Shown piece after piece: positions 1 through 56,287 of a stretch of DNA of 56,287 bases (within the stretch, counting starts at the first letter, position 1; every line of letters starts with the position of its first letter). The notes under the pieces were generated by a model, which was not told the origin of the DNA, searched no databases, and saw only the letters and a program-made list of their open reading frames with translations. Both the position numbers and the translations under genes were made by a program. The stretch comes from an uncultured Deinococcales bacterium (GTDB lineage: Bacteria; Deinococcota; Deinococci; Deinococcales; JAAFIG01): the NCBI GenBank assembly GCA_964244895.1, contig CAXTKV010000005.1, forward strand, positions 1 to 56,287. Reading direction: 5' to 3'.

Positions 1-1857
1 CGAGGATCGGATGCCGGTGTGAAAGCCGTTAGCCACACTTCGCTTGACACGCCCAACCCTGAGGCACGATGCGTCCGTTTTAGCGATATCGAGGTTGATG
101 GAACTGAAGTGTGGTACGTCAACCAAGACCGACGCATCCCCTGGAGGGGCCTGTGGGTTCCTCAGACTGCGGAGTTGGCCCTCGTAAGGACGCCAAATCC
201 CCGCGTCGAGGTCGAGGAACCACATCGGAATCTGGTCGCGCAGGGTCGTGAGGCTGGCATTGCTCTTGGTCGGGTCTTGAATTGGCAAGCGCAACCGTGC
301 TTTCGCGTTCCGACTGAGGTTGTACCGACGACCCGCTGCGTCTTGAATCTCGACGTAGGCTGCCCCGAATGACTCGAGCCTGACGAGCTTGCCATTCGAG
401 AGGCCGCCCGCGTTGCCCTCGAGCGATTCGAGGTTGGTATCGATGGTTGCGAAGGCGATTTTCACCTCGCCACTAGCGGGCGTATTCGTGCCTTCGAGTA
501 CCAATGATTTTGCCGGGATCGTCAGTGAAGCTCCCCGGCGCTTGTAGTGGAGCCTGTCGGCCATCGGATCGCGAAGCCAGTTGACGCGCGTGTCGGTCAG
601 GGTCAGCGGTCGCTGCGGATCGAAATTGGAGACCTGGGCTTGGGTTAGCGGGTAGCTTCGGCCCACCGAGGCGTTACTTTGCCACTCGGCATACGGTCGA
701 TAGCCGAAGCGCTCGACCACCAGCAAGTAGCGCTGGGCGGGCTCGACGCTAGCGCGGAACTGACCGTCAACGGTGGTGTTGACCGTGGTCAGCTTTCTGA
801 CCGCTCCGCCGTCGAATTGGCCTGAAATGGTAACTTGCACGTCGGCCAGCGGCTCATTATTTCCCAACACCCGTCCGCCGAAGGTTTGAGTGGTGGCACC
901 GACCTGGATCGTCAAACTCCGCCTGGAAAACCCGCCGCGACTGTCATTGGTGAGCCCGTAGAGCGTGTAAATCCCAGGAGCCGACGGCGCGGTCCATTTG
1001 ACGCGTTCGCCGGTCGGGGCGCTCAACGTGCCCGAACCGTCGAGTAGTCTCCATTGCATCTCCAGCGGATCGCCATTGGTGTCGAATGAGCGGCTGCCGA
1101 CCTCGAAGCGTTCGCCAGGCAATACAGTCGTCACCGGGAGTCGGCTCCGAATCGGATCGAGGGAGCGCAGGCTGGGTGGGAGGTTTTTTGATTGGAACGA
1201 AAGTTCTGTCGGCAGGTTCGGCGCCGCATCCGGGGCGCTCGCTTTGAATTTGTCTTTCTGGCAGGTTCCTTGGATGCGGGCGTTCCTCGGCACGTTTGTC
1301 AACACGAAATAACCGTCGGGGTTCGATTGTACCGTGGACCTGATCGCTCCTGCGGCATCGAGCGCTGCGGCCTGTCCGACGGCGTTGGCGTTGAAGAACT
1401 CGTCGGTAAACCAGCACGGCGAGCCGTCGGCCAGCGTAAACCGACCGACGACCGCAAAGCTGTTCGGAAATCGCGCCGGGGTCGGCGTGACAAAACCGAT
1501 GTATTCGCGCCCGCCAGGACGAACTTCCACTGGTTTCGGGAAGCAGTCGGTGGTGTAGCCCGAAACAGCCCAGCACACGCGGTACTCGCCGGGTGTTAGG
1601 CTCGGAAAAGCGAAGCGCCCCTCTCGGTCAGTGGTGGTTTTGGTGAGCACTCGCAGACTCGCGTCGCGCAACTGAACTTCGAAGTTCGGCAGTGCGAAGC
1701 GTTCGGGTTTTGCGAGTTCGAGGTTGGCATGGACGATGCCTGAAAGACCGCCGGTAGTAAGCGGTTGCGCGTCAACCTTGTAACTCCTCCAGACGGCCAG
1801 TGATGCTGCAGCGGCCATCAACAGTAGGGCGCGGGTTGCACTGATATGAAATAGCAC
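1..1857 (-). CDS. Large secreted multidomain protein, 3'-truncated by the window edge: carboxypeptidase-regulatory-like/Ig/PKD-like domains plus a CILP/FAM171-like beta-sandwich region
   Basis: Absent from the ORF track (no stop in window). Manual translation from GTG 1857 is open to base 1: MLFHISATRALLLMAAAASLAVW (signal-like), TTTDREGRFAFPSLTPGEYRVCW, DTNGDPLEMQW..VKWTAPSAPGIYTL, LESFGAAYVEIQD..IPMWFLDLDAGIW..VPHFSSINLD. Confidence 0.8.
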   Translation of the reverse strand, partial: MLFHISATRALLLMAAAASLAVWRSYKVDAQPLTTGGLSGIVHANLELAKPERFALPNFEVQLRDASLRVLTKTTTDREGRFAFPSLTPGEYRVCWAVSGYTTDCFPKPVEVRPGGREYIGFVTPTPARFPNSFAVVGRFTLADGSPCWFTDEFFNANAVGQAAALDAAGAIRSTVQSNPDGYFVLTNVPRNARIQGTCQKDKFKASAPDAAPNLPTELSFQSKNLPPSLRSLDPIRSRLPVTTVLPGERFEVGSRSFDTNGDPLEMQWRLLDGSGTLSAPTGERVKWTAPSAPGIYTLYGLTNDSRGGFSRRSLTIQVGATTQTFGGRVLGNNEPLADVQVTISGQFDGGAVRKLTTVNTTVDGQFRASVEPAQRYLLVVERFGYRPYAEWQSNASVGRSYPLTQAQVSNFDPQRPLTLTDTRVNWLRDPMADRLHYKRRGASLTIPAKSLVLEGTNTPASGEVKIAFATIDTNLESLEGNAGGLSNGKLVRLESFGAAYVEIQDAAGRRYNLSRNAKARLRLPIQDPTKSNASLTTLRDQIPMWFLDLDAGIWRPYEGQLRSLRNPQAPPGDASVLVDVPHFSSINLDIAKTDASCLRVGRVKRSVANGFHTGIRSS

Positions 1858-2048
1858 GGTGATACCCCCGTTCGTCAGGTGAGCCGGGTGACAGTACTCT
1901 CCCGGCGCGGCAACGATCAACGAGCTGCGTTAAGCTAAGAAGAGAGTGAACCTCGAGCGGGTCGCCCAGCACGGCGGCGTTTTGCGTTGACCCATTTGTT
2001 GATTTTTGCTCTCACCAGATCCCCAATTCGGCGGTCGGTGCGGCGACT

Positions 2049-3554
2049 TCAGGTCGCCTTGAGGGCTTGGCTGATCAGTTCAGGGATGCCGAAGGTTCCC
2101 GTCGGACCAAGAAAATCCTGCCGGGGCCGCCAGGTCGTGTCTTGGAACAGAAACGAATTATGATCGGCGAGCAACAATCCCACGAATACTTCGCCAACGA
2201 GACGCCCTCCGGTTTTGCCGAGGCGAATCGGTGAGGCGTTGCTCTTGAAGGCTTGCTGGGCCTCACTGAGGATGTAAAACCACAATGGGGCGTTGTCCTT
2301 AAAATTTGCGGAGATATCGACCAGTTTCAGATTTCTGTTCGAGTCTGCCTCGGTGGCCTTACCTACCTTGAGGGCATCGTCCGGGACTACTGGGATACCC
2401 ATCCGTCGCGCGACCGCCTGACCCGAGGGCAGCCCGCGAACCAAGCCGCGTATGAGATTGCGTTCCGCGAGCGATGGCACAGTCGCCACAATCGATGGTG
2501 GCAGTTGCCCGAGCGGGTTGACAAGCGATGAATCGATCTTGTAAGCGGGCTGAACTCGGGTTGCTGCGTCAGCCGTCGGTTGAGGGGCCATCATGAAGAA
2601 CAAGTTCCATTCGATACCCCAGTTGCTGGGGAATTCTCGAAATCCCGTCAGGCTCGAGTTCGGATTGGCCGAGAAGATATCGAACCGCGGCACGTTGCGG
2701 CTGAGCCGGTAGATCGGGCGAACCATCGAGTGACCGAAACGGTAGGCGGCGACCGCAAACTCGATTGGGATGTAGGGCTCCTTCTCCCATCGGTAAAAGT
2801 GCAACTTTGGCGGGTCTTGAATGATCGTCGTGCCCTTCTTGATGTGTGGCAGGATTTCATCGAGCGTGTCCTGCCCGATGATCATCGGCAGAAAGTCTCG
2901 CAGTACCGCCCATTGGTAGTGCCAGCGCACGGTCTGCTGGACGGTTCGGAAGTTCGCCGTGGGCATCACATCAACAACGCGGTTGTGGAACCGGATCATC
3001 GTCGCCTGAAGTTGCGAGACGATGACGTTTTCGTCGTTCCGGGGGTCGCCGATCAAGGCGCGGCCCTGCGCGTTGCGCTGAACATCCTGGGCATTTGGAT
3101 CGTTTGGATTGCCGGTCAACGGCCGCCCAAGCAACATTTTCCTGTTCCTGGGACTGACCTGGTCGTACAGATACGGCTGATCATCTGGACCACGCCCGTA
3201 GACGCAGTCCAAATCGAATCGCGGTGTGCGGAAATCAGTCAGTCCGTCGGGATCGTTGATTTTAGTGCCGAGTGGCTGAGGGTCGAACGTGAGGTCATGA
3301 TCAATGAATTGACCGAAGTACGTATAGCCAGCCGAGATCGCCGTACTCTCCTCGTCATCGACCTGATCTTCTGGTGTGTTGTCTCCACCTGGGGCAACCA
3401 TTGCCTGAGCCAGATTTCGAAGGTCGTTCCGGTCATGCACGGCTGCCGTGAGGGTTCGGAACATCCGCCCAAACCGGCCTTCGAACATCGGTGAGGCGGG
3501 AACCGCATCGAGTCCTCGAATCGCCCCGTGAGTTCCTTGTTCTTTTGCCGCCAT
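2049..3554 (-). CDS. Heme peroxidase, peroxidase-cyclooxygenase (animal heme peroxidase) superfamily
   Basis: YTYFGQFIDHDLTFD, GDPRNDEN, AAYRFGHSMVR (proximal His), PLWFYIL; RBS GGAGG. Confidence 0.9.
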   Translation of the reverse strand: MAAKEQGTHGAIRGLDAVPASPMFEGRFGRMFRTLTAAVHDRNDLRNLAQAMVAPGGDNTPEDQVDDEESTAISAGYTYFGQFIDHDLTFDPQPLGTKINDPDGLTDFRTPRFDLDCVYGRGPDDQPYLYDQVSPRNRKMLLGRPLTGNPNDPNAQDVQRNAQGRALIGDPRNDENVIVSQLQATMIRFHNRVVDVMPTANFRTVQQTVRWHYQWAVLRDFLPMIIGQDTLDEILPHIKKGTTIIQDPPKLHFYRWEKEPYIPIEFAVAAYRFGHSMVRPIYRLSRNVPRFDIFSANPNSSLTGFREFPSNWGIEWNLFFMMAPQPTADAATRVQPAYKIDSSLVNPLGQLPPSIVATVPSLAERNLIRGLVRGLPSGQAVARRMGIPVVPDDALKVGKATEADSNRNLKLVDISANFKDNAPLWFYILSEAQQAFKSNASPIRLGKTGGRLVGEVFVGLLLADHNSFLFQDTTWRPRQDFLGPTGTFGIPELISQALKAT

Positions 3555-3881
3555 GTGAACCTCCGAATGGTCACGAAAAATAGGGAAGATAGTGTTGAGC
3601 CGACCGGCACGCCCTCAACGGGCTGGCGTGGTCGCACCCGGTGTAGTCGCTCGATGGCCCAGGAACGGTCCGCCCCCCGAACCACTCGGATCGGCCAGCG
3701 TCACGCCGACGAGAGATAAAACGACCACGACCAGCAAACGCTGTGCTGTACGCATATTCGACCTCCCCACGATCTGAGGGGAGTTTCAGGGGGTCGCGTA
3801 TTGTGATTGTATTGCGCCCGTCCTGTACGCATTTCTGGCGGTTTTTGTGAATCCGACTCGAACTGGGTTCACAATGTCTTC

Positions 3882-5801
3882 ATGCTTCACGGCCACCCGC
3901 TGCTCGAGATAGGGCTCAAGGGTCACTACGCCGAGGCCGTCAAGGCCTTCGAGGCTCTGCCCAACCCCGCGCCCGAGGATGATCGCTGGGCTGGGTACTG
4001 CCTCGCCGTGCTCGGGAAGTTCAACGCCGCCCGCGAACTGGTGCTGCGCGCTCGCCGTCGCGGTTGCGCGGCGGCGGGCATCGAACTCGCGCTGGTCGAG
4101 CGCACCCTCGGTGAACTCGAGCGCTCCGAGACCGCCCTCGCAGGCATCCTCTTCGAGGACCTCGCGCCGTTCGATCGCACCCTCTTCTGGCGCGAAACCG
4201 GCATGGTGCGCCTGGCTCGAGGCGACCTGCGCGCCACGATGGAGGCCCTCGAGCGCGCCTGGGCCTGCGCCTCAAACGACGAATCGTGCGCGCCCCTGCT
4301 GCCCGGCCTCGCCCAGGCGCACGCCCTCGCCTACGGCCAATCCGGGCGCGACGTTCGCGCCGAGGCCTGGATCGAGCTGGCGCTGGGCCAGGCCAGCCTC
4401 GCCAAGCGCGGCAGCCTGCTCTCGACGCGCGGCCTGACCCGCGTCCATCTTGGGCGCTACGGCGAGGCCGAGGCTGACCTCACCGAGGCTCGCGGCCTGC
4501 TCGAGGGTGCGCCTCGTGATGGGCTGATCCTCGACTACCATGAGAGCCTGCTGGCGCGGGCGAAGGGCGAGTTTCAGCGCTCGCTCGAACTCTTGTGCCT
4601 GACGGCGAGGCGGGCGCACGCGATGGACGAACCCGAAACCGAGGTCTACGCGGAGTTGAACCTGTGCGCGATTGAAACGCTGCTCGAGCATCCCGACGCG
4701 GCGCACGCCCACCTCGCACGGGCTGTGCACCTCGCGAAGAGCGAGAAGATGCAGGCGATGGCGCGCTTGCGCGAGGCGGCCCTGCTCGCGCGAGCTGCCC
4801 CGGAGCAGGCCATTGCACGCCTCGAGGACACGGCGCGCGCCTTCCACGACTTGCACCTCGAGCGCGAGGCGGGCTGGGCACGGCTCCACCAGGCCGAGGC
4901 GTGTCTGCGCGCCAACCTCATTCACGAGGCCGACCAAGCGCTCGCCCAGGCCGTGTTAATCCGCCACGCGCTCGGCGCGAGCGTCTTCAGCCTCGAGCTG
5001 CGGGGCCTGGTCGCCGTGCTTGAGCACCTGGCCGCGCACCCGGAGCATCCCGCCCGGATCGTGCTCGAGGACTGGCACGCCTGTGGCCCGAGCGCCCCCT
5101 TGCAGGTGCGGTTGCGGGTCTTTGGCCGATCCGCGCTCGAGGTCGATGGAACCCCGATCAAGCTCGGGCTGGCGCGCAGCCTCGAGGTCCTGGCCTACCT
5201 GGTCGACCGCCCGGCGGTGGGGCTAATGCGGCTGATCCGCGATCTCTTCCCGGACGCGCCCAAGAACCAGGCGAGGCTGTACTTCCACCAGGTCAGGTAC
5301 GACCTCGAGAAGGCCGTGCCGGGCTTGAGCATCCCGCACGATCCGCGCACCAAAAGCTACCGCCTCGTCAGCCTGGGGCCGAGCTTCAGCGCGGATGTGA
5401 TGGACTTCAAAGCGGCCCTCATCGAAAAAGGCGAAGATGGGCTCGAGCGCGCCCTGGCCTTGTTCGGAGGACCGTTCCTGCCAGAGGCGGAGAGTGAGTG
5501 GGCGAGCGTGGAGCGTGCGAATTTGGCGTGGTCGGCCCTCAAGGTCGGGCTCGAGGTGATCGAGGGCTGGTTCGTCGAGGGTCAGTACGAGAAGTGCCTG
5601 CGCCTGGCGGGGCGCTTGCTCGAGATCGACCCGTTCGATGAGACCCTCGGCGAATACCTGGTGCGGGCGACCCGAGAACTGCGGGGTTCGGCCCTGGCGG
5701 CGCACACGGTCGAGCGTTTGCGGCGGCGCTTCGAGGAGGAGATCGGCGAGGTCTCGCCGGTCCTCGAGCAGCTCAAACGGGAAATTGTTGAGTTGAACTG
5801 A
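3882..5801 (+). CDS. TPR-containing transcriptional regulator with C-terminal wHTH/BTAD (SARP-like) domain
   Basis: Ala/Leu-rich helical repeats, then VRLRVFG..LEVLAYL..GPFLPEAESEWAS..LEIDPFDE; ATG 3882 preferred over TTG 3807. Confidence 0.8.
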   Translation: MLHGHPLLEIGLKGHYAEAVKAFEALPNPAPEDDRWAGYCLAVLGKFNAARELVLRARRRGCAAAGIELALVERTLGELERSETALAGILFEDLAPFDRTLFWRETGMVRLARGDLRATMEALERAWACASNDESCAPLLPGLAQAHALAYGQSGRDVRAEAWIELALGQASLAKRGSLLSTRGLTRVHLGRYGEAEADLTEARGLLEGAPRDGLILDYHESLLARAKGEFQRSLELLCLTARRAHAMDEPETEVYAELNLCAIETLLEHPDAAHAHLARAVHLAKSEKMQAMARLREAALLARAAPEQAIARLEDTARAFHDLHLEREAGWARLHQAEACLRANLIHEADQALAQAVLIRHALGASVFSLELRGLVAVLEHLAAHPEHPARIVLEDWHACGPSAPLQVRLRVFGRSALEVDGTPIKLGLARSLEVLAYLVDRPAVGLMRLIRDLFPDAPKNQARLYFHQVRYDLEKAVPGLSIPHDPRTKSYRLVSLGPSFSADVMDFKAALIEKGEDGLERALALFGGPFLPEAESEWASVERANLAWSALKVGLEVIEGWFVEGQYEKCLRLAGRLLEIDPFDETLGEYLVRATRELRGSALAAHTVERLRRRFEEEIGEVSPVLEQLKREIVELN

Positions 5802-5990
5802 TCACGCCCGGACAACCATCGACACGGTCAGCATGCTTTGCCGCCGATCCGTCGTGGATTCGTTTGTGGAATGCGCGAAGACCATTCCATGCCGTCCTGA
5901 ATGAGGATTGGTGAGACTCGAGGGATCGGCGGCATCCAGTGGCGACTCCTACCCACAAAATACGGCGACTGGAACACGGTCTACAAACGT

Positions 5991-6029
5991 TTCTTGCTCA
6001 CAAGATAGCACCTGACGGGCTGTTCGCGC
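5991..6029 (+). repeat. 39-bp micro-insertion, type 1, copy A
   Basis: TTCTTGCTCACAAGATAGCACCTGACGGGCTGTTCGCGC; removal restores YKRFNRW; carries an in-frame TAG. Confidence 0.9.
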
Positions 6030-6280
6030 TTCAACCGCTGGGCCGAACGAGGCATCTGGCAAGCCATGCTTGAACACTTCACTACAGACGCAGACATGGA
6101 AAGCGTGATGATTGATGCGACCTTCATCCGAGCGCACTCGAGTGCCGCCGCTCAAGGGGGGATCAGGCAGAACAAGGACTCGGCAGAAGCAAAGGTGGCT
6201 TCACCAGTAAAATCCATGCTGTTGTAGACGCACTCGGTAATCCATTACGGTTCATTCTGACGGGTGGGAACCGCAACGAT

Positions 6281-6586
6281 GTGACGCAGGCTCTGGGGTT
6301 GCTCGAGGGCTGGGAGACGGAGCGGGTAATTGGGGATAAAGGCTACGATGCTCAATCCGTGTTGGATCAGGCGGAAGTGATGAAGGCAGAGGCGGTGATC
6401 CCGCCGAAACGGAACCGGGTGGTTCAGCGAGAAATTGACCGAGAGTTTTACAAGGAGCGGCATCTGGTGGAGTGTTTTTTCGGTAAGCTCAAGCAGTTCA
6501 GGCGGGTGTTCTCGAGGTTCGATCAGTTGGGCAGGAACTACCTGGCGTTCGTGGAGTTCGCGTCGGTGATGATCTGGTTGAGGTAA
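6281..6586 (+). pseudogene. IS5-family transposase, C-terminal DDE part
   Basis: GDKGYD, VIPPKRNR, YKERHLVECFFGKLKQFRRVFSRFD. Confidence 0.85.
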
Positions 6587-6716
6587 ATGTCAACACGGCC
6601 TAGCAGCCTGGCTCAAAGCCCACCCGGATATCGAGATCGTGACCCGAGATCGCTCCAAGGAGTACGCCCTTGGCATCAGCGAAGGCGCACCCCAAGCCAA
6701 GCAAGTCGTGGACCGC

Positions 6717-6755
6717 TTCTTGCTCACAAGACAGCACCTACCGGGCTGTTCGCGC
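6717..6755 (+). repeat. 39-bp micro-insertion, type 1, copy B
   Basis: TTCTTGCTCACAAGACAGCACCTACCGGGCTGTTCGCGC; removal restores DRWHLLKN. Confidence 0.9.
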
Positions 6756-7576
6756 TGGCACTTATTGAAAAACCTGCGCGAATGCCTTGAGCGCGTGCTG
6801 GACAGGAACCGCGAACTGATCGCGCAGATCGCTCAGACGATCAAGGCGTCCGTCAAACACCCACGTTCGAGCAGCGAGCGAGCCGCTCAGCAGGCTGCCC
6901 GTGCGCGTCGCAAAGCCAAACACGCGAAGGTCCGCTCAGCCATCCAAGAGGGTGGAAGCATCAGGGCCGGATGCTCACTGGTACGGCGGCTCGACGGCAT
7001 CGCCAAAACTCAAGGGGTGAGCCGGTGGCTGGTGCGGCAGTGCATGAGACCTGACGAGCCACCGCCCAGGCAGTTCCACAAGCGCATGAAGAGCGTTCTC
7101 GACCCTTTCGAAGCGCACTTGGTCGAGCGTTGGCGTGAAGGCTGCACCACGGCGAGCGTTTTGTGCCTCGAGATCAAAGCACAGGGTAATAAGGGTTCAT
7201 GCAAGATGGTCGAGCGTTGGGTATACCGGCAACGTGAGGCGATGAAGGTAACTGGCCGCGATAAGCCGGTCAAGTTTCCAGGCCAGGGGTTCGCGTCTCG
7301 AGACTTGGCCTGGTTGCTCCTTCGCGAGGGCACCGAATTGAGTGATGATGCTCGAGGGGTACGCGATCGCTTTTTGCTTGCTTGGCCCGAGCTTGAGCAC
7401 GTGCAACGGCTGGCGTTAGACTTGGTTCGGATGGTTCGAGTCCGGCAGGATTCAGGCTTTGATGGCTGGCTCGAGCGGTTAAAAGCCAGCGCAGTTCAGG
7501 AGTTGGAATCCTTCGCAGTGGGTCTCGAGCGTGAGAAGGAGGCTGTCAGGGCTGCGCTATCGCTGCCGTGGTCGAA

Positions 7577-7652
7577 ACGCGAACAGCCCGTCAGCGATCC
7601 CGCCCGTCAGGTGCGTTTTGGGATCAAGAAGGTGCTGTCTTGTGAGCAAGAA
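7577..7652 (-). repeat. 39-bp micro-insertion, type 1, copy C (contains nested copy D)
   Basis: Minus strand TTCTTGCTCACAAGACAGCACC[37 bp]TGACGGGCTGTTCGCGT; removal of 76 bp restores LPWSNGPVEG and the frame. Confidence 0.9.
7594..7630 (-). repeat. 37-bp micro-insertion, type 2, copy D, nested in copy C
   Basis: Minus strand TTCTTGATCCCAAAACGCACCTGACGGGCGGGATCGC. Confidence 0.9.
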
Positions 7653-7955
7653 CGGGCCAGTGGAGGGCGTAGTGAATAAGATCAAGTTGGTGAAGCGCAT
7701 GATGTACGGGCGGGCTTCAGTGCCTCTGTTGCGGAAAATGGTTGTGCTGGACGGGTAATTCTCTCGAACCATCAAAAGTGACGAACAGCCCGTTCCATAT
7801 CCTCGTTTTGGGAGTTTGCTCTATCCCAAGGCTTCTTCGTGGGCATTCCGTCCTCGAGCAACCGTCGGTGCAAAAAGATCGACCCGTGAGGTACAGAATT
7901 TCACGGCTCTCGGCGTGGGAGGGGCTAACATTTGTGTTCGCCACCTTCTGCGGGC

Positions 7956-8936
7956 CTACCCTTCATGTTGGCCCATGAAGGATTTTCGCGCCTTCGATGC
8001 CCCGAGGGCCTCGAGCGTTTCCGAAAATCCTTCCGCAAAAGAAGTGTGAGGAATGGTTCCCACCTCGAGTTCATATTTTGTGCCGTCCAGAACCAGAGGG
8101 TTCTCCGTTAGATACATCATTTCTGACATTTCCTTGAAGGCGGGAACGACCAGCCCGAGCACCTGAACTGACACCCGCCCCAATCCGAGGACTGGGCTTC
8201 GGCGACCCAAATATCCCTGGCAGATGTTGAGGATTTCATGGCCGCTGATCAATTGCCCTGGAATGTTCCAGGTCTGACTGAAGGATTCGTCGCGCAAAGC
8301 GATGTTGACAATCATCTTGGCGGCATCAGGCAAATAGACGTACTCTCGAGGCACGCGAAGGCTTCCAACGAAAATCGTCGGTTGACCCCGGACGAGACCC
8401 TGCAAGGTCGGGTCGAGAAAGGCCATCTGGCTGGTCGGCCCGTAGTAATCGGGAAGCCGGACAATGACGGCTCGGGCTTTCTTCCAACGGATCGAGAGCA
8501 CCTCGCGTGCAAAAGCCAGTTTCGCTCGACCTTTTCGGGTGTGAGGGATCATGGGGTACGTTTCTGTCACCGGGTGTCCTGGGGTTCGCCCGTACACGTA
8601 GACGCCGTCAACGAAGACGACCTTTTTCGAGGTCTGTTCGGCTGCTGCCATGACCGAAGCGGCGAGGACGGGAAGCGTCTCGACCATGCCGACGTAGCCG
8701 CCGTTGGCGCATTGGAAGACGACGTCAGCCTGTTCAAAGGCGGAGACCAAGGTGCCCGTTTTGTAAACATCGCCTTCGGCGCACTCGAGAAGCGGTGGCG
8801 ATCCCCAACGGACTCGCAACTTCTCCAGTTTTTGGCGATTTCGTCCGAACACGGTGGTGGGAATTCCTCGAGCCAACAACTCGAGCGCGATGGCCTGACC
8901 GCTTCCACCGGTGGCACCTAAAACCAATGCTTTCAC
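7956..8936 (-). CDS. NAD(P)-dependent epimerase/dehydratase (atypical SDR)
   Basis: MKALVLGATGGSG Rossmann motif, VYVYG, RLPDYYGP, EYVYLPDAA; RBS AAGGAG. Confidence 0.88.
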   Translation of the reverse strand: MKALVLGATGGSGQAIALELLARGIPTTVFGRNRQKLEKLRVRWGSPPLLECAEGDVYKTGTLVSAFEQADVVFQCANGGYVGMVETLPVLAASVMAAAEQTSKKVVFVDGVYVYGRTPGHPVTETYPMIPHTRKGRAKLAFAREVLSIRWKKARAVIVRLPDYYGPTSQMAFLDPTLQGLVRGQPTIFVGSLRVPREYVYLPDAAKMIVNIALRDESFSQTWNIPGQLISGHEILNICQGYLGRRSPVLGLGRVSVQVLGLVVPAFKEMSEMMYLTENPLVLDGTKYELEVGTIPHTSFAEGFSETLEALGASKARKSFMGQHEG

Positions 8937-9025
8937 GGTTGTCTCCTTGGGTCACACGTTTCGGTGGGGATGCTGCTATTGGGCAGTGTTCCGTTTAAAG
9001 CCATTCACTTTCAGAGTAAGAAACC

Positions 9026-9038
9026 CTTTCGCTGATAG
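9026..9038. promoter_or_regulatory. Putative TetR operator
   Basis: Imperfect palindrome CTTTC-GCT-GATAG upstream of the epimerase, similar to CTATC-TTT-GATAA at 9681-9693. Confidence 0.45.
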
Positions 9039-9053
9039 ATTTAAGATAAAAAA

Positions 9054-9659
9054 TTAAGCCCTAAGATTGGTTTGCCAACTCCAAAGTAAATCTTGGACGG
9101 TTTCCAAAGCGAGCTCTGCGGCTCGGTCAAATCCGATATTGGGCAACATGGCCATACTGGCCATGCCGTGCAAAACCCCAGAAATAACCTCAATAGTTTT
9201 TTGGACATCCACGAAGACGATTTCTTTGTCCTCAGCCCAACGTTGCAGAACCTCCATCGTCAGTTGGCACATGCCAGACGCTGCATTCGCCCGGATTTGA
9301 GGGTCAATGGTCACCCCACCCATTCCGTGCATCAGTTCGTAAACTCGAGGTTGCGCCCGAACAAAAGCAAGGTATGCCCGAGTGAGTGCCAGCATAATTT
9401 CGTCGGCATCTCGAGTCTTGAGTGAGATCGACATGGTCGCCTCCAATGCTCGATAGCCCTCGATCACCACGGCGACAAGCGCATCCTCTTTGCTGCCGAA
9501 GTATTGATAAATGATGGGGGAAGTGTACTCAATTTGATCTGCGATGCGCCGAATCGTCACAGCGGACCAACCTTCACTCGCCGCAATTTGACGGGCGGCA
9601 TCGAGAATGCTGGCTCGAGTGACTCGTTTTTGGCGCTCACGGCGTTCCTGCGTTCCCAT
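9054..9659 (-). CDS. TetR/AcrR-family transcriptional regulator
   Basis: ILDAARQIAASEGWSAVTIRRIADQIEYTSPIIYQYFGSKE. Confidence 0.93.
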   Translation of the reverse strand: MGTQERRERQKRVTRASILDAARQIAASEGWSAVTIRRIADQIEYTSPIIYQYFGSKEDALVAVVIEGYRALEATMSISLKTRDADEIMLALTRAYLAFVRAQPRVYELMHGMGGVTIDPQIRANAASGMCQLTMEVLQRWAEDKEIVFVDVQKTIEVISGVLHGMASMAMLPNIGFDRAAELALETVQDLLWSWQTNLRA

Positions 9660-9680
9660 TTCTGTCGCCTCATAAAAAAT

Positions 9681-9721
9681 CTATCTTTGATAAATTTAAC
9701 GGTTTCGCTGAGTTTTGTCAA
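9681..9721 (-). promoter_or_regulatory. Sigma70-type promoter for tetR with adjacent operator
   Basis: TTGACA-17-TAAATT on the minus strand, abutting palindrome CTATCTTTGATAA. Confidence 0.65.
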
Positions 9722-9819
9722 GTCCCTGAAATGACGAGGCGGCTGAGAGCGAGACAAGTAGGGCTTCCCGTCGCTGAGAAAGCCCTACGATGAGTATAGC
9801 AAAACGTATCACCCGCATC

Positions 9820-10431
9820 GTCACTGCCCGCTCGCGTCTTTCTCGGCGCTCGCTGCTGCCGACGGTTAACCATTCGCGCACGACACGGTGTTCTCCGGGT
9901 TTCGAGCCGAGACTGAGCGTGTGAGCCAGGCGCAAAACCCGCTGGTGCTGACGCTGAGGACTCGAGCCATGATGCCGACCTCAATGGGTGAGCAAGGTCA
10001 CAGGTGAACGCTACGATCGGGGGCTTTTTGAGATAACGAATTTCGTGGCTCATTTCAGAGTTACACGCGCTTGCAACCCTGCCCGTCAGATGCGTTTTAG
10101 AGTCACGAAGACGAAGAACATCTCACTCGAGCTCCAAACAACGGTTTTCTCGCTCGAGCATTTGATGCGTGGTCAGACCGGTCACGGTTGAAACGGGTGA
10201 ATACGGGTCCGAGCGTTGAGGGTGCTGTCCTTGGTCAGGGTGCTGAGTCCCACGCCAAGTTCCTGATCGATCACGCGCCTGGGTTTGCCGCTGGTGAGAT
10301 CGGGTTGTCCGGCTCGGGCTTCGAACTCGGGTGGCTCCTGATGCGTGCGTTTTTTGGTTGGCATGTTCGCTCCTGATGCTGATCAGGAGTGACTCGAAGT
10401 GCTTCATATCCATGCAATTGGAGCGATGGCA
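9820..10431 (-). mobile_element. Degraded IS3-family remnant (orfA and start of orfB)
   Basis: MPTKKRT..PEF..SGKPRR..ELGVGLSTL (HTH_Tnp_1-like), LERENRCLELE*DVLR, IMARVLSVSTSGFCAW; stops and frameshifts; boundaries approximate. Confidence 0.75.
10073..10109 (-). repeat. 37-bp micro-insertion, type 2, copy G
   Basis: Minus strand TTCGTGACTCTAAAACGCATCTGACGGGCAGGGTTGC; removal gives DVLRQA at the end of IS3 orfA. Confidence 0.8.
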
Positions 10432-10435
10432 CTTT

Positions 10436-12337
10436 TCATTTGACCTGAGTCGTCGGATTAGTCGCCCTCGAGACTGGAAACTCGGCCACACGAATCCGGG
10501 CACAGCCGTACGGGACGAGTGGGATCGGGTGCTGGTGCTGCATCGGACCGGTCAGGTTCTGCGGGGGGGGTGCAGCAGAGTTTTGCTCGATGCCCCAGCC
10601 GGTCAGCAATCCGGCTGGGACGTGGACCCGGAGCGGCACGGCTTCTACACCGATTGGTGCCGCCCCCATCCGGTGCGAGAACGGTGGCGAGGGGACGTTC
10701 AGGCGTTCCACCCGGCACTCGTGCGCCCGCGCCGGATCGAGCGTCAGGCCGTAACTCCACGAGCGGCGGAAGCGAACCTCGAAGTCGCCGAAGCCCGCCG
10801 AGCCAGGGATGCGCTCCCAGACCTCGCCCGGTGCGAACGCCAGCGTCAGCGGCCCGAGGCTCAGCGCAACCGCGCCGCGCGGTCGCTCGAGTGCGCGCAC
10901 GCGCATCGGCAACCGGAGTTCGATCCAGTCGCCCTCGCACCACTCGCGCTCGAGGCGCAGGAACCCCCCAGGTGATCTCTCGACCTCGAGCGCATCTCCG
11001 TTGAGGTGAACTTCGGGCGCCTCGCACCAGGCCGGGGCGCGCAGCAGCACCTCGAAGCGCGCTGGACGATCCGGCGCGACCTCGATCCGGACGTTCTCCT
11101 TGAAGGGGTAGTCGGTGATCGTCTCGAGCTTCACGACGACGCCACCCGCGACGGTGGCGTTGGCGCGGTTGGGCGCGTAGGCGATGGCGGCCAGTCCGCC
11201 CGAGGGCGTACCCATCCACAGGGCACGCACGAACTTCGGCCAGCCCTGATGCAGGTTCGCGGTGCAGCAACCGAAGTGCGGTTCGAGCCCAAAGGTGTTG
11301 GCGTCGGCGGTGCTCATCGTCCAGTCGCGGTCGGCGATCGTACAGAGCACTTGGTTGATCTGCTGGTGGTACTGGTGGGCGCGCATGTCGGCGCTCATCG
11401 CGGCGGGTAGGGCGTTGAACGCGACCCGTTCGAGTCGATCCCCGAACTCGGCTTGACCGAAGGTGCGGATGAGCTGCTCCAAGCTGAACATCATCTCGAC
11501 GACCGCGCAGGTCTCGACGCCCCGCTCGGGGCCGAGCCCGGCCAGCCACTCGTCGCCGCTGAACATCCCGTTGACCATGCCGTGGAGGGTCTCCAGGTTC
11601 TCGAGGCTGCGACGGATGTTTTCAAGGTGCCGAGCCTCGCCATCGCGCGCGAAGCGCACGGCGGGCAGCTTCAGGGCCATCGCTACGTTGACGACGTGCG
11701 TGAAATGCGAGAACGAGCGCACAGGTCCGCGCGCGAGCTGCTCGGTCAGGTAGGTTTCCCAGTCGAGCGTTTGCGAGAGGATCAAGTCGATGAGCTCCAG
11801 CAGGCGCGGTTCGCTCGTGCGCTCGAACAGCCACAGCGCAGGCAAGAGGTTCTCCGCGCCTCGGGCCGCACCCCAACCCTCGAGCGGGCGGTCGGGGAGG
11901 TGTTCGAGTTGGTGGTCGAAGTATCGGCGCATGAACGGGATCACTCGCTCATCGCCCGTCGCGTCGTGGTGCTGAGCCAGCACCTTCAGCGCGACCATGC
12001 GCGGCCACCAGTCGTCGTTGCTGGCGGGGCCGAAAAAGCCGTCTTCCCGCTGGCTCCCAATCATCGCCTCGATCCAGCGCTGCGCCTTCGTCAGGAGCTG
12101 TGGGTCATTGAGCACATGTGCCAGCGGCAGCAGGCCGTCGAGGTAGTACGGGCCGCGCTCCCACGCCTCACCGTCGCCTCCCAACCACGCGCTCGAGGCG
12201 CCGACGTCCGCCCAGAGTTCCTCGAGATGCCCGGTCAGGCCATCGGCTTGGAGGCGCAACTGCTCGAGCAACCAGCCCGCAGGCTCGACCGCACCCAGCG
12301 GCAACTCGAGGAAGGCGGGTTGTGCGAGAGGCGTCAC
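10436..12337 (-). CDS. GH127/GH146-type beta-L-arabinofuranosidase-like glycoside hydrolase
   Basis: WERGPYYLDG, HVVN, GVETCAVVE, LERVAFNALPA, FGCCTANLHQGWPK, TDYPF, LVPYGCARIRV. Confidence 0.88.
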   Translation of the reverse strand: MTPLAQPAFLELPLGAVEPAGWLLEQLRLQADGLTGHLEELWADVGASSAWLGGDGEAWERGPYYLDGLLPLAHVLNDPQLLTKAQRWIEAMIGSQREDGFFGPASNDDWWPRMVALKVLAQHHDATGDERVIPFMRRYFDHQLEHLPDRPLEGWGAARGAENLLPALWLFERTSEPRLLELIDLILSQTLDWETYLTEQLARGPVRSFSHFTHVVNVAMALKLPAVRFARDGEARHLENIRRSLENLETLHGMVNGMFSGDEWLAGLGPERGVETCAVVEMMFSLEQLIRTFGQAEFGDRLERVAFNALPAAMSADMRAHQYHQQINQVLCTIADRDWTMSTADANTFGLEPHFGCCTANLHQGWPKFVRALWMGTPSGGLAAIAYAPNRANATVAGGVVVKLETITDYPFKENVRIEVAPDRPARFEVLLRAPAWCEAPEVHLNGDALEVERSPGGFLRLEREWCEGDWIELRLPMRVRALERPRGAVALSLGPLTLAFAPGEVWERIPGSAGFGDFEVRFRRSWSYGLTLDPARAHECRVERLNVPSPPFSHRMGAAPIGVEAVPLRVHVPAGLLTGWGIEQNSAAPPPQNLTGPMQHQHPIPLVPYGCARIRVAEFPVSRATNPTTQVK

Positions 12338-12613
12338 GCGCCCTCCCGCCGGCGCAGCCAGACCTGGATCGGTTCGACGCTATAAGGGCGACCAAATCGC
12401 TCGCTCGTCCGGGATCTCGCGAACGGTAGCGGCAATGATTTTTCGATGTCAGCGCAGGGTGGCGGCGCGAAGCGCGCGTTTTTAAAGCGCACCGCCGTCG
12501 CGGGCTCTCGGCGCAGGTGCAGCCCCGCAGGCTTCTTGGGACAAGGCGTCCCGCGGTTTCTCGAATTCCCCTGGGTTGGTTGAATCGTCATGGATTTCCT
12601 CAATTCCTCGTAC

Positions 12614-13477
12614 CTAACCCTTGACCGCACCCGCGATCAAACCGTTGATGTAATAACGCTGCAACAGCAAGAACAGCACCGCGCAGGGCAGCATGCTGAT
12701 CATCAGTCCCGCCTGCATCGCGCCCCAGTTGACCGTGCCAAACTGGCCGGCCTGGGCGTTCAGGAGCATCACCGGCAGCGTGAAATCCTCGGCGTTCGAC
12801 ATGAAGATCAGCGCCGCCAGGAACTCGTTCCAGGCTCCGAAGAAGGCGAACAAGGCCACCGTGACGATGCCGGGCAGCACGACGGGCAGCATCACCTTGG
12901 TGAGCAACGTCACTGGCGTACAGCCGTCGATCAGTGCGGCCTCCTCGAGTTCGCGCGGCACGCTGTCAAAAGAGTTTCGCATCATGAAGACCGCGAACGG
13001 CAACTGGAAGGTGGTGTAGACGAGCGCCAGACCGAGCAAAGTGTTTTGCAGGTGAATGAAGCGCAACAGCAAAAAAAGCGGAGTCAGGATCGACTGGAAC
13101 GGGATCATCAGCGTCACCAGGATCACGACGAAGACCAAGTTCTTGGCCGGAAAATGAAACCTCGAGAAACCGTAGCCGCCGAGCGTCGAGAGGATCACCG
13201 CGCCCACCACGGTCATCAGCGTCACGGACACGCTGTTGAACAGGTAGCGCCCGATGCCATCCCCATAGCTCGCCAGGTTCGCGTAGTTCTCGAAGCTGAG
13301 TCTCGAAGGCAGGAACGTCGGCGGCGAGGCCGAAGCCTCGGACGGCGGCTTGAACGAGGTCAGCACCGACCAGAACAGCGGAAACGCGAACGCCACGAAC
13401 AGCGCGATGCAGACCGCGTAGTAGAGCACCGGAGGGCGCTGGCGTCTTGATGGGGCGCTCGGACGGCGTTCGGTCAT
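12614..13477 (-). CDS. Carbohydrate ABC transporter permease (MalG-like)
   Basis: EAA motif ELEEAALIDG, TM helices, GAVKG terminus. Confidence 0.92.
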   Translation of the reverse strand: MTERRPSAPSRRQRPPVLYYAVCIALFVAFAFPLFWSVLTSFKPPSEASASPPTFLPSRLSFENYANLASYGDGIGRYLFNSVSVTLMTVVGAVILSTLGGYGFSRFHFPAKNLVFVVILVTLMIPFQSILTPLFLLLRFIHLQNTLLGLALVYTTFQLPFAVFMMRNSFDSVPRELEEAALIDGCTPVTLLTKVMLPVVLPGIVTVALFAFFGAWNEFLAALIFMSNAEDFTLPVMLLNAQAGQFGTVNWGAMQAGLMISMLPCAVLFLLLQRYYINGLIAGAVKG

Positions 13478-13604
13478 GGTGACTCCTCGTTCGCGTGCGA
13501 GCCATCTGAGAACCGACTTCGCGCCCCGCGGCACCGTCCGGCGCGGCAAAGACTGTTGGCGTCCGCGACTGTGCTTCCGGTAATTCCGAGTTCAATCTTC
13601 GAGT

Positions 13605-14561
13605 TCACGATGGGGCTTCATCCCGCAGCAGATAGAGCTGGGCGACGCTGATGGCGATCAGGATGACGAGCAGCACGACCGACATGGCGGCGGCGTAGCC
13701 GAGCCTGAAATACGTGAAGGCCGCGCGGTAAATCCAGTACACGACCGTGACCGTCGAATTTTCCGGGCCACCGTGGGTCAGGATGTAGAACTGGTCGAAG
13801 GCCAAATACGAACCGATCACCGAGATGGTCAGCGCCAGGGCGAAGGTGCGCCGCAAGAGCGGCACGGTGATGAACCGCATTCCCTGCCACCAGCTCGCAC
13901 CGTCGATTTTGGCGGCCTCGTAGAGGTCCTCGGGGATGGCCTGCATCCCGACCAGCAGGAGCACCATCGTGAAGCCCGCCGTCTTCCAGACCACCATCAC
14001 CGCCAGCGTGGCGAGGGCGCTGCCCGACTCAGCCAGCCACTGCACGGGCTCCTTGACGATCCCGAGACCGATCAAAATCGCGCTGAAAACGCCCACCTGA
14101 TCGTGCAACAACCAGACCCACAACAGACTCGCTGTGCCCAGTCCGATCACCACGGGCAGAAAGTAGGCGGTGCGGAACGTCCCGACCCAGCGCAGCGGGC
14201 GCTGCACCAAGAGCGCCAGGCCGAACGCGGTCAAAAAGATGATCGGCGTCACGACCAGCGTATACCTCGCGGTGAACAGCAAACTCGACCAGAACGTCGC
14301 GTCGGTTAACAGGTTCCGGTAGTTCTCGAGCCCCGTAAAGTACGGTTTTTTCAATAAGCCCCAGTTGTGCAGCGACATCCAAACCGTCATCCCGAGCGGC
14401 ACGAGAAAGAACACGGACGTAAAGAGCACGCACGGCAGGACGAACAACAACCCGGCCCGCTGGTGTCGGACTCGGGTCTGGCTGGGGCGGGCGACGGTGG
14501 GCTTCGTGGCAGCGATGCGCATACTGGATGCAGACCCCTCTCGAACCTCGAGGGGGCGCAC
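13605..14561 (-). CDS. Carbohydrate ABC transporter permease (MalF-like)
   Basis: GLENY, LYEAAKIDGA, TM helices; start uncertain. Confidence 0.92.
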   Translation of the reverse strand: MRPLEVREGSASSMRIAATKPTVARPSQTRVRHQRAGLLFVLPCVLFTSVFFLVPLGMTVWMSLHNWGLLKKPYFTGLENYRNLLTDATFWSSLLFTARYTLVVTPIIFLTAFGLALLVQRPLRWVGTFRTAYFLPVVIGLGTASLLWVWLLHDQVGVFSAILIGLGIVKEPVQWLAESGSALATLAVMVVWKTAGFTMVLLLVGMQAIPEDLYEAAKIDGASWWQGMRFITVPLLRRTFALALTISVIGSYLAFDQFYILTHGGPENSTVTVVYWIYRAAFTYFRLGYAAAMSVVLLVILIAISVAQLYLLRDEAPS

Positions 14562-14584
14562 GCCCGTGCGCCCCCTGTGCGCGA

Positions 14585-15841
14585 CTACTTGATGTTTAAG
14601 ATTTTGGTAAACGCATCCTGTGCCTTCTGAACGGCGGTGTCCACGCCGCTACCGAAGATCGCCTCCTGGAACATGGCGAGCCACGGACCGTTAGCATCGT
14701 TGAAGAGTTCGTTGTAGTGCACCGTGTACGGCGTGCGCCCATCCGCCATCGCCTTAGACACAGTCACGAAGCGCGGGTCGAGCTTGCTGTACTCGTTCTC
14801 GGACAGGTCTGAGCGGACGGGAATGCTGCCGTTCTTGGCGAACTCCTTGACCTGTACGTCCTCGGTCAGGCACCAGTTGATGAAGTCGAAAGCCTCCTTG
14901 ACGCGTTTGGAGCCCGCCGGAATCCCGATCGAATCGCCGCCCGCGAAGCTCGAGGAGCCGCCCTTCTCGCCCGGCAAAGGCGCGATGCCGAAGTCCACCT
15001 CCGGGTGGTCGCGCTTCAAGATACCGATCGAGAACGCACCCGTTCCCGCCATGCCGATCTTGCCCGTCAGGAAGGCACCCAAGAAGTTGGTGCCGTTGTC
15101 GGTCTTGGCTCCTGCAGGAACCTGCCCACCCTCCCACAGCCGCCGGTACAGAGCGAGCGCCCCTTTGACGGCGGGGTTATTCAACGTCGCCGTTTTGCCG
15201 TCGGCGGAGAGCACGTCGCCGCCCGAGGCCCAGATCAAGGGCAGGAACGTGAAGGCGTTGCAGCCAGCGCAGGCTCCCGCGAAGTAGTACCCCTTGATCC
15301 CGTTGCCGAGCGCCGTGATTTTCTTCGAGTCAGCCTCGATCTCGGCCCAGGTCTTGGGCGGCTTGTTCGGGTCGAGCCCGGCCTGCTTGAAGAGGGCCTT
15401 GTTGTAGACGAGTACCGAACCCTCGGCGCTGAACGGCACGGCGTAGGTTTTGTTTTGGAAGGTCGCCAGACGCACGTGAGAGTCCGAGAGGGTCTTGGCA
15501 AAGGGCAGGGCTTTGATTTGGGCGGTGATGTCGGTCATCTGCCCGGCTTCGGCGAAGGCGGGCAGGTAGATCAAGTCGATCGCCACGACGTCCGGACCGG
15601 CCCCACCGGCGACCGCCGTGCCGAACTTGGTCACGAACTGATCGTCTGGGATGCTGGTGAGTTTGACCTGGGTGGGGTGAGTTGCGTTGTAGGCCTTGAC
15701 GAGCGGCGCGGTGAAACCGCTGTCCGCAGCGCGAACCCAGAACGAAACGGTGTTGTCCTGGGCGAGCGACGAGGCGGCAAACGCACCACCGGCGGCGGTG
15801 AGGGCGGCGAAAGCGAGGAACAAACGCGTGTTTGAGGGCAT
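14585..15841 (-). CDS. Carbohydrate ABC transporter substrate-binding protein
   Basis: Signal peptide MPSNTRLFLAFAAL.., GPDVV, LVYNKALFKQAGLD..PPKTW. Confidence 0.92.
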   Translation of the reverse strand: MPSNTRLFLAFAALTAAGGAFAASSLAQDNTVSFWVRAADSGFTAPLVKAYNATHPTQVKLTSIPDDQFVTKFGTAVAGGAGPDVVAIDLIYLPAFAEAGQMTDITAQIKALPFAKTLSDSHVRLATFQNKTYAVPFSAEGSVLVYNKALFKQAGLDPNKPPKTWAEIEADSKKITALGNGIKGYYFAGACAGCNAFTFLPLIWASGGDVLSADGKTATLNNPAVKGALALYRRLWEGGQVPAGAKTDNGTNFLGAFLTGKIGMAGTGAFSIGILKRDHPEVDFGIAPLPGEKGGSSSFAGGDSIGIPAGSKRVKEAFDFINWCLTEDVQVKEFAKNGSIPVRSDLSENEYSKLDPRFVTVSKAMADGRTPYTVHYNELFNDANGPWLAMFQEAIFGSGVDTAVQKAQDAFTKILNIK

Positions 15842-15925
15842 AAAACTCCATCCGCCGCGACAGCTCAGCGCGGCTGATTCTCCAGAAGGCAACACTTCGG
15901 ACTTGACGGGCTGAAACGGAGTTCG

Positions 15926-17014
15926 CTAGCTTGGGAGTCGCTCGTCCTCCTTTCGTTTGGCCACGGGGGTTTGGGATGCGCCGCAGGAGGCGCGGGCGAT
16001 CAGCCGACAGGGCAGCCGCTGAACGCCCGACTCCTTGCGCCCGTCGATTCGCTCGAGCAGCTTGACTCCAGCCAACCGCCCGAGTTCGTGGAGGTTCATG
16101 TCGATCGTGGTCAGCGCCGGTCGAGTGGCCGCCGCGATGATCTCCCAGTTGTCGTATCCGACCACGGCGATGTCGTCGGGCACGCGCGCACCGCGCTCTC
16201 GCAGGGCATCCACCGCGCCTCGAGCAATCTGGTCGCTGCCGCAGAAGAGGGCGTCGACCTGGCGTCCGCGCGCCAGCAGCTGCGTCGTGGCCTCGAAGCC
16301 CCAGGCTTCGCTCCAGGGGCCGTGCAGCGCGGCGTCTTTCGGCACGCGCAGACCGTGGGCGCGCATCGATTGCTCGAAGCCCGAACGGCGTTCGCGCACG
16401 GCCAGGAATTTCTGTGGCCCGCTGATGTGAACGATTCGCGTTCGTCCGGCGGCGATCAGGTGATCCGTCGCCAGCCGTCCGCCCTGCGCGTCGTCCGGCA
16501 GCAGGCAGAGCGCCTCGGGATCCTCGACTTGCGTATAGGCGTACAAGACGGGTACGCCGAGCCCACCGAGTTCGATGGCCCGCCGGGGATCGGTGCGCCT
16601 GGAGGTCACGATGATGCCGTCGACGCGTTTCGAGAGCAGGGACTCGACGTGCTGGCGCTCGCGGGCGGGGTCGTCGGCGGAGTTGCAGAGGAACACCGAG
16701 AATCTTGCCGCGCCGAGGGCATCCTCAATCCCCTCCATCAAGGGGATGCTGAAGCGTCCATAGCTGTCGGTTGAGATCAGTCCGACGCTGAAGCTCTTCT
16801 GGCGCAGGATGCTCTGCATCAGGTCGTTCGGGCGGAAGCCGAGCTTCGTCGCCACGCGCTGTACCCGCGCTCTGGTCTCGTCGCGAAGTTGCCCCTGGCC
16901 GTTGAGGGCTTTCGAGGCCGTACCTAGACTGACCCCGGCGACCCTGGCGATATCGCGAATCGTCGGGACGCGGTTCGTGGAGCCGGGGGCTGGGGGCGTT
17001 GGCGCTTTCGACAT
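15926..17014 (-). CDS. LacI-family transcriptional regulator
   Basis: TIRDIARVAGVSLGTASKALN, VPDDIAVVGYD, PALTT. Confidence 0.95.
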   Translation of the reverse strand: MSKAPTPPAPGSTNRVPTIRDIARVAGVSLGTASKALNGQGQLRDETRARVQRVATKLGFRPNDLMQSILRQKSFSVGLISTDSYGRFSIPLMEGIEDALGAARFSVFLCNSADDPARERQHVESLLSKRVDGIIVTSRRTDPRRAIELGGLGVPVLYAYTQVEDPEALCLLPDDAQGGRLATDHLIAAGRTRIVHISGPQKFLAVRERRSGFEQSMRAHGLRVPKDAALHGPWSEAWGFEATTQLLARGRQVDALFCGSDQIARGAVDALRERGARVPDDIAVVGYDNWEIIAAATRPALTTIDMNLHELGRLAGVKLLERIDGRKESGVQRLPCRLIARASCGASQTPVAKRKEDERLPS

Positions 17015-17078
17015 GGTTGGCTCACGGGGGAATCCAAAAAGGCTGTTTCCCAAGTCAAAACCTGGGATATTTCGTAAA

Positions 17079-17135
17079 GAAACATTGTTTCCTTTGTGTA
17101 ATTTGCAGCTTAAGCGCTCAACAACGAGAAGTCAA
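17079..17135 (-). promoter_or_regulatory. Promoter and LacI-type operator for the LacI-ABC-GH127 operon
   Basis: TTGACT-17-TAAGCT (17135-17107) and palindrome GAAACATTGTTTC (17079-17091). Confidence 0.65.
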
Positions 17136-17257
17136 GGTCGGATCCGGCGAGCGCTTCGATGGTTACGCGACCGATCTCGGAGGGTAAGTGAAGTTCCGGT
17201 TCTCATCGAAGTCTGTTGTTGGACGAGACCGTCACGCCACCAGGAGCAGCCTCCACC

Positions 17258-17850
17258 TCAACGGGGCGGATGACGCCGTCCCAAACGTCTACCTTCGCGC
17301 AGTGCCGAACGGGTCAGGCGCGCCCTAGTTTTGATGAGCGTCCAAAATGCTGAAATCTCGCCCCGGTGTCGCTCGACGCCCACCTCGACCCCTTCCGCCG
17401 AAGTCAGGTGTGCCAACATGTTGAGGAACACGCGCCGGATCGTGATCGGGTAAATCTTGCGGGTTTTCACGCTCTCGCCTCGCCGCGCGATCCCGCGCTT
17501 GACTGTCGTTACGCGGAGCACCGCTTGTGAAGCGCCAGCGGCACGGGTTGCACGTTCACTGTTCGCCATCGGGTGAAGTCCGCGAACATCCGCTTTGGAG
17601 ATCCCATCGATTTTTTGTGCGTGAATTGATCGGTGATGGCCGCTTCAGCCGCGCGCACGTACGGGCTGGCCGCCATACCCCGCAGCGCGTCGGCTCGTCC
17701 GAGGGCAGCCTCGAGCGGTAAGTCCCGAATGTCCGCCTCGAGACGCTCAGCTGCCTCGCGTACCGTGCTGACTTCGTCGGTGAGCGCGATCCGGTGATCG
17801 ATTATGGAGAGCACCGTTCGAACCTCGAAGCGTTCGTCATCTTGTCGCCA
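17258..17850 (-). pseudogene. Frameshifted gene remnant, possibly the C-terminus of a mobile-element primase/helicase
   Basis: Two overlapping coding-like minus frames (..PKRMFADFTRW.. / ..SQAVLRVTTVKRG..KTRKIY); resemblance is weak. Confidence 0.3.
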
Positions 17851-18030
17851 GACCAGCGATGATCAGGTGACCGGGGAATTGAGGTTACAGCGGTTTTACC
17901 ACTCATTTGGACGGAAAGTATCTCGAGTACGACGGCCCGGAATCAGGATCAGTCACGAAATTTCGGCCCGGTGATTCCGAACCGCTTCAAAAACCGCTGT
18001 AGGCATTCCGCCTGGGCGTTTGAAGATCCA

Positions 18031-18939
18031 TCAACCACCCGGATGAAGCACCACTTGAAGTTTCTCGTGAATCAACATGCGAAGCCACGCGTGCGCCTTG
18101 TCTGCATCGTGACGCTGATGCCACGCTTGGATGATCGGAACTGGTTGCAGCGCCAGGGGGATCGGGCGGGTGCGAAGGTTAAGCGAGACCACCACCGGCT
18201 GGGAGACGAACTGCGGAACCGAAACCATCAGGTCGTTCTGGCAAACAAATTGGAGGGCGGCGGTGCCGGTCGGAGCCGATGCGACCACCGCTCGGCGCAG
18301 ACCAAAGCGCTCCAGGGCATCATCGATGGGATCGCGCAGGCGACCCCGGCGCGAGACGATGATGTGCTGTGCGTTCGCGTAGCGCTCGAGAGTCAACCTG
18401 CCGCGAGCCCACGGGTGCTCCGGGCGCACGACAGCGACCAGGCGATCGTGGCCGATAATCTCGAAACGAATCTCGGGGAGCACGGGTTCGCTCGAACCGA
18501 TCTCGAGATCCACCTGCCCGTGACGCAGCTCGTTGCTATCCGTGCTGGCCTCGCCCAGAAAGCGCAGCCGAACGCCCGAAGCCTGCGCCCGCACTGCGTT
18601 GAGCAGACCCGGACCGATGGCGGTCGTGACGGCATCGTGGCAACGCAGGGTGAAGGTTCGCTCGAGCGCGCCGAGCTCGAGGTCGCGCGCCGGGGCGAGT
18701 ACCGCGTGCGCTTGTTGGACGAGCGTGTGGACTTCCGCGCGAACCGCGAGCGCGTAGGGGGTGGGCGTCATCGTGCGGCCCGTCCGCACCAGAATGTGAT
18801 CGCCGGTCGCGCGCCTGATCCGTCCGAGCGTTCGGCTCATGGCGGGCTCTGAGAGGCGAAGGCGTTCGGCGGCGGCTCCGACGCTGCCTTCCTCGAGCAG
18901 CGCGTCGAGGGCGGTCAGCAGGTTCAAATCCAATTGCAT
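18031..18939 (-). CDS. LysR-family transcriptional regulator
   Basis: MQLDLNLLTALDALLEEGSVGAAAERLRLSEPAMSRTLGRIR..D.ILVRTGR.MTPT. Confidence 0.95.
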   Translation of the reverse strand: MQLDLNLLTALDALLEEGSVGAAAERLRLSEPAMSRTLGRIRRATGDHILVRTGRTMTPTPYALAVRAEVHTLVQQAHAVLAPARDLELGALERTFTLRCHDAVTTAIGPGLLNAVRAQASGVRLRFLGEASTDSNELRHGQVDLEIGSSEPVLPEIRFEIIGHDRLVAVVRPEHPWARGRLTLERYANAQHIIVSRRGRLRDPIDDALERFGLRRAVVASAPTGTAALQFVCQNDLMVSVPQFVSQPVVVSLNLRTRPIPLALQPVPIIQAWHQRHDADKAHAWLRMLIHEKLQVVLHPGG

Positions 18940-19058
18940 TTGGGTAATTCTACACCTACCAAAGATGGCATTGACGACAAGTGGATGCCGCTCTAGGCTG
19001 ACCCCATCAGGTTTGACCAGCTCAGGTCGACCCAAGCCAAGCCGTGGAGGAACAACCG

Positions 19059-19922
19059 ATGTCAACATCAGCATGTTCAACCGAGAACGGGTCAATCGCT
19101 TCCGGACGCGAGACTCCAAAGGTCCGGCTCCTCGAAGATCAAAAGCTTTTGCCCGGGGTCGTCACCGCCGTTCGAGCGGCGGGTCAACGCCTGCTCGAAC
19201 GCTTCAGCCCCGATGCGCGCATCGGCGGCCTCGAGGATCTGATCGCCGCGCTTCACGCCAACGATCAAGCATCGCTGGACGTGCTGCGCGAAGCGTTGAC
19301 CGAGCTTCGTCCCACGGCCGGTTGGGAGGAGGACGAAGAGGAAGGCGGAGCCCTGCCGTCCGGTGAATGGTGGGTCACGGATCCGGTTGAGGGCAACGTC
19401 AACCACCTTCACGGCCTGAGCGACTGGGGCGTGACCGCGACCCTCGTACGCGATAACAGCCCAGTGCTGACGGTGGTGTGCCTGCCGTTGACCGGTGAAA
19501 CCTACACCGCAGTCCGGGGCGGTGGCGCGCACCAAAACGGCGTGCGCTTGCAGCCATCCACAAAAACGAATCTGAAGGCGGCGCTGGTCGGAACCGGGCA
19601 GGCGAAACCCGGCGAGGACGCGTTAACGTACCGCCGCATCGGACAGTCGGTGAGCGCGATGCTCGAGAACGCTTTGGTTCTGCGGGTCTCCGTGCCAGCG
19701 ACGCTGCAATTGATTCACGTGGCGGCAGGACGAAGCGATGTCTTCTGGCAGTACAGCCGGGTGCGTTCGGGATTGCTGGCCGGTGCGCTGCTGGTTGAGG
19801 AGGCCGGAGGCGCGGTCACGGACACGCGCGGCAACCCGTGGAATCTCGAGAGCAAAGATTTTCTGGCCAGCGCACCGGGCGTGCATTCGGCCGCCGTCGA
19901 GATTCTTCGCGCTATTCATTGA
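19059..19922 (+). CDS. Inositol monophosphatase/CysQ (FIG) family phosphatase
   Basis: WVTDPVEGNVN (variant DPxDG), VAAGRSDVFW, AGALLVEEAGGAVTD. Confidence 0.85.
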   Translation: MSTSACSTENGSIASGRETPKVRLLEDQKLLPGVVTAVRAAGQRLLERFSPDARIGGLEDLIAALHANDQASLDVLREALTELRPTAGWEEDEEEGGALPSGEWWVTDPVEGNVNHLHGLSDWGVTATLVRDNSPVLTVVCLPLTGETYTAVRGGGAHQNGVRLQPSTKTNLKAALVGTGQAKPGEDALTYRRIGQSVSAMLENALVLRVSVPATLQLIHVAAGRSDVFWQYSRVRSGLLAGALLVEEAGGAVTDTRGNPWNLESKDFLASAPGVHSAAVEILRAIH

Positions 19923-19982
19923 TCGGTACTCGGACAGCAAAAATCAATCGACGCGGGTATCAACGCAACACAGGAGCACACC

Positions 19983-20624
19983 ATGAGCCACATCGGAATT
20001 CTTGGATCGGGCAGGGTCGCTACCGTTCTCGCCAGCAAACTCTCGAGCGCCGGACATGACATCGGCATCGGAACCCGAGATATGGCCAAGGCATCGGCAC
20101 ACTGGAAGGGTCCAGCCGTGACGTTCGACGATCTGCGAGACACCGCACGCCACGCCTCGATCGTCGTCAATGCCACGCCCGGCGAAACCTCGCTCGAGAC
20201 TTTAAGCGCCCTGAAAGCGGAATTGGACGGCAAGATCCTGATCGACGTTTCCAACGCCACAGAGCGCGGCGAAAACGGAATGCCGGGAAACCTCATGTAC
20301 CCGAACTCGAGCCTCGCCGAGCACCTTCAAGCGGCCCTTCCCGCTACGTTCGTCGTCAAGACGCTCAACACCATGCTGTTCACAGTCATGGGTGATCCGC
20401 AATCTCTGAAGGTACCCCCAACGGCTTTCGTGTCCGGGAACGACGAGAACGCGAAAGCCGTCGTCAGCGGATTGCTAGGCGATCTGGGCTGGCCGAGGGA
20501 TTGGATCGAAGACCTGGGTGGGATCTCGAGCGCTCGAGGCGTGGAAGCGATCATGCTGCTCGTGCCGCATATCATCCGCAGCCGAGGATTTTCGCCCTTC
20601 GCGTTCGCGCTGGCCGTTTCGTGA
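19983..20624 (+). CDS. NADPH-dependent F420 reductase-like oxidoreductase
   Basis: IGILGSGRVA, LDGKILIDVSN, SLAE, VVKTLNT, DLGGISSAR. Confidence 0.85.
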   Translation: MSHIGILGSGRVATVLASKLSSAGHDIGIGTRDMAKASAHWKGPAVTFDDLRDTARHASIVVNATPGETSLETLSALKAELDGKILIDVSNATERGENGMPGNLMYPNSSLAEHLQAALPATFVVKTLNTMLFTVMGDPQSLKVPPTAFVSGNDENAKAVVSGLLGDLGWPRDWIEDLGGISSARGVEAIMLLVPHIIRSRGFSPFAFALAVS

Positions 20625-20711
20625 TTCCCCGAAAACACCGAGCGAACTGGATCGGTGTGAACAACCCCGTCGTTTCAACTCGAGAATTCCACTAGTACAA
20701 GACCACGGTGA

Positions 20712-21350
20712 TTACTGATCTTTCTCGAAGGTCGCGTACAACCGCTCGAACTTGACCCGCGCCGCCTCCGTGCTGAACCACCAATCCACTGAAACCTTAC
20801 GAGCGTTCCGCTCCGAGGTCCATGCGTCTGCCACCACCCGCAAGCCCTCAAAACGACCAATCCGCCGCCCCAGACACTGCCGCTCAAACACCGACCACTC
20901 GAGTTCCGCCATGTTCAACCAGCTTCCGTGCTTGGGCGTGAAATGAAACTCGAGCTTCTTGGTTAACGCTCGAGCCTCCACTGGCGGCAACGACTGGTAC
21001 AAGGCCGCAGGCGAGTGCGTCGAGAGGTTATCCAACACCACACGAATCACTTCCGCTTTCGGGTAGTCCGCCACCAACCGCTGCATCTGCGTTGCAAAAT
21101 CCTGAGCGGTGCGCCGTTCGGTCACACTGATCGTGCGTTGCCCCGTGTGCGCCTCAAACGCGATGAACAGGTTCACCGTGCCACAACGCTTGTACTCGTA
21201 ATCCTCACGCCTGGATTGCCCTGATTCGGCTGGTAAGGCGTCCTGCACGTCCTGGAGGAGTTGGTAGGGTTTCTCGTCGAAGTTCACCACCGGACGCTTG
21301 GGGTCGTAAGCTTCAGCGTACAAGTCCAGAACGTCCTCCATGCGCCACAC
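20712..21350 (-). CDS. IS630 transposase OrfB (DDE)
   Basis: FDEKPYQL, DYEYKRCGT, VLDNLSTH, TPKHGSWLNMAELE. Confidence 0.92.
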   Translation of the reverse strand: MWRMEDVLDLYAEAYDPKRPVVNFDEKPYQLLQDVQDALPAESGQSRREDYEYKRCGTVNLFIAFEAHTGQRTISVTERRTAQDFATQMQRLVADYPKAEVIRVVLDNLSTHSPAALYQSLPPVEARALTKKLEFHFTPKHGSWLNMAELEWSVFERQCLGRRIGRFEGLRVVADAWTSERNARKVSVDWWFSTEAARVKFERLYATFEKDQ

Positions 21351-21361
21351 GAAGTCAGGCG

Positions 21362-21835
21362 TTACCTGGCTGATGCACCAGGCGCGTTTCTGCCACGGTT
21401 TGAGATCGTTTTTTTGAGGGTGCGCCGCACGGTTTCGTCGCTGATCGAATCCACCACCTCGAGTTCGACCAGGCGATCAGAAAGCAGTTGCATTGTCCAG
21501 CTTTCGCGCTCGTCGGGCGGGGCGCCGCAGGCGAGCGCGATCAGCACGGCTTCTTGTTTGGCATCAAGTTTGGGTGTCGCGCCGGGTCGGGGTTTCTCGC
21601 TGAGGGCCGCTTCGAGTCCTTGCTGATTGAAGCGCTTGCGAGTGGCTTTGATGGTGGCAGGGCTGACTTGGAGGGCGTGGGCGACCTCCTTGTCCTCGCG
21701 GTCCTCGCTGGCGAGTAGCAGGATGCGGGCGCGGGTCATGACGCGCGCTTTGGCATGGCCTTTCTTGGTCAGGTTTTTGAGGTGCTGGCGCTGCTGGTTG
21801 TTGAGTTTGACGGGGTAAAGCTTAGGTCGTCCCAT
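21362..21835 (-). CDS. IS630 transposase OrfA (HTH), joined to OrfB by a probable -1 frameshift at A7 (21409-21415)
   Basis: RARILLLA, PRPGA.PKL, WTMQLL, ISDETVRRTLKK. Confidence 0.88.
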   Translation of the reverse strand: MGRPKLYPVKLNNQQRQHLKNLTKKGHAKARVMTRARILLLASEDREDKEVAHALQVSPATIKATRKRFNQQGLEAALSEKPRPGATPKLDAKQEAVLIALACGAPPDERESWTMQLLSDRLVELEVVDSISDETVRRTLKKTISNRGRNAPGASAR

Positions 21836-22189
21836 ACTTTAGTTTAAGGCTAGAATCCACCGTGGTTGTCTACTAGAAGCACTGGATTACCCGAGGACTC
21901 GAACGGGAGTTGATCGTCAGTCCGGGCGGAACGCATTCGCTCAAACGCGCCGCTCGATTGCGATGTGCGATCAAATCGACTTTAGAATGGGCGGCATCCC
22001 CCGAACGATGAGAAGTAATTTCTTTGTCTGAGAGCGCAATCTCGAGATTTGCGTTCCGGCAAAAACAACCACGATTTGATATGATCCATACAATCTGTTG
22101 TACGAACCAGAGCAGCCGCTCAGTTGAGGTCGCCATCGGCAAACGCAAAGCATGAGCACCCGAGTACAAACTCTACGCCAAGTCAAGAC

Positions 22190-22470
22190 TGTGCGGTCGG
22201 TTCGTTCAGAGCGTAAAACCGCTCCTCGAACACCAACGGTGACAGGACGCCAAGGCGCGCGTACCGACGCTCAAGGTTGTACCGAACCTCGACCCACTGC
22301 AAGATGATCGCTCGAGCTTCAGTCCTCGAGCCGAGCGGTTCTCGAGATCCAACGTGCATTTGAGCGAAGCCCAAAAGCGCTCAACAGCATTGACCTGATC
22401 GTCTCCTGCCCGATGCACCCTCTAAACTGCTTCGAGCCGAGCCAACACCCGTCGGAAGTTGAGCGGCGCG
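22190..22470 (-). pseudogene. IS3-family transposase C-terminal (rve) remnant
   Basis: RAGDDQVNAVERFWASLK; RTEARAIILQWVEVRYNLERRYARLGVLSPLVFE; frameshifted. Confidence 0.8.
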
Positions 22471-22493
22471 ACGGGCCATGATTTTTGCAGCCA

Positions 22494-23252
22494 TCACCAA
22501 AGGGTGTAGCCACCATCCGCGACGACAATCGCTCCGGTCATCAGGCTCGAGGCATCCGAGGCCAGGAACAAAACGATGGATGCGATCTCGTGCGTTTGTC
22601 CGACCCGGCCCAGCGGGGTGTTGCTCAACCAGACCCGTGTCGTTTCAACATCGCTCTCGAGAGCGAAGGCGTTCATGGGCGTTTCAATGAAACCAGGCGC
22701 GATCGCATTGACCCTGATGCCGCGCGGAGCCCACTCTGCGGCGAGCGACTTGGTAACGTGATGCACACCCGCTTTCGAGGCGTTGTAATGCACGTTTTTC
22801 TGCGGGCGAACCACGATCTCGCCCGCCATCGATCCGATGTTGACGATGCTTCCAGACCCGCGCTCGAGCATCTTGCGACCAAACGCTTGAGCGCACCAGA
22901 AGACCGCATTGAGGTTGACGTTCATGACGGCGTGCCATTCGGATTCGGTGATGTCCTCGCCCGCCGTTTGCCGCCCGATCCCCGCGTTGTTGACGAGCAC
23001 ATCCAGCGGTTCCAAACGTTCGGCGAGCGCCGCGACCGCCCGCCGGTCGGTCACGTCCAGTCGCTCAAACGAAACGGGTTTTCCCGTCCATCGCGCTCGG
23101 GCCGCATCGAGGTTGGCAAGATTAAAGTCAACAACCGTGACCGTCGCGCCCGCCTCGAGCAGCGCATCCACAGAGGCCGCGCCGATTCCACTGGCACCAC
23201 CCGTGACCAACGCTTGGCGTCCATCGAGTCTGAGTTTCTTGAAATATTCCAT
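22494..23252 (-). CDS. SDR polyol dehydrogenase (galactitol/xylulose-reductase-like)
   Basis: TGGASGIG, NNAG, YNASK, RVNAIAPG. Confidence 0.88.
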   Translation of the reverse strand: MEYFKKLRLDGRQALVTGGASGIGAASVDALLEAGATVTVVDFNLANLDAARARWTGKPVSFERLDVTDRRAVAALAERLEPLDVLVNNAGIGRQTAGEDITESEWHAVMNVNLNAVFWCAQAFGRKMLERGSGSIVNIGSMAGEIVVRPQKNVHYNASKAGVHHVTKSLAAEWAPRGIRVNAIAPGFIETPMNAFALESDVETTRVWLSNTPLGRVGQTHEIASIVLFLASDASSLMTGAIVVADGGYTLW

Positions 23253-23265
23253 GTCTTGTCCTCCG

Positions 23266-24222
23266 TTAAGCATCTGTTGCCAATTTCAGGGCGAGGCTTG
23301 CTGCACCAACCAGTCCACTGTTGTCCCCCAGGGTCGCAGGAACCACGGGCACGTCTTTGAATGGGGCCATGGCGTCGCGCCGGATGACCGCATGTATCCC
23401 CTCGGAGAGCAAATCAAACGCCCGTGCCACGCCCCCGCCCATGACCAAGCGCTCTGGACTGAACAGGTGAATCAACCCGGTGAAGCCGACACCGAGGTAC
23501 TCCGCCTCTTCCTCGAGCAGGACGAGGCATTCGCTATCGTGGTCACGTGCCCCTTCGACGACGTGATGCGCCTCGAGTCGCTCGGACTCGGATTTCATCC
23601 CGAGGAATCCCGAAGGATTTCCAAGCGCAACCGCCCGCGCACGCTTGCCGAGGGCGGTGCCTGCGGCGACGGCCTCAAAACACCCCGCGGTGCTACAGGA
23701 GCAGGCAGGGCCATTGGGCACGAGCCGAAAATGACCGACGTGGGCTGCCATGCCGCGCCGCCCGCGCATCAAGCGACCATCGACCACGACACCACCGCCG
23801 ATACCGGTGCTGACCGTCACATAAACCAGGTGCTCGAGTCCAACCCCTGCGCCGTACTGCCACTCGCCGTAGGCGGCGGCGATGCCATCGTTCTCGAGCA
23901 CGGCAGGTCGTTTGAAGGCTTCTCCCAGCTGGTCCAGGAGCGGAAATTGTTCCCATCCGGGCAAGGTGGGAATGTGATCGACGATGCCCGTCACGGTGTC
24001 GAGCGGACCCGGCGCACAGAGGCCCACGGCCACAACACGCTCGAGGGCGCCCTCGATGCAGACCCGCGATGCGAGGGTACGAAATTGTGCCATCACCGCC
24101 TCCGGGCCACCGCTCACATCGGTTCGCACCGACGAGCGCCGCAGCACCTTCCCAGCCTGCACGAGCGCGGCGCGAACCCGCGTCCCGCCCAAATCCAGGC
24201 CGATTGAAAGCCGGTGATTCAT
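23266..24222 (-). CDS. ROK-family sugar kinase
   Basis: GLDLGGT, LENDG, STGIGGG, CSCSTAGCFE; no HTH. Confidence 0.9.
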   Translation of the reverse strand: MNHRLSIGLDLGGTRVRAALVQAGKVLRRSSVRTDVSGGPEAVMAQFRTLASRVCIEGALERVVAVGLCAPGPLDTVTGIVDHIPTLPGWEQFPLLDQLGEAFKRPAVLENDGIAAAYGEWQYGAGVGLEHLVYVTVSTGIGGGVVVDGRLMRGRRGMAAHVGHFRLVPNGPACSCSTAGCFEAVAAGTALGKRARAVALGNPSGFLGMKSESERLEAHHVVEGARDHDSECLVLLEEEAEYLGVGFTGLIHLFSPERLVMGGGVARAFDLLSEGIHAVIRRDAMAPFKDVPVVPATLGDNSGLVGAASLALKLATDA

Positions 24223-24941
24223 GCCGACTCGCCTTTCTCCGGCGCGTGAACCCAGGCCATGCGCTCGGCGAAGTGCTCGGCGTTGAAGGCGAGTGACCCC
24301 ATGACGATGGTTTTCGCCCCAGCCCGACGCAGGCCCGGAACCGTGTGCTCGCGAATGCCACCATCGGCGGCCAGCAGCACGCGATGGCTTGCGGCAGTGT
24401 CAATCGAGGCAGCGGCGATCAAGGCGCTCGCTTCGCGCAACCGCGGCTCGGCCCGCGCGTCCAAACCCTGACCTTTGATGCCGATTCGGGTGCCGAGGAG
24501 CGTCAACATCCCGATGCGATCCAGGTGCGCGGTCGCTGCCGCGACCGGCGTTGCGAGTTGCAGCACGATCCCGGACACCAAGCCCAAATCCGCGATCAAG
24601 GCCAAGGCAGGTTCGAGCTTACCGTTCTCGGCATGAATGCTGATCAGGTCCGCGCCCGCATCGGCAAACTGCCGAATCTGATCCTCGAGGATGGCGTCCG
24701 TCACCATCAGGTGAACGTGCAACGGCTTTTTGGTGTGTTTCCGGCAGACCGCCACGAGGTCCGGAAAAAAAAGCAGCATCGGGGAAAAATGCCCGTCTGC
24801 CGCGTCAATGTGGTACAGGTCGGCAAGCGAATCCACACGGGCCATCTCTTCGGCCAAACGTCCGAGGTCGGCAGACCACAGCGAGAGTTCAGCCACCAGC
24901 CTGTTCGTGGGCAAATGCTCGAGCCAGTTCGCGGCGGCCAT
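24219..24941 (-). CDS. Ribulose-phosphate 3-epimerase family protein
   Basis: HIDAADGHF, HVHLM, ADGGIR, VMGS. Confidence 0.88.
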   Translation of the reverse strand: MAAANWLEHLPTNRLVAELSLWSADLGRLAEEMARVDSLADLYHIDAADGHFSPMLLFFPDLVAVCRKHTKKPLHVHLMVTDAILEDQIRQFADAGADLISIHAENGKLEPALALIADLGLVSGIVLQLATPVAAATAHLDRIGMLTLLGTRIGIKGQGLDARAEPRLREASALIAAASIDTAASHRVLLAADGGIREHTVPGLRRAGAKTIVMGSLAFNAEHFAERMAWVHAPEKGESA

Positions 24942-24942
24942 A

Positions 24943-25746
24943 TCAACGCTCCTTCAGAAAAGAGGCCAGCGCATCACGAAAATCGTTGCGGTAGGCTTCC
25001 GGGTTCAGCGCCTTCGGGGTGATTTGAACGAGGCGAGCCCTGGGAATCCAAGCAGAGAGCGTGCGGGCAAACGCCAGCGGATGCACTGCATCGAGTTCGT
25101 GCCCGATGACCAACGTCGGCAGCGTGAGTTTGCGAACCTGGGGCTCCGTGATTCCTGGCCCGTCAGCGGAAATTCGGCACAGCAATTCTGCCGTAGTTTC
25201 GCGTGGTGTTCGAGCGAAAAAACCCCGCAAGGACGCGAGGTTGTCCGGCCCAGCGACGCTCAAGCGCGCCGCCGTATCTGATGCCTCGAACCGCGCTCGA
25301 GCCACGGTTGACGAATGCTCGCGCAAGAGTTGCCCGACCAGCGCGTTTGGCTGCATGTTCTCCGGGTTGGGATCAGCGAGCCAAGCCGGTCGCGCCAGCA
25401 CCAACGCACCGATCAATTCTGGCCTGGTTACGGCGAGCCGCAACGAAATCGCGGCCCCCATCGAGATGCCGCCAACCACGGGCTTCTCGAGGCTCGATCG
25501 TTCGATGACATCGGCCAGGTCATCGGCGAAGGTGGCGATCAAAAAATCATCGGGCGATCCAGCTTCCGAGCGTCCGTGAGCACGGCACTCGAGGGTCAGG
25601 CAACGCCAACCGAGACCATCGGGGAACACCTGCGCGGGCTGGGCGGCGTCCCCACATAGCCCGTGCTGAAATACTACGGGCCTGCCGCTGCCGGTTTCGG
25701 CGATTGAAAGCTTGAGGCCAGGTCTGGCGTGGATGAACCAGTTCAC
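24943..25746 (-). CDS. Alpha/beta hydrolase
   Basis: FQHGLCG, GISMG nucleophile elbow, PTLVIG..D.VHP. Confidence 0.85.
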   Translation of the reverse strand: MNWFIHARPGLKLSIAETGSGRPVVFQHGLCGDAAQPAQVFPDGLGWRCLTLECRAHGRSEAGSPDDFLIATFADDLADVIERSSLEKPVVGGISMGAAISLRLAVTRPELIGALVLARPAWLADPNPENMQPNALVGQLLREHSSTVARARFEASDTAARLSVAGPDNLASLRGFFARTPRETTAELLCRISADGPGITEPQVRKLTLPTLVIGHELDAVHPLAFARTLSAWIPRARLVQITPKALNPEAYRNDFRDALASFLKER

Positions 25747-26582
25747 ATTGCGCTTTTCTCTTGCCTCAAGATGTCCCCCAAGAATGCCGCAACGCCCGCC
25801 GCTTCATGAGCTTCGAGACCGTGCGCGACGAGGCTTCCGGCAAACCCGGCACGCTCGAGCACGGCGAGGTAATGCCGAAAGTCGATCACGCCCCGTCCCG
25901 CCGTCGCAAAGCTGCCATCAGCCTGGCGGTCCTTGGCGTGGGCCATTTCGATTCGATCAGCCAGCAAGTCCACGGATTTCTCAATGATCGCCCTGCGCTC
26001 CTCAATGCTTTCTTGTTCAAAAAGGTTCGCGGCATCGAGGACGATGCGGATGCGGTCGCTGCCCATCGAATCGATCAGCCTGCGTGCCCGCCGGGCTGAA
26101 CTGACCACATTGGCGAGTTCTGGCTCAACGCCAATCAGGATGTCATGGCGTTCGGCCATCTCGAGCAATAGCTCGAACTCCTGGCACAGTCGAGTCCAGG
26201 CCGCCTCGGTGTCGTTGTCTGGGTGATGGCGCCACTGGTCACGCACGTCGCCACTTCCCGTGCAGACAGTCAAGAGGCTCGTTCCCATGCGCGAGGCGGC
26301 TGCGGCGATGGTCCCGAAGCTGTGGCGTCCGGCCTCACGGATCGAGGGCTCGGGATGAATCATGTTGTAGGTGGCAGAAACGGCGGCAACCGCGACGCCG
26401 GTTCGTGTGGATGCCTCGAGCACGGCGTCCGCCACGCTCGACTCGATCACCCTCGGGAGCGCACCGATGCCAGAGCAGGCCATGTTGTACTGCACGGACG
26501 CGTATCCCGCATCTTCTGCGGCCTCGAGCACCGCTTGCGGGGTCGCGCCTGGAAAGGTCTTGGCGAAGATGCCGAGTTTCAT
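25743..26582 (-). CDS. Sugar phosphate isomerase/epimerase (xylose-isomerase-like TIM barrel)
   Basis: GVEPELAN, VLDAAN, AHAKDR, AGRGVID. Confidence 0.85.
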   Translation of the reverse strand: MKLGIFAKTFPGATPQAVLEAAEDAGYASVQYNMACSGIGALPRVIESSVADAVLEASTRTGVAVAAVSATYNMIHPEPSIREAGRHSFGTIAAAASRMGTSLLTVCTGSGDVRDQWRHHPDNDTEAAWTRLCQEFELLLEMAERHDILIGVEPELANVVSSARRARRLIDSMGSDRIRIVLDAANLFEQESIEERRAIIEKSVDLLADRIEMAHAKDRQADGSFATAGRGVIDFRHYLAVLERAGFAGSLVAHGLEAHEAAGVAAFLGDILRQEKSAM

Positions 26583-27670
26583 CGCACCTCCCCGCTGACG
26601 TCGGCGAGCCGCACCGACTTGCCCGTTCTCGCCGATTCCATGACCGCAACCATGCCGCGTACCGAGGCGATCCCATCGTCAATGCCCGCCCCGAGCATCG
26701 CTGCGCCGGTCAAGATCGTGTCGGCGAAACCCTCGAGCTGGCGACGGTAAAAGTGTCCATCGGCCCCGAGCACCCGCGTGGTCTCGCCGGTTTCTTCGCG
26801 GAAAATATCCACCTCGCTCGTCTTGAACAGCCAGGGGTTGAACGTCTTGCCGAGGATGCTGCCGTGCTGACCGTATATCTGGAAACCCTCATGCCAGTCC
26901 ATCCGCACGGCCACGGTCAAGTCGAGGTGTCCCATCGCACCATTGGCGAATTCAACGTCGATGAACCAACCGTACGCGCCGAAGCGATGGCGCAAACGCG
27001 CCTCGACTTCCAGGATTTCGCCAGCGAAATGGCGGGCCGTATCGAGCAGGTGACAGCCGTGCGCCAGCATGTAATAGCGGGCGAGGTCCGCTTTGGGATC
27101 GCCGCTCGGACGTCTGGCTTTGCTGCTCTTGACGATCAACGGTTGCACCGCATCGGTCACGGCGTAACGGTGGGTCGAATCGCAATACCAGGCTTTCATG
27201 GAGAGCATCTCGCCCAGGCCACCCTCGATGAACGCCTTGGCGCTCTGCAAGCCCGCATCGAAGCGTTTCATGTGACCGACCTGCAGCACCTTACCGCTCT
27301 GCTCCACCTCGAGTTTGAGCATTTCGGCCTCTTCAACCGAGACGGCCACTGGCTTCTCACAGAGCACGTGCTTCCCGGCCCGCAATGCGCTCATCGACGC
27401 TGGCACGTGGAACACATCTGAGGTGCCGATGATGACCGCCTCGAGTTCCGGGTCGGCGAGCATCGCATCGTAATCGCTGAAGGCCTTGCGCGGCGCGTGG
27501 GTCGCGGCCATGCGCTCACGCAAATCATCGGCGACATCGCAGATCGCGTAAAGTTCGGCGTTGCGGGCTTTGGTGGCGCTCTCGAAATGGGCGGACTGGG
27601 AGATCGGGCCGCACCCGAGCACACCGACCTTGAGACGACGATTTTCACTGTTCATGGCAATCACCTGCAT
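26579..27670 (-). CDS. Gfo/Idh/MocA oxidoreductase
   Basis: VGVLGCGPIS, AGKHVLCEKP, GHMKRFD. Confidence 0.92.
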   Translation of the reverse strand: MQVIAMNSENRRLKVGVLGCGPISQSAHFESATKARNAELYAICDVADDLRERMAATHAPRKAFSDYDAMLADPELEAVIIGTSDVFHVPASMSALRAGKHVLCEKPVAVSVEEAEMLKLEVEQSGKVLQVGHMKRFDAGLQSAKAFIEGGLGEMLSMKAWYCDSTHRYAVTDAVQPLIVKSSKARRPSGDPKADLARYYMLAHGCHLLDTARHFAGEILEVEARLRHRFGAYGWFIDVEFANGAMGHLDLTVAVRMDWHEGFQIYGQHGSILGKTFNPWLFKTSEVDIFREETGETTRVLGADGHFYRRQLEGFADTILTGAAMLGAGIDDGIASVRGMVAVMESARTGKSVRLADVSGEVR

Positions 27671-27724
27671 TCAGAAAAGTAGGCTTTTTGGGGTTCTCGA
27701 GGGCTGGACGATTGGCGTTCGATT

Positions 27725-28501
27725 TCAACTCAACACGTTCCCACCGTCAACGTTCAAGGTCTGACCGACGATGTATTCGGCCTCGCTCGAGGCGAGGAAC
27801 ACGACCGCCGAGGCAATCTCGTCCGGCGTGCCCATCCGCCCGTAGGGCACGGTCAGACCAACCTCGCGCCGCTTTGCACCCGGCTCGAGTCCAAACTGCT
27901 GGGCGTAGAGCGTGTCTACGCGATCCCACATCGCCGTTTCGACCACACCGGGTGAGACGGCGTTGACTCGGACGCGGTATCTGATCAAAGCGAGGGCCGC
28001 CGAGCGGGTCAAGCTGATCACCGCCGCCTTGGTCGCGGCGTACACGGACGAGAACGGCTCGCCGATCTGACCAGCCTGCGAAGCCATGTTGACGATGCAA
28101 CCACCCTGCCCGTCTTGAACCATCAGCCGCGCCACGGCCTGTTGCACGAAGAACACACCCTCGACGTTGATTCGAAACAAGTGCTCGAAGCTTTCCGGTG
28201 TGACCTCGAGCAGCGGAGCCATGTCGAAGATTGCGGCATTGTTGACGAGGATATCGATGCGTCCGGCGCGCAGGGCCGCCTGTTGGACGACAGACCCGAT
28301 GGTTTCAATCGCACCTGCATCCAGCCTGGTGGCGAACGAACCGTTGCCGATCTCGGCGGCGGCCCCATTTGCTCCAGCGTCGTCGATGTCGGCCACGACA
28401 ACGCGCGCTCCACGCTCCGCGAGGGCCTGTGCGACTGACCGCCCGATGCCATTTGCCGCGCCCGTCACGAGCGCAGTCTTGCCCTCGAGTGAATGAATCA
28501 T
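27725..28501 (-). CDS. SDR, sorbitol (L-iditol) dehydrogenase-like
   Basis: TGAANGIG, NNAAIFDMAP, NMASQAG, YAATK, GQTLNVDGGN. Confidence 0.88.
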   Translation of the reverse strand: MIHSLEGKTALVTGAANGIGRSVAQALAERGARVVVADIDDAGANGAAAEIGNGSFATRLDAGAIETIGSVVQQAALRAGRIDILVNNAAIFDMAPLLEVTPESFEHLFRINVEGVFFVQQAVARLMVQDGQGGCIVNMASQAGQIGEPFSSVYAATKAAVISLTRSAALALIRYRVRVNAVSPGVVETAMWDRVDTLYAQQFGLEPGAKRREVGLTVPYGRMGTPDEIASAVVFLASSEAEYIVGQTLNVDGGNVLS

Positions 28502-28508
28502 GATTTCC

Positions 28509-29999
28509 TCAACGGACTGCCGCCGCCACGGCCGCAAAGGAACCGTCCCGCTCGAGGTGTTTACGCATGGCCAGAAACGCGGTCCTGAAGGCTTCGCTCG
28601 AGTCCAAACCCAGCGCTTCAAACGGCGAGAGCTTGAGCACGGCCAGCGGATCATCTGAGGCCAGCAGGGTGCGATCCCGTGCTGTCAGGAGCGGTTCATC
28701 GACGGTAAACGTGCCGCCGCTGAGGTCATGACCATGTAAGTAATGCTCGAATGCAGCGAGGTTGAGCGCCACGCGCTCAAAGCGACCATCGCGTTCCAGG
28801 AGTTCAGCGAGTGTTTTGGACAGAAAGATCGGCAGCTTGGCGATACCGTTCTGCGCGATACGCATGAGTTGATCGCCGACGGCAGGGTTACTGAAGCGCT
28901 CGAGCACCTGGCGCTTGTACTCCTGGAGGGAAACGCCTTGCGGACCCTCGATCAGCGGGATCACGTCCCGATCCATGAAGGCTTCAAGGTAGGCGCGTAC
29001 GGCGGGCTGCCGCATGGCTTCGTCCACGAGACGGTATCCGCACATCAGCGCGGGGTAGCAGAGCATCATGTGCGAGGCGTTCAAGAGGCGACCCTTGATC
29101 GCCTCAAACCTATCCACATCGTCGCGCAACAGAACACCCACCCGTTCGAGGGCTGGTCGTCCGGTAATGAAGCGATCCTCGAGCACCCATTGCGCGAACG
29201 ATTCGCCAATCACCGGGAGTTTATCCTCGAGTCCGCTGAGGGTGTTGACTTTGAGTTTTTCCGCTGCGCCCACCGATGGGGCGATGCGATCCACCATGCT
29301 GTTCGGGAAGGAGACGTGTTCTTCGATCCAGTCCGCAAGGTCAGTATCTCGGGACGTGGCAAACGCGAGCACCACCTTCTTTGAGACATCCCCATTGCTG
29401 CGAAGGTTGTCACACGAGAGAACCGTGAACCCCGGCAGACCCGCCGCGCGGCGTCGCACGAGCGCTTCAACGATGTAACCGAACGCGGTCTTCGGTTGGT
29501 GGTGATGAGAAAGGTCGTGTTGTACGGTTGGATTTGAGAGCATGAATTCACCGCTGGTCTCAGCGAGGTTGTAGCCACCTTCGGTGATCGTCAGGGAAAC
29601 GATGCGCGTTTCAGGCGCAGCGAGGCGCGTCAGTACCGCCTCAGTCTGGGTTGGAGCGTGAAGGTAGCCGATCAACGCTCCAATCAAACGCACCTCGAAA
29701 CCACCATCGGGCGCATACTCGGTCAGGGTATAAAGCCCGTCCTGAGCGCGGAACATGTGGGACTTCTCGAGCTTTTCAGGGCCGTCGCCCAAGCCCACGC
29801 CAACGATGCCCCAGGAGTGCTGGCCGGGCAGGTGCAGGCAGCGTTCCACGTACATGGCTTCGTGGGCGCGGAAGAAGTTGCCGACGCCGATGTGAACAAT
29901 TCCGGGGGTGATTTGGTCGCGGTTGTACGTAAAGCTTGCGACAGGCTGCGGGCTCGCTGCGGTGCTCGAGCCCAGCGGCAATGCGGTTCGGCGTGTCAT
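28509..29999 (-). CDS. Mannitol dehydrogenase family (mannitol/arabitol 2-dehydrogenase)
   Basis: GIVHIGVGNFFRAH, SLTITEGGY, LSCDNL, FPNSMVDRI, RLLNASH, RFSNP. Confidence 0.93.
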   Translation of the reverse strand: MTRRTALPLGSSTAASPQPVASFTYNRDQITPGIVHIGVGNFFRAHEAMYVERCLHLPGQHSWGIVGVGLGDGPEKLEKSHMFRAQDGLYTLTEYAPDGGFEVRLIGALIGYLHAPTQTEAVLTRLAAPETRIVSLTITEGGYNLAETSGEFMLSNPTVQHDLSHHHQPKTAFGYIVEALVRRRAAGLPGFTVLSCDNLRSNGDVSKKVVLAFATSRDTDLADWIEEHVSFPNSMVDRIAPSVGAAEKLKVNTLSGLEDKLPVIGESFAQWVLEDRFITGRPALERVGVLLRDDVDRFEAIKGRLLNASHMMLCYPALMCGYRLVDEAMRQPAVRAYLEAFMDRDVIPLIEGPQGVSLQEYKRQVLERFSNPAVGDQLMRIAQNGIAKLPIFLSKTLAELLERDGRFERVALNLAAFEHYLHGHDLSGGTFTVDEPLLTARDRTLLASDDPLAVLKLSPFEALGLDSSEAFRTAFLAMRKHLERDGSFAAVAAAVR

Positions 30000-30035
30000 G
30001 AACGGGGCCTCCTGATGCGGGTCGTGTTTGAAGCA

Positions 30036-30075
30036 TTAGTTAATATCTATACTAAAGAAAATAACCAAATGTCAA
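30036..30075 (-). promoter_or_regulatory. ROK (XylR/NagC-like) operator and promoter of the polyol operon
   Basis: AT-rich palindrome TTAGT-N10-ACTAA (30036-30055); TTGACA at 30075-30070. Confidence 0.55.
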
Positions 30076-30715
30076 GCACCGACCGACGGAACTTGCGCGA
30101 TGGGGCCGTGCCCAAAGATGCCAGCCCGCTCGAGGCACCCGTTTACCGCCTCATGATCGTCGCTTTCATTGGATCATCTTCACAACCCTGCGCCCGGCGG
30201 CAACACGATGAATCCACTCAGCTGCGGCGGCGGTTCCTGATCTACTGGGCACCGCCCCCAGCGGCCTGGGCGCTTGACACTGGCGGGCTTGGGATTCGCG
30301 TTTGATGCCATCCGCACGCCCGAGCAGGTAGGGGCCGTTAAGCCCCGCCTGACCAGTCTGCCCTGCGTGAGGCATGACCCGGAAGCGCTTGAGAGGTTGG
30401 TTCCCATCGGAGACATGCTCTCGCAGAGGACATGGCGGCAAACCGCGCTCGGGCTCACTCCGTCCGGGTGTGGCGTGAGCGGTTACACTGGTTGAAAACC
30501 AAACCGAGCCGAAACGCCGTGCATACCAAACGCACGGTCAGCTCGACGACGCAAGAAAGGATAAAATCGAACGTTGTCTGGCCTTCGATGAGACCCTAGC
30601 AACCCACCTTCCCAGGCCAGACGAGATCGTCGCAGACTGGTTGACGGGATCCCGAGCTGGCCCAGCGATCCAGAGGGCACGAGCCATCGATGCTCCTGCC
30701 GATAAAACCCGTTTC

Positions 30716-31921
30716 TCAGAGGGCCAATTCCTGCGCTGTAAACTCGAAATTTGAGATGTCAAAGGCATGATGGTGCGCAATTGTTGCTGCACCCACGGCA
30801 CACTCGAAAATTCCGAGTTGGGAAAGTCGAACCTCCGGCACTGAGATACCCGAGATGATTCCGTCGGCAACGCGCTCGCGGATGGCCTCCAGGCTGTACT
30901 CGAGCACTGGGCGCATCATCCCGCCCAGCATCACCGTGGTCGGATTGAAGATGTTGACGAGGCTGACGATTCCAAGGCTCAGGTAATGCGAGATCCTCTT
31001 CATCGCTTCTTGGGCGCCCACATCGCCCGCCTTTGCGGCTTCAACGACAGCCGTTGGCAGCATCGCCAATTCCTCGGCGGCAAGGTCCTCTGTTCCCCTG
31101 TACGACCGCGCCAGCGCACCGAGGTTGACCCAACTTTCCAGGCAACCCGTTTGGCCGCAACTGCACCGATGGCCGTGCTCGGTCATCCGCAGATGACCCA
31201 TCTCACCAGCCGTCCCTCGAGCCCCGCGCAACAACCGACCATTGATGATCGCAGCACCACCGCAACCCGTTCCGAGTTTCAGAAAAATCGCGTGGTTGCC
31301 TGGAAGTTCCGGCTGGGTGTACACCGCTCCGAAGGCTGCAGCGTTGCCATTGTTCTCGACGAAGCTGGGCAAGTCCACAGCTTTCGAAAGCAACGCCAAC
31401 AAATTGACCTCCTTCCAACCGAGGATCGGGAGGTGAACGACAAAGCCTTCAGACGTGACTAAACCAGGTACGGTCACACCGACGCTGCGAACCCTGCCGT
31501 AAAATCGGGCATCCTGGCGCAGTGACTCGAGGTGATCGGCAATGATCTTGACCGCAGCAGACGGCGTGATCTTCTGCGAGACCCGCTTCTCGAGCGAAAA
31601 GACGACGCTGGCAGAAAGGTCAATCAATGCCAGTCGAATAATGCCAACACCGATTTCGACCCCGAGAAAAAACGCTCCATCCGGGTTGAGCGCGACCCGC
31701 ACACCCGGACGACCCGGTTCACGGTTCACCTTATCCTCGAGCGTCTCTTGGACTTCTTGCACCAACGCTTGACGCTCAAGGTTGGCTACAAGGCGTGTGA
31801 TGGTCGCGGGTGTCAATGACAGACGACGGGCGATGTCCGCGCGACTCGCTGACCCATGCGTTCGCAGCAGGGTGAGGAGGCGGAGTTCATTGAGGTACTT
31901 TACGAGGGTCTGATCGGCCAT
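30716..31921 (-). CDS. ROK-family transcriptional repressor
   Basis: SRADIARRLSLTPATITRLV, PGRPG, VENNGNAAA, GEMGH, CSCGQTGCLE. Confidence 0.92.
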   Translation of the reverse strand: MADQTLVKYLNELRLLTLLRTHGSASRADIARRLSLTPATITRLVANLERQALVQEVQETLEDKVNREPGRPGVRVALNPDGAFFLGVEIGVGIIRLALIDLSASVVFSLEKRVSQKITPSAAVKIIADHLESLRQDARFYGRVRSVGVTVPGLVTSEGFVVHLPILGWKEVNLLALLSKAVDLPSFVENNGNAAAFGAVYTQPELPGNHAIFLKLGTGCGGAAIINGRLLRGARGTAGEMGHLRMTEHGHRCSCGQTGCLESWVNLGALARSYRGTEDLAAEELAMLPTAVVEAAKAGDVGAQEAMKRISHYLSLGIVSLVNIFNPTTVMLGGMMRPVLEYSLEAIRERVADGIISGISVPEVRLSQLGIFECAVGAATIAHHHAFDISNFEFTAQELAL

Positions 31922-32131
31922 TGTTAAAAAGAATACTTCGTTTTGAAAGGGGCACGGCAGGGATGGGGTTTGGGGATCCGCCGCTCGAATCCTGGTCTCG
32001 GCGTTCGTCCGAGCGGGCCTATTCGCGTCGTCGGGAGCATCTTCCCCCGACGACTTCGTTTTGCCGGGCGGAGCAGCGGATGGAACCAGCTGTAAGGATC
32101 CTTTCATATCCCATTTGACACATTATTGATT

Positions 32132-33931
32132 ATGAACTGGTATTCCCGAGCATCCTCGCCGATCCTCAGCCTGCTCCTCTCTCTCGGGCTTCTGAGCTGC
32201 AACGGCATCAACGCGCCGTCACCCTCCGAGCAGACCCCAGCCGCACAAAACTACATCCTGACCCTCAAGATCAGCTCCGCAGACAGCGCACAAGGACTCG
32301 AGCAGCGCTACAGCGCCAAGATGCTCGCCTACCAGCCCCAGGCGGGTTTCGCCATACTGCTGAGCCCCAACCAACCACCCAAGACTGACCCGGCAATCAC
32401 GACGGTCGAACCCGACGGAACCATCAGCGCCCCCGTCACGGATTCCTTCAGGGAACACGGCCCAATCACCCGTCAGGGAAGCACCAGCAACATGGGCGGC
32501 TGGACCTCCTGGAGCGGCGGCTGGACTTCCTGGAGCGGCGGCTGGACCTCCTGGAGCGGCGGCTGGACCTCCTGGAGCGGCGGGGTCAGCAGCCTCGCGC
32601 CGGAACTCCCGGCGCAAAATCAGGCCGCCTGGAATCAGATCAAACTCTACGAGGCTCACCGGATCTCGAGGAACTTCGGAGCAGGCGTCAAGATCGCCGT
32701 GATCGACACCGGCATCGATCTGAACCACCCGATTTTCCAGGGGCACCTCGCGCCCTCGAGCCAGTGGAAAGACTACGTGGACAACGACGCCACCCCGCAA
32801 GAGGACAGCGGTGGCAACGCCAACGGCAAGGCTTACGGTCACGGCACGGCGGTCGCGGGCATCATCCTCCAGATCGCACCCAGGGCCACGATCCTGCCGA
32901 TCCGGGTGCTCAAAAAGAACGGCGACGGCAACACCTCCGACATCGTTTCCGCGATCAACTACGCCGTCACGCAGGGCGCGCAGGTCATCAATCTCTCGCT
33001 CGGCACGGACGGGTACGACGCATCCTTGTTCACCATCAGCAAGTTTGCGAACGCGGCGGGCGTCCGCATCGTCGCATCGGCGGGCAACAACGGCACCAAA
33101 GATGGCGTGACCTCGCCCGGACAGTTCTCGTGGCTGGCGGGTACGGCGAGCTGGACGATGGGAATCGGCAGCACCAACAACACCGATGTGCTCTCGAGCT
33201 TTTCCGCCTACGGCAGCGGCCTCTACGGCGTCGCACCGGGCGAGGCGATCTACAGTTCCTACCCGAGCAACCAGGCCGTTAGCGCGACCGGCACGTCCTT
33301 CGCCGCACCGATGTACTCCGGCGCGATCGCGCTGGCTTACGCGGACATGCCCAACGTCGCCGACCGCAGCCGGATCCAGGATTTCATCTCGAGCAGCCTC
33401 GATCAGACGGTCGCCCAACCGGGCTCGACGACCCTCAAATACGGGCGGCTCAACCTGGAACGCACGATCCGCAGTCTGCCGGGCTGGACGGAACCGACCA
33501 CGGTCCAATCGGGTGTCTACAATCTGGTCAACGTCAACTCCAACAAGTGCGTGGACGTTCCGGGTGCTTCCACAAGCACTGCTGAACAGGTTCAGCAGTG
33601 GACGTGTGGCACGGGTGACAATCAGAAGTGGAAGATTGAACCCGTCGGCCCGTACTTCAAGCTGACCGCCGTCCATAGCGGCAAGGTGCTCGAGTGGTAC
33701 GACCCGAACGCGGGCGATGGTGGTTTGGCCGACCAGTGGGATTTCACGAGCGGGTGGATGGAGCAGCAGTGGAGCATCGCCAAGACCGCCAACGGCTTCA
33801 AACTCGTGAACGCCTCGAACGGCAAGTGTTTGGACGTTCCGGGCTTCTCCAACACTGATGGGGTAAAACTTCAGCAGTTTACCTGCAACAGCGGCGACAA
33901 CCAGAACTTCAAACTGCAGGCGCTCTTCTGA
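32132..33931 (+). CDS. S8 subtilisin-like serine protease lipoprotein with C-terminal ricin-B lectin domain
   Basis: Lipobox LLSC; triad VIDTG / HGTAVAG / GTSFAAP; QxW repeats (SNKCVDV..NQKW, SNGKCLDV..NQNF). Confidence 0.93.
   Translation: MNWYSRASSPILSLLLSLGLLSCNGINAPSPSEQTPAAQNYILTLKISSADSAQGLEQRYSAKMLAYQPQAGFAILLSPNQPPKTDPAITTVEPDGTISAPVTDSFREHGPITRQGSTSNMGGWTSWSGGWTSWSGGWTSWSGGWTSWSGGVSSLAPELPAQNQAAWNQIKLYEAHRISRNFGAGVKIAVIDTGIDLNHPIFQGHLAPSSQWKDYVDNDATPQEDSGGNANGKAYGHGTAVAGIILQIAPRATILPIRVLKKNGDGNTSDIVSAINYAVTQGAQVINLSLGTDGYDASLFTISKFANAAGVRIVASAGNNGTKDGVTSPGQFSWLAGTASWTMGIGSTNNTDVLSSFSAYGSGLYGVAPGEAIYSSYPSNQAVSATGTSFAAPMYSGAIALAYADMPNVADRSRIQDFISSSLDQTVAQPGSTTLKYGRLNLERTIRSLPGWTEPTTVQSGVYNLVNVNSNKCVDVPGASTSTAEQVQQWTCGTGDNQKWKIEPVGPYFKLTAVHSGKVLEWYDPNAGDGGLADQWDFTSGWMEQQWSIAKTANGFKLVNASNGKCLDVPGFSNTDGVKLQQFTCNSGDNQNFKLQALF
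32495..32578 (+). repeat. 21-bp coding tandem repeat x4 (GGWTSWS)
   Basis: GGCGGCTGGACYTCCTGGAGC x4. Confidence 0.97.
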
Positions 33932-34105
33932 CCTGTCCAAGATGGAGTTCTACCCTGAGTAGGGGTCGTATTCGAGCGCGATCCCGATCGTTACGCCGCG
34001 ATCAGGGCGTCGCAAGGCATCGGTGTTCCGCCATTCGAAGCGCGAAGCTGCGGCCCTCGATCGGGCGAATCAGGGCCGGTTCTTGGCCAGCCGAGTGGGC
34101 GCGCT

Positions 34106-34432
34106 GTGGTCGACCTGACGGCACCCGAGCATCCCTACCACGCGTCTCTCGTGCTGGACGGTAAAACCTCGAGCGTAAAGCTGCGAGCGCTCGACGAACA
34201 TGGCGAGATCGAACCCGACATTCCGGACGATCCGGCGTTCGACTTTTGCCAAGGCAACCCGGTCTCCGAAGGCGCTGTTCTCGAGGCCAAGCGCAGCGCG
34301 CTCGAGACCGAAGCGCGGCACGCGGCTCGCACCTCGGACGAGAGGCAGCTGGAGCGGATCACACCCCAGACGCCGTTCGGCCCGCAGTTGAGGGATCACC
34401 TCGACGGGCAGCCCGTCTTCAACGGCGAATGA
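34106..34432 (+). CDS. Hypothetical protein or gene fragment
   Basis: 108-aa ORF with coding-like composition, no recognisable motif. Confidence 0.3.
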   Translation: MVDLTAPEHPYHASLVLDGKTSSVKLRALDEHGEIEPDIPDDPAFDFCQGNPVSEGAVLEAKRSALETEARHAARTSDERQLERITPQTPFGPQLRDHLDGQPVFNGE

Positions 34433-34893
34433 CTCGAGATGTTTGAGGGCTCGGAGGTCGTGCGCGACGAGACGCACGAGAAAGTCGCGTACTTGCACGC
34501 CGGGGAGGATCGCGTGCCTCGTCTCGAGTGCAGGATGCGGTTGAGGTGGCCGTCGGGCTCCTACGCAACATCTCGAGCGAAGAGGTGATTACTAGATTTT
34601 GTAGACATGCGGTTCATCCTCGAGAATCGAGGCGAACACGGCCAACAAGAACAAGACCGACCAACCCGAGTTCAAACGCGAGGCCGTGCGCCTTGCCTGA
34701 ACCCCCGAGAACACCGTGGCAGGCGTCACCCGCGACCTTGGGTTGCGCCCGAACCTGTTGCACTGCTGGATTCGCCGAGCTGAAGGCCGAGAGGCCAGCG
34801 GATGCCCGAGCTTCACCAGGCGCGTCGTTCCCGCGCTGAGTGAGCAGAGGCAAGAGGTTCAACGCCTCAAACGAGAACTCGAGATTGCCCGTC

Positions 34894-34931
34894 TTTTTGA
34901 TCCTGGGCACGCACTTGACGGGCAGGGTCGC
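34894..34931 (+). repeat. 38-bp micro-insertion, type 2, copy E
   Basis: TTTTTGATCCTGGGCACGCACTTGACGGGCAGGGTCGC; removal restores EIARQERDIL. Confidence 0.85.
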
Positions 34932-34962
34932 AGGAGCGGGACATCCTCAAAAAGCGGTAGCC

Positions 34963-35000
34963 CGTCTTAACCCGAAAACCCACCTCACGGGCAGGGTCGC
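34963..35000 (+). repeat. 38-bp micro-insertion, type 2, copy F
   Basis: CGTCTTAACCCGAAAACCCACCTCACGGGCAGGGTCGC; removal restores KAVAFFAK. Confidence 0.85.
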
Positions 35001-35341
35001 TTCTTTGCCAAGGACGCGCGTTCAGCTTCGCGTTTATCAACGCGCACCCCACCGAGTTCAACCTCGAGAGCATGCGCCGCACGCTTGAGGTGAGCAAGAG
35101 CGGGTCTTGCGCCTGGCCGGGAAGGCCACCCTCACAGCGTACTCGAGAGGAGGCAAGCTTGAGTAGAACGATCAAAGCGATTTACGCCAAGAGTCGTGGT
35201 ACCTACGGCAGCCCGCGCGTTCACGCCCGCCTGCTCGAGCAAGGAAAGCACTGCAGTCGCCCTCGGGTCGCTCGGATCAGGCGTCGTCGCGGGATTCGCG
35301 GTCAGAGCCGCCGCAAGTACCGCATTACGACCAACAGCCAG

Positions 35342-35600
35342 CACGCACAGCTGAAGGTGGACACGGGTTTGGAGTTCTATTTCTGGGAACCACCGAGTCC
35401 GTGGCAGCGGGGACAAACGAGAATACCAGTGGACCGCTGCGCCAATCCTTTCCGAAGGGCACCGATTTGAGTCTGCACGGTGCCGACGACCTGGCTGCTG
35501 TGGCGAGCACGTTGAATGCTCGACCGCGAAAAGCGCTCGGCTGGAGCATACCCGTGGGAGCCTGGAATCAAGTGCTGCACGACGTTCACGCTGCTGTTGC
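35342..35600 (+). pseudogene. IS30-family transposase C-terminal remnant
   Basis: TGLEFYF..SPWQRG/TNENT..LRQSFPKGTDLS..LNARPRKALGW. Confidence 0.85.
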
Positions 35601-35750
35601 GACGATTGGACAAATCCACCCAGTAGGCTGCACGCGATTTTCAGCGGGCGCTCTCGAGTGGACACGTACTCGTTCCGAAGGTGTTCGGGAAGCGGCACCA
35701 TGTGCTGAGCTGACCGTTCACACAATCTTGACTTTTCACGAGCACCCCAT

Positions 35751-37208
35751 TCATACGGACTCCAGTGCGGCAGCCCGTGTCAGCCAACTCCGCCAGAGAA
35801 CCCGTTCTCGTCCACGGTCGATCTCGGCCAACCTGGGCGTGAACACTTCCACCTCAGCGGTTCTCTGTCGAACCTGTTCCCACGTCAGCGTCTCAGCGCT
35901 GACACCGGCCAGCAAAGCCATACCCAGCGCCGTAGCCTCGTGTTCGATGCTCCGCTCGATGATCAGACCGCTCAGGTCCGCCTGGCGTTGGATCAGGTAT
36001 CGGTTCTGGGCCAGCCCCCCGTCCGCGCGCACCCGCGAAACCTGAGGGAGCGTCTCGGTGAGCGTTTCCAGGATGTCTGTCACGCATGAGGCGATCCCAT
36101 CGAGAACCGCGCGCGTGAGTTCCGCCGCTCCAGTCTGAGCGCTGAGTCCCGAAAGGACGCCCCTGGCGTTCGCGTGCCACCAGGGCGCCCCGAGTCCACT
36201 GAACGCGGGCAGAAAACGCACTCGGGCTCCGAGGGCTCCCTCGGCCAGCGAGGATGAATCGGAGGCCCGACTGAGGATGCCCAAGCGCTCGAGCCACTGC
36301 AAGGCGCTGCCAGCGCTGTAGACGCCACCGTCCAGAATGAAGCTGCGCCCCGCAGCGTCGCTGAAACCAACGGTACCGATCAGCGCCGACTCGGACGCCG
36401 GAGGGGATGACCCGGCCTGGGCGAGCACGAACGCGCCCGTTCCGTACGTGACCTTGACTTCACCCGGCTTCAGGCAACCGTTTCCGGCCAGGGCCGCCAC
36501 CTGATCCAGCAAGGCCGCCGTCCATGAAACCTTGTGCCGCCCCAATTTCAGCGTGCCGAGCCGCGACAGGCCGGGCCGAATATCGGGCAGGACGTCCGCT
36601 GGGATACCGAAATATACCATCAGTTCGGCCGCCCAACGTCCGTGAAGCTGGTCGTAGAGCTGCGTCCGGGAGGCGGTGCTGTGGTCAGTCGCGTACTCAC
36701 CGCTGAGGCGATAGGCGATCCAGGCATCGAGCGTGCAGAGCCTCAGATGACCAGCCTGCGAGGCGGCCTGAACCGCCGCGTCGTGCTCGAGCAGCCAGGC
36801 AAACTTGGCGGCGCAAAAGTAAGGGTCAAGCCGCAACCCGCTCGAGGCGGTCACGGCGGGTTCCAGCCCCTCCATCCGCAGGCGGTCGCAGACGATCGAA
36901 GACCGGGTGTCCGACCAGACCAGCACCGGTGTCAAGGGCTCACCGCTTCGGGCGTCCCAGGCCAGAACCGACTCGCCAGGGTTGGCGAAGCCTGCACCCG
37001 TCAAAAACGAGTCGCTGGGCTGGTGGTCGAGCACCTCCGCCGCAGCGTTCTCCACTGCGTTGAGCAGGTGGTAGGGATCTTGTTCGATCCAACCTGGCTG
37101 GGGGTAGAAGGTCTGTACGGCGCGGTAGCTGCGCCCAACCACCTGCAACTCCTTTCCCAGCAGCAGGGCAGTCACGCCGCTGGTTCCCAGATCAAGACCG
37201 AGATACAT
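35751..37208 (-). CDS. FGGY-family carbohydrate kinase (glycerol kinase-like)
   Basis: LGLDLGTS, PGWIEQDP, DPYFCAAKFAWLL, TDHSTASRT, KVTYGTGAF, DGG. Confidence 0.9.
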   Translation of the reverse strand: MYLGLDLGTSGVTALLLGKELQVVGRSYRAVQTFYPQPGWIEQDPYHLLNAVENAAAEVLDHQPSDSFLTGAGFANPGESVLAWDARSGEPLTPVLVWSDTRSSIVCDRLRMEGLEPAVTASSGLRLDPYFCAAKFAWLLEHDAAVQAASQAGHLRLCTLDAWIAYRLSGEYATDHSTASRTQLYDQLHGRWAAELMVYFGIPADVLPDIRPGLSRLGTLKLGRHKVSWTAALLDQVAALAGNGCLKPGEVKVTYGTGAFVLAQAGSSPPASESALIGTVGFSDAAGRSFILDGGVYSAGSALQWLERLGILSRASDSSSLAEGALGARVRFLPAFSGLGAPWWHANARGVLSGLSAQTGAAELTRAVLDGIASCVTDILETLTETLPQVSRVRADGGLAQNRYLIQRQADLSGLIIERSIEHEATALGMALLAGVSAETLTWEQVRQRTAEVEVFTPRLAEIDRGRERVLWRSWLTRAAALESV

Positions 37209-38355
37209 GCCCGGACACCCCCCTGAAGCGGTTGAGCCGCTGCCACCACGGTTGCCCGCTGCTGATCGGCGAGGGGCCGGATGTTGTGGTGCGCGGGGTG
37301 CGGGCCGGGAGGCCGTGACTGTTCAGCTGCCGGAGTGCCCAATCGGAGAGTCCCAGGCAACTCGAGAGGCCGGTGGAGCGGATGCCAGCCAGGTGCAGCA
37401 TTTGCGGAACGCGGGTGGAGAACTGGCAGATGTAGTTGTGAGGATGACCCACCGGGCGCAGGCCAGCCCAGGCGTCCACCACGCGCTCGTGTTCGAGGAT
37501 CGGCAGCACGGCGCTCGCCTGCCGGTGAAGTGTTGGCAGCGAAGTGGCGTGCGGCGTCCAGTCTTCCTTATCCTCCTGATCGACGGCGGTGGGGCCAGCG
37601 CACAGATAGCCGTAAAGCGTCGGGAACACCAAAACTCCTTTGGTGAACGCATTGGGGATCGGCAGCAGAATGTGCTCAGCCAACTGGGCCGTGCCCTGTG
37701 CGAACACCACAAATTCTCCCCGCCGGGGGGTGATGGTGAAACCCTCGTCGGCGAGCTCATCGGCGAAAAGACCCGCGCAGTTCACCACGAAGCGTGCGCT
37801 CAGCTCGCCCTGTGACCCCCAGATGCGCACGTCGCCGCTATTCGTTTCGACGCCTTCGACCCGCCAGCCGAGCCGAACATCGCCGCCGTGGAGCAGGCGG
37901 GTGACGACCTCGTATGGATCGGTGATCGCCTCCCCGGGGATGAATAGGCTAGCGCGGGCGCGGCTGTGAGGTTCGGCGGTGCGGGTGGCGGACTCGTCGA
38001 GCAGTTCGGTTTCCACGCCGTTGAGTGCCGCCTTCTGCGCGATAGCAGCCAGCTGGTCGACTTCGCTTTCGTCGTGTGCCAGCAACAGAGCCCCCGGAAC
38101 ACGGTAGGGAATGTTGAGTTCGTCAAAGATGGACTGCCAGCGCGTGGCTTGATCCCGGATCATCTGGGTTTCGAACGCGCCCGGCACCGAATCGAAGCCG
38201 GTGTGCAGCACCCCAGAGTTGGAGCGGCTCGCGCCCGCAGCCAGATCCTGCTCGCGCTCGAGCACCACGACCTCGTATCCGGCCCGGCGCAGGTCGAACG
38301 CGACGGCGGCCCCGACCAGGCCCGCCCCCAACACAATCACGTCAATTTCAGGCAT
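37192..38355 (-). CDS. FAD-dependent oxidoreductase (GlpA / L-2-hydroxyglutarate oxidase-like)
   Basis: VIVLGAGLVG, ASRSNSGVLHTG, VNCAGLFAD, KGVLVFPT, AGLRP, GIRSTGLS. Confidence 0.87.
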   Translation of the reverse strand: MPEIDVIVLGAGLVGAAVAFDLRRAGYEVVVLEREQDLAAGASRSNSGVLHTGFDSVPGAFETQMIRDQATRWQSIFDELNIPYRVPGALLLAHDESEVDQLAAIAQKAALNGVETELLDESATRTAEPHSRARASLFIPGEAITDPYEVVTRLLHGGDVRLGWRVEGVETNSGDVRIWGSQGELSARFVVNCAGLFADELADEGFTITPRRGEFVVFAQGTAQLAEHILLPIPNAFTKGVLVFPTLYGYLCAGPTAVDQEDKEDWTPHATSLPTLHRQASAVLPILEHERVVDAWAGLRPVGHPHNYICQFSTRVPQMLHLAGIRSTGLSSCLGLSDWALRQLNSHGLPARTPRTTTSGPSPISSGQPWWQRLNRFRGVSGHVSRS

Positions 38356-38416
38356 CTTCGCTCCTTGAAACACTGCCCGTACAGTTCAATGGCGTTCGGC
38401 ATGTTACGGGTGAGGT

Positions 38417-39139
38417 TCACCCGCTTTCGACGATGAAGCGAATTCGGTCAGCCCGATACAGATCGCGGGCGTATTCAAATGGAACGCCGCTCTGAGTCCA
38501 GGCGGTGCGGATCAATCGCAGCACCGGGGAATTCGGATGGGTGGCGAGCAGCACAGCAGCATCGGCGTCGAGTTGACTCGGTTCGAGTTCCTGCCTGCTT
38601 CGACCCACCCTCAGCCCCCGGTTCGCTGCGAGCCAGTTGTAGACCGAATCCTTCGGGTCGGTTTCCAGCAGCCCGGCGCACAACCGTGCGGGAAAATACG
38701 ACTCCTCCAGGGCCAGCGGCTCGCCGTTTCCCGTTCTCAGCCGCACCAGCTTGAAGACCGGTTCGACGGCTCCCAGCCCCAAGGCCTCGCCGACCTCGCC
38801 CGAGAGTTCCCCGGACCTGAACTCGGCTTTCGAGACCACCCGCGCCCCTGGCGTGACGCCACGCTGGAGGAGCTGTTGACTCAGACCCGCCGTGCTGGAG
38901 AGCACCTGCTCGATCTTTGGACGGGCCGCATAGACGCCCTCACGGTCGTGCCGTTCCACCAGGCCGCGCTGCACCAGCAGATCCATGGCGGCGCGAACCG
39001 TCATGCGCGATACCTGAAATTCCTCCGCGAGTTGGCGCTCGGAGGACATTCTTTGTCCAGGTCGCGTGGTGCCGTTACGGATATGCTCCGAAAGGCGATC
39101 GTAAATTTGGCGGTAAACGGGCGTAAGTTTGCTGAACAT
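38417..39139 (-). CDS. GntR-family regulator, HutC/UTRA subfamily
   Basis: PVYRQI, SERQLAEEFQVSRMTVRAA, C-terminal UTRA (EYARDLYRADR). Confidence 0.92.
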   Translation of the reverse strand: MFSKLTPVYRQIYDRLSEHIRNGTTRPGQRMSSERQLAEEFQVSRMTVRAAMDLLVQRGLVERHDREGVYAARPKIEQVLSSTAGLSQQLLQRGVTPGARVVSKAEFRSGELSGEVGEALGLGAVEPVFKLVRLRTGNGEPLALEESYFPARLCAGLLETDPKDSVYNWLAANRGLRVGRSRQELEPSQLDADAAVLLATHPNSPVLRLIRTAWTQSGVPFEYARDLYRADRIRFIVESG

Positions 39140-39177
39140 CAGTGCTTGGGTCTCCTCGAACTGCGCGGAAATAATTT

Positions 39178-39294
39178 CTGGTCTATACCAGGAGTGCTCA
39201 AATCACATTATGATGATTCGAGCCTAGAGTCAATGGGTTGACGACCTTGCATCCTTTTTGTATATTTTCTGGGTGCGCAGCTGGTCTAGACCAG
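39178..39294. promoter_or_regulatory. Two HutC/DasR-type GntR operators
   Basis: CTGGTCTATACCAG (39178-39191) and perfect palindrome CTGGTCTAGACCAG (39281-39294). Confidence 0.75.
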
Positions 39295-39554
39295 TTCATG
39301 TAAAACCCGTCTGGACGATCCTCTCGCATCGAGCGATCCACAAAGATCTGATCAACGACGTTTTGGAGCCGATGGGCGATGGGCAAACCACCGAAGTTCG
39401 AGGATCCGTGGATCGAGGCAAGCCCAAGGCGGGTGGGCTTTGAATCGAGCGGCACGGGAACGCAAGCGACTGATGAAGAATGCCATCGACCGCGAGCGGG
39501 CATGGATTTCGGGAAACGGATCGCGGAGCCCGGGAAAGCTGAGCGGGAGTCATC

Positions 39555-40226
39555 GTGGAGATCGAAGCCAGTCTTCATCACGTCGCTCGACCGCCGCGCC
39601 GAACCAGCGCGCGCAAAGCCCCGGCGCTCGTACTGTTGCACGGCATGGGCGGCGACGAAACCGAACTGATGTCGCTGGGTTCGCTCGTCGACGAACGCCT
39701 GTACAACCTTTACCTTCGAGCCCCGATCCCGCTCCTCGAAGGTGGTCACAGTTGGTTCGACGTTCGCTTCGCTCCCGATCCCGTGATCGACCCGGATCAA
39801 GCCGAGGTGAGTCGGCTCGACCTGATCGAATTCCTCGAACGCGCTTCTCGGCGTTACGACCTCGATCCGAACAGCATCTTTCTGGCGGGCTTTTCGCAGG
39901 GGGCGATCATCGGAGCGAGCGTGGCATTGACGCGCCCCGACCTGGTGGCCGGGTTGGTCATGATGAGCGGTCGAATTCTACCGGAGATCGGGCCGCGCCT
40001 CGCGCCGCGAACGGAGCTCGACCGACTGAACGTTTTTGTGGCCCATGGGCGCGACGATGTTCGATTGCCCCTCCGTCACGGCCACGCCACCCGCGACTGG
40101 CTCATGGATCTCGGCGCGAACCTGACCTACCGTGAATATGCGATCGGTCACGAAATTGATTCAGATGAAACCAGAGACGTCGCCGACTGGCTCCACACCG
40201 GGCTCGAAGCGCAATACCGGTTCTGA
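39555..40226 (+). CDS. Phospholipase/carboxylesterase (alpha/beta hydrolase)
   Basis: LLHGMGG, AGFSQGA, AHGRDD, GHEI. Confidence 0.88.
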   Translation: MEIEASLHHVARPPRRTSARKAPALVLLHGMGGDETELMSLGSLVDERLYNLYLRAPIPLLEGGHSWFDVRFAPDPVIDPDQAEVSRLDLIEFLERASRRYDLDPNSIFLAGFSQGAIIGASVALTRPDLVAGLVMMSGRILPEIGPRLAPRTELDRLNVFVAHGRDDVRLPLRHGHATRDWLMDLGANLTYREYAIGHEIDSDETRDVADWLHTGLEAQYRF

Positions 40227-40313
40227 GGGGCACCCGCTGCCTGCGGGCGAAAGCTCAGCGGGCCAGAATCGCCGCGCCAGCAACGATCCACTTCAGGCCC
40301 ACGGTTCGTGGCC

Positions 40314-41606
40314 TCAGTCCAGTTCTCCCAGGCGCAACCGCGCCGTGATGGCGTGCCCGGCCATGCCCTCCGCATCGGCGACCGTGGCGATGTGGGGTGC
40401 GACCAGTCGATTGCCCGCATCGCTGACGCGCTGGTATGTCACGGTCTTGATGAACTTTCCGACCCAGAGCCCGCCCGTGTAGCGCGCAGCCCGGGCGGTC
40501 GGAAGTACGTGGTTCGTGCCGATGCCTTTATCGCCGTACACGACCGTGGCGTTGCGCCCCAGAAACAGCGAGCCGTAATTCGTCAACCGCTCGAGGAACC
40601 ATTGGGGGTCGCGGGTCTGCACTTCCAGGTGCTCGCTGGCGATTTGATCGGACAGGCGCAGCATCTGGTTGTCGTCCTCGACCACGATCACCTCGCCGAG
40701 TCTGCGCCAGGCCTCACCGGCGACTTCGGCGGTCGGCCAGGTGTCAAGCCAGCGGTTCACCTCGCGGATCACGGCCTCGCCCAACGCGCGAGAGGTCGTG
40801 ACCAGCACAGCGGGCGAGTTCGTGCCGTGCTCGGCCTGGCCGAGGAGGTCGGCGGCGATCAGACTCGGATCGGCAGCCTCATCGGCCAGCACGCAGACTT
40901 CAGTTGGACCGGCCAGCAGGTCGATCCCGACCACGCCGAAGAGCTGGCGCTTGGCCTCGGCCACGTAGGCGTTGCCCGCGCCGACGATCATGTCCACCGG
41001 CTCGAGCGGCGGGCTGTCCTCGAGGCCGAAGGCCATCGCCGCCATCGCCTGCACGCCGCCGATGGCGTAGATCTGGTCTGCGCCGGATTTGACCATGGCG
41101 TACAACTGCGACGGGTTGATCCTGCCCGCTTTTTCAGGATCGGAGCTTCGCTGCGGCGGCGTGGTCGTGATCACGCGCCCGACCCCAGCCACCTTCGGTA
41201 CCGCGATCGTCATGATCGCGCTGGCGATCAGCGGGTAACGCCCGCCGGGCACGTACGCGCCGACCGAGTTGACCGGGATCAACTTGTGCCCGAGCGTCAC
41301 GCCGGGCAGCGTCTCGAGTTCGATCTCGTGCAGGCTTGCGCGCTGCGCCTGAGCGAAGCTGCGAACCTGCTGAATCGCAAAATCGATCGAGGCGGCAAAT
41401 TCATCGGGCACACCCTCGAGCCCCTCCCGAATCTGTGCGTCGGTCAGGTGAAAGCGCGCTGGGTTCCACCCATCGAATTGCTGACTGTAGCGCCGCACGG
41501 CTGCGATGCCTTCTCGTTCGACGTCCGAGAGCACCCTCGAGACGGTATCGCGGATATCCTGGTTGACGCTGGGCGATGTTGGTTGCGCCTGCTTGAGATA
41601 AAACAT
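40314..41606 (-). CDS. hisD: Histidinol dehydrogenase family, HpsN (sulfopropanediol 3-dehydrogenase)-like, copy 1
   Basis: [56 protein letters not shown]. Confidence 0.85.
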   Translation of the reverse strand: MFYLKQAQPTSPSVNQDIRDTVSRVLSDVEREGIAAVRRYSQQFDGWNPARFHLTDAQIREGLEGVPDEFAASIDFAIQQVRSFAQAQRASLHEIELETLPGVTLGHKLIPVNSVGAYVPGGRYPLIASAIMTIAVPKVAGVGRVITTTPPQRSSDPEKAGRINPSQLYAMVKSGADQIYAIGGVQAMAAMAFGLEDSPPLEPVDMIVGAGNAYVAEAKRQLFGVVGIDLLAGPTEVCVLADEAADPSLIAADLLGQAEHGTNSPAVLVTTSRALGEAVIREVNRWLDTWPTAEVAGEAWRRLGEVIVVEDDNQMLRLSDQIASEHLEVQTRDPQWFLERLTNYGSLFLGRNATVVYGDKGIGTNHVLPTARAARYTGGLWVGKFIKTVTYQRVSDAGNRLVAPHIATVADAEGMAGHAITARLRLGELD

Positions 41607-41689
41607 ACGGCTCCTTCCCGAACCGGGGTGTGGGCTCTGTGCCGAGGTCGATGTCTGTGCGTGTTGCGAGCCTTCGCACTGCAACAGGT

Positions 41690-42475
41690 TCAGTATCCGG
41701 AGCTGGCGCTGTCCGCGTGATTCTTTAGCTCGTTCAAGACGTGTTTCGCCCCGACCGCCATCAGTCGGGCGTCGCTCGAGACGGTCACGAAGTTGTAGCC
41801 GAGTTCGATCATGCGCTTGGCGTAGGCGCTGCCGCCGGTGAAGATTCCCGCGTTGATGTTTCGGGCTCGGGCGGTCTTGGCGATGCGTTCGAGGGTGGTG
41901 ATGAACTCGGGCGTGTCGCGGTCGATCTGCGCCTGACCGTACAACGCCTGGCCGAGATCGCCGGGTCCGACGAAGATCGCGTCCACGCCCGGCACGTCCA
42001 GGATCTGCTCGAGGTTCTCGAGCGCCTGCGCGGTCTCGATCATCGGCATGGTCACGACGAAACCGTTCGCGCTCGCCGCGTATTCAGCGCCAAAATGCAG
42101 GGCGGCGCGGGTCGGGCCGTAGCTGCGAAAACCCTGCGGCGGGTAACGGCACGCGCCGACGAAAGCCTCACATTCCTGGCGCGTGTTGACCATCGGGCAG
42201 ATGATCGCGTGAACCCCGGCGTCCAGGTACTTCATGATCGCACCCGGATCGTTCCAGGCGACTCGAGCCACGACCGCCGTCGGGGTCGTCTGGATCGCCT
42301 GAATCATGCCGAGCGCACTCGAAAACTCGAACGGCCCGTGCTGCGCGTCCAGCGTCAGCGAATCCCACCCCTGGTGCGCCATGACCTCACTGGCGAAGCT
42401 CGAGGGAATGTGAAGCCAGCCATTGATCACGACCGCGTCGTTCGCCCAGATGCTTCGCAGCGGATTCTCGAGCAT
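41690..42475 (-). CDS. HpcH/HpaI aldolase
   Basis: LDAQHG, ARVAWND, LDAG, RYPPQGFRS, MIET, FVGPGDL. Confidence 0.92.
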   Translation of the reverse strand: MLENPLRSIWANDAVVINGWLHIPSSFASEVMAHQGWDSLTLDAQHGPFEFSSALGMIQAIQTTPTAVVARVAWNDPGAIMKYLDAGVHAIICPMVNTRQECEAFVGACRYPPQGFRSYGPTRAALHFGAEYAASANGFVVTMPMIETAQALENLEQILDVPGVDAIFVGPGDLGQALYGQAQIDRDTPEFITTLERIAKTARARNINAGIFTGGSAYAKRMIELGYNFVTVSSDARLMAVGAKHVLNELKNHADSASSGY

Positions 42476-42479
42476 CTCG

Positions 42480-43634
42480 TTACCCCCAGAGCCGTTCCGA
42501 TGCGATCCGCGCACCCTCGGTCATCGCGCTCAGTTTCTCGAAGGTGATGCTCGGATGCACCGCGCCGAACCCAGCGAAGGTACCGAAGCCGCAATCCGAC
42601 CCGGCCATCACGCGTTCGCGCCCGAGGATCAAGGCGACGCGCTCGAGCCGTTCGGCCACGAGCTGTGGGTGTTCGACGAAATTCGTGGTCGTGTCGAGCA
42701 CGCCCGGCACGATGATCTTGTCCTCGGGGATGTCCCTGCGGCGGTCAGCCAAGACCCGCCACTCGTGCGCGTGACGCGGGTTGCAGCTTTCGAGCAGCAC
42801 CGCCTGGGGTCTGGCCTTCATGACCACATCGAAGAGTTTCTCGAAACCGATGTCGGCCGTGTGCGGTCCCTCGTAGTTGCCCCAGCACAGGTGCATCCGC
42901 AGGCGGTCGGGGGGGATGCCCTCGAGCGCGGCGTTCAGTGCCTCGACCTGTTGTTCGGCGCGCTTCAGGAACGCCTCGTCGTCGAGGTCGCGCCATTTGA
43001 TGTGCCGCCCCATCGCCAGGTCCGGACAGTCGATCTGCAAGACCAGACCGGCATCGACGATGGCCCGGTATTCGACGCGCATGGCTGGAATCAACGCCTC
43101 GAGGTAGGCCTCGTGCGAAGGGTAGTACTCGTTCGGTTGAAACACCGCCAGCACGCCGGGCGAGGCGGCGTTCATGAAGCCCTCGCTGTAGCCGTGCACC
43201 TCGAGCGCCGCCGTGAAACGCCGGATATCGCGCTGCAACGGGCCGAGGTCCTTGACCGCGATCGGCCCGACGCACACGGGCCGCTGGTACTTCGGCGTGC
43301 CACCTCGAGCGGCGAGGGCATCGCGGAACTCGCTGAAATCGTCGAGGTCCTTCGGCATCGCTCGGGGCGGCGGTTTGTCCGAGAGCGCAAAGCCGCTCAG
43401 GCGGTGGCGGACGTAGGTCGCGTAACTGATCTTGCTCATCTCGCCGTCGCTCGGCACGTCCACGCCAGCGGCGCGTTGCCTGCCGACGATCTCGAGCACG
43501 GCGGCGTCCATCACCTCGTCGAAACTGGGCGCAGGTTCGTCGCGATCCTGGGCGAACAGCGCGTCCACCACGGCCTGCTTGCGCGGCAGGCTGCCGACGT
43601 GGGTGGTCAGGATTCGATCCGAAGATTCGCGCAT
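42480..43634 (-). CDS. Single-barrel cobalamin-independent methionine synthase (MetE C-terminal)-like Zn enzyme
   Basis: THVGSLPR, SDGE, QIDCPD, HLCWGN, GSDCGF. Confidence 0.88.
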   Translation of the reverse strand: MRESSDRILTTHVGSLPRKQAVVDALFAQDRDEPAPSFDEVMDAAVLEIVGRQRAAGVDVPSDGEMSKISYATYVRHRLSGFALSDKPPPRAMPKDLDDFSEFRDALAARGGTPKYQRPVCVGPIAVKDLGPLQRDIRRFTAALEVHGYSEGFMNAASPGVLAVFQPNEYYPSHEAYLEALIPAMRVEYRAIVDAGLVLQIDCPDLAMGRHIKWRDLDDEAFLKRAEQQVEALNAALEGIPPDRLRMHLCWGNYEGPHTADIGFEKLFDVVMKARPQAVLLESCNPRHAHEWRVLADRRRDIPEDKIIVPGVLDTTTNFVEHPQLVAERLERVALILGRERVMAGSDCGFGTFAGFGAVHPSITFEKLSAMTEGARIASERLWG

Positions 43635-44260
43635 CAATCACCCTGCTCCCGACGGGATGCCGCTTCGAGTCCCAACAGTTTCTCCATCATCTCGCGCCGC
43701 AACGCGTCGTAGTTGGCGGGCTTGACCATCCGTCCGTCCGCATCGGAGGTGAAGCCGTACTCGGCGGCCTTGCGTTCGACCTCCGGATCCCAGTACGGAT
43801 CTTTGCTCGAGAAGACCGTGTGCGGGTCGAGCACCGCGATGAACCAACCCACCGCATCCCCAGAGACCTCGAAGCCCCGGTAGAGACCGGGCGGGATCGA
43901 GATGAAATCCCACTTCCCGAGGATCGTCTCGCCGTCCACCTGGCCGGGCTCGTTGCCCCAGTAAAAACGCCATTCGCCCTCGAGCACCAGGAAGCTTTCG
44001 ACGTAATCGTGGGTGTGAAAGGCCGGGCCGTTTCCGGGCGGCGCGAAACCCATCCCGATCTGGAAGTTGTGGGGTGCCGCGATCGCCGGTTTGAACTCCG
44101 CATTCTCGCTGGCGGTGTCGCCGATCAACGCGTAATTCATGCGCTGATGGCCGGGCAGCACGCTGTCGATGAACATCAACGGTACGCCGTTGCGCAAGAG
44201 GTCGTCGAATCTCGAGATGCGTCGTTGCATTTCCTCGTTGCTGACGTGAGGGTGTTTCAT
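43634..44260 (-). CDS. Cupin-domain protein
   Basis: PPGNGPAFHTHDYVESF, WDFISIPPG; RBS GGAG. Confidence 0.85.
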   Translation of the reverse strand: MKHPHVSNEEMQRRISRFDDLLRNGVPLMFIDSVLPGHQRMNYALIGDTASENAEFKPAIAAPHNFQIGMGFAPPGNGPAFHTHDYVESFLVLEGEWRFYWGNEPGQVDGETILGKWDFISIPPGLYRGFEVSGDAVGWFIAVLDPHTVFSSKDPYWDPEVERKAAEYGFTSDADGRMVKPANYDALRREMMEKLLGLEAASRREQGD

Positions 44261-44290
44261 GGGTGCTCTCCTTCGACGTGATTTAAACCG

Positions 44291-44335
44291 TGCAAGCGTA
44301 TGCAAAGAATGCGGCATTTTGAACCCCGATGTCAA
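44291..44335 (-). promoter_or_regulatory. Leftward promoter and LacI-type operator
   Basis: TTGACA-18-CATTCT followed by TGCATACGCTTGCA on the minus strand. Confidence 0.7.
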
Positions 44336-44558
44336 GCGTTCCCGGTCAGTTCACCCGCTTCGAGCCCTCAGTTGAATCGATGATGCGCTGACCGAGGTTC
44401 GACCAGTCCGATCTCGAGTTGAATGAATTAAGTCCGGCCACCGGGTCGAAACGGTCGGACTTCGCACTTGCAGAACGGCGTTTTTGGATGCGCCAGTTCC
44501 CCCCGGTGCGTGAGGACGACCCAGAACAGTTCGGGCTCGGGCAGGATTGGTGGAAGGC

Positions 44559-44602
44559 TTGACAACCGAAATGCCGTACCATAATCTGTGCATACGCTTG
44601 CA
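44559..44602 (+). promoter_or_regulatory. Rightward promoter and identical LacI-type operator
   Basis: TTGACA-17-TAATCT followed by TGCATACGCTTGCA. Confidence 0.75.
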
Positions 44603-44723
44603 GTAGCGATTGATGGCTCGACGAGCGCCGGACATCTCGAAATCTCAGCCCGCACCGCAATCGGCGGTTCAAAACGCGTTCTCCTGATCGTTTTCGAGCT
44701 CCATTCCTGAGGGTAACGAGACT

Positions 44724-45749
44724 GTGTCCCAACCGAAAACGCCCACCGGTTCAAAACGAGTCACTTCTCACGAAGTCGCCCGAGAGGCTGGCGTGTCCCA
44801 ATCGACGGTCTCGCGGGTTTTTAGCCGCGATGAGCGTCTCTCGCAACCCACCCGCGATCGGGTGCTCAAGATCGCGGGCGACCTCGGGTACAAACCCAAC
44901 GCCATCGCCCGCAGCCTCAGCACCCAGCGCACGCAGATCATCGGTGTGGTGGCGAGCTACATGACCAACCCATTTTTTCCGGTGGTGCTTCAAGCCTTCA
45001 CCCAACGTCTGCACGAGCTGGGGTGGCGGGTGCTGCTGTTCACTGCCGGAACCAGCGAGGACGTGGACGATCTGCTGCCCGAGGTGTTGGCGTACCAGGT
45101 GGACGGGCTGATCATCGTGACCGCAACCCTGAGTTCAACGATGACCCGCGAGGTCTTGCGGCGCGGGACTCCGGTGGTTCTGTTCAACCGCTATGCGCCG
45201 GGTTCGGGCGCGAGCGCCGTATCCTGCGCCAACTACGAGGGGGGACGGTTGGTGGCCGACGCGCTGTTCGATGCGGGCCACAGGCGCCTGGCCTACATTG
45301 CTGGCCGCCCGGATACCTCGACCAACGCGGACCGCCAGAAGGGGTTTCTCGAGCGCCTCTTTGAGCTTCGCGTCTCGGATTGCCGGGTCGAGCCGGGCAA
45401 TTTCACCTACGAGGGCGGTTTCGCCGCCGCGCACCGGCTCCTCAAATCCCGGACGCCTCCCGACGCGATTTTTTGCGCCAATGACATCACCGCCCTGGGC
45501 GCGCTCGACGCGGCCAGAAAACTCAAGGTGCAGGTTCCAGACGAACTCTCCGTGATCGGATTCGACGACATCCCGATGGGCCAGTGGGCCGCCTACGACC
45601 TGACCACGGTGCGCCAACCGGTCGAGGAGATGATCGACGCCAGCATCGAACTGCTGCTCGAGCGGGTCGAGAACAGCAAACTCGGTTCGGTGCTTAAATT
45701 TCTTCCGGGAACCCTGGTTCGGCGCGGTTCGGCGCGCCTATCGCCATAG
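44724..45749 (+). CDS. LacI-family transcriptional regulator
   Basis: VTSHEVAREAGVSQSTVSRVF, YKPNAIARSL, VIGFDDI, LTTVRQP. Confidence 0.95.
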   Translation: MSQPKTPTGSKRVTSHEVAREAGVSQSTVSRVFSRDERLSQPTRDRVLKIAGDLGYKPNAIARSLSTQRTQIIGVVASYMTNPFFPVVLQAFTQRLHELGWRVLLFTAGTSEDVDDLLPEVLAYQVDGLIIVTATLSSTMTREVLRRGTPVVLFNRYAPGSGASAVSCANYEGGRLVADALFDAGHRRLAYIAGRPDTSTNADRQKGFLERLFELRVSDCRVEPGNFTYEGGFAAAHRLLKSRTPPDAIFCANDITALGALDAARKLKVQVPDELSVIGFDDIPMGQWAAYDLTTVRQPVEEMIDASIELLLERVENSKLGSVLKFLPGTLVRRGSARLSP

Positions 45750-45800
45750 CGTTCTGTATCGGGCAGGAGAAAGCGCAGTTGCGCGGAGGAGGGAATACGT

Positions 45801-47174
45801 ATGAATAAGTTCGGAAGTGTAGTCTGGCATCGGCATGGAATGGCTCTCGGTCTGATCCTGGCGGTCACCTTGGGGGTGATGGGTGTCACGGCACAGGGGT
45901 CGGTTCCCTACGGACTTAAACCGGGCAAACCCTACAATGGCACCGAGGTTAAATTTTTGATTTGCTGCCTGGGGGCGGGACAATTCGCGCAGCTCAGCAA
46001 GCTCACGGGTGAGGGCGGAGAGTTCCAGCAACTGACCGGCATCACGGCCAAATGGGAAAACACACCCTACGAGGGCTTGCAGCAAAAGATCTTGGTCGAG
46101 GCGACGACTGGTGGCACCTACGATGCGGTGGCCTGGGTGGACGCCTGGGGTGAGGCCTTCAAGTCATATATGCAGCCCCTGAACGACCGCATCAAGGCCG
46201 ACAACATCAACCTCAAGGACTACCCCAGCGCCTATCTTAAAGCCGCCAGCGATAAGGACGGGAACATCGTCGGTATGCCCTTCCGGGGCCACCCGCTGAT
46301 TCTGTTCTACCGCAAGGATGTCTTTAACGAACTCAAGCTTCCTGTGCCCAAGACCTGGCAAGACATTACCCGCACCGCCGCGATCATCCAGCAGAAAAAG
46401 CCCAACCTGATGGGCATCGCCATGTACTACAAGGTCAACGCCGGGCAGAACCTGTTCCTCTGGGTGAGCCACCTGTGGGGCAACGGGGGCGATATCCTCG
46501 ACAAGAACAACCACCCGATCTTCAACGACGAGCGCGGCGTGAAGGCGACTCAGGCCTACATCGACATCCTGCGAAAAGACAAAGTCACATCGGAAGCCGC
46601 GTCGACCTACGCCGAGACCGAGTCCTCCACCGAGATGTTCCAGGGCCGGGCGGCGATGTGGATCGGCTGGTGGTGGTACTGGGCGCAGTTCTCCAACCCC
46701 AAGACGGTCGTTCCTGCCGTGATGAACAACGTCGGCTTCGCCCCCGCGCCGGGCTGGGCCGGTGGCAATACCGCCCCGCAAACCTACGCCCTGGTCTGGC
46801 CCGCTGGCATCTTCAAGAACGCCAAGAATCCCGACGCCGCCTGGGAGTTCATCAAGTACATCTCCAACACCGACGTGCAGAAGAAGGTGGCCGCCAACCG
46901 CAGCGACCCCGCCGTGGCTGACAACACCATCGTGACCTTCTCGGGGATGCAGGACGCCAAGGTCAACGATGCCAACGGCGGCATCCCGAAGGTGGGCGCG
47001 CAGGTCTTGAAGACGGCCCGCACCCTGCCGACCGTGACCACCTGGGCCGAGATTCAGAGCGTGCTCGAGGTCGGCATCAACCAGATGGCCACCGGGGCGG
47101 ACGTGCGCGAGACCCTCAACCGCATGGCCAAGGACGTGGATGCCATTCAAAAGCGCGCGGGCTACTACAAATAG
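45801..47174 (+). CDS. Sugar ABC transporter substrate-binding protein
   Basis: Signal peptide, FYRKD, PKTWQD, DAAWEFIKY. Confidence 0.9.
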   Translation: MNKFGSVVWHRHGMALGLILAVTLGVMGVTAQGSVPYGLKPGKPYNGTEVKFLICCLGAGQFAQLSKLTGEGGEFQQLTGITAKWENTPYEGLQQKILVEATTGGTYDAVAWVDAWGEAFKSYMQPLNDRIKADNINLKDYPSAYLKAASDKDGNIVGMPFRGHPLILFYRKDVFNELKLPVPKTWQDITRTAAIIQQKKPNLMGIAMYYKVNAGQNLFLWVSHLWGNGGDILDKNNHPIFNDERGVKATQAYIDILRKDKVTSEAASTYAETESSTEMFQGRAAMWIGWWWYWAQFSNPKTVVPAVMNNVGFAPAPGWAGGNTAPQTYALVWPAGIFKNAKNPDAAWEFIKYISNTDVQKKVAANRSDPAVADNTIVTFSGMQDAKVNDANGGIPKVGAQVLKTARTLPTVTTWAEIQSVLEVGINQMATGADVRETLNRMAKDVDAIQKRAGYYK

Positions 47175-47182
47175 GCTCACTT

Positions 47183-47207
47183 GTGGGTAGGGTCTGACCC
47201 TACCCAC
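47183..47207. repeat. Perfect inverted repeat after the SBP gene (mRNA-stabilising, terminator or REP-like hairpin)
   Basis: GTGGGTAGGGTC-T-GACCCTACCCAC; no U-tract on the + strand. Confidence 0.75.
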
Positions 47208-47453
47208 GCCCCCCAAAATGTCGATCCGAGACTCGCCTTTAATCCCGATGCGACGACCGTTTTGAACTCGATCGGTCTCGCTGCCACGTGAGGGTCTCGG
47301 CGACGCGCTATCGGGCACAGCGCTGTCTAAGCGAAGTCGAGAACGGCCAGGTTGGCGCGCATCAAAGGCTCGATTTCGTCTTTGAACGGTATCGATTCGA
47401 GGCGCGATTGCTCGGGACAGTGAGAGCCCTTCCATCGAGCGTGAAATGCCGGG

Positions 47454-48386
47454 GTGAGCCTTATGGAAATGTCGCATCGATCATCCGACCGCTCGACTGG
47501 GCAACGGGGGAAATCGCGCACGGATCCCTTCCGATGGGTGTTGCTCCTGCCAGCATTGGTGGTGATCAGCGCAACGGTCGTCTACCCGATGGTCTCGTCT
47601 CTCGTCACTTCGTTCCGCGATTGGCGGTTGATCAACTCGCCCAACCCCGGCCCGTTCGTGGGCTTCGAGAACTACGCCCGCGCGTTCAGCGACGCGGGGT
47701 TCCTGAACAGTCTCCGGGTCAGCGGGCTGTACGTGGTGCTCTCGGTTTCAATCGCGCTGACGCTGGGTCTCTCGATCGCACTCTTACTCTCCAAACCGAC
47801 CCGCCTCAACACCTTCGCCAGGGCGCTGTTGATCTTTCCATTCGCTGTGGCTCCGCTGCTCAAGGGCTACAGCTGGCGTTTCATGCTTCACCCCGAGTAC
47901 GGGATCTACTCGCAGTTGGTGGGCACCCTCGTCCCGGCGCTCAAGGGGTACTTGTGGCTCGGCAACGACTTCAGCGCCCTGTTGGTGATCGCGCTGTCTG
48001 AGGTTTGGGGCTGGGCACCGCTGTTCGCGCTGATGTTTATCGGGGCTCTCGGCTCGATCCCCAGCGAAATCAACGAGGCGGCGCGCGTGGACGGCGCGAC
48101 CAACTGGCACATCTTCTGGAAGATCACGCTGCCGCTGCTCGCGCCAGTGGTCTACATCGTGACGCTCTTGAAGATCATCTCGTCGCTCAAGATGTTCGAC
48201 CAGGTGGTGATCATGACGGGCGGCGGCCCCGGAAATTCCACCCAGACCCTCTACTACTACATCTATCAGGTGGCCTTCCGCAACCTGGACATGGGCTACG
48301 CGTCGGCAATCTCGTACATCCTGGTGCTGGTGATGGGACTGTTCGCATTCTTATACGTCCGGGTACTGCTGCGGGGGAAAAGCTGA
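47454..48386 (+). CDS. Sugar ABC transporter permease
   Basis: FVGFENY, EAARVDGA, MTGGGPG. Confidence 0.92.
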   Translation: MSLMEMSHRSSDRSTGQRGKSRTDPFRWVLLLPALVVISATVVYPMVSSLVTSFRDWRLINSPNPGPFVGFENYARAFSDAGFLNSLRVSGLYVVLSVSIALTLGLSIALLLSKPTRLNTFARALLIFPFAVAPLLKGYSWRFMLHPEYGIYSQLVGTLVPALKGYLWLGNDFSALLVIALSEVWGWAPLFALMFIGALGSIPSEINEAARVDGATNWHIFWKITLPLLAPVVYIVTLLKIISSLKMFDQVVIMTGGGPGNSTQTLYYYIYQVAFRNLDMGYASAISYILVLVMGLFAFLYVRVLLRGKS

Positions 48387-49216
48387 TGCAACCCCCGATC
48401 TGGCGCAAACGGCTAGGGCAGGGAGCCGAAACCCTCGCCAGCTTGGCGGTGATCCTCTTCGTGCTGTTCCCGCTGGTCTGGATCGCGCTGGCTTCATTGA
48501 AGAACCAGGTGGACGTGTACTCCACGCGCTTGCTGTTCCAGCCGACCCTGGAGAACTTCAAAGCCATCTTCTCCGACCCGATCCTTCTGGGTCCGAAGGT
48601 CTGGGTGAGCGTGCTGGTCACCTTGGCCACCGTCGCCATCACGGTTCCACTGGCCGCCGCTGCCGCCTACGTGATCTCGAGGCACAATTTTCGGGGACGC
48701 GATTCGCTGTTCGTGGCGATCCTGGTGACCCAGTTCGTTCCGGCGGTGGTGGTGGCGATCCCGTTCTTCACGCTGTTCCGGTCTATTGGGCTGATCGACA
48801 ATCCCGTGGCGTTGATCATCATCTACTTGTCGTTCACGCTGCCCTATGCCATCTGGATGCTGCGCGGGTTCTTCGACGCGCTGCCGGTCGAGATCGACGA
48901 GGCGGCCTACATCGATGGCTGCAACGAGTTGCAGGTGCTGCGGTACGTGACGATGCCGCTGGTGATGCCGGGCATCCTCGTCTCGGCGGTGTTCGCCTTC
49001 ATCTCGGCCTGGAACGAATTCTTCTTCGCGCTGATTTTGACGCGCTCGGATTCTTTGACCCTACCGGTGGGCATCCAGACGATCACTGGAGTGCGCGGGC
49101 CGATGTGGGAGCAACTGGCGGCAGGCGGGATGATCGTGCTGGTGCCGATCCTGGTGATGTCGCTCTTCGTTCGCCGCTACTTCGTCGAAGGGATCACGGT
49201 CGGGGCGGTCAAGTGA
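48386..49216 (+). CDS. Sugar ABC transporter permease
   Basis: ATG overlapping upstream TGA; EIDEAAYIDG, AWNEF, GAVK. Confidence 0.92.
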   Translation: MQPPIWRKRLGQGAETLASLAVILFVLFPLVWIALASLKNQVDVYSTRLLFQPTLENFKAIFSDPILLGPKVWVSVLVTLATVAITVPLAAAAAYVISRHNFRGRDSLFVAILVTQFVPAVVVAIPFFTLFRSIGLIDNPVALIIIYLSFTLPYAIWMLRGFFDALPVEIDEAAYIDGCNELQVLRYVTMPLVMPGILVSAVFAFISAWNEFFFALILTRSDSLTLPVGIQTITGVRGPMWEQLAAGGMIVLVPILVMSLFVRRYFVEGITVGAVK

Positions 49217-49423
49217 GGCCGCGAGCCAGGCGTTCAGGGGCGACCGCGAGACCACGGCCCTGGATGCCGCATTCAACGGGTACGAGCACTGCCGCGTAGG
49301 GCCGTGTCTCGAGAAGCCTTCTCCCCGAAAGGGCGACACGCTAACATTCCCGAGCGACGATCGAGCGGCACACCCCGACGTTATTTTCTCCTCACGACAA
49401 TCTCCTCAAAGTGAGAACCACAC

Positions 49424-50593
49424 ATGGCTGTCAAACCGACCAGATCATCGCGCCAGCGAGGCGACCGCAAAACAGCAGCGGTCTCGGGACGGGGGCTGGA
49501 ACCGCAGGCGAGCATGAGCAAAAGCGTCCGGCCCCCCGCACGCCCCGTCATCGATTTCGCGGATCGGCCCGACATCAGGGTCTTTGAGGACGCCGCCCAC
49601 ACCGGACGCCGACAACCGATGGAGGGTTTCGATGCCGACTACGTGGACATCGTGGATTACATCGTGCGCTGCACGCACAAGATCTGGGAGGAGAAGGGCA
49701 TCGGCCTGATCTACACGCACTATTCGCACAACTGCATCGTGCATTACTCAAGCGGCACCATGTACGGGCGCGAGGCCATGGTCAACAACACGATCCAGCG
49801 CGTCGCGGCCTTTTCCGAACGTCGAGCCTTTGCCGACGACGTGATCTGGAGCGGTGACGAGACCGAGGGTTTTTACTCCTCGCACCGCGTGGCGAGCGTC
49901 GGCACGAACACCGGTTACACCGAGCACGGGCCGCCGACTGGACGCAAGGTGTTTCGCTGGGGCGTGGCCGACTGCCTGATTCTCAAAAATAAAATCGTCG
50001 AGGAATGGCTGGCCTCCGACGGCGTGACCGAGCTCCGCCAGATGGGCTACGACCCGCTCGCGTTGGCCCATAGCGCTGTCCTGCCGGTACGGTCGTACGC
50101 GCACGGCGAGATCGACCGCTGGCCCACCGGGCAGCACGCGCCCGAGTTCCACGACGTGCCGACGCTCGAGAACCCTCGGGCGTTCGTCCGGGCGGTGCTC
50201 TTGAACCTCTGGAACGCCAGATTGGTCAACACGGTGCGCGCCCATTACGCGCCGGGACACGTGGCCTTCGTACCGGGTGGGCGTAAGCTCTACGGCTTCG
50301 GCGATTACGAGAATTTCGCGATCACGCTGATGGCTTCGTTCCCGGATCTGTCGATGACCATCGACCACCAGTGCCACCTCGGCGACGAGCTGCGAGGCTA
50401 CCGGGTGGCGACGCGCTTCACGCTTCAGGGCACGCACGAGGGCTACGGGCCGTACGGCGCGCCCACCGGACGGCGCATCTTCTTGATCGGCATCAACCAC
50501 CACGTCATCAAAAACGGCAAGATCGTGCAGGAGTGGATGGTCTTCGACGAGTTCGCGCTCTTGAAGCAGCTCTATGCCCGCCTGGAGGACTGA
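49424..50593 (+). CDS. SnoaL-like/NTF2 'ester cyclase' double-domain protein, paralogue 1
   Basis: Two NTF2-like halves: TGYTEHGPPTGRKV..KIVEEW and SFPDL..GTHEGYGPYGAPTGR..GKIVQEW. Confidence 0.82.
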   Translation: MAVKPTRSSRQRGDRKTAAVSGRGLEPQASMSKSVRPPARPVIDFADRPDIRVFEDAAHTGRRQPMEGFDADYVDIVDYIVRCTHKIWEEKGIGLIYTHYSHNCIVHYSSGTMYGREAMVNNTIQRVAAFSERRAFADDVIWSGDETEGFYSSHRVASVGTNTGYTEHGPPTGRKVFRWGVADCLILKNKIVEEWLASDGVTELRQMGYDPLALAHSAVLPVRSYAHGEIDRWPTGQHAPEFHDVPTLENPRAFVRAVLLNLWNARLVNTVRAHYAPGHVAFVPGGRKLYGFGDYENFAITLMASFPDLSMTIDHQCHLGDELRGYRVATRFTLQGTHEGYGPYGAPTGRRIFLIGINHHVIKNGKIVQEWMVFDEFALLKQLYARLED

Positions 50594-50595
50594 CC

Positions 50596-51711
50596 ATGCA
50601 AGAACCGGAAAATCAGAAACTCGAGACGCAGAAAGTCGAGGCCAAACCGGCGGTCTTCGACTTCGCCGACCGGCCCGACATCAAGGCTTTCGAGGACGCC
50701 GCCCACACCGGACGCCGACAACCGATGGAGGGCTTCGACGCCGACTACGTGGACATCGTGGATTACATCGTGCGCTGCACCCACAAGATCTGGGAGGAGA
50801 AGGGCATTGGCCTGATCTATACGCACTACGCCCACAACGCCATCGTTCATTCTTCCCACGGCGTGGTCTATGGCCGCGAGGCGGTGGTTCGAAACACCCT
50901 GCAAAGCCAAGCCATGACCGCCGACCTGCGGGTCTACGCCGACGACGTGATCTGGAGCGGCAACGAGACGGACGGCTTCTACAGCTCTCACCGGGTCTTC
51001 GACACCAGCACCCACACGGGCTACTCCGAATTCGGTCCCCCGACGGGCCGCAAGTTTCAGCGTTGGGTGATCGCCGATTGCTTGATCCTCAAGAACCTGA
51101 TCGTCGAGGAGTGGCTGGTCTACGACGCGACGGCCAGCATGCGACAGATCGGTCTCGACCCGCTCGAGTTGGCGCACAAGACCGTGCTGGCCGATTCCTT
51201 CGACACGAACGGCGAGATCGACCGCTGGCCCACCGGGCAGCACGCGCCCGAGTTCCACGACGTGCCCTCACCCGACGACCCACAGGGCTTCGTTCGAGCG
51301 ATTCTCCTCAACCTCTGGAACGCCAGATTGGTCAACATGGTCCGCGCCCACTACGTGCCGGGGCACGTGGCCTTCGTGCCGGGCGGACGTAAGCTCTATG
51401 GCTTCGGCGACTACGAGAACTTCGTGATCACCTTGATGGCCTCGTTTCCCGATCTGGCGCTGACCATCGATCACCAGTGCCACCTCGGGAGCGCGGCTCG
51501 AGGCTACCGTGTGGCGACGCGCTTCACGCTTCAGGGCACGCACGAGGGCTACGGGCCTTACGGCGCACCAACGGGCCGCCGCATCTTCCTGATCTGCTTC
51601 AGCCACCACGTCATCAAGGAAGGCCGGATTGTCCAGGAGTGGACGCTGTTCGACGAGTTCGCGCTGCTGAAACAGCTCTTTGCTCGCCGGGGAGAACATC
51701 GTGGCGTCTGA
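50596..51711 (+). CDS. SnoaL-like double-domain protein, paralogue 2
   Basis: Highly similar to paralogue 1; RBS GGAGG, ATG 50596. Confidence 0.82.
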   Translation: MQEPENQKLETQKVEAKPAVFDFADRPDIKAFEDAAHTGRRQPMEGFDADYVDIVDYIVRCTHKIWEEKGIGLIYTHYAHNAIVHSSHGVVYGREAVVRNTLQSQAMTADLRVYADDVIWSGNETDGFYSSHRVFDTSTHTGYSEFGPPTGRKFQRWVIADCLILKNLIVEEWLVYDATASMRQIGLDPLELAHKTVLADSFDTNGEIDRWPTGQHAPEFHDVPSPDDPQGFVRAILLNLWNARLVNMVRAHYVPGHVAFVPGGRKLYGFGDYENFVITLMASFPDLALTIDHQCHLGSAARGYRVATRFTLQGTHEGYGPYGAPTGRRIFLICFSHHVIKEGRIVQEWTLFDEFALLKQLFARRGEHRGV

Positions 51712-52783
51712 ACGCGAGGAGCGCGCCTCGCTGATGGTGGATCGGCGCGACATTGGCGTCTTCATGGTGCAGGCCGACACGGGCCGCAGGCAGGGACTCG
51801 AGGGCTTCGACCCGGATTACACGGACATCGTGGACTACATCATCCGTTGCACGCACAAGATCTGGGAAGAAAAGGGCATCGGGTTGATCTACACGCACTA
51901 CGCGCACAACACGCCCGTCCACCTCACGGACGCCGAGTACTACGGGCGCGATCAGGTCGTCGAGAACACGGTTCGCACGCTCGCGGCCTTCCCGGACCTG
52001 CGCCTCTTCGGGGACGAGGTGATCTGGTGCGGCAACGATCAGGACGGCTTCCACAGCTCGCACCGGGTGACGTGGAGCGGGCACAACCTGGGCCACAGCC
52101 CCTATGGCCCTCCGACCGGGCGGCGCGTGCAGCGGCGCGAGATCGCGCACTGCCTCGTGCGGCAGAACCGCATCGTCGAAGAGTGGATCGTTCACGACGA
52201 GACGGCCCTGATCCGGCAGCTCGGGCTGGACGAGGTGGAACTCGCCAAATCGTTGGCGCTCGAGGAGGCCGCGCGGGGCGTCCAGCCCTACGCCAGCGGC
52301 CTGGGCGAGGTCTCGCGGTTAAGCGGTCAGCTCCACCCGCCGGTCCGGCTCGAGGGCGATCCCAGAAACCCGGACGCACTGCCGGGTCTCCTCTACAACC
52401 TCGTCTGGAACGCGCGGATGCTCAATTACATCAACGACTACTACGCCCCGGACGCCGTGGTGTGGGTTCCCGGCAACCGCCGTCTCGAGGGGCACGGCGA
52501 TCTCACCCACTACGTCTTGCAGATGCTCGCGGCCTTCCCGGACGGGGCGATGAGCCTCGACCACGTGGCCTGGGTGGGGAGCGAGGCCGCAGGCTACAAG
52601 GTCGCGGCCCGCTGGACGTTCCAGGGGACGCACCACGGGCCGAGCGCCTATGGCGCTCCCACCGGCAGGCGCGTCCGCATCATGGGCATCAGCCATCTCG
52701 AGGTGCGAGAGGGTCGGATCGAGCGCGAGTACATGGTCTGGAACGAGTTCGCCCTGCTCAAGCAGATTCATTGGCCGTCGTGA
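51701..52783 (+). CDS. SnoaL-like double-domain protein, paralogue 3
   Basis: Shared DIVDYIIRCTHKIWEEKGIGLIYTHY; AAFPD, GPPTGR; GTG start with GGAG. Confidence 0.82.
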   Translation: MASEREERASLMVDRRDIGVFMVQADTGRRQGLEGFDPDYTDIVDYIIRCTHKIWEEKGIGLIYTHYAHNTPVHLTDAEYYGRDQVVENTVRTLAAFPDLRLFGDEVIWCGNDQDGFHSSHRVTWSGHNLGHSPYGPPTGRRVQRREIAHCLVRQNRIVEEWIVHDETALIRQLGLDEVELAKSLALEEAARGVQPYASGLGEVSRLSGQLHPPVRLEGDPRNPDALPGLLYNLVWNARMLNYINDYYAPDAVVWVPGNRRLEGHGDLTHYVLQMLAAFPDGAMSLDHVAWVGSEAAGYKVAARWTFQGTHHGPSAYGAPTGRRVRIMGISHLEVREGRIEREYMVWNEFALLKQIHWPS

Positions 52784-52849
52784 GCGATTTCGTGACCCAG
52801 CCTCGAGCCATGCGCTGTTCCCAGGAGCCCCATGTTTCCGGGAGACCCC

Positions 52850-53593
52850 GTGAAGATTGACCTCTCGGGTCAAACCGCTCTGGTGACAGGGGCCAGCCGG
52901 GGCATCGGTCGGGCCATCGCGCTGGGTCTGGCACAAGCCGGGGCGAGGGTGGTGCTGATGAGCCGGGACCGGCGCAGCCTGGAGGCTGTGGCCGACGAGC
53001 TCACCGCCAGCGGCGGCCTGGCGGACGTCGTCCCGTGCGATGTGAACGACGTGCGGGCTGTGGCTCGAGCCGTCGCCGCCCTGTCGCGGCTGGATATCCT
53101 CGTCAACAACGCCGGAACCAACGTGCCAGAGCCCTTCACCGAGGTCAGTGAGGATCACTTCGACCGGATCGTGAACCTGAACCTGAAGGCTGCGTTCTTC
53201 GTGGCGCAGGCCGCTGTCAAGAAGATGCTCGAGGGCGGCGGGGGTGTGATCGTCAACGTCACCTCCCAGATGGGCCATGTGGGGGCGGCCAACCGCACCG
53301 TCTACTGCGCCAGCAAGCACGCCCTGGAGGGGTTGACTAAGGCGTTGGCCGTCGAACTGGCTCCGCACCGCATCCGGGTGGTCAGCGTCGCGCCGACCTT
53401 CATCGAGACGGACATGACCCGGCCCATGCTGGCCGAGAGCCAGTTCGAGCAATCCGTCCTGTCCAGAATCCCGCTCGGCCAGATGGGTCAACCGCAGGAC
53501 GTGGCGAACGCGGTGGTGTTTCTGGCGTCTTCGCAGGCCAACTTCGTCACCGGAGCCAGCCTGCTCGTGGATGGGGGCTGGACCGCCCAGTAA
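52850..53593 (+). CDS. SDR oxidoreductase
   Basis: TGASRGIG, NNAG, SQMGHVG, YCASK, VAPTFIET, DGGWTAQ. Confidence 0.9.
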   Translation: MKIDLSGQTALVTGASRGIGRAIALGLAQAGARVVLMSRDRRSLEAVADELTASGGLADVVPCDVNDVRAVARAVAALSRLDILVNNAGTNVPEPFTEVSEDHFDRIVNLNLKAAFFVAQAAVKKMLEGGGGVIVNVTSQMGHVGAANRTVYCASKHALEGLTKALAVELAPHRIRVVSVAPTFIETDMTRPMLAESQFEQSVLSRIPLGQMGQPQDVANAVVFLASSQANFVTGASLLVDGGWTAQ

Positions 53594-53652
53594 TCGGCCT
53601 CTCGAGAAACCAGGCTGAGCCTCGTTCTTTGATCCAGTCGAAAAGGAGCGGT

Positions 53653-54924
53653 ATGGAATACCTCAAGAAAGCCCCGCCACAAGCCCCTTCGGTGTCACGA
53701 GAGATTCGGGATACCGTTTCGCAGATCATCTCGGACGTGGAACGCGAGGGGATCGCGGCGGTGCGGCGCTACAGCGAACGGTTCGACGGTTGGAACCCGC
53801 CCTCCTTCCGCCTGTCGGCCCGCGAGATCGAGGAGAGCTTGAGCGCGGTCGATGCCGCCACCACCCGCCCCATCGATTTCGCGGTCGAGCAGGTCAAGAA
53901 ATTCGCTTCGTTGCAGCGCGCGACCCTGACCGATTTCGAGACCGAAACCCTGCCCGGCGTGACCCTGGGCCAGAAGCAGATCCCGGTCAGCGCGGTGGGT
54001 TCATACATTCCCGGCGGACGCTACCCGATCATGGCCTCGGCGGCGATGACCGTCGCCGTGCCCAAGGTGGCCGGGGTCAAGCGCGTGGTCGCCGCCGCAC
54101 CGGTCCAGAGGGGCACCAGAGGCGTGAACCCGGCCCAGCTTTATGGGATCGTCAAGAGCGGTGCCGACGAGATTTTTTCCATCGGCGGGGCGCAGGCGAT
54201 GGCGGCGATGGCCTTCGGCCTCGAGGACAGCCCGCCGCTCGAGCCGGTGGACATGATCGTCGGCGCGGGCAACGCTTACGTGGCTGAGGCCAAGCGCCAG
54301 CTCTTCGGCGTGGTCGGGATCGACCTGCTGGCTGGCCCGACCGAGATTTGCGTTCTGGCCGATGACTCCGCCGACCCCGAGGTGGTGGCCGCCGACCTGT
54401 TGGCCCAGGCGGAGCACGGAACCAACTCCCAATCGGTCCTGGTGACCACCTCGCGGTCGTTGGCGGAGGCGGCGGCCAAAGAGATCGACCGCCAACTCGG
54501 CGTCTTGCCGACGGCGGATGCGGCGGGGCAGTCCTGGCGCGATCTGGGCGAGATTATCCTGGTGGAATCGGACGAGGAGATGCTCAGGGTCTCCGACCGG
54601 ATCGCCTCGGAGCACCTCGAAGTGCAGACGCGCAACCCCGAATGGTATCTGGCCCGCCTGACCAATTACGGCTCGTTGTTCCTGGGCCACAACGCCACCG
54701 TGGTCTACGGCGACAAGGGCATCGGAACCAACCACGTCCTGCCCACCAGCCGCGCCGCCCGCTACACGGGCGGTTTGTGGGTCGGCAAGTTCATCAAGAC
54801 CGTCACCTGGCAGACCGCCACAGCTGCCGGGAACCTCCAGGTGGCCCCCTACGCGGTCGCCATGGCCGAGCGCGAGGGCATGGTCGGGCACGCGGCATCG
54901 GCCCGGTTGCGGTTGAAGGATTGA
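53653..54924 (+). CDS. hisD: Histidinol dehydrogenase family, HpsN-like, copy 2
   Basis: Same motifs as copy 1; RBS AAGGAG. Confidence 0.85.
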
Positions 54925-55205
54925 GTTTCTCTTCAGCCGGACTCGAGCGAACCCAAGCCGTGTGCAACGACCTCGAATAAGGACACGCCCCCGAACTCGC
55001 CGCGCTCGGCATCTGGAACGTCCCGACTCGAGGAACACAGCGACGAGAACACCGTGCAGGACACTGATGCAATTTTGCGTGCTGGACGGTGTTCTCGAGC
55101 CTCAAAGTCAATCCCTCGGATCGATTGAGGTTCAGCCGATGATGTCTCCACATAAGTCACCTGTCGCAACAAGAGACTGACCTAAAAACGACCAGGTTCT
55201 CGAGC

Positions 55206-55218
55206 TTGGCTAGACCAA
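55206..55218. promoter_or_regulatory. Possible GntR/FadR-type operator upstream of the nitrilase-family gene
   Basis: Imperfect palindrome TTGGCTAGACCAA. Confidence 0.35.
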
Positions 55219-55309
55219 CGATCTCCTTGGCGCGCCTTTTCGGTCTGCTCGCCGAACCCTGCGCTCGGCTTCAAGACCCTCCGTTCCACACGCTGAATAA
55301 GGAGCTGAC

Positions 55310-56224
55310 ATGTCACGAGTTCTTCCTGTGGCCGTGGTCCAGGAGCTGCCCTGCCGGATGGATGAACCACTGAACCGCTTCTCTGAGCACGCGCAGGCGC
55401 TGGTGGCCGCGTTCCCGCAGGTTCGGTTGATCGTCTACCCCGAACTTCACCTGTTCGGCTCCGACACCCCCTTGAAGAAAGAGGCCCTCAACGACAGCGC
55501 GCAATTGTTGTCCGGCCCCCGCATGAAGGCGCTGGGCGAACTGGCGGCAGACCTGGGCGTGTGGTTGGTGCCGGGCAGCGTCTGCGAAAGAGGCCCGCAA
55601 GGGCAGCTCTTCAACACGGCCCTCGCCTTCTCCCCCGATGGCGAGCTGGCCGCGTGGTACCGCAAGGTGTTTCCGTGGCGTCCCTACGAACCGTTCGATC
55701 CGGGCGACCGCTTCGTGACCTTTGAAATCGGCGGCATCGGCAGGGCTGGCTTTTCCATCTGCTACGACGCCTGGTTTCCCGAAGTCACCCGGCATCTGGC
55801 CTGGATGGGGGCCGAGGTCGTGCTGAACCTGGTGAAAACGACGACCTGCGACCGCGCTCAGGAGCTGGTGTTGGCGCGAGCGAACGCGATCGTCAACCAG
55901 GTCTTTGTGGTCAGCGTGAACTGCGCGGGGCCGACTGGCACGGGCCAGAGTCTGATTGTGGACCCCGAAGGGCTGGTCAGGGTGGCGGCCAGCGGGGCCG
56001 AACGCACCGTCCTGACCGATGTGCTCGATCTGGATCACGTCGCGCGCGTGCGCCGCTTCGGCACAGCGGGGCTGACCAGGATGTGGGATCAGTTTCAGCC
56101 CAGCGATCGACCGTTATCGCTGCCGCTGTACGAGGGAAGAATCGATCCGCGACGCTGGAATCCGCATCACCACCAGCTCACGACGGATCCCCAGGATCCG
56201 GAGAATCTAAGGAGTGATCTGTAG
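55310..56224 (+). CDS. Carbon-nitrogen hydrolase (nitrilase/amidase family)
   Basis: Triad YPE, YRK, ICYD; ARANA, G.GQSLIVDPEG. Confidence 0.92.
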   Translation: MSRVLPVAVVQELPCRMDEPLNRFSEHAQALVAAFPQVRLIVYPELHLFGSDTPLKKEALNDSAQLLSGPRMKALGELAADLGVWLVPGSVCERGPQGQLFNTALAFSPDGELAAWYRKVFPWRPYEPFDPGDRFVTFEIGGIGRAGFSICYDAWFPEVTRHLAWMGAEVVLNLVKTTTCDRAQELVLARANAIVNQVFVVSVNCAGPTGTGQSLIVDPEGLVRVAASGAERTVLTDVLDLDHVARVRRFGTAGLTRMWDQFQPSDRPLSLPLYEGRIDPRRWNPHHHQLTTDPQDPENLRSDL

Positions 56225-56287
56225 GTGGGTCGTGACAACCCGTCGATACCGTTGGCGAACTCACGCATACCTCGAGAAAACAGCGTC

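Follow-up and report, generated by a model that had tools for sequence, protein, structure and literature searches.

The small dispersed repeats (SDRs) of Nostoc are 21–27 nt long, nest within themselves and have compensatory stems, and we know of no mover for them. The repeats SDR1-8 of Nostocaceae were reportedly described by Elhai et al. in 2008 (Genome Res 18:1484). In the available portions of the published texts, SDRs are reported only in Nostocaceae (PMC5861425) and SDR5 is inserted precisely into HIP1, an abundant palindrome (PMC5861425, PMC4390886). Since that report, the movement of elements so much smaller than MITEs has gone unexplained, the available parts of the citing texts giving no mechanism. 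Among better understood systems, excerpted accounts of HUH-like elements describe insertion that leaves the target unduplicated, and hairpins in which one base is unpaired (PMC7290912, PMC8266576), and single-strand circles and local amplification have been proposed for RAYT (PMC3333891, accessible sections). At attC sites the active strand often has GAA as its terminal loop, and micro-homology is required, according to the sections available (PMC5027507).

Here we analyse a family of hairpin units whose best reading would be a non-autonomous ssDNA micro-transposon akin to the Nostoc SDRs. Compared by description, both are dispersed, shorter than 50 nt, protein-less and precisely inserted into an abundant palindrome, and both self-nest, enter other repeats and have compensated stems. 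The units differ in length (36–41 nt versus 21–27), in being found in Deinococcota and not Nostocaceae, in their two-stem fold and in that their evidence points to DNA rather than RNA. A literature search that excluded subscription papers and supplements returned no description of this hairpin family; the SRE/SNR repeats of D. radiodurans could overlap with it.

In the window (the whole stretch of 56,287 nt that was analysed), seven insertions of 37–39 nt lie within or adjoining IS5, ISL3 and IS3 remnants. Every copy named in a preliminary description of this DNA was found, together with the core GC-A-CC-TNNC-GG-GC, and the type-2 arm pairs quoted there for copies D, E, F and G match the sequence. 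The features are:

5915..6586, plus strand: IS5-family transposase remnant, target of copy A (Pfam DDE_Tnp_1)
5991..6029, plus strand: copy A, type 1, 39 nt, in the IS5-family transposase remnant, adding an in-frame stop
6600..7800, plus strand: ISL3-family remnant, target of copies B, C and D (Pfam DDE_Tnp_ISL3; tblastn homologues)
6717..6755, plus strand: copy B, type 1, 39 nt, in frame within the ISL3 transposase remnant
7577..7652, minus strand: copy C, type 1, whole span, interrupted by copy D and antisense to the ISL3 gene
7577..7593, minus strand: 3′ half of copy C (peeling census and homologue gap)
7594..7630, minus strand: copy D, type 2, 37 nt, nested at the loop junction of copy C between GCACC and T
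7631..7652, minus strand: 5′ half of copy C, ending GCACC (peeling census)
10073..10109, minus strand: copy G, decayed type 2, 37 nt, ∼90 nt from an IS3-like remnant
34614..35725, plus strand: IS3-family remnant, target of copies E and F (Pfam HTH_Tnp_1 and HTH_21)
34894..34931, plus strand: copy E, type 2, 38 nt, in IS3 orfA
34963..35000, plus strand: copy F, decayed type 2, longer-tail variant, 38 nt, at the end of IS3 orfA
55049..55092 (end approximate), no strand assigned: palindrome of the 44–55-nt kind, sole copy in the window, without insertion

The HTH_Tnp_1 domain is placed by Pfam at 34665–34880, upstream of copy E, and positions 9884–9982 near copy G match IS3-like DNA on contig C285. 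Copy D scores 63.6 bits with the covariance model, being itself among the training sequences.

The hairpin units insert precisely and without target duplication. Empty sites were found in three homologues in this genome and one metagenome contig, none with a duplication: where copy B sits, contig C299 carries a homologue lacking 39 nt, the C303 homologue has a 76-nt gap for copies C and D together, and the C15 IS3 homologue has two separate 38-nt gaps for copies E and F. For copy A, an aquatic metagenome contig carrying the same IS5 omits exactly these 39 nt, with 7 differences over ∼570 nt and 25 nt in the shorter flank of the joint. The IS3 on contig C276 has a type-1 unit ∼3 nt beyond the copy F position. 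Four tRNA genes, all with the insertion between C32 and U33, become canonical again once the unit is deleted in silico.

The genome contains about 146 copies of the family, 15 of 161 calls having been excluded from the census as weak before block counts, and the reversed-genome control gave no matches. Copies are carried by all 18 family relatives examined; in the neighbouring genus g7, variant copies occur in 55 of 111 genomes, at 0 to 134 copies per genome, the other 56 being without any match. Many Deinococcus-group bacteria have units at dozens to hundreds of places each, one bacterial family alone gives well over a thousand pattern matches, and unit length across families ranges from 36 to 41 nt. 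Of 112 stretches with pattern matches, the 40 from beyond Deinococcota pair at no more than 3 of 5 stem positions, as do the nine viral matches, and both groups were taken as chance. A loose regular expression with 1736 real and 1978 control matches was dropped as noise.

Each unit runs from a TTCTTG tail through a 6-bp outer stem, a purine bulge of 3–6 nt and an inner hairpin with one extra-helical base, the bulged A, to a CGC end. The ends are fixed, and exact ends, invariant tail, core and 3′ end are kept across two families. The outer stem varies: in an anchor-only alignment 93% of its cells are paired, against 55 ± 2% when shuffled, and two-sided changes occur at five of the six pairs among 30 distinct 37-nt units. 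Two-sided changes number 51 cells against 18.9 ± 4.7 in a shuffle control that ignores the relatedness of units, and 0 of 500 shuffles were as high. The C-G/T-A swaps pointed out earlier in a few copies are therefore real family-wide, and the outer stem is compensated well beyond shuffles. Fully paired stem types number 15 in family f1, and further new types occur in family f3. Since single copies fold with no better energy than shuffles (z −1.4 to +0.7), the support for the fold is covariation, not energy.

Two details of the preliminary fold need correction. Its type-1 stem extension ACAGC/GCTGT is out of register: of its pairs A17-T31 alone stands, and positions 32–33 covary with 10–11 (MI 0.74 and 0.78), not with 15–16 (0.10 and 0.03). 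The added hairpin TCTTG-CTCA-CAAGA is fully Watson–Crick in just 10 of 70 distinct type-1 units, though at least four pairs form in 63 of the 70 when G-T is allowed. The idea that the bulge is a guide pairing with the tail was ruled out, as variants break the pairing on either strand.

Units are inserted in transposon genes, other repeats, spare tRNA genes and the unit's own loop. The main target in this genome is the 44–55-nt palindrome, where the junction is GT in 23 of 27 sites. At 115 independent non-palindrome sites, C precedes or T follows the cut in 109 (∼44% expected), and CT is the commonest junction dinucleotide (53/115). Targets look like the unit's own end-to-end junction, CSC before the cut and TTC after it; the match to this junction is 4.8 of 12, compared with 3.0 for controls, and takes in sequence on either side of the cut, in contrast to the rule for IS200/IS605, which is one-sided. 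Homology to the unit ends reaches 9 nt at the GlnRS site of genome G014. Of the 22 non-palindrome insertions in this genome, 12 fall in ∼33 kb of transposase loci, a rate roughly 30 times that of other non-coding DNA. Nesting, with one unit inserted in the loop of another, takes place between GCACC and T. Adjacent type-1 pairs are identical in 7 of 14 cases, against 1% of non-adjacent pairs, which suggests that near-identical tandem neighbours were locally copied; no circle or free single strand turned up, and a metagenome joint that 'goes back 39' fits a tandem and a circle equally well.

The compensatory changes bear out the earlier proposal of selection on a folded single strand, but its choice of the TTCTTG strand is unsupported. 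That choice had relied on wobbles pairing only on the TTCTTG strand, which is true for copies E and G, not for the family: in 169 distinct units, G-T and A-C stand at 4:4 in non-type-1 and 3:4 in type-1 units, and a pairing-biased recount gives 16:8 (p = 0.15), leaning to the TTCTTG strand. Tandem G-A pairs are stable, and type 1 keeps T-C/C-T at positions 8–9 (62 and 64 of 64), equivalent to tandem G-A on the opposite strand. Tetraloops begin with T in 206 of 206 and end with C in 202, i.e. GNNA on the opposite strand, and loop position 3 is a purine in only 72 of the 206, so that the loops are GNNA rather than GNRA; triloops are TTC in 10 of 10, i.e. GAA on the opposite strand. GNA and GNNA loops form extra-stable DNA mini-hairpins that are much weaker in RNA (PMC13037366, available sections). 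Of 22 distinct units of a long-hairpin subtype in f3, 19 have C-A at one stem position, where T-A and C-G also occur as variants; the C-A would be a G-T wobble on the opposite strand, which suggests GC...CAAGAA. As counterpoints, T5/G36, which is invariant, can form a wobble pair on the TTCTTG strand, the type-1 tail can pair with positions 11–15 on that strand using G-T, and one f3 subtype has GTAT/ATAT loops, which are not GNNA on the opposite strand. Judged from these patterns, the folded strand is likely to be GC...CAAGAA, opposite to the original choice, and it is somewhat more probable still that the unit moves via a single-stranded DNA intermediate.

The hairpin units are very probably a non-autonomous mobile micro-element. 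The full model, to which we assign a probability of roughly 0.45, is a protein-less folded ssDNA unit moved in trans by an HUH-type transposase. The exposed strand, probably GC...CAAGAA, would fold, and the enzyme would recognise the inner hairpin together with the 3′ end and the tail, which is invariant, the outer stem being needed only as a helix. Cuts at both ends and joining of the ends would close the unit into a small dumbbell-shaped circle whose junction lies in a 7-nt loop, and this circle would be joined into a single-stranded, often looped target partly matching the junction. Each insertion would make better targets and could be copied locally, giving nests and tandems, and copies would survive for the most part where the DNA is dispensable or, within genes, where they keep the frame.

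Two HUH systems offer partial parallels. The units share with REP/REPIN-RAYT systems, as the available text portions describe them (PMC8266576, PMC3333891, PMC6006769, PMC3116915), a short imperfect hairpin and tandem amplification, and unit junctions often lie between C and T on the TTCTTG strand, with the main target here between G and T. However, the units lack a GTAG/GTGG foot, are singlets not doublets, and do not flank the RAYT gene, whose GTAG repeats instead serve as targets. With IS200/IS605 PATEs, in the excerpts of PMC7290912, they have in common the lack of terminal inverted repeats and target duplication, an unpaired hairpin base and non-autonomy; they differ in having one hairpin and not two ends, in being far shorter, in the absence of any parent element found, and in a loose, two-sided target in place of a fixed 4–5-nt one. 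Classical DDE MITEs have the terminal inverted repeats and target-site duplication that the units lack.

The HUH-transposase idea of the preliminary description remains the leading candidate, although no tested HUH class is common to all high-copy genomes. For each of RAYT, IS200 TnpA, IS110, RT and integron integrase there are high-copy genomes that lack it. The Y1_Tnp profile had no match in this genome, though a RAYT was later found by tblastn, and therefore such profile negatives have limits; the Y2_Tnp profile also had none, but no control responded and the result is uninformative. With a purpose-built Y1 profile, the sole Y1 gene here is a RAYT of subclass 2.4, flanked by GTAG repeats of its own. 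RAYT is present in 16 of 18 relatives, where other RAYT-like genes are sporadic and have their own GTAG repeats, and one of 12 RAYT loci contains a unit, which sits inside a GTAG repeat. A query with this genome's RAYT found no match in genomes G221, G104, G110 and G017, nor, in a search without positive control, in G269, G053, G068, G151 and G174. In g7, 30 of 55 carriers and 14 of 56 non-carriers have Y1_Tnp (Fisher p = 0.002, ignoring kinship), a link that may come from copies riding inside IS200/IS605 elements; among g7 genomes with at least 10 copies only 7 of 15 have a Y1_Tnp match, and four have neither Y1 nor IS110. No matching hairpin was found at 15 tnpA loci except one inserted copy, no neighbour gene recurs among 1014 ORFs near copies, and no orphan half-units or longer parent element were found. 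Off-target integration by Cas1-Cas2 was rejected: cas1 is present, but the insertions are without duplication.

A tyrosine recombinase as mover would explain the missing linked transposase. A host enzyme of this kind might treat the folded strand like attC, as an 'empty cassette', and exchange a single strand with a target of matching micro-homology, with replication resolving the junction, but we regard this as unlikely. The units, like attC in the available text (PMC5027507), are structure-defined ssDNA hairpins with a paired box, an extra-helical base, an unpaired spacer, a terminal GAA loop and micro-homology, the loop and extra-helical base fitting if the CAAGAA strand, our inferred choice, is the active one. 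Target and junction agree on either side of the cut, and tyrosine recombinases occur in 19 of 19 family genomes. Nevertheless, the units have no RYYYAAC/GTTRRRY (AAC) core, gene cassette or IntI, the crossover is outside the stem and not in the paired box, integron integrase exceeds the TIGR02249 cut-off in 0 of 19 family genomes, and none of 12 recombinase loci examined has adjoining copies.

It is more doubtful that no dedicated enzyme is involved and that mini-hairpin DNA fragments are captured via micro-homology during annealing or break repair. Single-strand annealing and break repair are strong in this phylum, the target is loose with short end homology (up to the 9 nt at the G014 site), and no mobile enzyme is shared by every carrier. 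Mini-hairpins also resist nucleases (PMC13037366, in part). Against such capture are the base-exact ends and the invariant parts shared by two families, the 56 g7 genomes without a match despite the same repair machinery, and the want of a source for a free fragment. About equally doubtful is a class of minimal ssDNA transposons with a vertically inherited host mover, none of RAYT, IS200 TnpA, IS110, IntI or RT, that would preferentially jam incoming mobile DNA.

The preliminary description had also considered RNA or an RT template, and a small structured RNA (a micro-intron or retro-element) put into RNA loops by ligation or reverse splicing and copied back by RT now seems improbable. It would account for the four anticodon-loop insertions in f1 relatives, all sense and at the C32-U33 site, and 18 of the 19 family genomes have RtcB. 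However, RtcB is common outside the family too (control genomes), and the interrupted f1 tRNAs in G003 sit in a tRNA array. Both tRNA and transposase genes are entered in both orientations, with antisense insertions in tRNA D and variable loops and in transposase genes and so no sense-only targeting of the kind expected for a group II intron or retron; the loops are GNNA and GAA, not GNRA or UNCG. Five of the 18 relatives have an RVT_1 match and this genome has none, which makes 5 of 19 for the family (incomplete assemblies), and an Rfam search, suggested at the outset, gave no RNA motif at the gathering score and three chance matches (E 1.7–6.5). Among the sequencing runs listed as holding the unit none is of RNA, which says nothing either way about expression. 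Some IS110 members have a CT core and target REPs, but a parasite of such a recombinase, for which the absence of target duplication and the common CT junction (53/115) could speak, is very improbable, as IS110 is absent here and shows no link to copies in g7 (6/15 high-copy versus 20/56 zero-copy genomes), a 38-bp double-stranded circle is physically implausible and the target variety is too great for a fixed guide.

The clear structure-versus-sequence signature, the strand prediction and the presence/absence variation in g7, for which many high-quality genomes exist, make the mover findable by comparative genomics and pull-down. An enzyme for scarless insertion of a 37-nt hairpin at a loose site would be of mechanistic and tool interest, and the strong bias to transposase genes bears on the silencing of mobile DNA in these genomes. 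A host mover, if true, would represent a new cut-and-join chemistry for 36–41-nt cargo, possibly a domesticated anti-transposon mechanism.

The units in the window are true insertions. All seven short insertions of the preliminary description were found in the window, which is contig C5 of the genome assembly (G000; 5.12 Mb, 91% complete). Remnants of IS5, ISL3 and IS3 house six of them, and copy G adjoins an IS3-like remnant:

5991-6029, plus strand: copy A, in an IS5 remnant
6717-6755, plus strand: copy B, in an ISL3 remnant
7577-7652, minus strand: copy C, in an ISL3 remnant, interrupted by nested D
7594-7630, minus strand: copy D, nested within copy C
10073-10109, minus strand: copy G, beside an IS3-like remnant
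34894-34931, plus strand: copy E, in an IS3 remnant
34963-35000, plus strand: copy F, in an IS3 remnant

Against homologous transposase DNA elsewhere in G000, copy B is an exact excess of 39 nt, C and D together one of 76 nt, and E and F one of 38 nt each; target duplication was absent relative to the empty sites, and reading frames at these four points were restored once the units were taken out. Copy A is exactly skipped in an IS5 contig from one aquatic metagenome run (7 differences over ∼570 nt), the short side of this joint being only 25 nt. A covariance model trained on 30 type-2 units, D and G included, recovered six of the seven insertions at E < 0.01, C being split by D, and matched nothing else in the window. 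Two stem types seem to be combined in copy E, as a chimera or through decay. Two diverged IS3 elements carry different unit types ∼3 nt apart at the orfA end (window 34963; G000:C276:2781), which suggests that this end is a structural hot spot for insertion. The IS630 element at 20712-21835 is free of units. The window also holds a 21-bp tandem repeat (32474-32599) within a 573-aa ORF lacking a Pfam match, three tandem SnoaL-domain paralogues (49424-52783), the second apparently frameshifted (ORF 50574-51392, no Pfam hit in that frame), and two oppositely oriented histidinol-dehydrogenase-like paralogues (40314-41684 and 53629-54924; ∼76% DNA identity).

Read on the TTCTTG strand, a unit consists of a TTCTT tail, a 6-bp outer stem, a purine-rich bulge, GC/GC, a bulged A, CC/GG, the loop and a final GC. 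Relative to controls that leave relatedness in, the four variable stem positions were 93% Watson–Crick paired versus 55 ± 2% with shuffled arms (216 copies, 169 distinct, picked by anchors only, pairing not being a criterion), and 30 distinct 37-nt units were 98% paired in the true register versus 33–47% in slid registers. The outer-stem covariation of the preliminary description was borne out, both sides changing at five of six outer pairs in the 37-nt units, and the RNAalifold check proposed with it reproduced the same fold. The anchor-only set contains 15 fully paired stem types, and this diversity, including new stems in another family (f3), speaks for compensation having occurred repeatedly. 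In the family of G000 (f1) the inner core is nearly invariant and so gives no covariation information. The type-1 extension had been read as ACAGC/GCTGT, in the wrong register; the type-1 outer stem is GC-TC-AC with GT-TC-GC, with covarying states AC/GT, AT/AT and GT/AC. The TCTTG/CAAGA hairpin described for type 1 pairs fully in just 10 of 70 units, the others being not fully paired.

The earlier choice of the TTCTTG strand as the folded one relied on wobbles, which do not discriminate (G-T to A-C, 4:4 and 3:4). Three features favour the opposite, GC...CAAGAA strand. Tetraloops begin with T in 206/206 units and end with C in 202 of them, and triloops are TTC in 10/10, so that the opposite-strand loops are C-GNNA-G and C-GAA-G (only 72/206 tetraloops fit GNRA); such loops are described as extra-stable DNA mini-hairpins with much weaker RNA versions (PMC13037366). 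The T-C/C-T retained in type 1 becomes a tandem G-A pair, and in one f3 subtype a stem position is C-A in 19 of 22 distinct units (variants T-A and C-G) while neighbouring positions covary. Against this strand, T5/G36 could form a wobble on the TTCTTG strand, a pairing-biased wobble count is 16:8 (p = 0.15), the type-1 tail can pair there with positions 11-15 if G-T is allowed (at least 4 pairs in 63/70), and GTAT-type loops occur in another f3 subtype. The extra-helical base reads T on the favoured strand.

A weight-matrix census of G000, in which nested units were peeled off, made 161 calls, and none in the reversed genome; 146 were retained, in 89 blocks. Some 67 blocks share one fixed position, ACACCG|T, in a 44-55-nt palindrome that has ∼1,690 unit-free copies in G000 and none in its 18 family relatives. 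Its sole window copy is at 55049, a near-absence consistent with an island. A CRISPR repeat adjoining cas1 (G000:C36:30.8-32.2 kb, L233) has a stem closely similar to the palindrome arm, and the HIP1-like over-represented hexamer CTCGAG occurs 21,883 times in G000 (∼4 per kb).

The consensus of 115 independent non-palindrome sites, C-S-C|T-T-C, loosely reproduces the junction formed when a unit's two ends meet, and 109 of the sites have a C preceding or a T following the cut. Among the targets are GTAG-repeat loops (21), loops of tRNA genes, MITE-like repeats, transposase genes and, within the unit itself, GCACC|T:

L249:4511-6508 (genome G014): in-frame 13-codon insertion in GlnRS, gene name read from sequence
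G000:C131, around 10059: in-frame 13-codon insertion in XdhC
L059, L061 (G003:C5), L068; L312, L320: interrupted tRNA genes
L004, L005, L049, L052, L062, L065, L077, L104; L239, L241, L244, L247: MITE-like repeats with TAAGTA...TACTTA ends, in f1 and G221, holding several units

Of the 22 non-palindrome sites in G000, 12 sit in ∼33 kb of transposase loci, a density of 0.36 per kb that compares with 0.013 per kb for the remaining non-coding DNA (p = 5e-4 when allowing for a five-fold underestimate of IS DNA); this bias is to be read with a query set drawn partly from hit loci and crude gene calling in mind. No palindrome lies within 5 kb of 14 of the 22, such DNA being 12% of the genome. The two host-gene copies checked (GlnRS and XdhC) are 39 nt and in frame, and survival therefore accounts for part of the bias. 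One tRNA array has three genes broken at C32|U33, as is another tRNA-Ile(TAT), and the neighbouring genus (g7) has D-loop and variable-loop insertions. Because tRNA genes are entered in sense (anticodon loop, 4 cases) and antisense (D and variable loops), and transposase genes likewise in both orientations, the target appears to be DNA. Half of the tandem pairs (7 of 14) consist of identical units, as against 1% of unlinked pairs, a sign of local copying. At G000:C8:29071-29110 another kind of small hairpin, whose loop region holds CCGAAG, apparently entered a type-2 loop.

The anchor pattern matched 18/18 other family genomes (1-189 copies), 1/22 genomes of other families and no controls; a 301-genome scan matched 9/9 in f1, 4/112 in f3 and 0/179 in f2, f4 and f5. 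The outer scaffold alone matched 55/111 g7 genomes (up to 134 copies, no controls), g7 probably being Deinococcus. Named records bearing the pattern are titled Deinococcales or Deinococcota.

The ends, the fold, precise insertion, the targets and the nesting are observed, whereas the strand, the circle and the enzyme are inferred. In the model to which we give roughly 45% probability, a folded single strand would be peeled out and pasted in through a small circle by a trans-acting HUH-type enzyme. This is preferred because HUH chemistry, as described, acts on hairpins with unpaired bases, leaves no duplication and amplifies locally (PMC8266576, PMC3333891, PMC7290912). The single Y1 gene of G000 (C12:40628-41182, L194) is a subclass-2.4 RAYT; it is intact and has GTAG repeats of its own, both within it and upstream. 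Such RAYTs occur in 16/18 relatives and also in 6/22 genomes of other families; a RAYT query found no match in 9 of 10 further, incompletely assembled carrier genomes. In g7, Y1 genes are present in 30/55 carriers versus 14/56 non-carriers. High-copy g7 genomes have Y1_Tnp in 7/15 and IS110 in 6/15, four having neither. An attC-like tyrosine recombinase route (PMC5027507) is an unlikely rival; no integron integrase reached the cut-off in 19 family genomes. Repair capture of the units is somewhat less likely still. An RNA route is improbable, with reverse transcriptases in 5/19 family genomes and a target that appears to be DNA, and IS110, which is not commoner in g7 carriers, is very improbable. 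No candidate mover was pinned down among Y1/RAYT, IS110, RT and integron integrase, in incomplete assemblies and with Pfam profiles that overlooked the real RAYT of G000, and no gene family recurs next to copies. An RtcB ORF (G012:C80:47009-49219; 947 aa) matches in three parts, possibly an intein.

The units failed defining tests of REP/REPIN, PATE, attC and MITE identity, and our literature searches found no description of this hairpin family. The small dispersed repeats of Nostoc, as far as they are described, work likewise (PMC5861425, PMC4390886). The likeness extends to other traits of these repeats. The units are a real family, of a poorly understood kind like the Nostoc small dispersed repeats.
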